Source of the DNA: Malacoraja senta
Lineage: Eukaryota
DNA length: 64,000 nt
Reading direction: 5' to 3'
Assembly (NCBI GenBank): GCA_038087875.1
Contig: CM075988.1
Coordinates: forward strand, 19,408,001-19,472,000
Both the position numbers and the translations under genes were made by a program. Under the pieces are notes generated by a model that ran no database searches, had not been told where the DNA came from, and was given only the letters and a program-made list of their open reading frames with translations. Positions 1 to 64,000 of this stretch are shown here, piece after piece (the first letter of the stretch is position 1; every line of letters starts with the position of its first letter).

Positions 1-99
1 GCATCGCGCTGGGCCAGGCCGACCCCTACTTCACCAATCCAGTGCCGCCACGACACCGAGCCTTAAAATGAGAAAATAAGAAACTGCAGATCTCCTTTG

Positions 100-258
100 G
101 CACTTAATAGAGCTCTTAAAGATAGCAGAGTCAGGGGATATGGTGAGAAGGCAGGAACGGGATACTGAATGTGGATCAGCCAGGATCACCGTGAATGACG
201 GTGCTGGCTCGAAGGTCCGAATGGCCTACTCCTGCACCTATTGTCTATTGTCTTGTCT
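100..258 (+). mobile_element. CR1 LINE 3' end fragment
   Basis: ggatatggtgagaaggcagg...ggctcgaaggtccgaatggcctactcctgcacctatt matches the 3' UTR of the CR1 copies ending at 18762 and 25370. Confidence 0.8.
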
Positions 259-3200
259 AAGATCGGACTTTTCAAGGACTTGGAAGTTGCAAGATGGTGC
301 TGGAACATGGCGACTCTCTGCTAGCTGTTCCAGAAGAGGATCTATTGTACACATGTATGGTCAGATTCGACTGGATATAAACTGACGTTATATCATCTTA
401 TATATTTCTATCAGGTCTCCCCACCACCTCCAGCAATCCAGTGAAAAGAATCCAGGTCTATCCAATCTCTCCCTGTAGCTCATACCCCTTCATCCAGGCA
501 TCATTGTAGTAAACCTCTTCTTCAATCTTTCCAAAGCCTCCACATCCTTCCGGGCAAAGGGGAGACCAGATCCGCAAGCAATACTCCAAGCGGCCTAGCC
601 AAAGTCGTAAAGAGCTGCACCGTGACTTCCTGACTCAAGAGCAGGCTGCTTAATGCTGAATGTGGTTGAGCTTTCTGAGTGCAACCCGCAGTCATCCGGG
701 CAAACAGAGTCGTCCATCAGTCCCCTGACAGGTGCTGTAGCTACTAGACAGCCTTCAAGTATCAAGAGTCGAGCACCTGTAAAACCAAAATGATCGGCAG
801 CAGGATCATAAACCACAGGGTGTCACCCGTAAGTCATGAGCTGTCCAACATGGCCACATCTCTCAGAATTGGTACATGCTTTAGCAACTTGAACAAGCAA
901 AATATGACATGGACCAGAGAAACTGCCAAGATGCATTTCATCATTTGAGTTCAGTTTAGTTTAGTTTAGTTTGGAGATACAGCACAGAAACAGGCCCTTC
1001 GGCCCACCGAGTCCCACCCACTAACACTATCTGACGCTATCATGTTCAATGCTGACACAGTGGGCCGAAGGACCTTTACGTGTGTTGTACTGACCTACAT
1101 TCTATGCTTTTTCTGTGGGGGACAAAAAGGGACAGACGGTATTTCAGGTAATCCAGGTGAAGACTCTCAACCCAAAATGTTGACTGACCATTTCCCTCCA
1201 CAGGTGCTACCTATCCACCCGAGCTCCACCAGCAGTTTGTTTGTTGAAAAGGTTGAATTGTTGAAGCCAGCGTATATTTATCTGCACCGACTCAATGCTT
1301 TGCACTCAAGCCACTGTAAGTAAATCTCCCTGTATTAAGAGCTATCCCAGAGTATTACTATGATCTTCTCTTGTATAAATATCACAGCCCACGAGGCTAA
1401 CTACACTTGATAAACAGAAACTGTATTGGAAACCCTGGAACGAGCATCTGATTGAATATCACACAGGGGGTTGTGAGGCCGTTCTCCACTCCACAAGGAA
1501 GCTTTTGTTCAGTTTACACCCTTTTCAAAAGCTTCTGGTATCGTCTCAAGTAAAACTAAAGGCTTCCGTGACGGACTTAGCACCATCTCCAGGCTCTTAG
1601 CAAAGTGACACGCTTAACGGATAGAAAACTCTTCATAAGACATGCATTAGAATAACCGGTTCTTCGGAACACGCATCTTTCGAGGCCTCGCTGATTTATT
1701 TATCGAACATAATTTGTTAAATATTTAGCAGGTAGCTCTGGAATGTTTTTGCACCACTCTTTCTACCCAGAGAACCGATCGAAAAATTCCATTTACGCAT
1801 ACACTGGACAGATGAGTGGGGTGAGTGAGGAAGATTTGGTAGCACTGGGCCACATGGACCCACAACATATTCTGTGCCCAGAAACCATCGACTCATTAAA
1901 GGAGAACCGATGAAATACGTCTCCTCTCTTTCAAAATATGGAAGAAAGCTTCACATTTTCTTTTTAGGTATTTTTTTCTGCTTGGCTATAGGTGGGGGTA
2001 GGGAAGATGCAAGATGCAGGACACCTGCAGATGCTGCAATCTGGAGCAAAAGACAAAATGCTGGAGGAACTCAGCGGTTCAGGCAGCATCTGTGATGGGA
2101 GTGGACAGACGACTTTTCGGGTCGGGACTCCTCTTCAGACTCTGAAGGAATTAGGAGGTGGTCAAACACATAGAGGAGTACAGGCTGTTGACTGTGTTCA
2201 CCATCACTTGTACTGTCCAGGTGTCTACAATGCAAGTCGCTTGAATCTAACCAAAAGCATTGAAAGGGGTGGAAGTGGGATCCTAGTTTAGTTTAGGTTA
2301 ATTTATTATTGTTACATGTACAGGGGTACAGTGAAAAGCTTATTTGTCGCCTGCAATCCAATCAGCAAAAAGACTATATATGTTTACAATCAAACCATCC
2401 ACTGTGTACAGATGCTGGATAAAGAGTATAAGATTTAGTGTAAGATAAAGTCAAATAAAGTCAGATTAATGACAGTACGAAGGTTTCCAATGAGGTAGAT
2501 GGGAGGTCAGGACTGCTCTCTAGTTGGTGATAGGATAGTTCAGTTGGCTGATAACAACTGGGAAGAAAATGACCCTGAATCTGGAGGAATGCACGGACAC
2601 ATTTCTGTACCTCTTGCCTGACAGGACTGGTCTTTGGAGCACAATCCATCCCACTCACCACCTGCATGGTTTCCATGGCCACACACACTTCCTGTGACCT
2701 CGTGGGTCAAAGGCCACTCTTGCCCTCACCTTTGTGGCCGACCACAAGATGGAGGAGTGGTCACCGATGATACAAAAGTGGGTGGTATTGCAAATAGTGA
2801 AGATGGTTGTCAAAAATTGCAGCAGGATCTTGATCGGTTGGCCAGGTGGGCTGAGGAATGGATGATGGGATTTAATACAGAGAAATGTGCTTAGTTGCAT
2901 TTTGGAATGTTTTACACGGGCAGATCTCACAGAGTGAGTGGAAGGGCTCTGGGGATGTATTGAGGAGCAGAACTATCTTAACTATCATGTACTGACCTCT
3001 TGTCAGCACACTTTTAAAAATATCCCACTTTCTTAACGTTCCTTTTCCTTCACTCAACCTACTCCAATCAACTTGAGAGAGTCGCTGTCTCATACCCTCA
3101 AAGTTGGCCTTGCCTCAATTTAGCATTTTAACTCATGGGTCCCCTCTGTCCCTATCCATAACAATCTTAAACCTAATTGAACAGTGGTCACTGGTCCCAA

Positions 3201-3261
3201 AAGGCTCATCCATGAACACTTCATCCAATTGTCCCTCCCAATTTCCCCAAACGAGATCAAG

Positions 3262-3330
3262 TGTTGCCCTCCCCATGTGAGGGCCCTCCACATGTTGCCC
3301 TCCCCCATGTGAGGGCCCTCCACATGTTGC
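3262..3330 (+). repeat. Tandem duplication of an approximately 31-bp unit (tgttgccctccccatgtgagggccctccaca)
   Basis: Two adjacent copies at a CR1/SINE junction. Confidence 0.85.
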
Positions 3331-3548
3331 AGGATACTAGTTCTATCCTACACACTAGGGGCAATTTACAGAAACCAATTAACCTACAACTCTGCACGTC
3401 TTTTGGAACGTGGGAGGAAACCAGAGCATCCAGAGAAAAAACCCACGCGGTCACGGGGAGAACGTGCAAACTCCCGTACAGACAGCAGCCGTAGTCAGGA
3501 TCGAACCCGGGTCTTTGGAGCTGCGAGGCAGCAAACTCTACCGCTGCG
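3330..3548 (-). mobile_element. tRNA-derived V-SINE (HE1-like), 3'-truncated; copy 2 near 41295..41510
   Basis: The reverse strand reads gcgcagcggtagag...cccgggttcgatcctgactacgg (A/B boxes), followed by the V-domain-like gtttgcacgttctccccgtgacc. Confidence 0.8.
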
Positions 3549-4439
3549 CCTCTGTGCCGCTCATGAGGGGAAATAGGTGAAAGGCAAGCCTTCTGCGAAC
3601 ACAATCATCGGAGAATTACCAGGCATTCAAGATACACAGTGCCAGCCTGCAAGAGATGCACTTCCATGGGCCAGAAATCAGCCTCAGGAGAATTCTTTAT
3701 GGTTTAAATAAAATGTTTTGCTTTCCTCTCTTGACGAGACGTGGGATACCAGCACAGCTACTTCAGTTTGAGATTTGATAATCGGCAAATATACCCCCTG
3801 GCGTCTGGGCTTCCTTAACGCTGAACTGCACAGCGATCTCATTAATTATCGCATTGTTATTTCAGGGGGTTCACTATGAACACGATGGCTGTTGGATTTC
3901 CAACAGAGTGTGTACAAATGCCTGCAGTCAAAGATCTTGACCACTGATCCACAGACGCAGGTTAGAGATATAAAATGTAGTATTAAGTAAATACACAACT
4001 TTAAAAACAAACTGTTTTTCGTAAACAGCGTTGGATGGCTGGTCACTTTAATTCATGCTTCATATATTTTGTGACTGTTGGCAGATCAATCTCCCTCCTG
4101 GGATAAATAAAGTTCTATCGTATTGTATCGTATCGCAAAATCCAAATGATTGACTAAAATTAAAACAGAGCATGCTGGAAATACTCGGCAGGTCAGGCAG
4201 CATCCGTGGAAAGAGAAGCCGAGCTAATGTCAAAAATGTTTCTTCAGAGCTGGGAAGAGAAAAAGCAAGTGAGTATTAAGCAGTAAATTGTGAGGAGGAT
4301 GAATGGGACAAAGAGTATACAATACCTTGGATAAGGTGAGGTCACACTATTGTACACATCTACATGAAGCGCTGCCTCAAGAAGATGGCATCAATCATCA
4401 AGGAATTCCACCATCCAGGCCATGCCCTCTTAAAGTCAG

Positions 4440-4890
4440 AATCATAGAGTCACACAGTGTGGAAACAGGTCCTTCGACCCAACTTGCCCACATCGACCAA
4501 CCTGTCCCATCTATACTAGTCCCACTTGCCTATGTTTAGCCCATATCCCTCTAGACCTACTCTATCCAAGTACCTGTCTAGATGTATCTTAAACGTTGCA
4601 ATAGTACCTGCCTCAACTACCTCCTCCTTCAGCACGTTCCATATACCCACCACCCTTTGTGTGAAAAATGTACCCCTCAGATTCTTATAAAATCTTTCCC
4701 CCTTCACCTTAAATCTATGCCTTTTGGTGCTCGATTCCACTACTCCGGCTGAGAGACTCTGTACGTCTACCCTATCTATTCTTCTCATAATTGTATACAC
4801 CTCTATAAGATCGCTCCTCATCGTCCTGCACTACAGGGAATAGTCCCAGCCTGCTCAACCTATAGCTCAGACCCTCGAGTCCTGGCAACA
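4440..4890 (-). mobile_element. CR1 LINE 3' fragment (copy 2 near 42406..42856)
   Basis: ORF 4516..4821 (MRSDLIEVYTIMRRIDRVD...FFTQRVVGIWN) is the CR1 ORF2 C-terminus, followed by the 3' UTR. Confidence 0.85.
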
Positions 4891-5489
4891 TCAGCACAAC
4901 TTAACAACATCTTTCCTATAAGATACTGTCCTATAAGATGCTTTCCTATAAGATTCCCAGAGCTGTCCTCTTCTCACTGCTACTGTTAGACCACCAGGTT
5001 CAGGAATAGCTACTTTCTGACAACCATCAATTTCTTGAACTGACCAGCACAACCCTAATCCTAGGTCCTGCCTCTTGCATTTCCATGGACTTGATTTGTT
5101 TCTTCTAAATGAATTTGCACTTATGACATGCTTTTTTGCATAGTCTTTTTCTTTCACTGTCTTGCAGAATGTATGTTTAATTTACATGCAGGTACAATGT
5201 GTGTGTTGTTGATGTGCCTGTGAAGCTGCTGTGAGCAAGATTTTTCATTGTACTTGTACCTCAGTTGCATCTGACAATAAACTCAACTTGACTTGGACTG
5301 ATTTGACTTGACTTGCTCTGGAGATAAGCTGTTGAGGAGACAACCTGATCGATGATGTGGTTCGACTCCAACCGGTTCACTAATGTTCTCCAGTGGAGAA
5401 ATATGTAATCCTTCCTCAGTTTGGCCGACTTGTGACTCTAGACCCACTAATGTTCTTATCCTTCAGAGTCACCTCAGTCGGAGAAAATT

Positions 5490-6365
5490 AAGTATGGACA
5501 CTGAGGGATAAGATTACCATACATTTGGATAGACAGGGGCTGATTGGGCATAGTCAGCATGATTTTGCACGTGGGAGATGGTGTCTTACGAATCACATTA
5601 AGTTTTTTAAAAGAATTAACCAAAAAGGTTGACGAGAGCAAGGCCAGAGATGTTGTCTGCATGGACTTCAGCAAGGAATTTGATAAGGTTCCGCATGGTA
5701 GGGTTCTCTGGAAAGTTAGAATGCATGGGATCCAGGGAGATCTCACCAACTGGATAGAGAATTGGCTTCATAGAAGGAAGTAGAGGGTGATGGGGGACAG
5801 TTGTTTTGCGGACTGGGGGCCCGTGACTGATGGTTTGCCTCAAGGATTGGCGCTGGGCCCATTGCTGTTTATGGTTTATATCAACGATTTGGATGAGAAT
5901 GTACAGGTTATGATTAGTAAGTTTGCAGATGTCACTAAAGTGGGTGGTATTGTAGATAGGGAAGATGGTTATCAGAAATTACAGCAGAATCTTGATCAGT
6001 TGGGCAAGTGGGCTGAGGAATGCTTAATGGAGTTTAATGCAGATAAGTGTGAGGTGTTGCACTTTGGGAACTGAAACCAGGGAAGGACCTACATAGTGAA
6101 TGGTAGGAGCAATTAGATCTAGAAGTGCAGGTACACAAAGGATGGTGGGTGTATGGGACGAGCTGCCAGAGGAGGTGGTTGAGGCTGGGACTAACCCAAC
6201 ATTTAATGAACAGTTAGACAGGTACATGGATAGGACAGGTTTGGAGGGATATGGACCAAAAGCAGGCAGGTGGGACTAGTGTAGCGGGGACATGTTGGCC
6301 GGAGCACGCAAGTTGGGCCAAAGGGCCTGTTTCCACACTGTAACACTCTATAACTCTGTGACTCT
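5490..6365 (+). mobile_element. Degenerate CR1 RT fragment plus 3' UTR (copy 2 near 43456..44330)
   Basis: MDFSKEFDKVPH, GLPQGLALGPLLF and SKFADVTK motifs, with stops and frameshifts. Confidence 0.85.
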
Positions 6366-7222
6366 GTGAATTTTGTATACATAGAGATATTACGGGCAAA
6401 TTCTGGTGACCCCACGGGGCTATGGATTGGCTCCAGCCAATTCTTTCAGGACTCATTCAGCTCTGCAAATGCACAAATAATTTAATTAACAAACACAAAA
6501 AGTAATGTTTTATGCCTTGGAGCAATCTCCCCACTGATAGAATTTGAATGTGAATAGATCATGAGATGATATAATATTCTCAGACTCCAAAAAGCATTTT
6601 GGCTGAATTTAGCTCGAGGATATAATTGTGTTCTTTTGTATGAATTCTCTGAAACCATTATAAAGTTTGAAACATGTGGCTCATTTACTTTCAGGTGACA
6701 GATTGCATTGGTTGCTTGTTGGACACAGGTATTTGAGTTCTCATTATATGGTTCTTTTGATCAATCATCCTTAACTAAGTAGAGTTCCCATTCATTCCCA
6801 ACCATCTGAATGAACAAGTCCTGCTTCTTCTTCCTGTCTTGAGTTTTGATTGCTTTAATTCGTTTCAGGCAGAAGATTCTGCATTCAATCTCATCCACAA
6901 GAGGTGAGCATAAAGACCTAGGCTGATGGCTCCAAGATGATACTGAGGGAGGGCAGATGCCTGGACATGGAGTAATGGAGATATGTGACGATATTGAGTG
7001 TTACCCGTACAAAGTTACTAAGCTTAAGTCAAGACATTAAGCTCTATCTGTTATGTATCTACCAGCAGCCTCATTTTTGGAAGATTATACTCTATCGACC
7101 CACATTTCAAAGACTAATTTACTTCACTGCCCAGGTCCTACTTCTGAGTCGGATTAACTGCCAATAATCTCTATTTTGAGCAATTGATCCCTCTCCCAGT
7201 CTAGGAGGAGCTACAAGAACAT

Positions 7223-7531
7223 CAGTGGCGCAGCGGTAGAGTTGCTGTCTTACAGCGCTTGCAGCACCAGAGACCCGGGTTCAATCCTGAATAGGGGTGC
7301 TGTCTGTACAGAGTTTGTACTTTCTCCCCGTGACCACGGGGGTTTTCTCCGAGATCTTCGGTTTCCTCTCACACTCCAAAGACTTACAGGTTTGTAGGTT
7401 AATTGGCTTGGTGTATGTGTAAATTGTCCCTAGTGTGTAGGATAGCGTTAATGTGCGGGGATCGCTGGTCGGTGCGGACTTCGTGGGCCGAACAGTCTGT
7501 TTCCGCTCGGTATCTCTAAACTAAAACTAAA
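7223..7531 (+). mobile_element. tRNA-derived V-SINE (HE1-like), near full length; copy 2 near 45187..45495
   Basis: A box tggcgcagcggt, B box gggttcaatcc, central V-domain-like sequence, CR1-like tail gggccgaa...ctgtttcc and a (ctaaa)n end. Confidence 0.88.
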
Positions 7532-7719
7532 CAGCTGCCCACTAGATCCGTATCCCTTTCTGTTGATTTAAAACAACATTATTTTGATTTACAACAGAGG
7601 TAGATCTTAAATCTTATGAGGAACACATGCTCCAATATACATCAGCCATAATTGAATGGCAGAGCAGACTTGATGGGCTGAATGGCCTAATGTCCTGATA
7701 TTTTATGATCTATGATCTT

Positions 7720-8640
7720 CCAACAAGAGGATGTGTTCTCAGCCTCTTACTATATTCTCTTCATACTCACAAACAACTGCGCGTCCAAATTCTGCTCTAC
7801 GTCCATCTACAAGTTTCAGATGACATCATGGTGGTGGGCTGGTTCATGAACAATGACGAGACAGGATTATAGATGAGATGGAGAACATAGTAAAATGATG
7901 TCAAAACAACCTCTACCTCAATGTCTGCAAAATGAAGGAGCTAAATATTGACTTAAGGAAGTTGGTACATGCCCCAATTAGCATCAATGGTGCTGAAGTG
8001 GAGATCATCGAGAGCTTCAAGTTCCTGGATATAAATATCACCAACAATTTGTTCTGGTCGAACAACATTGAAGCAATGACCATGAAAGCATGCCAATGCC
8101 TCTACCTCCTTGGAAGACCTTCACTATTACAACGTTTAAGAAACATTTAGATAGGTACATGAACAGGATAGGTTTAGAAGACTATGGGCCAAATGCAGGC
8201 AGGTGGGACTAGTGTAGATGGAGCATCTTGATCGGCGTGGGTGTTGGACCGGAGGGCCTTTTCTCACGCAGTATGACAAGGGATATTTAGTATTTCTCCA
8301 ATGACCCTTACCAGTTTCTACAGATGTGCCATGGAAGGCATCCTATACAGATGCATCACAGGTTGGTGCGGCAACTGGTCTGCTCAAGACCTCAAGAACT
8401 TGCAGAGAAACCAAACAATCTTAAACACTGCCCATTCCATTATACAAACCAGCCCACCCACATCGATATGCTTCACATTGCCCTGAGAAAGCAGCCAACA
8501 TAATCAAGGACTACATACATCACAGTCGTTCCCTCTTCTCCCCTCTCCCATTGGGCAGAAAATACAAAAGCCTGAAAGGACGTAGCATCAGATTCAAGCA
8601 CAGTTTCTGCCTCACTGTTATCAGTCTACTAAATGGACCT
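7720..8640 (+). mobile_element. Degenerate Rex1/Babar LINE RT-to-3' fragment (copy 2 near 45684..46604)
   Basis: Translated pieces KELNIDLRK..HAPISINGAEVEIIESFKFLDINITNNL and LTSFYRCAMEGIL..CITGWCGN..QDLKNLQR are typical of Rex1 ORFs. Interrupted by a CR1 tail at about 8130-8275. Confidence 0.75.
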
Positions 8641-8653
8641 CTCATCAGCAAGG

Positions 8654-8887
8654 TGTAGAAAGGAACTGCAGATGGTGGTTTAAACTGACGATAGGCACAT
8701 AATTCTGGCATAACTCAGCAGGACAAGCAGCATGTATGGAGAGAAGGAATGGGTGACGTTTCTGGTCGAGACCCTTCTTCACACTAAAGAGTCTAAAGAA
8801 GTGTCTCGACCTGAAATGTCACCCATTCCTTCTCTCCAGAGATGCTGCCTGTCCCGCTGAGTTCCTCCAGCATTTTGTGTCTATCTT
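8654..8887. mobile_element. Palindromic PLE-derived mini-element with 15-bp TSD (copy 2 at 46618..46851)
   Basis: TSD ctctcatcagcaagg at 8639..8653 and 8888..8902. The two arms are inverted copies of the PLE 3' terminus seen at 16981..17073. Confidence 0.85.
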
Positions 8888-9136
8888 CTCTCATCAGCAA
8901 GGGATGTATTCCCAATCTTCCAACCTACATCATTGCAACCCTTGCGCATTTTATAACTGCACTTTCTGTCACTGGAACACCAAATTCCCCATTCTGTTTA
9001 TTTTTTCTTTGCATCATTTGACGTACTCATGTATGATACGATTTGACTGGATAGTATGCAAAAATATGTTTTTTGCTATATCTTGTACATAGGGCAATAA
9101 TAATAAATAAATAACAAGGATCTATTTTCCCGTTAT

Positions 9137-9320
9137 GTGTAGGAAAGAACTGCACATACTGGTTTAAATTGAAGATAGACACAAAATGCTGGAGTAACTC
9201 AGCGGGACAGACAACATATCTGGAGAGAAGGAATCGATGACGTTTCGGGTCGAGTCCCTTCTCCATGTTCTCCAGAGATGCTGCCTGTCCCGCTGAGTTA
9301 CTCCAGCATTTTGTGTCTAC
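9137..9320. mobile_element. Palindromic PLE-derived mini-element with 12-bp TSD (copy 2 at 47101..47284)
   Basis: TSD ttttccc(g/a)ttat at 9125..9136 and 9321..9332. Inverted arms gacacaaaatgctggagtaactcagcgggacag / ctgtcccgctgagttactccagcattttgtgtc. Confidence 0.82.
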
Positions 9321-9894
9321 TTTTCCCATTATTATGTTTTGTTTCTCAGGGTCATTTCTAAATGACAGTTTAAGGCTCAGATCTGTGGCTTAAATCATAT
9401 TTATTTTCAGACACAGGCCATATGTGGCAGAGGGAGATTTAATGCATGCTTTCTACACAAAATATAGTGCACCAGTGGTACATTAATTACATGTAATATG
9501 CTGGCATTCACTATAGTATAGAAAACGACACAGAGGGCTGCAGTACCTCAGCGGGTCAGGCAGCATCTCTGGAGAACATGGAAAGGTGACAGTTTGGGTC
9601 GGGACCATTCTTCAGACGCAGTATAGCATTGTAAAGAATCATGCATTACAGTAACACTTAATATTCTGTAAAATGAAATGACAAAATGGAACTAGCAGGC
9701 TGGTTTTCCCCAAAGATGTTTTAAAATTACACGTTATCAGAACGCTGTAATTTATGGCTATCAAAATGACATCAAAATGTCCCTGAGATCCCAGCGCACA
9801 GCTTCCAACAACAATCAAAACATGCCAGATGTTGAAGATGCCAAGCACAAATTGCTGGAGAATCGGTGGGCCAGGCAGCATCTATGGAGGGAGT

Positions 9895-10210
9895 GGGAGA
9901 GTCCAGGACCAGAGGTCATAGCCTCAGAATTAAAAGACGTTTCTTTAGGAAGGAGATGAGGAGGAATTTCTTTGTTCACGGGGTGGTGAATCTGTGGAAT
10001 TCATTGCCACAGAAGATTGCGGCGGCCAAGTCAATGGATATTTTTAAGGCAGAGATAGATAGATTCTTGATTAGTATGGGTGTCATGGGTAGAAGGCAGG
10101 AGATGGGGTTAAGAGGGAAAGGTAGATCAGCCATGATTGGATGGCGGAGTAGACAAGCCTAATTCTGCTCCTATCACTTATGAACCTATGAACTTATGAA
10201 CTTATGAACT
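9895..10210 (+). mobile_element. CR1 3' fragment with (tatgaact)n tail (copy 2 near 47859..48174)
   Basis: [13 protein letters not shown]...VVNLWNSLPQK C-terminal motif and an 8-bp tandem tail. Confidence 0.85.
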
Positions 10211-11409
10211 TCCTTGTTGTTGATGGTCACAACTCCGACCTCTGGATCAAGAGGTCAAGTATCTAACCATTCCTCGGTTGTACATGACAGAGATTAGGAC
10301 CGAGTGGATTGCAGATTGTCAACAGTGTTAACGTTCACACACCACACTAAACAGAGGCTTTATCCGTCCACTCAGGGGGATAACAAGTGCTTCAAGTCCC
10401 TATTACCAGAGTTCCCTCAGTATTTTAAAAATAATTCCACGTCTTATTTTAGATCAAGCGACATAGAAACTACTGGCAGATTTGTCTACAATACACTTTG
10501 AACTTTGGAAGATATATTGGTGCAAGAAGTTGAAAACCGTGGCCACCAGGTTTAGGAACAACTTCTTCCCAGCAACTATCAGGCTCTTGAACACCACACA
10601 ACACTAACCTCAGCAACTATGATCTTCTATGGACTGTGTCTCTGGTTGCACTATGGACCGGTTTGGCATTATTATGGTTGTCCAGCATTGTGATTATTAA
10701 TTTCTTGTGTTATTGATTATTAAATATTTATCTATATGTTATTGTATTACGGGGCTGTCCAGCTGCAGCGAGTAAGAATTTCATTATTCTGCTGTCGGAA
10801 CATTTGACAATTAAATACTTTCTTGGCACACTCTTAACAAACTTGGACAAACTGTTCTTTGAGAGATGCCAAACGTGATGCCAAGTTAAACTGATCCCAT
10901 CTCCCTGCACGTGATCCATATCCCTCTATTCCCTGAACTTCCATGTGCCGGTCTAAAAGCCTCTTCAACCCAACTATTGTATCTGCCTGCACCACCACCC
11001 TTGGCAACGTGTTCCAGGCCCCACCACCCTCTGTGTAAAAAACTTGCCCTTTAAACTTTCCTCCTCTCACCTTATGTGAGACCAAGATCAGGATAGAACC
11101 TGGGTCTCTGGTGCTGTTTAAGTAGTAGTCCTACTAGCTATGCCACTGTGTCAGCCTGTGCAGTGCCCTGAGATGGATGTGAAAGGTGCTATAGAGAGGC
11201 AATCGTCATTGGTATCGGTATCACTTTACTATTGCACGTGTACCGAGATACAGTGAAATGGTGTGTGCTTGGTCTCAGAAGTGAAGCAAAAAACCTTGCA
11301 GGTCTCAGCTGAGATATTTTATCGGACTTTACCTTGGACTAAACGTTATATCCTTTGTCCTGCATCTGTAAACTGTGGACGGCTTGACTGTAACCATGTA
11401 CAGTCTTTT

Positions 11410-11691
11410 TTTTTTTAATAATAATATTTTTATTAGAAGCAAAGACATATTATGATAAAAACATTTCATGTATATCAATCATAAATTATTAATATTATCA
11501 ATTGTGGATTGATTCTGCTTCTAGTTTTTTTATAGATAAAAAGTGAGAAAGAAAGAGAGAAGAGAAAAAAAAAGAAAACACAAATGTCAAGAGAAAAAAA
11601 AAGAGTGGAATAATTTACTAATAATACATCATTGGAGATATGTTCGTAGGTTATAAAGTATAACTTTTCATCTAATCCTAAGTTCAAGCTT
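11410..11691 (-). mobile_element. Poly(A)-tailed retroposon 3' UTR (L1/Tx1-like), 9-bp TSD; copy 2 near 49374..49655
   Basis: TSD cagtctttt at 11401..11409 and 11692..11700. The minus strand ends cttctaataaaaat...A-run, the same terminal motif as the element at 36610..36964. Confidence 0.6.
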
Positions 11692-12285
11692 CAGTCTTTT
11701 CACTGAGTGGATGGCACGCGACAAAAAAGCTTTTCACTGTACCTTGGTACAAGTGATAATAATATTAAACTCAACTAAACCAGCTGCCCAAACACATCTT
11801 TGATTCAAGAACTTTATCTAATTCAGTGTTTCTCAGGTATATTGTTTTGTAGAATGCAATTAATTGCCTGATTTTCAGAAGCCCTCCCATCCATTTGCGA
11901 TTGCCCTCGTCACCTCTGTACCCAATCGTCATTTAGACCAATCTAGCTACTGCAGGATCTGCAAAATTATAGAAATTGATGTGACCGATCCGTTTATCTG
12001 CAAGACACAAATTCGACAGTAAAATCCATCACATGGACTTAATAGCTTAACCTGACAAACTGGGAGGTGGAAATAGAAACCATATCTTAATCACTTTTAT
12101 TTCTAAATCATTAGTCTTTGGGCTCCAGCTTAGTCAAATTAATACTGCTGTCAAAAATCATATAATTTTGTAAAGCAAGTGCAGCGACTGTATGAGGTAA
12201 GGGATCTTATGCAAACACCAGAAATGGAAGTACAATCCATTGGATTGTGAAATGGAAGAGCCCCTACCATTCACACCTGATACTG

Positions 12286-13326
12286 TAGCAATGTTACAAA
12301 ATTTTGAGATTTTAAAAATAAAGTCTGCAATTTATCCCATCAGATAAAGCATAAAAATAAGTTTAATTTGACACTTAATTCACTTTAATATCTTCAGTAT
12401 TAAAAAAGTTATGGCCATTATCATACTCAGAAATTAGCATCTAGTTCCCTATTACTTTTCCATTGACTTAACACAAAAGCTGTGATCGAGGACAGTTAAA
12501 AGCCCATAACTTTCTTAAAAATTATGATAACTGAAAGAAATTTTCAGTTATTATAGATTGAAGCATTCTGAAACAAATATGAAGCAATCTTACTTCGAAG
12601 ACATGAAAGTAAAGCATATGATTAGTTAGTTACCTAATTGTAGCTAATTACAAAATTCAATTACTAGATCTAAACATCTATCAATTTCTTAAGAATAGAT
12701 TAACATTTTTAAATAGCCTAAGTGTCCAAATAACATTCACACAATAATTCACAATATAACATAATTTTTAAATCTCATTTTCATGAATTTACAGGCCAAA
12801 TGGAAGGAATTGAATGTTTAATATCTGTAAATTAATGGGGATTTAATTCATCCTGCGAGTGAGGATTTCTGGAACGCGATCTTTTGGAACGTTCATTTGC
12901 GGTGAATTTAACCCCGTATTGGCATGAAAAATACTGCCATTAATTCGGGGAATAAAATCACCGTGTCCCATGAAAAAATGTGAATTAAAGGCTTCTTAAG
13001 AAGCACTTTTATACATTTAAAGAAACCACTTTCGTTTACCTGTCCCGTGTGTGAAATCCGTCCCCGTTATCGGCGTTGACGCTTCAGGAGCTGCTTTTAA
13101 AATTACTCCAGCGCTGACATTGACGATTTAAATTTTTTTTTTAATTCACAAAACGCCGGTAGGAACGATTTGTCAGCCAAGGCTTGTACTCCAACAAAAT
13201 ATTAACCAGGACCAGGGAGGAGAAACCCGCGTTTTAACCCCGCCCCTCCTTAAAGGCGCCAAAATCGCGCACACGGCCAGTGGCAGAATTACAGCGCGAC
13301 TGAAGGTAAGTTTTGTAACATACCTA
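12286..13326. mobile_element. Non-autonomous DNA transposon (1041 bp), TAG...CTA termini, 7-bp TSD
   Basis: TIRs tagcaatgttacaaaa / ttttgtaacataccta (14 of 16 match). TSD gatactg at 12279..12285 and 13327..13333. No long ORF. Confidence 0.85.
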
Positions 13327-13404
13327 GATACTGTGCCCCTAAACACAAAGTGCTGGAGGAACTAAGCAGGTCAGGCAGCATCTATGGAGGGAGATGAACA
13401 AAGG

Positions 13405-13550
13405 TGTAGGAAGGAACTGCAGATGCTGGTTTAAACCGAAGATGGACACAGTCTGAAGAAGGGTCTTGACCCGATACCACCTATTCCTTTTCTCCAGAGA
13501 TGCTGTCTGACCCAATGAGTTACTGCAGCTTTTTGGGGTCCATCTTAAGT
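13405..13550. mobile_element. PLE-derived mini-element nested in an older PLE-derived palindrome (13340..13620); copy 2 at 51367..51512
   Basis: TSD tgaacaaagg at 13395..13404 and 13551..13560. Contains ctgaagaagggtcttgacccgata, a degenerate hammerhead core. Confidence 0.75.
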
Positions 13551-13757
13551 TGAACAAAGGTCCTGACCTGTAACATCATCTGCCCATTCCCTCCACAGAC
13601 GCTGTTTGACCCGCAGAACACTTAAGGTTTTAGTTTAAGAAAGAACTGCAGATGCTGGAAAAATGGAAGGTAAACAAAAATGCTGGAGGAACTCAGCGGG
13701 TGAGGCAGCATCTATGGAGAGAAGGAATAGGCGACGTTTCGAGTCAAGACCCTTCTA

Positions 13758-14074
13758 AGTTTAGTTTAGTTTAATTTAGTTTAGAGATACAGCGCGGAAA
13801 CAGGCACTTTGGCCCACCGAGTCCGCGCCGACCAGCAATCCCCGCACACTAACACTATCCAACACACACTAGGGACAACTTACAATTTTACAAAGCCAAT
13901 TAGCCTACAAACCTGTACGTCTTTGCAGTGTAGGAGGAAACTGGAGCTCCTGGAGAAAAAACATGTAGGTCACAGGAAGAACGTACAAACTGCATACAGA
14001 CAGCCCCCTTTAGTCATGTTCGAACCAAGTTTTCTGGGGCTGTAAGGCAGCAACTCTACTGCTGCACCACACTG
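13758..14074 (-). mobile_element. tRNA-derived V-SINE (HE1-like); copy 2 near 51720..52036
   Basis: (tttag)n tail on the plus strand, followed by the reverse complement of the SINE body and tRNA head. Confidence 0.82.
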
Positions 14075-14306
14075 CCTTGAACCGCCCATTTTCTACAAGA
14101 TTCCAGCATCTGTGTTCCCTTGTGTCTCCAAGAATATGAGCCTCGTTCACTTCCCAGCACAATGCGCAAATCCTTCTCTTCGCTCAACTAACCACCAAAA
14201 AACTTTGGGAGTTGAGAGTTCAAGGGATTTACAACCCCCTTGGTAAGGTTCCTCCTAAATGGCTGGATTCTGTTTGCATTTCCACACTAGACTTGAGACA
14301 CCAATT

Positions 14307-14636
14307 CAGTTTAGTTTAGAGATACAGCATGGAAACAAGGCTCTTTAGCCCACCCATGTCCACGCCGACCTATTCACACCAGTTCTATATTATCCCATCC
14401 TATTTCACATCCTATTCCGTTCACACAAGGGGGCAATTTTACAGAGGCTAATTCATCTACCCTCACACACGTCTTTGGGATGTGGGAGGAAACCACAGCA
14501 CCCGGAGGAAACCCACGTCCCACGCAGTCACAGGAAGAATGTGTAAATTCCACACAGACAGCACACAAGGTCAGAATCAAGCCCGGGTCTCAGGTGCAGT
14601 GAAGCAGGAGCTCTACCAGCTGAGCTACTGTGCACC
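14307..14636 (-). mobile_element. Older tRNA-derived V-SINE; copy 2 near 52269..52598
   Basis: Reverse-complement SINE tail, V-domain-like core (tgtgtggaatttacacattcttcctgtg) and tRNA-like head. Confidence 0.75.
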
Positions 14637-15269
14637 CACTAATTTCTCATAACCATAATTATCATTTCCTTTTACATGCAAAAAGCAAAGGCGGGAGGAA
14701 CTCTGCGGGTCAGGCTGTATCTGTGGAGGGAATGATGTTTCGGGTCGGGACACTTCAGATTTGAGTTTGTCCATTCCCTCCGCAGATGCTGCCTGAAACG
14801 TTGAGTTTCTCCAGCACTGTGTGTTTATTTGGTCAAAATTCCAGCATCTGCAGTTTTCTTGCCGGTGGTTCCTTTCACAGCTTTATTACCTTTGATGCAG
14901 CTGCATGAATAACAACTTTGCACAAAATCATTGCACAATATTCTGAAATAATGAAGAATGTGTTCCATGGAGCAGATTTGACAGGGTGCCTAAATGTGTA
15001 TTTTTTGAGTGGATGGTTGGTGATTTGTAAAGGCTTTGCTGAGCTATTCTCTACAAGGAGGCTCAGAATGCGAGAGAATAGAGAATTAACACTACACCTC
15101 ACTCAGTTGGCCTTGGCCTTACCTTAACCCTCCCACCCTTGTATCTCAACAATGAAAATTCTTGTATGAAATACTGTAGAACATGAACATGAGTAATGGC
15201 GTGATGGCTGAGTGAAATATTTCATTGCACTTTCGGTGTGTAGCTTGAATCAAAAGGCATTTCACAACA

Positions 15270-15486
15270 AACGATGCACAATGTCTACAGTAACTCAGTA
15301 GGTCAGGCAGCATCTCTGGAGGACATGAAGAGACGATGCTTCGGGTCGGGACCCTTGTTCAGGCTGATTGCAAGAAAGCTGGAACAAAGGTGAGGGCAGG
15401 ACAAAGCGTGACAAGTGATAGGTGGATACAAGTGAGGCGGGTGGGTTGATGGTTGGTCAAAGACCAGAGATGAAAAGCCAAAAGGC
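15270..15486 (-). mobile_element. Old PLE 3' terminus, left part (split by a CR1 insertion)
   Basis: aactcagtaggtcaggcagcatctctggag...ttcgggtcgggacccttgttcag is the antisense PLE terminal repeat; it continues at 18763. Confidence 0.65.
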
Positions 15487-15948
15487 GGTGGAACAGCAAT
15501 GGCAGGAATTTCTGGGCATAATCCGGAAGACGCAGGATCATTTCATTCCAAAAACGAAGAAAGATTCTAAGGGGAGTAGGAGGCAACCGTGGCTGACAAG
15601 ACAAGTTAGGGATAGAATAAAACTAAAAGAAAAGATGTATAACACAGCAAAGAGTAGCTGGAAGCCAGAGGATTGGGAAACTTTCATAGGACAACAGAAG
15701 GAAACAAAACGGGCAATACGGGCTGAAAAGATGAAGTACGAGGGGAAGCTGGCCAGGAATATAAAGAAGGACAGTAAAAGCTTCTTTAGATATGTTAAGG
15801 GAAAAAGAGTAGCAAAGTCAAATGTGGGTCCCTTGAAGGCAGACACGGGTGAAATTATTATGGGCAATAAGGAAATGGCAGAAGAGTTGAATAGGTACTT
15901 CGGATCTGTCTTCACTAAAGAAGACACAAACAATCTCCCAGATGTACT

Positions 15949-16868
15949 CCATCGCAGGTGATAGACTCCTTACCGACATCCACTACAAACCTACCGACTC
16001 CCATGGCTATCTGGACTACACTTCTTCCCACCCTGCTTCCTGTAAGGACTCCATCCCCCACTCCCAATTCCTCCGTCTACGCCGCATCTGCTCCCAGGAT
16101 GAGGCGTTCCACACCAGGGCATCTGAAATGTCCTCATTCTTCAGGGAACGGGGGTTCCCCTCCTCCACCATAGATGAGGCTCGCACCAGGGTCTCTGCCA
16201 TACCCCGCAACACTGCTCTCTCTCCCCATCCCCCCACTCACAACAAAGGCAGAGTCCCCCTAGTCCTCACCTTTCACCCCACCAGCCGTCACATACAACA
16301 AGTGATCCTCCGTCAGTTTCGCCACCTCCAACGTGACCCCACCACTCGCCACATCTTCCCATCTCCCCCTATGTCTGCCTTCCGCAAAGACCGCTCCCTC
16401 CGTAACTCCCTTGTCAATTCTTCCCTTCCCTCCCATACCACCCCCTCCCCTGGTACTTTCCCTTGCAACCGCAAGAGATGCAACACTTGTCCCTTCACTT
16501 CCCCCCTCCACTCCATTCCAGGACCCAAGCAGTCGTTCCAGGTGCGACAGAGGTTCACCTGCATCTCCTCCAACCTCATCTATTGCATTCGCTGCTCTAG
16601 ATGCCAGCTGATCTACATCGGTGAGACCAAGCGGAGGCTTGGCGATCGTTTCGCCGAACACCTCCGGTCGGTCCGCAATAACCAACCTGAACTCCCGGTG
16701 GCTCAGCACTTCAACTCCCCCTCCCATTCCGTATCTGACCTCTCTGTCCTGGGTCTCCTCCATGGCCACAGCGAGCAACACCGTAAATTGGAGGAAATGC
16801 ACCTCATATTCCGCTTGGGCAGTCTACACCCTGGTGGCCTGAACGTTGAATTCTCCCAATTCTGCTAG
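15949..16868 (+). pseudogene. Uninterrupted C-terminal part of the PLE ORF: RT thumb, Cys-rich linker and GIY-YIG endonuclease
   Basis: TDIHYKPTDSHGYLDYTSSHP, SQFLRLRRICS, FPCNRKRCNTC, NLIYCIRCSRCQLIYIGETKRRLGDRFAEH, VAQHF, GLN. The ATG at 15942 comes from the target site. Confidence 0.9.
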
Positions 16869-16982
16869 CCCTGGCTGTCCCCTCCCCTTCATCAGCCATC
16901 TGGTTGTCTCCTCCCCTCCCCCAACCCTCGGGCTCCTCCTCCTCCTTTTCCTTTTTTCCTTTCTTCTCCCCACCCCCTATCA

Positions 16983-17014
16983 GTCTGAAGAAGGGTTTCG
17001 GCCCGAAACGTTAC
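16983..17014 (+). ncRNA. Minimal type I hammerhead ribozyme-like motif in the PLE terminal repeat
   Basis: GU-CUGAAGA-A-GGG(UUUCGG)CCC-GAAA-CG-UU-AC: conserved CUGANGA and GAAA boxes, a stem II, and palindromic AACGUU in place of stem III. Stem I is only about 2 bp. Confidence 0.65.
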
Positions 17015-18762
17015 CTATTTCCTTCGCTCCATAGATGCTGCTGCACCCGCTGAGTTTCTCCAGCATTTTTGTGTCCCAGATGTACTGGAGGACAGAGGAT
17101 CTAAGGGGGTAGAGGAACTGAAAGAAATTTTCATTAGGCGAGAAATAGTATTGGGTAGGCTAATGGGACTGAAGGATGATAAATCCCCTGGGCCTGATAG
17201 TCTGCATCCCAGGGTCCTCAGGGAGGTGGCTCTAGAAATAGTGGACACATTGGTGATCATTTTCCAATGTTCAATAGATTCAGGATCAGTTCCTGTGGAT
17301 TGGAGGATAGCTAATGTTATCCCACTTTTCAAGAAAGGAGCGAGAGAGAAAACGTGGAATTACAGACCAGTTAGCCTGACTTCGGTGGTGGGAAAGATGC
17401 TGGAGTCAATTATTAAAGAGGTAATAATGGGGCATTTGGATAGCAGTAAAAGGATTAGTCCAAGTCAACATGGATTTATGAAAGGGAAATCATGCTTGAC
17501 TAATCTTCTGGAATTTTTTGAGGATGTGACAAGTGAAATGGATGAAGGGGTGCCAGTGCATGTAGTGTATCTACACTTTCAGAAAGCCTTTGATAAGGTC
17601 CCGCACGGGAGACTGGTGACTAAAATTAGAGCACATGGTATTGGGGGTAGGTTGTTGACATGGATAGAAAATTGGTTGGCAGGCAAAGAGTAGGAGTGAA
17701 CGGGTCCTTTTCAGAATGGCAGGCAGTGGCGAGTGGAGTGCCGCAAGGCTCGGTGTTGAGGCCGCAACTGTTTACCATATATATTAATGATTTGGAAGAG
17801 GGAATTAGGAGCAACACTAGCAAGTTTGCAGATGACACAAAGCTGGGTGACAGTGTGAACTGTGAAGAGGATGTTAGGAGGTTGCAGGGTGACCTGGACA
17901 GGTTGAGTGAGTGGGCAGATGCGTGGCAGATGCAGTATAATATAGATAAATGTGAGGTTATCCACTTTGGCGGCAAAAACAAGGGGGCAGATTATTATCT
18001 CAATGGGGTTAGGTTAGGTAAGGGGGAGGTACAGCGAGACCTGGGTGTCCTTGTACACCAGTCACTGAAAGTTGGCGTGCAGGTACAACAGGCAGTGAAG
18101 AAAGCTAATGGATGTTGGCCTTCATAACAAGAGGATTTCAGTATAGGAGTAAAGAGGTTCTTCTGCAGTTGTATAGGGCTCTGGTGAGACCACATCTGGA
18201 GTATTGTGTACAGTTTTGGTCTCCTAATTTGAGGAAGGACTTCCTTGTGATTGAGGCAGTGCAGCGTAGGTTCACGAGATTGATCCCTGGGATGGCGGGA
18301 CTATCATATGAGGAAAGATTGAAAAGACTAGGCTTGTATTCACTGGAGTTTAGAAGGATGAGGGGGAATCTTATAGAGACATATAAAATTATAAAAGGAC
18401 TGGGCAAGCTAGATGCAGCAAAAAATGTTCCCAATGTTGGGCGAGTCCAGAACCAGGGGCCACAGTCTTAGAATAAAGGGGAGGTCATTTAAGACTGTTG
18501 AGAAAAAACTTTTTCACCCAGAGAGTTGTGAATTTATGGAATTCCCTGCCACAGAGGGCAGTGGAGGCCAAATCACTGGATGGATTTAAGAGAGAGTTAG
18601 ATAGAGCCCTAGGGGCTAGTGGAGTCAAGGGATATGGGGAGAAGGCAGGCACGGGTTATTGATGGGGGACGATCAGCCATGATCACAATGAATGGCGGTG
18701 CTGGCTCGAAGGGCTGAATGGCCTCCTCCTGCACCTATTTTCTATGTTTCTATGTTTCTATG

Positions 18763-19035
18763 AGATAAGAAGAAAATGAAAGGAAATGTGAAGTCAGAAA
18801 AAAAAGGGCAAAGTTTGAAGGGGATGGGAAGAAGGGGAAAGGGGGGAGTGGGATTGTGGAAGAAAATGGGTGCACATCCAGGAGGGGCACAGGGAAGAGG
18901 GGGAGGAAAATGGGGGGGGGGGGAGGTATTTGTAGGTTAGGTACCTAAAATTGGAGATTTCACTATTTATACCATTGGGTTATAGGTAACACAATGGGAT
19001 GAGGTACTGTACCCCCAGTTTGATATGTCCTCACA
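18763..19035 (-). mobile_element. Old PLE 3' region, right part (degenerate end of the endonuclease ORF)
   Basis: The reverse complement caaactgggggtacagtacctcat...cccaatggtataaatagtgaaatctccaatttt aligns by eye with the PLE C-terminus KLEEMHLIFRLGSLHPGGLNVEFSQF at 16786..16868. Confidence 0.65.
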
Positions 19036-19479
19036 GCATTACTCTAGTGTACAGAGAATATAGTGTAACATAGAAGTGGTGTGAACAGGTGATCTATAGC
19101 CCAAAAACGGAGACCTCTACCAGCCAAGGATTTAGGATAGTAGGTAAAAGGGAAAACACTATCTTCAGGTTCCCAATTCAATTCCAACTCAATCTCCATC
19201 CTGTAGTAAAATATTACTGTAAGTAGTAAAAAAAAAGTACAGGTACAGTAATGGAATAAGTGAATGAGGTAACGTTAAGAGTAAGAGTTAAGAGCTACTG
19301 TTGTAATACGGCAGTGGTTTTATGGGAGTACGTGCCAGTAGGGCATGCCAGCACCTCTAAAAAGATGAGTTGAATGGCCTTATAATCTTGGTGAAACATG
19401 GCACGATATTTATCATTGATGGTCAAACTGGGTCTTCTTTCGCTTGCGGAGGTGAGGCTGAAGGGTGACTAGCAGTCTT

Positions 19480-20725
19480 GCACGTGGGAGTTCTTGTCTC
19501 ACAAATCTGATTAGAATTTTTTGAAGATGTGACCAAAAAGGTCGATGAGGGCAGAGCTGTAGATGTTGTGTACATGGATTTCAGTAAGTCATTCGACAAG
19601 GTTCCGCATGGTATGCTGCTCTGGAAGGTTAGATCGCATGGGATCCAAGGAGAGACAGCTGAATGGATAGCAAATTGGCTCCATGGAAGGAAGCAGAGGG
19701 TGATGGTGGAAGGTTGCTTCTCAGACTGGAGGCCTGTGACTAGTGGTGTACCTCAGGGTTTGGTGCTGAACCCGTTACTGTTTGTCATCTACATCAATGA
19801 TTTGGATGAGACCATTCAGGACAAGATTAGCAAGTTTGCTGAAGATACAAAAGTGAGTGGTTTTGCAGATAGTGAAGATGGTTGTGAAAGATTGCAGCAG
19901 GATCTCGATCGATTGGCCAGGTGGGCAGAGGAATGGTTGATGGAATTTAATACAGAGAGGTGTTGCATTTTGGGATGTCGAACAAGGGCAGGAACTACAC
20001 AGGTAGGCCTCTGAGTAGTGTTGTAGAGCAGAGGGATCTAGGAGTACAGGTGCATGGTTCCTTGAAGTTCGAGTCACAGGTAGATAAGGTGGTCAAAAAG
20101 GCTTTTGGCACATTGGCCTTCATCAGTATTGAGCAGAGAAGTTGGGAGGTCATGTTGCAGTTGTATAAGACATTGGTGAGCGCATTTAGAATATTGTGTT
20201 CAGTTCTGGGCATCATGTTATAGGGAAGATGTTGTGAAGCTTGAAAGGGTTCAGAAAAGATTTACGAGGATGTTGCCAGGGCTAGAGGGTGTGAGCTAGA
20301 GGGAGAGGTTGAGTAGACTGGGTCTCTATTCCATGGAGCACAGGAGGATGAGGGGGAATCTTATAGAGGTGCACAAAATGATGAGAGGAATAGATCGGGT
20401 AGATGCACAGAGTCTTTTACCCAGAGTAGGGGAATCAAGGACCAGAAGACGTAGGTTCAAGGTGAAGGGGAAAAGATTTAATAGGAATCTGAGGGGTAAC
20501 TTTTTCACAAACAAGCTGCCAGAGATGGTAGTTGAGGCTGCGACTATCCCATCGCTTAAGAAACAGTTAGACAGGTACATGGATAGGACAGGTTTGGAGG
20601 GATATGGACCAAACGCAGGCAAGTGGACCAGTGTAGCTGGGACATTGTTGGCCGGTGTTGGCAAGTTGGGCCGAAGGGCCTGTTTCCACACTGTATCACT
20701 CCATGCCTCTATGACTTTGACTCTA
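19480..20725 (+). mobile_element. 5'-truncated CR1 LINE (second subfamily), RT plus 3' UTR
   Basis: YMDFSKSFDKVPH, SGVPQG and KFAEDTK motifs; tail gggccgaagggcctgtttcc shared with the SINEs. Confidence 0.9.
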
Positions 20726-21715
20726 ACATGAAAAGGTTTGATGGGACAGATAGGAGAAAGAGATAGATCAATCATGATTGAATTGCGGAGTAGACTTGAT
20801 GGGCCAAATGGTGTAATTCTGCACCTATTACTTATGACCTTATGGATGCAGAGATGTTTCCAGGTGTGGGGTAGTGTATAACTCGAGGCTGTCAATGGAA
20901 AAGGGTCACCAAGACATATGACAGGGAATTTAGTACGTCCTTACCAAAGAACAGGGAGAATGTGAAGTATGCTTGTACAGGGAATGATCGAGGTGAATAA
21001 TGTGGTCACATGAAAGGGAGACTGGATGAGCAAGTAACTGAACAGGGAGCAGAGGATCACAGTTATAGGTTTAAGTGAGGAAGGAATGGGAGAGTGCAGC
21101 GTAAATGCCAGCACACTCTAATCGTGCCGTGTGCCCTGTGATTTTAGCAATCTCATCTCCTGGGTCAAGGTAAAATCAGTTTGAGCAGATAATGACAGAA
21201 TTTTCTGCAGAGGAGGCAGATTGCCAGAGAGTATCTATGAGCGATCTCTGCAACAGGCAGCTGTAACATCAATGAACATCAGTAACACGGCTGTGCAGGA
21301 TGTGAGTTACAGCTGATATCAGCCAGAGAGGAAGTAACACTGATCAATTTAAGCCCCGCTTACTTATCACGCAACTGCTAATATACGCGATTCCACACTG
21401 ACATTTTATCTAAAGTATTCTTCAGTCTTAGACGCTTAGAGTCGTTTGTTGAACTCAGGACTTAGTTTTTTGCACCAGTGTTACGGTTATTAATTTCTTG
21501 AATTTATTATATATTATATATATTATACATTATTATACATATGTGGGTATTAAATATATGGGCCAACAAAAATGCCACAAGTGAGAAATTCATTGTACTG
21601 TTTTCATTAAAAATTACAATTGATTCTTCAATGTTAGAACCATAGTTTCATACAGCACAGAACCAGGCCCTTCGACCCAACTCGTCTTGCCAACCAAGGG
21701 ACACCTAAGCTAGTC

Positions 21716-22302
21716 AGGGGAAGGCAGCAGCAGCCAAGTTCATGGCACCATGGATGGCTCTGCGGCACAGGAGGGGAGGAAAAAGAGTGGAAGGGCCATA
21801 GTAATAGGGGGGTTCAATTGTAAGGAGAATAGATAGGCGTTTCTGCGGCCGCAAACGAGACTCCAGGATGGTATGTTGCCTCCCTGGTGCAAGGGTCAGG
21901 GATGTCACTGAACGGCTGCAGAACATTCTGGAGGGGGAGGGTGAACAGCCAGCTGTCGTGGTGCACATTGGCACCAACGATATAGGTAAAAAAGGGGATG
22001 AGGTCCTACAAGGCGAATTTAGGGAGCTAGGAGATAAACTTAAAAGTAGGACCTCAAAGGTAATAATCTCTGGATTATTGCCAGTGCCACGTGCCAGTCA
22101 GAGTAGAAATAGGAGAACATTGGAGATGAATACGTGGCTTGAAAAATAGTGCAAAGGGGAGGGATTCAAATTTCTAGGGCATTGGAACCAGTTCTGTGGG
22201 AGGTGGGACCAGTACAAACAGGACGGTCTGCACCTGGGCTGGAATGGAACCAATGTCCTTGGGGGAGTGTTTGCTAGTGCTGTCAGGGAGGATTTAAACT
22301 AA
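21716..22302 (+). pseudogene. CR1 ORF1 C-terminal SGNH/GDSL esterase-like domain (premature stop at 22147)
   Basis: VIGGSIVR, CLPGARV, VVHIGTND and DGLHL motifs. The ORF1 stop overlaps the ORF2 start as TAATG at 22300..22304. Confidence 0.85.
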
Positions 22303-25276
22303 TGTGGCAGGGGAATGGGAGCATGAGTAGAGAGACAGACGGGTGTAAAATGAGGGTAGAAGCAACAGGTAGCAAGGTGAAAAGTAAAAGTGGCAGGCAG
22401 AAAAATCCAGGGCAAAAATCAAAAAGGGCCACTTTTCAACATAATTGTATAAGGGGTAAGAGTGTTGTAAAAACAAGCCTGAAGGCTTTGTGTCTCAATG
22501 CAAGGAGCATTCGTAATAAGGTGGATGAGTTGAATGTGCAGATAGTTATTAATGAATATGATATAGTTGGGATCACGGAGACATGGCTCCAGGGTGACCA
22601 AGGCTGCGAGCTGAACATCCAGGGATATTCAATATTCAGGAGGGATAGACAGAAAGGAAAAGGAGGTGGCGCAGCGTTGCTGGTTAGAGAGAAGATTAAC
22701 GCAATAGAAAGGAAGGACATTAGCTTGGAGGATGTGGAATCGATATGGGTAGAGCTACGAAACACTAAGGGGCAGAAAACGCTAGTGGGAGTTGTGTACA
22801 GGCCACCTAACAGTAGTAGTGGAGTTGGGGATGGCATCAAACAGGAAATTAGAAATGCGTGCAACAAAGCTAAAACAGTTATAATGGGTGACTTCAATCT
22901 ACATATAGATTGGGTGAATCAAATTGGCAGGGGTGCTGAGGAAGAGGATTTCTTGGAATGTATGCAGGATAGTTTTCTAAACCAACATGTAGAGGAACCA
23001 ACGAGAGAACAGGCTATTCTAGACTGGGTATTGAGTAATGAGGAAGGGTTGGTTAGCAGTCTTGTTGTGCTTGGGCAAGAGTGACCATAATATGGTTGAG
23101 TTCTTCATTAGGATGGAAAGTGACATCGTTAATTCAGAAACAAGGGTTCTGAACTTAAAGAAGGGTAACTTTGAGGGTATGAGACATGAATTGGCCAAGA
23201 TAGACTGGCAAGTGATTCTTAAAGGGTTGATGGTGGATATGCAATGGAAGCAATTTAAAGACTGCATGGATGAACTACAACAATTGTTCATCCCAGTTTG
23301 GCAAAAGAATAAATCAGGGAAGGTAGCGCATCCGTGGATAACAAGGGAAATCAGGGATAGTATCAAACCAAAAGATGAAGCATACAAATTAGCCAGAAAA
23401 AGCAGCCTACCAGAGGACTGGGAGAAATTCAGTCCAGCAGAGGAGGACAAAGGGCTTAATTAGGAAAGGGAAAATAGATTATGAAAAAAAACTGGCATGG
23501 AACATAAAAACTGACTGCAAAAGCTTTTATAGATATGTGAAAAGAAAAGGATTAGTTAAAACAAATGTAGGTCCCTTGCAGTCAGAAACTGGTGAATTGA
23601 TCATGGGGAACAAGGATATGGCAGACCAATTGAATAACTACTTTGGTTCTGTCTTCACTAAGGAAGATATAAATAATCTGCCGGAAATAGCAGGGGACCG
23701 GGGGTCAAATGAGATGGAGGAACTGAGTGAAATCCCGGTTAGCCGGGAAGTGGTGTTAGGTAAATTGAATGGATTAAAGGCCGATAAATCCCCAGGGCCA
23801 GACAGGCTGCATCCCAGAGTAGTTAAGGAAGTTGCCCCAGAAATAGTGGATGCATTAGTGATAACTTTTCAGAACTCTTTAGATTCTGGAGTAGTTCCTG
23901 AGGATTGGAGGGTAGCTAATGTTACCCCACTTTTTAAAAAGGGAGGGAGAGAGAAAATGGGGAATTACAGACCAGTTAGTCTAACATCGGTTGTGCGGAA
24001 GCTGCTAGAGTCAGTTATTAAAGATGGGATAGCAGCACATTTGGAAAGTGGTGAAATCATTGGACAGTCAGCATGGATTTATGAAAGGTAAATCATGTCT
24101 GACGAATCTTATAGAATTTTTCGAGGATGTAACCAGTAGAGTGGATAAGGGAGAACCAGTGGATGTATTATATCTGGACTTTCAGAAGGCTTTCGACAAG
24201 GTCCCACATAAGAGATTAGTATGCAAACTTAAAGCACACGGTATTGGGGGTTCAGTATTGATGTGGATAGAGAATTGGCTGGCAGACAGGAAGCAAAGAG
24301 TAGGAGTAAACGGGTCCTTTTCAGAATGGCAGGCAGTGACTAGTGGGGCACCGCAAGGCTCAGTGCTGGGACCCCAGCTATTTACAATGTATGTTAATGA
24401 TCTGGGTGAGGGAATTGAATGCAACATCTCCAAGTTTGCGGATGACACGAAGCTGGGGGGCAGTGTTAGCTGTGAGGAGGATGCTAGGAGGCTGCAAGGT
24501 GACTTGGATAGGTTGGGTGAGTGGGCAAATGCATGGCAGATGCAGTATAATGTGGATAAATGTGAGGTTATCCACTTTGGCGGCAAAAACAGGAAAGTAG
24601 ACTATTATTTGAATGGTGGCCGATTAGGAAAAGGGGAGATGCAACGAGATCTGGGTTTCATGATACACCAGTCATTGAAAGTATGCATGCAGGTGCAGCA
24701 GGCAGTGAAGAAAGCGAATGGTATGTTAGCATTCATAGCAAAAGGATTTGAGTATAGGAGCAGGGAGTTTCTACTACAGTTGTACAGGGTCTTGGTGAGA
24801 CCACACCTGGTGTATTGCGTACAGTTTTGGTCACCAAATCTGAGGAAATACATTCTTGCCATAGAGGGAGTACAGAGAAGGTTCACCAGACTGATTCCTG
24901 GGATGGCAGGACTTTCATATGAAGAAAAACTGGATAGACTCGGCTTGTACTCGCTAGAATTTAGAAGATTGAGGGGGGGATCTTATAGAAACTTACAAGA
25001 TTCTTAAGGGGTTGGACAGGCTAGATGCAGGAAGATTGTTCCCCGATGTTGGGGAAGTCCAGAACAAGGGGTCACAGTTTAAGGATAAGGGGGAAGTCTT
25101 TTAGGACCGAGATGAGAAAATATTTTTTCACACAGAGAGTGGTGAATCTGTGGAATTCTCTGCCACAGAAGGTAGTTGAGGCCAGTTCATTGGCTATATT
25201 TAAGAGGGAGTTAGATGTGGCCCTTGTGGCTAAAGGGATCAGGGGGTATGGAGAGAAGGCAGGTACAGGATACTGA
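22302..25276 (+). pseudogene. CR1 ORF2 (APE endonuclease plus reverse transcriptase), frameshifted
   Basis: LNARSIRNK, VGITETWL, MGDFN, SDHN, NYRPVSLTS, PQGSVLGP and FADDTKL motifs split over several frames. Confidence 0.92.
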
Positions 25277-25892
25277 GTTGGATGATCAGCCATGATCATA
25301 TTGAATGGCGGTGCAGGCTCGAAGGGCCGAATGGCCTACTCCTGCACCTATTTTCTATGTTTCTATGTTTCTAGTCCCATCTGCCTGCATTCAACCAATA
25401 TCCCTTTAACTATTTCCTATGCAGATACCTGCCTAACTGGCTCTTAAATGTTAATATTATACCTGCCTCAGCTTCATCTAAGAGCTCGTTCCCAATGCCC
25501 ACTATCCTGTTTGAAAAAATGCCCCTCAGGCTCCTATTGAATCATTCCCCTCTCACCATAAACCTATGCCCTTGATTCCCCAACCCCAGGATAAAGACTC
25601 TGTGCATGCACCACATCTATTCCCTCATGATTTCATAAACCTAAAATCTCCCCTCAGCCTCATGTTCTTCCAGGAATAAAGTCCTAGCCTGCCCAACCTC
25701 TCCCTGTAGCTCAGGCCCTCAAGTCCTGGCCACATCCTTGTAAATCCTCTCTTTCCTCAGCCCATTTTACATTGATCTTCACTGCAAGCCCGAAAGCTTC
25801 CACTGTGCACACACCATTCCCTGGATGGAAACCTGTTCCTTGCCCACACCCTCACTGAGTGAAAATCGTGCATCTATACACTGTAAATCAAG

Positions 25893-26799
25893 TATCTATC
25901 ATTGGCAGACACTCGAAATGAGTATGACTGTCCTCTCATGGAGGACGCCTGTGCGTGACTTTGTTTAACGTGGGGAGACTGGTGCACAGATGAAAGAGTT
26001 AGTTATTAATTGATTGTTGTCATATTTAAGCCTTCCTGTTGTAAAAGGCCAATTGTAATGCATGATGGGATGTGGACAACTCCTATCATGCCAGGTTTTT
26101 TTCTTTTAAGTTGAAAAGTTCACAGCTCTCTTGCAAGTTTTTTTAGGTAAGTTGAAGAGGTTAATCAGATAAGAAGGGGCCCAGAGGATGCCATTTGGGA
26201 TGACTGGCTTTTGGCAAAGAGTGAAAAACAACTCCATATTTGGAGGTGGATGATGGTTTTTGTACATTACATCATGCAATTGGTTTTATATCTGTACGTA
26301 TATAAACTCTGGAGATTCTGTACGTATATTTTATATCTGTACGTATATAAACTGCTGGAGATTCAGACGTGAAACTGTTGCCTCTAGGTCTCTAGGTCTG
26401 CACCCGTCAGACGTTAAATTAAAGCTTTGTATGGTCTTAAGAATTTGTACTTTGTCTATCATTCTAAGTGAACTTTTTCACAGACAGCCACCCCTTCTGT
26501 CCTTGACAGATCTGGGTCAGGATCCAGTGGCATGGAGTCCAAGGCAACCAGAGACCCTTTTCTGCTGCAGCCTTCATCGGCCTTCCCAGCCGTTGTGACA
26601 CTCCACTAAAGTCAGCCATCATCCTCTGCCTGTTCCACCGTTGAGGTCTTGGTTGGATTGCTCTTTCTCAGAGACCTCCCCCTCGACCTTACCACCATGG
26701 ATGGCCCGACCAGGAGCAAAGCTCCAGACGGCATCGCTCTCAGGATCTCAGGACCACACAAGCTTCTCCACCACGACAAGGTGACAATCCACGTGGGAG
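25893..26799 (-). mobile_element. Bipartite non-autonomous RTE-derived element (5' UTR plus 3' end), interrupted by a solo LTR; copy 2 at 61969..62875
   Basis: The minus strand starts ...caccttgtcgtggtggagaagcttgtgtggtcctgagatcctgagagcgatgcc (RTE/Expander-like 5' end) and ends ...tttcgagtgtctgccaatgata. Possible TSD aaatc(a/g)ag at 25885..25892 and 26800..26807. Confidence 0.6.
25991..26480 (+). mobile_element. Solo LTR (490 bp), retrovirus-like, 4-bp TSD
   Basis: TG...CA ends; terminal inverted repeat tgaaagagtt / aactttttca (9 of 10 match); TSD caga at 25987..25990 and 26481..26484; tatataaa boxes followed by attaaa. Confidence 0.82.
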
Positions 26800-28199
26800 A
26801 AATCGAGGCTCGATTGTAATCATGTATTGTCTTTCCGCCGACCTGGTTAGCACGCAACAGAAGCCTTTCACTGTACCTCGATGTGTTAGGAGACGGCACA
26901 TGAGTGAGTTTCTCCACTTGAACACACATTTTGGCACAGTCAGGAGGAGAGCAGTTATTGATCTGCAGCCGAAGAAGCAATCAATCCTCATTCGATTGAA
27001 TTATACCCAACGCCCACCAACAACGTTATAAAAACCAAGAACAACGAGATGAGCCGTGCAAACAAACGGCATGGGAATATGGAGCCTGGCACCAGCCATC
27101 CATTACTGCAAACTAATTGTTGCATAATATGATTACATTCACAAGAAGTCAGGACTGCCACTTTATCCGCGGTTTAACAGTCCTTTATACGGAACTATAA
27201 TGGAGTGGTTAAGGTTACTGTAATCAGTTAATGCACTTAGCTGTCATAAACTGCCACAACATATTGCTAACAGCATTCATTTTGTATAAGCCAAGTGAGC
27301 ACACACTGCTTACAATGGTTGCTGTTAACTGATTCAAGGTTTGCTGGAGGTTCAAAGCGGTGTTTGTTGAAATGTTACTCATCATTCATTGAAAAAAAAA
27401 ACAGACGCTTTAATTACTCCTTGGATTCAGACTAATAGAATTTCCATGGCTGTTGTACAAGTCTAATTTGTGTTGCAACCAATTATCTAATTACGCTGCT
27501 TGCAAATAGAATGGTTGCTCTGAGACAAAAGGAACTGCAGGCACTGGAGTCTAAAGAAAAATACAAAGTGCTGGAGGAACTCAGCACGTCAGGCAGCATC
27601 TATGGAGAGAATGGACAGACAATGTTTCAGGTCGGGACCCTTCATCGGACACAAAATTTTGCTAGTTTTAACAATAAGCACATTTAAAAGATTTTCGGAC
27701 AGGTACATGGACAGAAAGGTTTTAAAGGAAAGGGGGGCAAATTATTATTTATACAGTATATTATATATTATATAAATTATCATTTATTATTGTCACGTGT
27801 ACCGACATACAGTGAAAACCTTTTTTTTGTTGCGTGCTATCCAGTCAGCGAAAAGACTATAGTTCATTAAAATCACGCCATCCACAGTGTACAGATACAG
27901 GATGAAGGGAATGATTAGTGCAAGATAAAGTCCAGTAAGGTCCGATTGAGGATAGTCCAAAGGACTGTAACGAGGTAGAGGGTAGGTCAGGAGAGCGGCA
28001 AATGAGACTAGTTTAGATGGTGCATCTGGGTCTGCATGGATGAGTTGGACTGAAGGGCCTGTTTCCATGCTGTCTGGCACCATGCATGGCAAGACAAATT
28101 TCACTACACCAATTGGTGTATGTGATAATAAATGTCCTTTGTCCTTTGTCCTTTGTCTCATCACTCTAGTTTCAGCGTGAAAGTCTCCCGTCAACCATC

Positions 28200-29450
28200 A
28201 GTATTTCAAACGAGCTCTTGGATCTGCCCGTCTGTAGTAGACCCAACACTACTGGTAGAGCAGTGAGCACTAACGTGGCAAGGAAGGATGCTAGTTGGGC
28301 AGGTGGGGAGGCTCCAGGTGTGGTTGAACCAGCGGATATCTCAGATCCCTTCCACAGCATACCTGCAGCTCACGTCCAGTATCTTGAGAACAAGCTTGAG
28401 GAGCCTTGAGCAGTGCCGCTGTTTCAAAGGGAGATCGGCAACTGTTGGGTTCTTTGTTTCACTGAGAGACAGCTCACACCTGACTCACCGGCACGGAGGC
28501 ACGCTGGTAGAGTTGCTGCTTAACAGCATCAGAGACCCGAGTTCGATCCTGACTGCGGGTGCTGTCTGCACGGAGTTTGTACGTTCTCACCGTGACCTGC
28601 GTGGGTTTTCTCCAGGTGCTCCGGTTTCCTCCCACACTCCTGAAGACGTACAGGCTTGTACGCTAATTGACTTGGTAAAATTGTAAATTGTCCCTAGTGT
28701 GCGCAGGATAGTGTTAGTGTGTGGGGATCACTGGTCGACACAAACTCATTGGGCTGCAGAGCCTGTTTCCACGAGGTATCTCCAAACATAACTAAAAACG
28801 GAACTGCTCCTGCTATACAACCTGTGGGCTTCTTCACTTATCCATGGACCCTACAGAATCAACAACAATGATAAGATGAAATAGTGGAGAGAAATTAAGA
28901 ACCTTATGTCAGGGAGCTGGTTCAATGATTCATAATTATCATATGTACCGAGGTACAGTGAAATTCTTTTTTTTGCATACAGATTAAGTACAAAGTATAT
29001 AGAAATAGTCAGGTGAGACTATTCTCAGGTTTTTCCGCCACTTTGGGTTGGTTTAGTTTGGAGTTACAACATCAAAATTGCATCAGCAAAGTTTTCTTTC
29101 TTGAGCAGTGAAGAATATTCGGCGTGTACACAAGGATTCTCTCAAATATCTACAGACGTGCTGCAGGAGGTATTCTGATGGGACATATCTCAGTCAGGTA
29201 TGGAAACCGCTCTGCTCTAGACCACCTGAACCTGCAGAGAGTGGTGAACACAGCCCAGTCCATCACAGGCTCCTCACCTCCTTCCATCAGTCCATCTTCA
29301 CGGAGCATTGCATCAGGAATCATACAAGTATCTTCAAGGGTGCCCGTCACCCTGGATATTCCCTTTTCACTCTTCTACACTCAGGGAGAAGGTACAGGAG
29401 CTTGGAAGCTCAGATGTCTAGACTTAAGGACAGCTTTTCATCTCCCAAAC
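28200..29450 (+). mobile_element. Fragmented old Rex1/Babar LINE with a nested SINE
   Basis: APE N-terminus-like AHVQYLENKLE near 28370-28400. C-terminal ILSNIYRRAAGGILMGHISVRYGN..LQRVVNTAQSITG and HPGYSLFTLLHSGRRYRSL. Confidence 0.65.
28488..28797 (+). mobile_element. tRNA-derived V-SINE (HE1-like)
   Basis: ggtagagttgctgc...gagttcgatcctgac head, V-domain-like core and gcctgtttcc tail. Confidence 0.85.
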
Positions 29451-29879
29451 CAGTCTCCTCTGTGCACAATCTTCCCGGAGATGCAGTCACGCAGTCGTAC
29501 TCTTAACTCAACTTTGTTCAGTTCCTGTAGCTTAAATTTTTTTGCACTATGGAAAAATAGTTGTGCAACAATCACGCACCATTCTGCTGTTTTGCACTAA
29601 TTGCGGTGTTCATTGTTGTATTTACCATTATCATATGTATACTGTTTACTCTGTGAGCTTCATGTGAACAGGGAATTGATTGCATCCTGATGAACGCGAC
29701 CATCGACCAATGAATAGGTAATGGTTCCAAGCCAAACTCACTCCTGCAATAACAAGGAACTTCAGGTGCTGCCTTATACCAAAGATAGACACAAATTTTG
29801 GAGTAACTCAGTGGACTAGGCAGCATCACCGGAAAACGTGGATAGATGACGATATATCACCGATCCATGTTCTCCAAGG

Positions 29880-30855
<976 letters not shown>

Positions 30856-31623
30856 CTCCAAGGATGTCATCTGACCCGCAGAGTCATTCCAAACCCCAAA
30901 CATCCATTCCATCTTTCTAGCTGCACATAAGCCAATATATTGCAACTTGTAGGCAATTGTTAACATTTTTGTGAGAAACTATTGATACTTGTCCAATAAT
31001 TGCCGCTAATTGGCATTTGTTAAATATCTTTAATTGTTTTTTGAGTGTTTCGGTATTTTAAGTTTTCTTATTATTTCTTTAGGTGTTTAATATATGTTTA
31101 ATATAATTTCATTGATTTTTAATAGACACCCAACCATTTTCAAAGACAGCTGTCAAAGCCTGCAGGTGTGAATTAACTGGCTATTTAAGGCTCTCCTGTA
31201 GCTGCCTCACCTTGAATACCATTATTAATCAGATGATCAATTAGCTTTTTCCTTAAATAGAAAATTATATAATTGGCATGTTATTAATTGCTTTTGCTGG
31301 CAGTCAATTCCTTATATGCTTCCATCCATGGGGAGAAGTGGTGTTAATTTGCAGATTTTACTGAAGGCTTGTTAATTTTATGCTTACTTCATTTGGTTTT
31401 GGGGGTCAAGATGGGAGTTAAATACTGTGGATTATTTATGATCTATTTTGCCTCCCTTAGGCTTTGGCAGAGATTTTACATGACACAGTTCCATTATTCC
31501 AGGTTTAAGAATTATACGCCACATCTTCCAGAAGAGAGTGCAAAAGCCAGCATGGACCAGAAACCATGATCATCAGGCTGAAACAACGAGGTTATTCCAA
31601 CCGCCACTCGTGAAACCAGGAAA

Positions 31624-31911
31624 CAGCGGTAGAGTTGCAGCCCTACAGTGCCAGGGACCAAGGTTCGATCCTAACTACGGGTGCTGAATATACAGAATTT
31701 GTGCCCATTGTCCCCATAACCGCGTGGGTTTTCTCCAGGTGCTCCGGTTTCCTCATACACACTAAAGACGTACAGGTTTGTAGGCAAATTGTCTTCGGTA
31801 AAATTGTAAATTGTCCCTAGTGTTAGTGTACAGGGAGAGCGCTGGTCGGCGCGGACCCGGTGGGCCAAATGACTTGTTTCCGCGCTGTATCTCTAAAGTC
31901 TGAAGTCTGAA
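31624..31911 (+). mobile_element. tRNA-derived V-SINE (HE1-like)
   Basis: cagcggtagagttgc...ggttcgatcctaactacgggtgctg head and gtttccgcgctgtatctctaaag tail. Confidence 0.82.
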
Positions 31912-32709
31912 GACAACTCATAAACAGGGACAACTCATGAACTGGGACAACTCATAGATTAAGGCAAGTCATGAAGCAGAGGAACGATAATAACTTTAAA
32001 ATATATTAACTTAAAAAATATAGGTACCTGGGTAGGAAAGGTTTAGAGGGGTATGGGACAAACGAGGGCAAATGGGACTAGCTTAGATGGGGCTTCCTGG
32101 TCGGCATGGACAAGTGGGCTGATGGGAGTGTATCTCTGCTGTAGGACTTAAATGTCTTCCGAAGTGACCACTCAGCCACTCAGTTCATTGATGCACAATA
32201 ACACTGCCCTCAACAGTGATGCCCAGACCCTGGTAAAACAATTAAAGATTCTACTCGCACACAGAGTTCTACACATGTGGCTAAGCACTCCAACACACAC
32301 ATTAATTTGATGCACCGGACTGCAGTACCATCAACAAAATCACTGCAGTTACTACCCAAGTACTCCCAAACAGTGACCTATCACCAGTCAGTAGGGAAGC
32401 ACAGGCTGATTGGGGAACACGACGGCTTGTTAGTACCCCTCCATCCCATTTTTGATATATATATATCATTGGTCACAGAGAGTCATATAGAGTCATCCAG
32501 CATGGAAACAGGCCCTTTGGCACGTTGCCCATGCTGACCAACATGCCCTATGTGGTCCTTCAATGTGGTTGGGGTTGGACCCGAGAGTCCCAAACCCCAC
32601 AGCTGCACCTTGACCAGCAGGGCAGCAGTGGTTAAGAGTGGGGAACAGTTAGGGTGAGGAGGTGGGGTGGCCTTATCGGTGATGCTCAATCTCACAAAGG
32701 ATTAAAGAG

Positions 32710-32808
32710 AAGATAGACACAAAATGCTAGAGTAACTCAGCGGGCCAGGCAGCATATCTGGAGAAAAGGAATAGGTGACGTTTCGGGTCAGGACCCTTCT
32801 TCAGACAC
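32710..32808 (-). mobile_element. Approximately 99-bp single-arm PLE-terminus insertion with 12-bp TSD
   Basis: TSD aggattaaagag at 32698..32709 and 32809..32820. The body matches the PLE 3' terminus. Confidence 0.85.
32775..32806 (-). ncRNA. Minimal hammerhead ribozyme-like motif (best-conserved copy in the window)
   Basis: Minus strand GU-CUGAAGA-A-GGGUC(CU)GACCC-GAAA-C-GUC-AC, with a canonical GUC triplet. Confidence 0.65.
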
Positions 32809-33246
32809 AGGATTAAAGAGGATTGTGATGGATGGCACGGAAGCTTCAGAGATAGTTTATTTCTTGGTTACAAAACCTTCAAAGCGGCTGTTTTAGCTTA
32901 AAAAATGTACTTAAACAGGAATTCATGCATGCCACTGAATATTCAATAACAAACATGCATTCAGACAGCAACACATTCGTTTTCAACTTGAACTGCTTAA
33001 CCTTGAAGTTGGTAGTGCTACAAACTGTTGCTAGGCAATATTGCCACACATCGCATATGCAAGTAATAATCCATTTGAATATTTCTGCGTCTCTCTCTCT
33101 CTCTCCCATCAGAGGGAAGCCGCTATTGCATCCTCAGTGATGCAGCTTTGCAGAATTTAACCTGGAAGATGTTGCTTCTTAATAGGTGGATGTTGGTTCT
33201 GTTTTGAAATCCTTCCTTTAGATTAACAGTACAACCTGTTCAATTA

Positions 33247-33446
33247 NNNNNNNNNNNNNNNNNNNNNNNNNNNNNNNNNNNNNNNNNNNNNNNNNNNNNN
33301 NNNNNNNNNNNNNNNNNNNNNNNNNNNNNNNNNNNNNNNNNNNNNNNNNNNNNNNNNNNNNNNNNNNNNNNNNNNNNNNNNNNNNNNNNNNNNNNNNNNN
33401 NNNNNNNNNNNNNNNNNNNNNNNNNNNNNNNNNNNNNNNNNNNNNN
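33247..33446. other. Assembly gap (200 N)
   Basis: Run of 200 N between the two duplicate copies. Confidence 0.99.
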
Positions 33447-33699
33447 CATGATGTTCCAGAGTGACTGACTGACGTCTGACATCCGGGGCTTTATACTCCT
33501 GGTCCCCTGGAGTCATGATTTTTTAAACATTCATAATTTTTTTATTTTCAGCGATCGGAAAAATCCTCGGGGCTGCTGCAGCGGAGGAGGACTGTAAGAT
33601 GGCCAAAAATCATAGTGATATAGAGTCATGTTTTTCCTAAAATCAATTAATAACGTAGACAGGAAGTGGTCAAGATGAGACTTTTAGTATATTAATAGA
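33447..33699 (-). mobile_element. Possible non-autonomous Helitron-like 5' end, cut by the gap
   Basis: The minus strand begins A|TCTATTAATATACTAAAAG, a Helitron-type TC start after A. The 3' hairpin and CTRR end are not visible. Confidence 0.35.
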
Positions 33700-34741
33700 T
33701 TTAGTGATTAATGAGGTAATTACATGATAAAATACATTTAAATCACAGTGATTTATCTTTTGATATAAGACCCCTTCATGGTCAACAGGCCAATATTATG
33801 TGATTAACATCACCTTTCATTTTCAGCACAACCGTGGACTACTGCAGATGTTGGAAATCTGAAACAAAATCAGAAACTGCTGGAAATACTCAGTAGGTCA
33901 GGCAGCATCGATGAATCTCGTTTTTTGGGAAATGGCAAAGACTGGACTAAGGTGAGAAGAGGAAAATGTAAAGGAGATGTGTGGGCAAGTTTTATTTACA
34001 CAGTGAGTGATGGGGACCTGGAACATACTACCAGGGTGATGGTGCAGGCAGATATGATAGTGAAGTTTAAGGGCGTTTTAGACAGGTATGGATATGCAGG
34101 GAATTGAGGAATAAGGATCATGTGCTGGCACAAGAGATTAGTTTAACATGGCATCGTGATTGTGAGCTGTAAGGCCTCTTCCAGTGCTGTACTGTTCTAC
34201 GCTCCATGTTTTAATACTTCTTCATGAGATAGAAGAAGGCTATTTGGCCCATCAAGTCCATGCTAGCACGAGTGCCATGGCCTCCCCCTGCGACCTATTG
34301 TCTCTCTCGTGTCCATTAATGGCCCTCCCAGCTGAACCAGGGGTAATACACGGTGGCTAATTTATCACCCTGCTCATCTGGGTGAGGGGTGGGGGAGAAC
34401 AAAGGAGGACCCACTGAGAACTAAGGGGGGACCACAAATGGAATGTGTTAAAAATGGTTTGCGTAAAATTTATTATTTTTGTAACTCTGTTGGCGCCCTT
34501 TATGTGGCGACTCTTTGCATTCCGTAACAAAGAATATCACTGCGACTCGTCACTTGTGACAATAAAGTATCATTCATTCATTCATTCATTCATTTATCCT
34601 TAGGATGTGGGAGGAAACAGGAGCACACAAGGAATGTCAAGGAAGAACATGCAAACTCCAGACAGACAGCACCGGATGTCAGGAGCAAACCCAGGGCACT
34701 GAAGGTTTGGTGACAGCTCAATCCTCGGCTGGTGAGAGAGG

Positions 34742-34815
34742 CAGCCTTGAAATTCATTCTTGGCGAGTCGAGGCAAACAGCCTTGAAATTCATTCTTGGC
34801 GAGTCGAGGCAAACA
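34742..34815 (+). repeat. Perfect 36-bp tandem duplication (cagccttgaaattcattcttggcgagtcgaggcaaa)x2
   Basis: Direct observation. Confidence 0.92.
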
Positions 34816-34911
34816 TGCTGCCTGGAGGAAGCAGACCAAATCCAATAGAATGAACTTCAGAGGCAGAGTAAGCAGACTGCTGGTCCTGCACAGTGTATTA
34901 GTGCTACCAAT

Positions 34912-35968
34912 TCTTCTTCTTTTCGTGTCTTTGAAGCTGGTTGGCTATATGACAGTTTCCCATTCCTTTACACAGTCCTTTGCGTTTTTATTGAACACTG
35001 CAAGATCCTTTGAGCTGCACTGGTTGGGTAGTAGGGGGCAGACAAGGCAGTGCTGCATTGTGTGGTCCTCTTCTCCACATTCACAGGTGGTTTGGCCAGT
35101 TTCATAGCCCCATCTGGCCATGGCATCTTTTGATCGCCCTGTTCCTGTTCTCAGGCAGTTGAGCGTCTTCCACTGGACCCATGGTGCTTCTGAGCCCGGA
35201 GGGAGGGCTTCAGAAGGAGGGATACCCATGTCAGTAGGAGGGCGGTCGTCCTGAAGCCTTTTTGTCCATAGTTGGAGTCTGGTTTCTTCCCGTGATGCTA
35301 TTAGGGGCTGGACATGGCTGAGAAAGCTTCTCCTGGACTTCAGCCGTTGGGCCGGGGGTACACGTCCGTAGAGGAGGTGGCGTTCATCATTGGTGGCCTT
35401 GGTCATCTCTACTCGGCTGGCGACTTTCCGTCTCACATCAGCAGGGGCAATGCCAGCGAGGAGGTGCAGGTTGTTTATGTTGGTGGGCTTCAAGCAACCA
35501 GTGATTGAGCGGCAGGTGTTATTCAACGCTGGGTCTAGTTTCTTGGCATGGGATGATCTCTCCCAAACAGGACACGCATACTCCGCAGAGGAGTAGCACA
35601 GGGCCAGAGCAGTAGATCTTAATGTGTGAGCTGTGGCTCCCCATTTGGAGTTGGTCAGCTTCTGGAGAATGTTATTCCGGGAGTTTACTTTCAGTTTGGT
35701 GTTTTTGACGTGTTCCTTATAGGAGAGAGTGCGATCCAGTGTTACACCGAGGTAGACAGGGTTGGTGCAGTGCTCAAGTGGTGTTCCAGACCATGTGATG
35801 TTAAGGGGTCTGTTTGCTTCCCGGTTCCTGAGATGGAACGAGCAGGCTTGGGTCTTCGCAGGGTTTGCGTGTAGGTGGTTGCGCTCGTAGTAGAGGTGTA
35901 GCTCATCTAGGGCTGAGGTGAGATTCGCTTCTACAGCTTCAAACGTACTCTCTTGGGATGTTACACAG
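34912..35968 (-). mobile_element. 5'-truncated Ingi/Vingi-type non-LTR retrotransposon, 12-bp TSD
   Basis: TSD agtgctaccaat at 34900..34911 and 35969..35980; (AAG)n tail; very short 3' UTR. Confidence 0.85.
34945..35968 (-). pseudogene. Uninterrupted C-terminal ORF of the Vingi-like element (RT C-terminus plus CCHC finger, no recognisable RNase H)
   Basis: ANPAKTQ, YLGVTLDRTLSY, KWGATAHTLRSTALALCYSSAEYACPVW, ITGCLKPT, LRTGTGR, CECGEEDHTMQHCLVCP. Confidence 0.82.
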
Positions 35969-36039
35969 AGTGCTACCAATGACAGATGAAGATCTATCCA
36001 ACAAAGTTAATGCTTCAGGAGAGTTTCATAGAATGTTTC

Positions 36040-36580
36040 ATAGAGTCATAGAGCATGGAAGTAGGCCCTTCAGCCCATCTTGACCATGCCAACCAAAATG
36101 CTTCAACATAGCTGGTACCATATCCTGCATTTGGCCCATATTTCTCAATCTTTTCTATCCATGTACCTACCCAAATATATTTTAAATATCATTATTGTAC
36201 ATGCATGAACTACTTCCTCTTGCTGCTACTCATTCCATACATCCACCACTCCCTGAGTGAACAGTTGCCACCCCCCAGGTTTTTATTAAATCTTTCCTCT
36301 CTCACCTTAAAATGATGCCTTCTCAGTCTTGATTCCACTGCACTGGGAAAAAAGATAATTCTGAGCATTTACCCGATCTATTCCCCTCGTGATTTTAGAC
36401 ACCTCTCCCAGATCACGCCTCATCCTCCTGCACTACAAGGAATGAGGTCCAAGCCTGCCCAACCTCTCCCTGCAGCTCAGGCTCTCGAGTCCTGGCAACA
36501 TCCTTGTAAATCTTCTCTGCACCCTTTCCAAATTAATGGTATCTTTCATATAGCAGGGTGACCAAAACTGAACACAATAC
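36040..36580 (-). mobile_element. CR1 3' fragment
   Basis: Antisense CR1 3' UTR (catagagtcatagagcatggaa...) and ORF2 end. Confidence 0.8.
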
Positions 36581-36609
36581 TCTAATTTGATCAAATGGAA
36601 AAAAATATA

Positions 36610-36964
36610 TATATATTTTTTTTAATTTTTATTTATTAGAAGTACATTACATTACAACCACATACATTAGTACTCGTCATTTATATCTTCTTACAATTAA
36701 TGTACTCCATTTATTTTTTACACTAGAAAAGGAAAAGATTGAAAGAAAGAAGAAAGTGAAGGAAAAAGTGAAAGTGTAGGAAATGTGACAACAAAAAGGG
36801 ACGAAGACCCTATAAGAGCAAAATTAAAAACAAAAGAAAAAGAGTTAAGAAATAGACCCTAGGAAAGAAAGAAAGAGAGAAAGAGGAAAAAGAGAGAAAC
36901 AAATATTTTTATGAGCATTACGTAAATGGGACATACCAACTCTTCAACTATCATCCCCCCTTAC
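36610..36964 (-). mobile_element. Poly(A)-tailed retroposon 3' UTR (L1/Tx1-like)
   Basis: Flanked by caaatggaaaaa..tata duplicates (about 36592 and 36965). The minus-strand end is cttctaataaa followed by an A-rich tail. Confidence 0.55.
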
Positions 36965-37540
36965 CAAATGGAAAAATATAATCAACATATACTCTATTGA
37001 GTATTATTTCGCATAATTGATACATCATACCTGGAAGCAAATATAGTTCCCGCAGTCAAAGTTCTTCAACAAAAGTAAGAGACAAAATGAATCAAATGCT
37101 GGGAAGAAGGGGAGAATAGTACGGGAAGGTATGTGGAGTGCAAATGAAAAATGTGTTGGTGTGAAGTCGTGTTGGGTTGCCAATTGATTTGAGTAAAAGG
37201 TGACGTGATTGGGGTTTGGATATGAAGGATTAGGAGAACCATTATGTTGTGATCTGGCCTGCTGCAGAGTCCGAGACGAATGACCTGCTGAGATACATTG
37301 TGGTGAAAATTAAGCAGGGGTAAGTGAGAATGGAAAATGAAATAGGAAAGGAACACATGAAGTGAGAGACGGCAATGCTTTGAGGCAATGCTTTCTGTTC
37401 TTCTTCACAAAATGTGAACAATGCCAGTAATGTCAACATTAATTATCCATCCGTAAATACCCTTGAACTGAGAGGGAAGGTAAAATGTCATGTAAAAGCC
37501 AGACCAGGCATGGGAAACAGATCACCCTCGCCGGGCATTA

Positions 37541-37925
37541 GACTACGGTGGTGCTGCGATAGAGTTGCTGCCTTACAGCAGCAGAGACCCGGGTTCGATC
37601 CTGACCTCAGGTGCTCTCTGTACGGAGTTTGTACGTTTTCTCCGGGTGCTCCGTTTTCTTCACGCTTTCCAAAGACGTACAGGTTTGTAGGTTGACACAC
37701 AAAATGCTGGAGTAACTCAGCGGGTGAGGCAGCATCTCTGGAGAGCAGGAATGGGCGACGTTTCGGGTCGAGACCCAAGGTTCCCGACACAAAACGTCTT
37801 CCCATTCCTTCTCTCCAGAGATGCTGCCTCACCCGCTGAGTTACTCCAGCATTTTGTGTCTACCTTCAATTTAAACCAGCATCTGCAGTTCTTTCTTACA
37901 CAGGTTTGTAAGTTAATTGGTTTCC
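37541..37925 (+). mobile_element. V-SINE interrupted by a PLE-derived palindrome
   Basis: tRNA head with gggttcgatcc; the body resumes at 37901. Confidence 0.8.
37694..37900. mobile_element. Palindromic PLE-derived mini-element with 14-bp TSD
   Basis: TSD caggtttgta(g/a)gtt at 37680..37693 and 37901..37914; near-perfect inverted arms. Confidence 0.87.
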
Positions 37926-40900
37926 GCACGGCAGCTGCACGGAGCGGCAGGGGAAGGAGCCGACGGCATCGCGCTGGGCCAGGCCGACCCCTACTTCACC
38001 AATCCAGTGCCGCCACGACACCGAGCCTTAAAATGAGAAAATAAGAAACTGCAGATCTCCTTTGGCACTTAATAGAGCTCTTAAAGATAGCAGAGTCAGG
38101 GGATATGGTGAGAAGGCAGGAACGGGGTACTGAATGTGGATCAGCCAGGATCACCGTGAATGACGGTGCTGGCTCGAAGGTCCGAATGGCCTACTCCTGC
38201 ATCTATTGTCTATTGTCTTGTCTAAGATCAGACTTTTCAAGGACTTGGAAGTGGCAAGATGGTGCTGGAACATGGTGACTCTCTGCTAGCTGTTCCAGAA
38301 GAGGATCTATTGTACACATGTATGGTCAGATTCGACTGGATATAAACTGACGTTATATCATCTTATATATTTCTATCAGGTCTCCCCACCACCTGCAGCA
38401 ATCCAGTGAAAAGAATCCAGGTCTATCCAATCTCTCCCTGTAGCTCATACCCCTTCATCCAGGCATCATTGTAGTAAACCTCTTCTTCAATCTTTCCAAA
38501 GCCTCCACATCCTTCCGGGCAAAGGGGCGACCAGAACTGCACGCAATACTCCAAGCGGCCTAGCCAAAGTCGTATAGAGCTGCATCGTGACTTCCTGACT
38601 CAAGAGCAGGCTGCTTAAGGCTGAATGTGGTTGAGCTTTCTGAGTGCAACCCGCAGTCATCCGGGCAAACAGAGTCGTCCATCAGTCCCCTGACAGGTGC
38701 TGTAGCTACTAGACTGCCTTCAAGTATCAAGAGTCGAGCACCTGTAAAACCAAAATGATCGGCAGCAGGATCATAAACCACAGGGTGTCACCCGTAAGTC
38801 ATGAGCTGTCCAACATGGCCACATCTCTCAGAATTGGTACATGCTTTAGCAACTTGAACAAGCAAAATATGACATGGACCAGAGAAACTGCCAAGATGCA
38901 TTTCATCATTTGAGTTTAGTTTAGTTTAGTTTAGTTTGGAGATACAGCACAGAAAGAGGCCCTTCGGCCCACCGAGTCCCACCCACTAACACTATCTGAC
39001 ACTATCATGTTCAATGCTGACACAGTGGGCCGAAGGACCTTTACGTGTGTTGTACTGACCTACATTCTATGCTTTTTCTGTGGGGGACAAAAAGGGACAG
39101 ACGGCATTTCGGGTAATCCAGGTGAAGACTCTCAACCCGAAATGTTGACTGACCATTTCCCTCCACAGGTGCTAACTATCCACCCGAGCTCCACCAGCAG
39201 TTTGTTTGTTGAAAAGGTTGAATTGTTGAAGCCAGCGTATATTTATCTGCACCGACTCAATGCTTTGCACTCAAGCCACTGTAAGTAAATCTCCCTGTAT
39301 TAAGAGCTATCCCAGAGTATTACTATGATCTTCTCTTGTATAAATATCACAGCCCACGAGGCTAACTACACTTGATAAACAGAAACTGTATTGGAAACCC
39401 TGGAACGAGCATCTGATTGAATATCACACAGGGGGTTGTGAGGCCGTTCTCCACTCCACAAGGAAGCTTTTGTTCAGTTTACACCTTTTTCAAAAGCTTC
39501 TGGTATCGTCTCAAGTAAAACTAAAGGCTTCCGTGAGGGACTTAGCACCATCTCCAGGCACTTAGCAAAGTGACACGCTTAACGGATAGAAAACTCTTCA
39601 TAAGACATGCATTAGAATAACCGGTTCTTCGGAACACGCATCTTTCGAGGCCTCGCTGATTTATTTATCGAACATAATTCGTTAAATATTTAGCAGGTTG
39701 CTCTGGAATGTTTTTGCACCACTCTTTCTACCCAGAGAACCGATCGAAAAATTCCATTTACGCATACACTAGACAGATGATTGGGGTGAGTGAGGAAGAT
39801 TTGGTAGCACTGGGCCACATGGACCCACAACATATTCTGTGCCTAGAAACCATTGACTCATTAAAGGAGAACAGATGAAATACGTCTCCTCTCTTTCAAA
39901 ATATGGAAGAAAGCTTCACATTTTCTTTTTAGGTATTTTTTCTGCTTGGCTATAGGTGGGGGTAGGGAAGATGCAAGATGCAGGACACCTGCAGATGCTG
40001 CAATCTGGAGCAAAAGACAAAATGCTGGAGGAACTCAGCGGTTCAGGCAGCATCTGTGATGGGAGTGGACAGACGACTTTTCGGGTCGGGACTCCTCTTC
40101 AGACTCTGAAGGAATTAGGAGGTGGTCAAACACATAGAGGAGTACAGGCTGTTGACTGTGTTCACCATCACTTGTACTGTCCAGGTGTCTACAATGCAAG
40201 TCGCTTGAATCTAACCAAAAGCATTGAAAGGGGTGGAAGTGGGATCCTAGTTTAGTTTAGGTTAATTTATTATTGTTACATGTACAGGGGTACAGTGAAA
40301 AGCTTATTTGTCGCCTGCAATCCAATCAGCAAAAAGACTATATATGTTTACAATCAAACCATCCACTGTGTACAGATGCTGGATAAAGAGTATAAGATTT
40401 AGTGTAAGATAAAGTCAAATAAAGTCAGATTAATGACAGTACGAAGGTTTCCAATGAGGTAGATGGGAGGTCAGGACTGCTCTCTAGTTGGTGATAGGAT
40501 AGTTCAGTTGGCTGATAACAACTGGGAAGAAAATGACCCTGAATCTGGAGGAATGCACGGACACATTTCTGTACCTCTTGCCTGACAGGACTGGTCTTTG
40601 GAGCACAATCCATCCCACTCACCACCTGCATGGTTTCCATGGCCACACACACTTCCTGTGACCTCGTGGGTCAAAGGCCACTCTTGCCCTCACCTTTGTG
40701 GCCGACCACAAGATGGAGGAGTGGTCACCGATGATACAAAAGTGGGTGGTATTGCAAATAGTGAAGATGGTTGTCAAAAATTGCAGCAGGATCTTGATCG
40801 GTTGGCCAGGTGGGCTGAGGAATGGATGATGGGATTTAATACAGAGAAATGTGCTTAGTTGCATTTTGGAATGTTTTACACGGGCAGATCTCACAGAGTG

Positions 40901-43900
40901 AGTGGAAGGGCTCTGGGGATGTATTGAGGAGCAGAACTATCTTAACTATCATGTACTGACCTCTTGTCAGCACACTTTTAAAAATATCCCACTTTCTTAA
41001 CGTTCCTTTTCCTTCACTCAACCTACTCCAATCAACTTGAGAGAGTCGCTGTCTCATACCCTCAAAGTTGGCCTTGCCTCAATTTAGCATTTTAACTCAT
41101 GGGTCCCCTCTGTCCCTATCCATAACAATCTTAAACCTAATTGAACAGTGGTCACTGGTCCCAAAAGGCTCATCCATGAACACTTCATCCAATTGTCCCT
41201 CCCAATTTCCCCAAACGAGATCAAGTGTTGCCCTCCCCCATGTGAGGGCCCTCCACATGTTGCCCTCCCCCATGTGAGGGCCCTCCACATGTTGCAGGAT
41301 ACTAGTTCTATCCTACACACTAGGGGCAATTTACAGAAACCAATTAACCTACAACTCTGCACGTCTTTGGAACGTGGGAGGAAACCAGAGCATCCAGAGA
41401 AAAACCCACGCGGTCACGGGGAGAACGTGCAAACTCCGTACAGACAGCAGCCGTAGTCAGGATCGAACCCGGGTCTTTGGAGCTGCGAGGCAGCAAACTC
41501 TACCGCTGCGCCTCTGTGCCGCTCATGAGGGGAAATAGGTGAAAGGCAAGCCTTCTGCGAACACAATCATCGAGAATTACCAGGCATTCAAGATACACAG
41601 TGCCAGCCTGCCAAGAGATGCACTTTCCATGGGCCAGAAATCAGCCTCAGGAGAATTCTTTATGGTTTAAATAAAATGTTTTGCTTTCCTCTCTTGACGA
41701 GACGTGGGATACCAGCACAGCTACTTCAGTTTGAGATTTGATAATCGGCAAATATACCCCCTGGCGTTCTGGGCTTCCTTAACGCTGAACTGCACAGCGA
41801 TCTCATTAATTATCGCATTGTTATTTCAGGGGGTTCACTATGAACACGATGGCTGTTGGATTTCCAACAGAGTGTGTACAAAATGCCTGCAGTCAAAGAT
41901 CTTGACCACTGATCCACAGACGCAGGTTAGAGATATAAAATGTAGTATTAAGTAAATACACAACTTTAAAAACAAACTGTTTTTCGTAAACAGCATTGGA
42001 TGGCTGGTCACTTTAATTTCATGCTTCATATATTTTGTGACTGTTGGCAGATCAATCTCCCTCCTGGGATAAATAAAGTTCTATCGTATTGTATCGTATC
42101 GCAAAATCCAAATGATTGACTAAAATTAAAACAGAGCATGCTGGAAATACTCGGCAGGTCAGGCAGCATCCGTGGAAAGAGAAGCCGAGCTAATGTCAAA
42201 AATGTTTCTTCAGAGCTGGGAAGAGAAAAAGCAAGTGAGTATTAAGCAGTAAATTGTGAGGAGGATGAATGGGACAAAGAGTATACAATACCTTGGATAA
42301 GGTGAGGTCACACTATTGTACACATCTACATGAAGCGCTGCCTCAAGAAGATGGCATCAATCATCAAGGAATTCCACCATCCAGGCCATGCCCTCTTAAA
42401 GTCAGAATCATAGAGTCACACAGTGTGGAAACAGGTCCTTCGACCCAACTTGCCCACATCGACCAACCTGTCCCATCTATACTAGTCCCACTTGCCTATG
42501 TTTAGCCCATATCCCTCTAGACCTACTCTATCCAAGTACCTGTCTAGATGTATCTTAAACGTTGCAATAGTACCTGCCTCAACTACCTCCTCCTTCAGCA
42601 CGTTCCATATACCCACCACCCTTTGTGTGAAAAATGTACCCCTCAGATTCTTATAAAATCTTTCCCCCTTCACCTTAAATCTATGCCTTTTGGTGCTCGA
42701 TTCCACTACTCCGGCTGAGAGACTCTGTACGTCTACCCTATCTATTCTTCTCATAATTGTATACACCTCTATAAGATCGCTCCTCATCGTCCTGCACTAC
42801 AGGGAATAGTCCCAGCCTGCTCAACCTATAGCTCAGACCCTCGAGTCCTGGCAACATCAGCACAACTTAACAACATCTTTCCTATAAGATACTGTCCTAT
42901 AAGATGCTTTCCTATAAGATTCCCAGAGCTGTCCTCTTCTCACTGCTACTGTTAGACCACCAGGTTCAGGAATAGCTACTTTCTGACAACCATCAATTTC
43001 TTGAACTGACCAGCACAACCCTAATCCTAGGTCCTGCCTCTTGCATTTCCATGGACTTGATTTGTTTCTTCTAAATGAATTTGCACTTATGACATGCTTT
43101 TTTGCATAGTCTTTTTCTTTCACTGTCTTGCAGAATGTATGTTTAATTTACATGCAGGTACAATGTGTGTGTTGTTGATGTGCCTGTGAAGCTGCTGTGA
43201 GCAAGATTTTTCATTGTACTTGTACCTCAGTTGCATCTGACAATAAACTCAACTTGACTTGGACTGATTTGACTTGACTTGCTCTGGAGATAAGCTGTTG
43301 AGGAGACAACCTGATCGATGATGTGGTTCGACTCCAACCGGTTCACTAATGTTCTCCAGTGGAGAAATATGTAATCCTTCCTCAGTTTGGCCGACTTGTG
43401 ACTCTAGACCCACTAATGTTCTTATCCTTCAGAGTCACCTCAGTCGGAGAAAATTAAGTATGGACACTGAGGGATAAGATTACCATACATTTGGATAGAC
43501 AGGGGCTGATTGGGCATAGTCAGCATGATTTTGCACGTGGGAGATGGTGTCTTACGAATCACATTAAGTTTTTTAAAAGAATTAACCAAAAAGGTTGACG
43601 AGAGCAAGGCCAGAGATGTTGTCTGCATGGACTTCAGCAAGGAATTTGATAAGGTTCCGCATGGTAGGGTTCTCTGGAAAGTTAGAATGCATGGGATCCA
43701 GGGAGATCTCACCAACTGGATAGAGAATTGGCTTCATAGAAGGAAGTAGAGGGTGATGGGGGACAGTTGTTTTGCGGACTGGGGGCCCGTGACTGATGGT
43801 TTGCCTCAAGGATTGGCGCTGGGCCCATTGCTGTTTATGGTTTATATCAACGATTTGGATGAGAATGTACAGGTTATGATTAGTAAGTTTGCAGATGTCA

Positions 43901-46900
43901 CTAAAGTGGGTGGTATTGTAGATAGGGAAGATGGTTATCAGAAATTACAGCAGAATCTTGATCAGTTGGGCAAGTGGGCTGAGGAATGCTTAATGGAGTT
44001 TAATGCAGATAAGTGTGAGGTGTTGCACTTTGGGAACTGAAACCAGGGAAGGACCTACATAGTGAATGGTAGGAGCAATTAGATCTAGAAGTGCAGGTAC
44101 ACAAAGGATGGTGGGTGTATGGGACGAGCTGCCAGAGGAGGTGGTTGAGGCTGGGACTAACCCAACATTTAATGAACAGTTAGACAGGTACATGGATAGG
44201 ACAGGTTTGGAGGGATATGGACCAAAAGCAGGCAGGTGGGACTAGTGTAGCGGGGACATGTTGGCCGGAGCACGCAAGTTGGGCCGAAGGGCCTGTTTCC
44301 ACACTGTATCACTCTATAACTCTGTGACTGTGAATTTTGTATACATAGAGATATTACGGGCAAATTCTGGTGACCCCACGGGGCTATGGATTGGCTCCAG
44401 CCAATTCTTTCAGGACTCATTCAGCTCTGCAAATGCACAAATAATTTAATTAACAAACACAAAAAGTAATGTTTTATGCCTTGGAGCAATCTCCCCACTG
44501 ATAGAATTTGAATGTGAATAGATCATGAGATGATATAATATTCTCAGACTCCAAAAAGCATTTTGGCTGAATTTAGCTCGAGGATATAATTGTGTTCTTT
44601 TGTATGAATTCTCTGAAACCATTATAAAGTTTGAAACATGTGGCTCATTTACTTTCAGGTGACAGATTGCATTGGTTGCTTGTTGGACACAGGTATTTGA
44701 GTTCTCATTATATGGTTCTTTTGATCAATCATCCTTAACTAAGTAGAGTTCCCATTCATTCCCAACCATCTGAATGAACAAGTCCTGCTTCTTCTTCCTG
44801 TCTTGAGTTTTGATTGCTTTAATTCGTTTCAGGCAGAAGATTCTGCATTCAATCTCATCCACAAGAGGTGAGCATAAAGACCTAGGCTGATGGCTCCAAG
44901 ATGATACTGAGGGAGGGCAGATGCCTGGACATGGAGTAATGGAGATATGTGACGATATTGAGTGTTACCCGTACAAAGTTACTAAGCTTAAGTCAAGACA
45001 TTAAGCTCTATCTGTTATGTATCTACCAGCAGCCTCATTTTTGGAAGATTATACTCTATCGACCCACATTTCAAAGACTAATTTACTTCACTGCCCAGGT
45101 CCTACTTCTGAGTCGGATTAACTGCCAATAATCTCTATTTTGAGCAATTGATCCCTCTCCCAGTCTAGGAGGAGCTACAAGAACATCAGTGGCGCAGCGG
45201 TAGAGTTGCTGTCTTACAGCGCTTGCAGCACCAGAGACCCGGGTTCAATCCTGAATAGGGGTGCTGTCTGTACAGAGTTTGTACTTTCTCCCCGTGACCA
45301 CGGGGGTTTTCTCCGAGATCTTCGGTTTCCTCTCACACTCCAAAGACTTACAGGTTTGTAGGTTAATTGGCTTGGTGTATGTGTAAATTGTCCCTAGTGT
45401 GTAGGATAGCGTTAATGTGCGGGGATCGCTGGTCGGTGCGGACTTCGTGGGCCGAACAGTCTGTTTCCGCTCGGTATCTCTAAACTAAAACTAAACAGCT
45501 GCCCACTAGATCCGTATCCCTTTCTGTTGATTTAAAACAACATTATTTTGATTTACAACAGAGGTAGATCTTAAATCTTATGAGGAACACATGCTCCAAT
45601 ATACATCAGCCATAATTGAATGGCAGAGCAGACTTGATGGGCTGAATGGCCTAATGTCCTGATATTTTATGATCTATGATCTTCCAACAAGAGGATGTGT
45701 TCTCAGCCTCTTACTATATTCTCTTCATACTCACAAACAACTGCGCGTCCAAATTCTGCTCTACGTCCATCTACAAGTTTCAGATGACATCATGGTGGTG
45801 GGCTGGTTCATGAACAATGACGAGACAGGATTATAGATGAGATGGAGAACATAGTAAAATGATGTCAAAACAACCTCTACCTCAATGTCTGCAAAATGAA
45901 GGAGCTAAATATTGACTTAAGGAAGTTGGTACATGCCCCAATTAGCATCAATGGTGCTGAAGTGGAGATCATCGAGAGCTTCAAGTTCCTGGATATAAAT
46001 ATCACCAACAATTTGTTCTGGTCGAACAACATTGAAGCAATGACCATGAAAGCATGCCAATGCCTCTACCTCCTTGGAAGACCTTCACTATTACAACGTT
46101 TAAGAAACATTTAGATAGGTACATGAACAGGATAGGTTTAGAAGACTATGGGCCAAATGCAGGCAGGTGGGACTAGTGTAGATGGAGCATCTTGATCGGC
46201 GTGGGTGTTGGACCGGAGGGCCTTTTCTCACGCAGTATGACAAGGGATATTTAGTATTTCTCCAATGACCCTTACCAGTTTCTACAGATGTGCCATGGAA
46301 GGCATCCTATACAGATGCATCACAGGTTGGTGCGGCAACTGGTCTGCTCAAGACCTCAAGAACTTGCAGAGAAACCAAACAATCTTAAACACTGCCCATT
46401 CCATTATACAAACCAGCCCACCCACATCGATATGCTTCACATTGCCCTGAGAAAGCAGCCAACATAATCAAGGACTACATACATCACAGTCGTTCCCTCT
46501 TCTCCCCTCTCCCATTGGGCATAAAATACAAAAGCCTGAAAGGACGTAGCATCAGATTCAAGCACAGTTTCTGCCTCACTGTTATCAGTCTACTAAATGG
46601 ACCTCTCATCAGCAAGGTGTAGAAAGGAACTGCAGATGCTGGTTTAAACTGACGATAGGCACATAATTCTGGCATAACTCAGCAGGACAAGCAGCATGTA
46701 TGGAGAGAAGGAATGGGTGACGTTTCTGGTCGAGACCCTTCTTCACACTAAAGAGTCTAAAGAAGTGTCTCGACCTGAAATGTCACCCATTCCTTCTCTC
46801 CAGAGATGCTGCCTGTCCCGCTGAGTTCCTCCAGCATTTTGTGTCTATCTTCTCTCATCAGCAAGGGATGTATTCCCAATCTTCCAACCTACATCATTGC

Positions 46901-49900
46901 AACCCTTGCGCATTTTATAACTGCACTTTCTGTCACTGGAACACCAAATTCCCCATTCTGTTTATTTTTTCTTTGCATCATTTGACGTACTCATGTATGA
47001 TACGATTTGACTGGATAGTATGCAAAAATATGTTTTTTGCTATATCTTGTACATAGGGCAATAATAATAAATAAATAACAAGGATCTATTTTCCCGTTAT
47101 GTGTAGGAAAGAACTGCACATACTGGTTTAAATTGAAGATAGACACAAAATGCTGGAGTAACTCAGCGGGACAGACAACATATCTGGAGAGAAGGAATGG
47201 ATGACGTTTCGGGTCGAGTCCCTTCTCCATGTTCTCCAGAGATGCTGCCTGTCCCGCTGAGTTACTCCAGCATTTTGTGTCTACTTTTCCCATTATTATG
47301 TTTTGTTTCTCAGGGTCATTTCTAAATGACAGTTTAAGGCTCAGATCTGTGGCTTAAATCATATTTATTTTCAGACACAGGCCATATGTGGCAGAGGGAG
47401 ATTTAATGCATGCTTTCTACACAAAATATAGTGCACCAGTGGTACATTAATTACATGTAATATGCTGGCATTCACTATAGTATAGAAAACGACACAGAGG
47501 GCTGCAGTACCTCAGCGGGTCAGGCAGCATCTCTGGAGAACATGGAAAGGTGACAGTTTGGGTCGGGACCATTCTTCAGACGCAGTATAGCATTGTAAAG
47601 AATCATGCATTACAGTAACACTTAATATTCTGTAAAATGAAATGACAAAATGGAACTAGCAGGCTGGTTTTCCCCAAAGATGTTTTAAAATTACACGTTA
47701 TCAGAACGCTGTAATTTATGGCTATCAAAATGACATCAAAATGTCCCTGAGATCCCAGCGCACAGCTTCCAACAACAATCAAAACATGCCAGATGTTGAA
47801 GATGCCAAGCACAAATTGCTGGAGAATCGGTGGGCCAGGCAGCATCTATGGAGGGAGTGGGAGAGTCCAGGACCAGAGGTCATAGCCTCAGAATTAAAAG
47901 ACGTTTCTTTAGGAAGGAGATGAGGAGGAATTTCTTTGTTCACGGGGTGGTGAATCTGTGGAATTCATTGCCACAGAAGATTGCGGCGGCCAAGTCAATG
48001 GATATTTTTAAGGCAGAGATAGATAGATTCTTGATTAGTATGGGTGTCATGGGTAGAAGGCAGGAGATGGGGTTAAGAGGGAAAGGTAGATCAGCCATGA
48101 TTGGATGGCGGAGTAGACAAGCCTAATTCTGCTCCTATCACTTATGAACCTATGAACTTATGAACTTATGAACTTCCTTGTTGTTGATGGTCACAACTCC
48201 GACCTCTGGATCAAGAGGTCAAGTATCTAACCATTCCTCGGTTGTACATGACAGAGATTAGGACCGAGTGGATTGCAGATTGTCAACAGTGTTAACGTTC
48301 ACACACCACACTAAACAGAGGCTTTATCCGTCCACTCAGGGGGATAACAAGTGCTTCAAGTCCCTATTACCAGAGTTCCCTCAGTATTTTAAAAATAATT
48401 CCACGTCTTATTTTAGATCAAGCGACATAGAAACTACTGGCAGATTTGTCTACAATACACTTTGAACTTTGGAAGATATATTGGTGCAAGAAGTTGAAAA
48501 CCGTGGCCACCAGGTTTAGGAACAACTTCTTCCCAGCAACTATCAGGCTCTTGAACACCACACAACACTAACCTCAGCAACTATGATCTTCTATGGACTG
48601 TGTCTCTGGTTGCACTATGGACCGGTTTGGCATTATTATGGTTGTCCAGCATTGTGATTATTAATTTCTTGTGTTATTGATTATTAAATATTTATCTATA
48701 TGTTATTGTATTACGGGGCTGTCCAGCTGCAGCGAGTAAGAATTTCATTATTCTGCTGTCGGAACATTTGACAATTAAATACTTTCTTGGCACACTCTTA
48801 ACAAACTTGGACAAACTGTTCTTTGAGAGATGCCAAACGTGATGCCAAGTTAAACTGATCCCATCTGCCTGCACGTGATCCATATCCCTCTATTCCCTGA
48901 ACTTCCATGTGCCGGTCTAAAAGCCTCTTCAACCCAACTATTGTATCTGCCTGCACCACCACCCTTGGCAACGTGTTCCAGGCCCCACCACCCTCTGTGT
49001 AAAAAACTTGCCCTTTAAACTTTCCTCCTCTCACCTTATGTGAGACCAAGATCAGGATAGAACCTGGGTCTCTGGTGCTGTTTAAGTAGTAGTCCTACTA
49101 GCTATGCCACTGTGTCAGCCTGTGCAGTGCCCTGAGATGGATGTGAAAGGTGCTATAGAGAGGCAATCGTCATTGGTATCGGTATCACTTTACTATTGCA
49201 CGTGTACCGAGATACAGTGAAATGGTGTGTGCTTGGTCTCAGAAGTGAAGCAAAAAACCTTGCAGGTCTCAGCTGAGATATTTTATCGGACTTTACCTTG
49301 GACTAAACGTTATATCCTTTGTCCTGCATCTGTAAACTGTGGACGGCTTGACTGTAACCATGTACAGTCTTTTTTTTTTTAATAATAATATTTTTATTAG
49401 AAGCAAAGACATATTATGATAAAAACATTTCATGTATATCAATCATAAATTATTAATATTATCAATTGTGGATTGATTCTGCTTCTAGTTTTTTTATAGA
49501 TAAAAAGTGAGAAAGAAAGAGAGAAGAGAAAAAAAAAGAAAACACAAATGTCAAGAGAAAAAAAAAGAGTGGAATAATTTACTAATAATACATCATTGGA
49601 GATATGTTCGTAGGTTATAAAGTATAACTTTTCATCTAATCCTAAGTTCAAGCTTCAGTCTTTTCACTGAGTGGATGGCACGCGACAAAAAAGCTTTTCA
49701 CTGTACCTTGGTACAAGTGATAATAATATTAAACTCAACTAAACCAGCTGCCCAAACACATCTTTGATTCAAGAACTTTATCTAATTCAGTGTTTCTCAG
49801 GTATATTGTTTTGTAGAATGCAATTAATTGCCTGATTTTCAGAAGCCCTCCCATCCATTTGCGATTGCCCTCGTCACCTCTGTACCCAATCGTCATTTAG

Positions 49901-50249
49901 ACCAATCTAGCTACTGCAGGATCTGCAAAATTATAGAAATTGATGTGACCGATCCGTTTATCTGCAAGACACAAATTCGACAGTAAAATCCATCACATGG
50001 ACTTAATAGCTTAACCTGACAAACTGGGAGGTGGAAATAGAAACCATATCTTAATCACTTTTATTTCTAAATCATTAGTCTTTGGGCTCCAGCTTAGTCA
50101 AATTAATACTGCTGTCAAAAATCATATAATTTTGTAAAGCAAGTGCAGCGACTGTATGAGGTAAGGGATCTTATGCAAACACCAGAAATGGAAGTACAAT
50201 CCATTGGATTGTGAAATGGAAGAGCCCCTACCATTCACACCTGATACTG

Positions 50250-51288
50250 TAGCAATGTTACAAAATTTTGAGATTTTAAAAATAAAGTCTGCAATTTATC
50301 CCATCAGATAAAGCATAAAAAGAAGTTTAATTTGACACTTAATTCACTTTCATATCTTCAGTATTAAAAAAGTTATGGCCATTATCATACTCAGAAATTA
50401 GCATCTAGTTCCCTATTGCTTTTCCATTGACAACACAAAAGCTGTGATCGAGGACAGTTAAAAGCCCATAACTTTCTTAAAAATTATGATAACTGAAAGA
50501 AATTTTCAGTTATTATAGATTGAAGCATTCTGAAACAAATATGAAACAATCTTACTTCGAAGACATGAAAGTAAAGCATATAATTAGTTAGTTACCTAAT
50601 TGTAGCTAATTACAAAATTCAATTACTAGATCTAAACATCTATCAATTTCTTAAGAATAGATTAACATTTTTAAATAGCCTAAGTGTCCAAATAACATTC
50701 ACACAATAATTCACAATATAACATAATTATTCAATCTAATTTTCATGAATTTACAGGCCAAATGGAAGGAATTGAATGTTTAATACCTGTAAATTAATGG
50801 GGATTTAATTCATCTTGCGAGTGAGGATTTCTGGAACGCGATCTTTTGGAACGTTCATTTGCGGTGAATTTAACCCCGTATTGGCATGAAAAATACTGCC
50901 ATTAATTCGGGGAATAAAATCACCGTGTCCCATGAAAAAATGTGAATTAAAGGCTTCTTAAGAAGCACTTTTATACATTTAAAGAAACCACTTTCGTTTA
51001 CCTGTCCCGTGTGTGAAATCCGTCCCCGTTATCGGCGTTGACGCTTCAGGAGCTGCTTTTAAAATTACTCCAGCGCTGACATTGACGATTTAAATTTTTT
51101 TTTTAATTCACAAAACGCCGGTAGGAACGATTTGTCAGCCAAGGCTTGTACTCCAACAAAATATTAACCAGGACCAGGGAGGAGAAACCCGCGTTTTAAC
51201 CCCGCCCCTCCTTAAAGGCGCCAAAATCGCGCACACGGCCAGTGGCAGAATTACAGCGCGACTGAAGGTAAGTTTTGTAACATACCTA
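50250..51288. mobile_element. Copy 2 of the 7-bp-TSD DNA transposon
   Basis: Same TIRs; TSD gatactg at 50243..50249 and 51289..51295. Confidence 0.85.
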
Positions 51289-53448
51289 GATACTGTGCCC
51301 CTAAACACAAAGTGCTGGAGGAACTAAGCAGGTCAGGCAGCATCTATGGAGGGAGATGAACAAAGGTGTAGGAAGGAACTGCAGATGCTGGTTTAAACCG
51401 AAGATGGACACAGTCTGAAGAAGGGTCTTGACCCGATACCACCTATTCCTTTTCTCCAGAGATGCTGTCTGACCCAATGAGTTACTGCAGCTTTTTGGGG
51501 TCCATCTTAAGTTGAACAAAGGTCCTGACCTGTAACATCATCTGCCCATTCCCTCCACAGACGCTGTTTGACCCGCAGAACACTTAAGGTTTTAGTTTAA
51601 GAAAGAACTGCAGATGCTGGAAAAATGGAAGGTAAACAAAAATGCTGGAGGAACTCAGCGGGTGAGGCAGCATCTATGGAGAGAAGGAATAGGCGACGTT
51701 TCGAGTCAAGACCATTCTAAGTTTAGTTTAGTTTAATTTAGTTTAGAGATACAGCGCGGAAACAGGCACTTTGGCCCACCGAGTCCGCGCCGACCAGCAA
51801 TCCCCGCACACTAACACTATCCAACACACACTAGGGACAACTTACAATTTTACAAAGCCAATTAGCCTACAAACCTGTACGTATTTGCAGTGTAGGAGGA
51901 AACTGGGGCTCCTGGAGAAAAGCCATGTAGATCACAGGAAGAACGTACAAACTGCATACAGACAGCCCCCTTTAGTCATGTTCGAACCAAGTTCTCTGGG
52001 GCTGTAAGGCAGCAACTCTACTGCTGCACCACACTGCCTTGAACCGCCCATTTTCTTCAAGATTCCAGCATCTGTGTTCCCTTGTGTCCCCAAGAATATG
52101 AGCCTCCTTCACTTCCCAGCACAATGCGCAAATCCTTCTCTTCGCTCAACTAACCACCAAAAAACTTTGGGAGTTGAGTGTTCAAGGGATTTACAACCCC
52201 CTTGGTAAGGTTCCTCCTAAATGGCTGGATTCTGTTTGCATTTCCACACTAGACCTGAGACACCAATTCAGTTTAGTTTAGAGATACAGCATGGAAACAA
52301 GGCTCTTTAGCCCACCCATGTCCACGCCGACCTATTCACACCAGTTCTATATTATCCCATCCTATTTCACATCCTATTCCATTCACACAAGGGGGCAATT
52401 TTACAGAGGCTAATTCATCTATCCTCACACACGTCTTTGGGATGTGGGAGGAAACCACAGCACCCGGAGGAAACCCACGTCCCACGCAGTCACAGGAAGA
52501 ATGTGTAAATTCCACACAGACAGCACACAAGGTCAGAATCAAGCCCGGGTCTCAGGTGCAGTGAAGCAGGAGCTCTACCAGCTGAGCTACTGTGCACCCA
52601 CTAATTTCTCATAACCATAATTATCATTTCCTTTTGCATGCAAAAATCAAAGGCGGGAGGAACTCTGCGGGTCAGGCTGCATCTGTGGAGGGAATGATGT
52701 TTCGGGTCGGGACACTTCAGATTTGAGTTTGTCCATTCCCTCCGCAGATGCTGCCTGAAACGTTGAGTTTCTCCAGCACTGTGTGTTTATTTGGTCAAAA
52801 TTCCAGCATCTGCAGTTTTCTTGCCGGTGGTTCCTTTCACAGCTTTATTACCTTTGATGCAGCTGCATGAATAACAACTTTGCACAAAATCATTGCACAA
52901 TATTCTGAAATAATGAAGAATGTGTTCCATGGAGCAGATTTGACAGGGTGCCTAAATGTGTATTTTTTGAGTGGATGGTTGGTGATTTGTAAAGGCTTTG
53001 CTGAGCTATTCTCTACAAGGAGGCTCAGAATGCGAGAGAATAGAGAATTAACACTACACCTCACTCAGTTGGCCTTGGCCTTACCTTAACCCTCCCACCC
53101 TTGTATCTCGACAATGAAAATTCTTGTATGAAATACTGTAGAACATGAACATGAGTAATGGCGTGATGGCTGAGTGAAATATTTCATTGCACTTTCGGTG
53201 TGTAGCTTGAATCAAAAGGCATTTCACAACAAACGATGCACAATGTCTACAGTAACTCGGTAGGTCAGGCAGCATCTCTGGAGGACATGAAGAGACGATG
53301 CTTCGGGTCGGGACCCTTCTTCAGGCTGATTGCAAGAAAGCTGGAACAAAGGTGAGGGCAGGACAAAGCGTGACAAGTGATAGGTGGATACAAGTGAGGT
53401 GGGTGGGTTGATGGTTGGTCAAAGACCAGAGATGAAAAGCCAAAAGGC

Positions 53449-54791
53449 GGTGGAACAGCAATGGCAGGAATGTCTGGGCATAATCCGGAAGACGCAGGAT
53501 CATTTCATTCCAAAAAGGAAGAAAGATTCTAAGGGGAGTAGGAGGCAACCGTGGCTGACAAGACAAGTTAGGGATAGAATAAAACTAAAAGAAAAGATGT
53601 ATAACACAGCAAAGAGTAGCTGGAAGCCCGAGGATTGGGAAACTTTCATAGGACAACAGAAGGAAACAAAACGGGCAATACGGGCTGATAAGATGAAGTA
53701 CGAGGGGAAGCTGGCCAGGAATATAAAGAAGGACAGTAAAAGCTTCTTTAGATATGTTAAGGGAAAAAGAGTAGCAAAGTCAAATGTGGGTCCCTTGAAG
53801 GCAGACACGGGTGAAATTATTATGGGCAGTAAGGAAATGGCAGAAGAGTTGAATAGGTACTTCGGATCTGTCTTCACTAAAGAAGACACAAACAATCTCC
53901 CAGATGTACTGGAGGACAGAGGATCTAAGGGGGTAGAGGAACTGAAAGAAATTTTCATTGGGCGAGAAATAGTATTGGGTAGGCTAATGGGACTGAAGGA
54001 TCATAAATCCCCTGGGCCTGATGGTCTGCATCCCAGGGTCCTCAGGGAGGTGGGAGGTACAGCGAGACCTGGGTGTCCTTGTACACCAGTCACTGAAAGT
54101 TGGCGTGCAGGTACAGCAGGCAGTGAAGAAAGCTAATGGAATGTTGGCCTTCATAACAAGAGGATTTCAGTATAGGAGTAAAGAGGTTCTTCTGCAGTTG
54201 TATAGGGCTCTGGTGAGACCACATCTGGAGTATTGTGTACAGTTTTGGTCTCCTAACTTGAGGAAGGACATCCTTGTGATTGAGGCAGTGCAGCATAGGT
54301 TCACGAGATTGATCCCTGGGATGGCGGGACTATCATATGAGGAAAGATTGAAAAGACTAGGCTTGTATTCACTGGAGTTTAGAAGGATGAGGGGTTATCT
54401 TATGGAAACATATAAAATTATAAAAGGACTGGACAAGCTAGATGCAGCAAAAAAAATTCCCAATGTTGGGCGAGTCCAGAACCAGGGGCCACAGTCTTAG
54501 AATAAAGGGGAGGTCATTTAAGACTGTTGAGAAAAAACGTTTTCACCCAGAGAGTTGTGAATTTATGGAATTCCCTGCCACAGAGGGCAGTGGAGGCCAA
54601 ATCACTGGATGGATTTAAGAGAGAGTTAGATAGAGCCCTAGGGGCTAGTGGAGTCAAGGGATATGGGGAGAAGGCAGGCACGGGTTATTGATGGGGGACG
54701 ATCAGCCATGATCACAATGAATGGCGGTGCTGGCTCGAAGGGCTGAATGGCCTCCTCCTGCACCTATTTTCTATGTTTCTATGTTTCTATG
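53449..54791 (+). mobile_element. Copy 2 of the truncated CR1: no PLE insertion, 796-bp internal deletion
   Basis: Empty site caatctcccagatgtactggagg. Junction ctcagggaggtgggaggtacagcg joins copy 1 positions 17227 and 18024. Confidence 0.93.
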
Positions 54792-55542
54792 AGATAAGAA
54801 GAAAATGAGAGGAAATGTGAAGTCAGAAAAAAAAGGGCAAAGTTTGAAGGGGATGGGAAGAAGGGGAAAGGGGGGAGTGGGATTGTGGAAGAAAATGGGT
54901 TCACAGCCAGGTGGGGCACAGGGAAGAGAGGGAGGAAAATGGGGGGGGGAGGTATTTGTAGGTTAGATACCTAAAATTGGAGATTTCACTATTTATACCA
55001 TTGGGTTATAGGTGCCACAATGGGATGAGGTACTGTACCCCCAGTTTGATATGTCCTCACAGCATTACTCTAGTGTACAGAGAATATAGTGTAACATAGA
55101 AGTGGTGTGAACAGGTGATCTATAGCCAAAAAACTGAGACCTCTACCAGCCAAGGATTTAGGATAGTAGGTAAAAGGGAAAACACTATCTTCAGGTTCCC
55201 AATTCAATTCCAACTCAATCTCCATCCTGTAGTAAAATCTTACTGTAAGTAGTAAAATCTTACTGTAAGTAGTAAAAAAAAGTACAGGTACAGTAATGGA
55301 ATAAGTGAATGAGGTAACGTTAAGAGTAAGAGTTAAGAGCTACTGTTGTAATACGGCAGTGGTTTTATGGGAGTACGTGCCAGTAGGGCATGCCAGTACC
55401 TCTAAAAAGATGAGCTGAATGGCCTAATTCTGCTCCTGTGCTTTATAATCTTGGTGAAACATGGCACGATATTTATCATTGATGGTCAAACTGGGTCTTC
55501 TTTCGCTTGCGGAGGTGAGGCTGAAGGGTGACTAGCAGTCTT

Positions 55543-56801
55543 GCACGTGGGAGTTCTTGTCTCACAAATCTGATTAGAGTTTTTTGAAGATGTGACCAAA
55601 AAGGTCGATGAGGGCAGAGCTGTAGATGTTGTGTACATGGATTTCAGTAAGTCATTCGACAAGGTTCCGCATGGTATGCTGCTCTGGAAGGTTAGATCGC
55701 ATGGGATCCAAGGAGAGATAGCTGAATGGATAGCAAATTGGCTCCATGGAAGGAAGCAGAGGGTGATGGTGGAAGGTTGCTTCTCAGACTGGAGGCCTGT
55801 GACTAGTGGTGTACCTCAGAGTTTGGTGCTGAGCCCGTTACTGTTTGTCATCTACATCAATGATTTGGATGAGACCATTCAGGACAAGATTAGCAAGTTT
55901 GCTGAAGATACAAAAGTGAGTGGTTTTGCAGATAGTGAAGATGGTTGTGAAAGATTGCAGCAGGATCTCGATCGATTGGCCAGGTGGGCAGAGGAATGGT
56001 TGATGGAATTTAATACAGAGAAGTGTGAGGTGTTGCATTTTGGGATGTCGAACAAGGGCAGGAACTACACAGGTAGGCCTCTGAGTAGTGTTGTAGAGCA
56101 GAGGGATCTAGGAGTACAGGTGCATGGTTCCTTGAAGTTCGAGTCACAGGTAGATAAGGTGGTCAAAAAGGCTTTTGGCACATTGGCCTTCATCAGTCAG
56201 AGTATTGAGAAGAGAAGTTGGGAGGTCATGTTGCAGTTGTATAAGACATTGGTGAGCGCATTTAGAATATTGTGCTCAGTTCTGGGCACCATGTTATAGG
56301 GAAGATGTTGTCAAGCTTGAAAGGGTTCAGAAAAGATTTACGAGGATGTTGCCAGGGCTAGAGGGTGTGAGCTAGAGGGAGAGGTTGAGTAGACTGGGTC
56401 TCTATTCCATGGAGCACAGGAGGATGAGGGGGGATCTTATAGAGGTGCACAAAATGATGAGAGGAATAGATCGGGTAGATGCACAGAGTCTTTTACCCAG
56501 AGTAGGGGAATCAAGGACCAGAAGACGTAGGTTCAAGGTGAAGGGGAAAAGATTTAATAGGAATCCGAGGGGTAACTTTTTCACAAACAAGCTGCCAGAG
56601 GTGGTAGTTGAGGCTGCGACTATCCCATCGCTTAAGAAACAGTAAGACAGGTACATGGATAGGACAGGTTTGGAGGGATATGGACCAAACGCAGGCAAGT
56701 GGACCAGTGTAGCTGAGACATTGTTGGCCGGTGTTGGCAAGTTGGGCCGAAGGGCCTGTTTCCACACTGTATCACTCCATGCCTCTATGACTTTGACTCT
56801 A
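55543..56801 (+). mobile_element. Copy 2 of the second CR1 fragment
   Basis: 235-aa RT ORF at 55592..56299, lacking the small deletions seen in copy 1. Confidence 0.9.
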
Positions 56802-57791
56802 ACATGAAAAGGTTTGATGGGACAGATAGGAGAAAGAGATAGATCAATCATGATTGAATTGCGGAGTAGACTTGATGGGCCAAATGGTGTAATTCTGCAC
56901 CTATTACTTATGACCTTATGGATGCAGAGATGTTTCCAGGTGTGGGGTAGTGTATAACTCGAGGCTGTCAATGGAAAAGGGTCACCAAGACATATGACAG
57001 GGAATTTAGTACGTCCTTACCAAAGAACAGGGAGAATGTGAAGTATGCTTGTACAGGGAATGATCGAGGTGAAAAATGTGGTCACATGAAAGGGAGACTG
57101 GATGAGCAAGTAACTGAACAGGGAGCAGAGGATCACAGTTATAGGTTTCAGTGAGGAAGGAATGGGAGAGTGCAGCGTAAATGCCAGCACACTCTAATCG
57201 TGCCGTGTGCCCTGTGATTTTAGCAATCTCATCTCCTGGGTCAAGGTAAAATCAGTTTGAGCAGATAATGACAGAATTTTCTGCAGAGGAGGCAGATTGC
57301 CAGAGAGTATCTATGAGCGATCTCTGCAACAGGCAGCTGTAACATCAATGAACATCAGTAACACGGCTGTGCAGGATGTGAGTTACAGCTGATATCAGCC
57401 AGAGAGGAAGTAACACTGATCAATTTAAGCCCCGCTTACTTATCACGCAACTGCTAATATACGCGATTCCACACTGACATTTTATCTAAAGTATTCTTCA
57501 GTCATAGACTCTTAGAGTCGTTGGTTGAACTCAGGACTTAGTTTTTTGCACCAGTGTTACGGTTATTAATTTCTTGAATTTATTATATATTAAATATATT
57601 ATACATTATTATACATATGTGGGTATTAAATATATGGGCCAACAAAAATGCCACAAGTGAGAAATTCATTGTACTGTTTTCATTAAAAATTACAATTGAT
57701 TCTTCAATGTTAGAACCATAGTTTCATACAGCACAGAACCAGGCCCTTCGACCCAACTCGTCTTGCCAACCAAGGGACACCTAAGCTAGTC

Positions 57792-60700
57792 AGGGGAAGG
57801 CAGCAGCAGCCAAGTTCATGGCACCATGGATGGCTCTGCGGCACAGGAGGGGAGGAAAAAGAGTGGAAGGGCCATAGTAATAGGGGGGTTCAATTGTAAG
57901 GAGAATAGATAGGCGTTTCTGCGGCCGCAAACGAGACTCCAGGATGGTATGTTGCCTCCCTGGTGCAAGGGTCAGGGATGTCACTGAACGGCTGCAGAAC
58001 ATTCTGGAGGGGGAGGGTGAACAGCCAGCTGTCGTGGTGCACATTGGCACCAACGATATAGGTAAAAAAGGGGATGAGGTCCTACAAGGCGAATTTAGGG
58101 AGCTAGGAGATAAACTTAAAAGTAGGACCTCAAAGGTAATAATCTCTGGATTATTGCCAGTGCCACGTGCCAGTCAGAGTAGAAATAGGAGAACATTGGA
58201 GATGAATACGTGGCTTGAAAAATAGTGCAAAGGGGAGGGATTCAAATTTCTAGGGCATTGGAACCAGTTCTGTGGGAGGTGGGACCAGTACAAACAGGAC
58301 GGTCTGCACCTGGGCTGGAATGGAACCAATGTCCTTGGGGGAGTGTTTGCTAGTGCTGTCGGGGAGGATTTAAACTAATGTGGCAGGGGAATGGGAGCAT
58401 GAGTAGAGAGACAGACGGGTGTAAAATGAGGGTAGAAGCAACAGGTAGCAAGGTGAAAAGTAAAAGTGGCAGGCAGAAAAATCCAGGGCAAAAATCAAAA
58501 AGGGCCACTTTTCAACATAATTGTATAAGGGGTAAGAGTGTTGTAAAAACAAGCCTGAAGGCTTTGTGTCTCAATGCAAGGAGCATTCGTAATAAGGTGG
58601 ATGAGTTGAATGTGCAGATAGTTATTAATGAATATGATATAGTTGGGATCACGGAGACATGGCTCCAGGGTGACCAAGGCTGCGAGCTGAACATCCAGGG
58701 ATATTCAATATTCAGGAGGGATAGACAGAAAGGAAAAGGAGGTGGCGCAGCGTTGCTGGTTAGAGAGAAGATTAACGCAATAGAAAGGAAGGACATTAGC
58801 TTGGAGGATGTGGAATCGATATGGGTAGAGCTACGAAACACTAAGGGGCAGAAAACGCTAGTGGGAGTTGTGTACAGGCCACCTAACAGTAGTAGTGGAG
58901 TTGGGGATGGCATCAAACAGGAAATTAGAAATGCGTGCAACAAAGCTAAAACAGTTATAATGGGTGACTTCAATCTACATATAGATTGGGTGAATCAAAT
59001 TGGCAGGGGTGCTGAGGAAGAGGATTTCTTGGAATGTATGCAGGATAGTTTTCTAAACCAACATGTAGAGGAACCAACGAGAGAACAGGCTATTCTAGAC
59101 TGGGTATTGAGTAATGAGGAAGGGTTGGTTAGCAGTCTTGTTGTGCTTGGGCAAGAGTGACCATAATATGGTTGAGTTCTTCATTAGGATGGAAAGTGAC
59201 ATCGTTAATTCAGAAACAAGGGTTCTGAACTTAAAGAAGGGTAACTTTGAGGGTATGAGACATGAATTGGCCAAGATAGACTGGCAAGTGATTCTTAAAG
59301 GGTTGATGGTGGATATGCAATGGAAGCAATTTAAAGACTGCGTGGATGAACTACAACAATTGTTCATCCCAGTTTGGCAAAAGAATAAATCAGGGAAGGT
59401 AGCGCATCCGTGGATAACAAGGGAAATCAGGGATAGTATCAAACCAAAAGATGAAGCATACAAATTAGCCAGAAAAAGCAGCCTACCAGAGGACTGGGAG
59501 AAATTCAGTCCAGCAGAGGAGGACAAAGGGCTTAATTAGGTAAGGGAAAATAGATTATGAAAAAAAACTGGCATGGAACATAAAAACTGACTGCAAAAGC
59601 TTTTATAGATATGTGAAAAGAAAAGGATTAGTTAAAACAAATGTAGGTCCCTTGCAGTCAGAAACTGGTGAATTGATCATGGGGAACAAGGATATGGCAG
59701 ACCAATTGAATAACTACTTTGGTTCTGTCTTCACTAAGGAAGATATAAATAATCTGCCGGAAATAGCAGGGGACCGGGGGTCAAATGAGATGGAGGAACT
59801 GAGTGAAATCCCGGTTAGCCGGGAAGTGGTGTTAGGTAAATTGAATGGATTAAAGGCCGATAAATCCCCAGGGCCAGACAGGCTGCATCCCAGAGTAGTT
59901 AAGGAAGTTGCCCCAGAAATAGTGGATGCATTAGTGATAACTTTTCAGAACTCTTTAGATTCTGGAGTAGTTCCTGAGGATTGGAGGGTAGCTAATGTTA
60001 CCCCACTTTTTAAAAAGGGAGGGAGAGAGAAAATGGGGAATTACAGACCAGTTAGTCTAACATCGGTTGTGCGGAAGCTGCTAGAGTCAGTTATTAAAGA
60101 TGGGATAGCAGCACATTTGGAAAGTGGTGAAATCATTGGACAGTCAGCATGGATTTATGAAAGGTAAATCATGTCTGACGAATCTTATAGAATTTTTCGA
60201 GGATGTAACCAGTAGAGTGGATAAGGGAGAACCAGTGGATGTATTATATCTGGACTTTCAGAAGGCTTTCGACAAGGTCCCACATAAGAGATTAGTATGC
60301 AAACTTAAAGCACACGGTATTGGGGGTTCAGTATTGATGTGGATAGAGAATTGGCTGGCAGACAGGAAGCAAAGAGTAGGAGTAAACGGGTCCTTTTCAG
60401 AATGGCAGGCAGTGACTAGTGGGGCACCGCAAGGCTCAGTGCTGGGACCCCAGCTATTTACAATGTATGTTAATGATCTGGGTGAGGGAATTGAATGCAA
60501 CATCTCCAAGTTTGCGGATGACACGAAGCTGGGGGGCAGTGTTAGCTGTGAGGAGGATGCTAGGAGGCTGCAAGGTGACTTGGATAGGTTGGGTGAGTGG
60601 GCAAATGCATGGCAGATGCAGTATAATGTGGATAAATGTGAGGTTATCCACTTTGGCGGCAAAAACAGGAAAGTAGACTATTATTTGAATGGTGGCCGAT

Positions 60701-61446
60701 TAGGAAAAGGGGAGATGCAACGAGATCTGGGTTTCATGATACACCAGTCATTGAAAGTATGCATGCAGGTGCAGCAGGCAGTGAAGAAAGCGAATGGTAT
60801 GTTAGCATTCATAGCAAAAGGATTTGAGTATAGGAGCAGGGAGTTTCTACTACAGTTGTACAGGGTCTTGGTGAGACCACACCTGGTGTATTGCGTACAG
60901 TTTTGGTCACCAAATCTGAGGAAATACATTCTTGCCATAGAGGGAGTACAGAGAAGGTTCACCAGACTGATTCCTGGGATGGCAGGACTTTCATATGAAG
61001 AAAAACTGGATAGACTCGGCTTGTACTCGCTAGAATTTAGAAGATTGAGGGGGGGATCTTATAGAAACTTACAAGATTCTTAAGGGGTTGGACAGGCTAG
61101 ATGCAGGAAGATTGTTCCCTGATGTTGGGGAAGTCCAGAACAAGGGGTCACAGTTTAAGGATAAGGGGGAAGTCTTTTAGGACCGAGATGAGAAAATATT
61201 TTTTCACACAGAGAGTGGTGAATCTGTGGAATTCTCTGCCACAGAAGGTAGTTGAGGCCAGTTCATTGGCTATATTTAAGAGGGAGTTAGATGTGGCCCT
61301 TGTGGCTAAAGGGATCAGGGGGTATGGAGAGAAGGCAGGTACAGGATACTGAGTTGGATGATCAGCCATGATCATATTGAATGGCGGTGCAGGCTCGAAG
61401 GGCCGAATGGCCTACTCCTGCACCTATTTTCTATGTTTCTATGTTT
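57792..61446 (+). mobile_element. Copy 2 of the near full-length CR1
   Basis: Offset 36076; same TSD and same frameshifts. Confidence 0.95.
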
Positions 61447-62066
61447 CTAGTCCCATCTGCCTGCATTCAACCAATATCCCTTTAACTATTTCCTATGCAG
61501 ATACCTGCTTAACTGGCTCTTAAATGTTAATATTATACCTGCCTCAGCTTCATCTAAGAGCTCGTTCCCAATGCCCACTATCCTGTTTGAAAAAATGCCC
61601 GTCAGGCTCCTATTGAATCATTCCCCTCTCACCATAAACCTATGCCCTTGATTCCCCAACCCCAGGATAAAGTCTCTGTGCATTCACCCCATCTATTCCC
61701 TCATGATTTCATAAACCTAAAATCTCCCCTCAGCCTCATGTTCTTCCAGGAATAAAGTCCTAGCCTGCCCAACCTCTCCCTGTAGCTCAGGCCCTCAAGT
61801 CCTGGCCACATCCTTGTAAATCTTCTCTTTCCTCAGCCCATTTTACATTGATCTTCACTGCAAGCCCGAAAGCTTCCACTGTGCACACACCATTCCCTGG
61901 AGGGAAACCTGTTCCTTGCCCACACCCTCACTGAGTGAAAATCGTGCATCTATACATTGTAAATCAAGTATCTATCATTGGCAGACACTCGAAATGAGTA
62001 TGACTGTCCTCTCATGGAGGACGCCTGTGCGTGACTTTGTTTAACGTGGGGAGACTGGTGCACAGA

Positions 62067-62556
62067 TGAAAGAGTTAGTTATTAATTGATTGTTCTCATA
62101 TTTAAGCCTTCCTGTTGTAAAAGGCCAATTGTAATGCATGATGGGATTTGGAGAACTCCTATCATGCCAGGTTTTTTTCTTTTAAGTTGAAAAGTTCACA
62201 GCTCTCTTGCAAGTTTTTTTAGGTAAGTTGAAGAGGTTAATCAGATAAGAAGGGGCCCAGAGGATGCCATTTGGGATGACTGGCTTTTGGCAAAGAGTGA
62301 AAAACAACTCCATATTTGGAGGTGGATGATGGTTTTTGTACATTACATCGTGCAATTGGTTTTATATCTGTACGTATATAAACTCTGGAGATTCTGTACG
62401 TATATTTTATATCTGTACGTATATAAACTGCTGGAGATTCAGACGTGAAACTGTTGCCTCTGGGTCTCTAGGTCTGCACCCGTCAGACGTTAAATTAAAG
62501 CTTTGTATGGTCTAAAGAATTTGTACTTTGTCTATCTTTCTAAGTGAACTTTTTCA
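62067..62556 (+). mobile_element. Copy 2 of the solo LTR
   Basis: Same termini and caga TSD. Confidence 0.82.
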
Positions 62557-64000
62557 CAGACAGCCACCCCATCTGTCCTTGACAGATCTGGGTCAGGATC
62601 CAGTGGCATGGAGTCCAAGGCAACCAGAGACCCTTTTCTGCTGCAGCCTTCATCCGCCTTCCCAGCCGTTGTGACACTCCACTAAAGTCAGCCATCATCC
62701 TCTGCCTGTTCCACCGTTGAGGTCTTGGTTGGATTGCTCTTTCTCAGAGACCTCCCCCTCGACCTTACCACCATGGATGGCCCGACCAGGAGCAAAGCTC
62801 CAGACGGCATCGCTCTCAGGATCTCAGGACCACACAAGCTTCTCCACCACGACAAGGTGACAATCCACGTGGGAGAAATCGAGGCTCGATTGTAATCATG
62901 TATTGTCTTTCCGCCGACCTGGTTAGCACGCAACAGAAGCCTTTCACTGTACCTCGATGTGTTAGGAGACGGCACATGAGTGAGTTTCTCCACTTGAACA
63001 CACATTTTGGCACAGTCAGGAGGAGAGCAGTTATTGATCTGCAGCCGAAGAAGCAATCAATTCTCATTCGATTGAATTATACCCAACGCCCACCAACAAC
63101 GTTATAAAAACCAAGAACAACGAGATGAGCCGTGCAAACAAACGGCATGGGAATATGGAGCCTGGCACCAGCCATCCATTACTGCAAACTAATTGTTGCA
63201 TAATATGATTACATTCACAAGAAGTCAGGACTGCCACTTTATCCGCGGTTTAACAGTCCTTTATACGGAACTATAATGGAGTGGTTAAGGTTACTGTAAT
63301 CAGTTAATGCACTTAGCTGTCATAAACTGCCACAACATATTGCTAACAGCATTCATTTTGTATAAGCCAAGTGAGCACACACTGCTTACAATGGTTGCTG
63401 TTAACTGATTCAAGGTTTGCTGGAGGTTCAAAGCGGTGTTTGTTGAAATGTTACTCATCATTCATTGAAAAAAAAAACAGACGCTTTAATTACTCCTTGG
63501 ATTCAGACTAATAGAATTTCCATGGCTGTTGTACAAGTCTAATTTGTGTTGCAACCAATTATCTAATTACGCTGCTTGCAAATAGAATGGTTGCTCTGAG
63601 ACAAAAGGAACTGCAGGCACTGGAGTCTAAAGAAAAATACAAAGTGCTGGAGGAACTCAGCACGTCAGGCAGCATCTATGGAGAGAATGGACAGACAATG
63701 TTTCAGGTCGGGACCCTTCATCGGACACAAAATGTTGCTAGTTTTAACAATAAGCACATTTAAAAGATTTTCGGACAGGTACATGGACAGGAAAGGTTTT
63801 AAAGGAAAGGGGGGCAAATTATTATTTATACAGTATATTATATATTATATAAATTATCATTTATTATTGTCACGTGTACCGACATACAGTGAAAACCTTT
63901 TTTTTGTTGCGTGCTATCCAGTCAGCGAAAAGACTATAGTTCATTAAAATCACGCCATCCACAGTGTACAGATACAGGATGAAGGGAATGATTAGTGCAA

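Follow-up and report, generated by a model that had tools for sequence, protein, structure and literature searches.

Short insertions made up only of the hammerhead-bearing terminus of a Penelope-like element (PLE), here called minis, recur throughout the analysed part of the window (the whole 64,000-nucleotide stretch of Malacoraja senta DNA). They are probably (a probability of roughly two in three) dead-end products of a high-copy PLE family of the Neptune/Nematis type, built event by event by the PLE protein via dual priming. At seven loci inverted, 5'-truncated terminal copies are joined head to head, and the ends, tails and junctions of these fold-backs carry most of the evidence.

The terminal unit and its copies

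A profile search identified a unit of about 135 nt at 18 loci within positions 1-37,965 (seven head-to-head fold-backs, ten single arms and one ORF-bearing copy), which corresponds to about one locus per 2 kb and to seven fold-backs in 37.8 kb and bears out the high density originally predicted. Of the 43 profile matches, 18 fall in a duplicate of the region (98.8-99.4% identity) and do not count as separate insertions. The unit comprises the terminal repeat (pLTR), which bears the hammerhead, and the tail of a Neptune/Nematis-type PLE; coordinates prefixed U follow the profile numbering, in which the tail of about 35 nt is U104-138. The original prediction that the minis derive from a PLE end carrying a minimal type I hammerhead is supported. 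The sequence, first described as the roughly 100 nt that end the coding PLE, is indeed that terminus, but the full unit is longer, its tail being found in several arms and missing from the ORF-bearing copy. Terminus-only copies vastly outnumber ORF-bearing ones.

The loci are as follows (TSD, target-site duplication).

8654..8887, fold-back: left arm U6-137 with tail, - strand; 4-nt spacer; right arm U6-103; TSD 8639-8653 / 8888-8902 (15/15)
9137..9320, fold-back: left arm U13-138 with tail; right arm ~U42-100, different subfamily motif; TSD 9125-9136 / 9321-9332 (11/12)
13406..13550, fold-back located within an older copy, in its hammerhead region: left arm confined to ~U92-136 (the tail and ~11 nt more); right arm U6-104; TSD 13395-13405 / 13551-13561 (11 exact; 14 bp with at most one mismatch)
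37694..37899, fold-back: left arm U17-99; right arm ~U15-136 with tail; TSD 37679-37693 / 37900-37914 (14/15)
13337..13620, older fold-back, interrupted by the 13406 insertion: left arm ~U45-99, right arm from ~U10; TSD not found
14677..14868, older fold-back: left arm from ~U8 (set by eye over a short deletion; U14 by the profile), right arm ~U39 to tail; candidate TSD 14666-14676 / 14869-14879 (10/11)
29750..30891, older fold-back: left arm U33-135 with tail, right arm from U35, interrupted by a 976-bp insert that is bounded by TIRs and has an 8-bp duplication; own TSD not found
32710..32804, - strand, single arm: ~U8-103; intact minimal hammerhead core; TSD 16 bp with one mismatch, or 12 exact if the element extends to 32808
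13634..13757, - strand, single arm: ~U13-137 with tail; inside a TTTAG repeat from which a TSD is inseparable
2023..2143, - strand, older single arm: ~U6-127; without TSD
9525..9620, - strand, older single arm: ~U7-99; no convincing TSD
15275..15367, - strand, older single arm: pyrimidine-rich stretch upstream
27528..27652, - strand, older single arm: ~U7-132; without TSD
1158..1243, + strand, decayed single arm
4141-4214, - strand, decayed single arm
9827-9892, - strand, decayed single arm
33841-33913, - strand, decayed single arm

The five insertions named in the original prediction exist with their own TSDs, which are direct repeats of 12-16 bp with at most one mismatch each; four of the five are palindromic, with arms head to head, and the fifth (32710) is a single arm. 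All six sites listed there as decayed were matched by the profile. Direct repeats of 11-16 bp flank seven of the 14 intervals tested, and among 3,000 random control intervals repeats of at least 12 bp occurred once and of at least 10 bp ten times. The stretch upstream of 15275 may be the UTR of another subfamily; it gave no significant match to the PLE UTR (score 36, shuffle mean 34).

The ORF-bearing copy and the hammerhead core

15949..17073, + strand: 5'-truncated Neptune/Nematis-type PLE, 1,125 bp, inserted in a LINE; TSD 15936-15948 / 17074-17086 (13 exact)
15951..16868, + strand: open ORF fragment, 305 aa, with the C-terminal part of the RT, a CX4CxxC linker and a GIY-YIG endonuclease; no RT core
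16869..16983, + strand: 3' UTR, pyrimidine-rich, with CAG at its end
16985..17012, + strand: minimal type I hammerhead core with GUU; predicted cut 17012/17013
32804-32777, - strand: minimal hammerhead core of the 32710 single arm, with GUC

The duplicate of the region lacks the ORF-bearing insertion and holds an empty site. The ORF has 83 longer homologues at E<=1e-20, RVT_1 being recorded for most of them and followed by GIY-YIG in P0003 and P0021, while its own GIY-YIG domain (E 2.8e-4) lies just under Pfam's cut-off. The CX4CxxC motif stands at residue 172, and cysteines occur within the GIY-YIG core; EN+ PLEs of Neptune/Nematis type have a CX2-5CxxC linker before the endonuclease and two cysteines inside GIY-YIG (PMC8557442). 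Linker and endonuclease thus point to an EN+ element of this type, Neptune and Nematis not being separated in a copy whose RT core is missing. The unit, whose profile consensus has one frame open throughout, is at most a possible start of the ORF: none of its translations gave a match to the 83 homologues at E<0.2. The original prediction took this copy for the autonomous partner of the minis. It is truncated and, judging from an identity of 65-87% (never above 87%) between its terminus and the minis, is of a different subfamily from every mini; the fold-backs themselves fall into at least three variants of the unit sequence.

With the core defined as CUGANGA, an unpaired base, stem II, GAAA, CG and UH (features per PMC4209133), an intact core occurs in two of the 25 aligned arms, namely the PLE end and 32710, with a variant at 2023. 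It is absent from every fold-back arm. Helix I has about 2 bp by inspection, and folding of both monomer and dimer preferred a competing hairpin. No pile-up of RNA ends from cleavage was seen in two poly(A)/oligo-dT runs, which is weak evidence, and the eight Rfam matches at E<=1 were sub-threshold hairpin models with no hammerhead family among them. A pattern scan of metagenomes returned a single locus, a match to the 20-nt pattern only in unrelated GC-rich DNA, which was taken as chance.

Arm ends, junctions and the mode of insertion

The outer ends of the fold-back arms are limited to two windows, ~U96-104 and U136-138, and agree with those of 32710, 13634 and the PLE copy. The tail is present on one arm only in all five fold-backs with a TSD or candidate TSD and likewise at 29750; 13337 has no clear tail. 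The inner ends are spread from U6 to about U91 and none of the seven junctions lies at the predicted cleavage site U36/37, so the hairpin turn is not confined to the hammerhead core or its vicinity as had been suggested. All seven junctions are unique, a small sample from one window.

These features are consistent with dual priming. The endonuclease would nick both target strands, 11-16 bp apart, and reverse transcription would begin inside the RNA at two sites bounding the tail. If both nicks prime, one cDNA would arise per start site, both extending toward the hammerhead to be joined head to head, which would give a fold-back in which a single arm carries the tail; if one nick primes, a single arm would result. 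The hard stop just 5' of the hammerhead would be the RNA 5' end or a processing site, and the distance of only ~95-130 nt between it and the start sites would account for the shortness of the minis. Ribozyme cleavage would be unnecessary. In vitro, PAc, the Poseidon element of Anolis carolinensis, nicks both strands and extends them, with starts at two internal sites on either side of the tail; it is a predicted dimer and does not require ribozyme cleavage (PMC11167929). PAc belongs to another clade, and inverted insertions are not addressed in that study.

The original prediction saw in the minis a non-autonomous family mobilised as fold-back elements; the hairpins would then be transcribed and re-inserted whole by the PLE protein. 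Their density, the stability of the hairpin (-137.9 kcal/mol, z -19 at 37694), the existence of non-autonomous PLE derivatives (MRC1, PMC8557442; retrozymes) and the recurrence of a few joints in contigs at modest depth would suit such a family. It is nevertheless very unlikely, as no breakpoint is shared within the window, the fold-backs span several variants of the unit and lack an intact core, and the one opposite-strand joint among the best 15 of 262 joints has three contigs. Both outer ends lie at start windows, moreover, while one variable end would be expected if a hairpin RNA were copied anew. Some joints reach a depth of 250-490, and a few of them may be multi-copy. The alternative offered originally, single-event 5' truncation with inversion, fits better, except that the truncation is not random because the 5' limit is sharp.

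An inverted arm could also arise by self-priming, in which one cDNA folds back and copies itself, with later deletions of the hairpin centre; this would still mean one event per copy. Such a model has been proposed (PMC3846280), and the tail-less arm does lie within the span of the tailed arm at 8654, 37694, 9137 and 29750, with derived changes common to both arms at 37694 (three) and 8654 (two). At 13406 and, less securely, 14677, however, each arm contains sequence missing from the other, and these two fold-backs, whose arms cannot be mutual copies, point to priming from both target nicks. The right arm of 9137 likewise bears a subfamily motif that is absent from the left arm and widespread among public contigs (position 17018, 416 contigs in run X1). 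Self-priming is accordingly considered unlikely. Post-insertion loss of palindrome centres could yield unique junctions and the geometry of 13406 from a longer precursor, and the differing motifs of the 9137 arms are unexplained by a single RNA template. Unequal decay of the arms, considered as a sign of different templates, did not reach significance (11 against 4 at 8654, p=0.12; p=1.0 at the other loci).

The 5' limit of the minis corresponds to 16982-16984 (U6-8) in the ORF-bearing PLE. Of the seven arms reaching U8, five end at U6-8, the flat rate for comparison being 0.008 per nt; the window was picked after the data were seen. The read-mapping evidence comprises the best 15 of 262 joints and the best 24 of 3,081 loose ends, contig runs being under-counted. 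In public reads, the most numerous 5' loose ends among those listed lie at 16979-16983, and agreement at 16982/16983 is 0.32-0.39, i.e. the flanks are unrelated. The depth step at 16980 stems partly from UTRs of other subfamilies (pyrimidine-rich loose ends at 16979/16980). A pyrimidine tract and CAG precede the limit, which could conceivably be a splice acceptor: the D. virilis intron ends at the corresponding place relative to the ribozyme, and neither a GT..AG joint among the best 15 of 262 joints nor a shared upstream exon among the best 24 of 3,081 loose ends was found.

Single-arm solo copies may themselves replicate, a short SINE-like RNA from a pLTR promoter feeding both single and fold-back insertions. 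The limit is sharp and lies at an initiator-like motif. Read depth over the unit is several-fold above that of the ORF, no mini exceeds 87% identity to the ORF-linked terminus, and the pLTR of D. virilis Penelope contains an internal promoter (PMC2377424). The same limit would, however, be expected from the autonomous element's own transcript, and RNA reads cover the two strands of the unit about equally (1.1:1), as would be expected of passengers in host transcripts, while RNA ends did not accumulate at U6 in public RNA runs. This source of RNA is quite unlikely. It is compatible with dual priming, from which it differs in where the RNA comes from.

Relation to known elements and significance

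EN+ PLE insertions with an inverted, 5'-truncated pLTR, a 30-40 bp tail at one end and a TSD have been described (PMC3846280; PMC8557442), and the minis are this published pattern of inverted copy plus tail at minimal size. They share the head-to-head inversion, the one-arm tail, the variable TSD and the terminal-repeat hammerhead, and differ in having no ORF between the arms, a length of 95-234 bp, their density and the sharp 5' limit; their TSDs (11-16 bp) are longer than those of the rotifer examples in the passages compared (8-10 bp). Metazoan PLE minimal hammerheads resemble the unit in the unpaired base before stem II and CG at 15.2/16.2 (PMC4209133). The compared passages of that study report single motifs and opposite-strand pairs 100-700 bp apart, interpreted as truncated PLEs, with no TSD, junction or end analysis and no cartilaginous fish named. 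PAc, of the Poseidon clade in contrast to the Neptune/Nematis linker of the ORF in the window, resembles the minis in its two end sites bounding the tail, its dispensable ribozyme and, like the 13406 mini, insertion into its own pLTR (PMC11167929). Non-LTR retrozymes (PMC7229834; bioRxiv 10.64898/2026.07.22.740005) are also non-coding, hammerhead-bearing, related to PLE pLTRs and found as dispersed monomers. Their definition rests on units in head-to-tail tandem, each containing a complete ribozyme, and on abundant circular RNA, whereas the minis are single or head to head with mostly broken cores, and no tandem of two complete units occurs among the 43 profile matches.

No prior description of the family was found in the open-access literature. 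Two features were not found in print: the sharp stop of the arms just 5' of the hammerhead, also seen in public reads, and the two fold-backs with arms that cannot be mutual copies. As a mere description of a family the finding is ordinary; the minis are a known kind of object, most likely built singly rather than self-copying, and a useful record of PLE insertion. They seed near-perfect hairpins across the genome that are read on both strands in RNA data, and they need correct annotation, since they mimic MITEs and microRNA precursors.

The origin of PLE inverted repeats and one-sided tails has been called undefined (PMC8557442). Tentatively, twin priming by an RT dimer, in which both target nicks prime at the two internal start sites of a short RNA beginning just 5' of the hammerhead, may give both, sometimes from two RNAs (9137), and in cartilaginous fishes a short RNA, possibly from solo copies, may have yielded a SINE-like mass of minis. 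As a mini holds both ends and the junction in less than 240 bp, about every 2 kb, one genome would give thousands of events, which could separate dual priming from self-priming and locate the RNA 5' limit. If twin priming is true, the junctions and ends of minis would be a genome-scale read-out of this undefined step of transposition.

Distribution of the unit and its flanking duplications

A profile of 138 positions (U1-138), made from seven arms of the hammerhead-bearing terminal unit, gave 43 matches in the window. Positions 1-15,948, 17,074-17,229 and 18,021-27,923 are repeated at 37,966-64,000 with 98.1-99.4% identity, a 200-N gap at 33,247-33,446 separating the two copies. The second copy, probably the other haplotype assembled in tandem across the scaffold gap, was left out of the locus counts, which refer to 1-37,965. 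The 25 matches there resolve into 18 loci, about one per 2.1 kb: 7 fold-backs (two arms head to head), 10 single arms and 1 ORF-bearing copy of the Penelope-like element (PLE).

Direct repeats of 11-16 bp, none with more than one mismatch, abut 7 of the 14 intervals examined, namely the fold-backs starting at 8654, 9137, 13406, 37694 and 14686 (11 bp), the single arm at 32710 and the PLE copy; the remaining seven have repeats of just 5-9 bp. Because random intervals seldom give 10-12 bp (at least 12 bp in 1 of 3,000, at least 10 bp in 10 of 3,000), the direct repeats of these insertions lie well above chance, and the target-site duplication (TSD)-flanked insertions of a PLE terminus described in the original prediction are real.

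The surrounding animal DNA is rich in repeats, and LINE fragments are numerous in it. Approximately 790 bp of LINE (17230-18020) is missing in the second copy (~54048-54053), where the break shows a short match, GGGAGGT. The long frameshifted LINE at 21808-25007 is presumably CR1/L2-like, with frames that we take to be esterase-like, endonuclease and RT. An open frame of 353 aa at 34945-36006 (-) presumably resembles the C-terminal region of a further non-LTR retrotransposon. Within 420 bp at 13337-13757 are three PLE-terminus insertions, one of which sits inside the hammerhead region of a second; a short interspersed repeat has its TTTAG tail next to this cluster. A 976-bp insert (29880-30855) interrupts the 29750 fold-back in its right arm. 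Its terminal inverted repeats (~14 bp) are imperfect and it comes with a duplication of 8 bp; we take it to be hAT-like, and it contains a palindrome (30371-30564) and a long GT microsatellite.

The ORF-bearing copy and the hammerhead core

The PLE copy (15,949-17,073, + strand) has an exact 13-bp TSD and is absent from the second region copy, where one target site is found (~53897-53909). The family therefore moved after the split of the two region copies, and the PLE copy is a recent or polymorphic insertion, unlike the minis (fold-backs and single arms) of the duplicated part, which are present in both. Its 305-aa frame gave a GIY-YIG match and no RVT_1 match in a domain search; homologues of 535-1,058 aa align across most of it, and the alignment offset to one of them, P0003 (RVT_1 288-475, GIY-YIG 705-785), suggests that the fragment lies after the RT core. 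Among named homologues, the best identity (65% across half of the query) belongs to one of the shark Chiloscyllium punctatum, which suggests a cartilaginous fish as the source of the window. The frame also contains a CX4CxxC linker, a type assigned in the relevant part of PMC8557442 to Neptune and Nematis, not Penelope/Poseidon. This copy had been proposed as the autonomous partner of the minis, which it cannot be, since it is truncated and 22 other arms are just 65-87% identical to its terminus.

The unit starts with CUGANGA (U9-15), a single unpaired base, a 4-bp stem II, GAAA, CG and UH, and its core features match the minimal hammerhead as outlined in PMC4209133; the predicted cut falls after U36. 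A pattern scan located the core at 16,985-17,012 and 32,804-32,777, together with a variant form at 2,138-2,111, and no intact core was seen among the fold-back arms of the 25-arm alignment. An Rfam search gave no hammerhead match, and predicted folds favour a competing hairpin. Read from the CUG of the core, one frame stays open across the profile consensus and in several arms (including 16985-17073); no protein match to it was found.

Retrozymes are portrayed in bioRxiv 10.64898/2026.07.22.740005 and PMC7229834, within the passages concerned, as arrays whose units run head to tail and each carry a ribozyme, an arrangement that the minis lack. A passage of PMC4209133 notes single motifs, as well as pairs on opposite strands separated by 100-700 bp, and reads them as probable truncated PLEs. 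A search of published papers listed no account of minis like these from cartilaginous fishes.

Arm ends and the formation of fold-backs

Inner ends of the fold-back arms (start position: left/right)
8654: U6/U6, 4-nt spacer
9137: U13/~U42
13337: ~U45/~U10
13406: ~U92/U6
14686: ~U8/~U39
29750: U33/U35
37694: U17/~U15

The seven inner-end pairs are all different, and none of these ends starts at U37, the predicted cleavage site. The absence of a shared pair argues against the self-propagating hairpin subfamilies initially envisaged, and on present evidence the fold-backs are not such a family. Later deletion at hairpin centres could, however, mimic both the unique junctions and the 13406 geometry; the inequality of arm decay is not significant.

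Outer ends are confined to two windows, ~U96-104 and U136-138, which recur in the single arms 32710 and 13634 and in the PLE copy. The ~35-nt tail, which occupies the stretch between these windows, is on one arm only in all five fold-backs for which a TSD or candidate TSD was seen, and the target shares 1-2 bases with several ends. An inverted truncated copy, a one-end tail and a TSD, all shared by the fold-backs, characterize the complex PLE insertions treated in parts of PMC3846280 and PMC8557442, and inverted pLTRs with short extensions appear among known PLE features in a section of PMC8969392. The minis are thus a variant, minimal in size, of an insertion pattern already known for PLEs.

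Both outer ends are fixed and therefore look like priming sites, whereas re-copied hairpin RNA should leave one end variable. In the Poseidon PLE of Anolis carolinensis, according to the corresponding portion of PMC11167929, the tail is flanked by two internal sites of RT initiation, both target strands are nicked and extended, and ribozyme mutants still insert. Self-priming, in which the cDNA folds back and copies itself so that one arm must be contained in the other (PMC3846280, in part), agrees with the nested arms of four fold-backs but is unlikely, as the 13406 arms are not nested (the left is the tail plus ~11 nt, the right reaches U6), nor, less securely, are those of 14686. A U98 variant common to both 13406 arms is as expected for one template. 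The right arm of 9137 has a motif at U42-48 that is missing from the left, present in the older copies 9525 (single arm) and 29750, and common in public contigs, pointing in this one case to arms from two putative templates. The search of published papers listed none that links twin priming to pLTRs.

The 5' limit of the minis

A fold or TSD delimits 16 arms, of which 11 end downstream of U8, a rate of 0.008 stops per nt across 1,418 nt. Seven arms reach U8 (five of the 16, the PLE copy and the single arm 15275), and five of them stop at U6-8, an excess (binomial p ~1e-7) for a window picked after seeing the data and with the left arm of 14686 placed by eye. The single arms 2023, 9525 and 27528, in which similarity also ends at U6-7, were omitted from this count (no TSD).

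Four of 24 listed sequencing runs were mapped to 16,200-17,095 at 80% likeness, of which X1 may be the source sample and X5, X21 and X24 represent two other organisms. Depth at 16,980 exceeds the preceding bin 4.7-fold (X1) and 26-fold (X5), a step inflated by diverged subfamilies; unit bins are deeper than every ORF bin in all four runs, although depth is not copy number. Among 24 of 3,081 loose ends listed, all 5' ones lie at 16,979-16,983. Those at 16,982/16,983 (U6/U7) show an agreement of 0.32-0.39, as for unrelated flanks, and most of those at 16,979/16,980 are rich in pyrimidines, as would be expected of other UTRs. Fifteen of 262 joints were listed, including one opposite-strand joint with 3 contigs and some at depth 250-490. 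RNA reads are strand-balanced across the unit, over which they have no end pile-up.

A joint of unstated orientation that links 17073 to 17014 across a single G is present in contigs from two organisms, at depths of 382 and 137; with 17013 taken to be its common variant, G, the joint would fall at the predicted cleavage site. Upstream of the 15275 arm, the pyrimidine-rich stretch 15368-15490 may be a 3' UTR belonging to a different PLE subfamily.

The 5' limit lies at a pyrimidine tract plus CAG, which we take to be initiator-like as well. It may represent an internal promoter start or, with the same tract and CAG, a splice acceptor, and both readings have precedent, since sections of PMC2377424 and PMC4209133 describe for D. 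virilis Penelope an internal promoter and an intron ending at ribozyme helix I, respectively. The value of the finding rests on two testable points, dual priming and this 5' limit.
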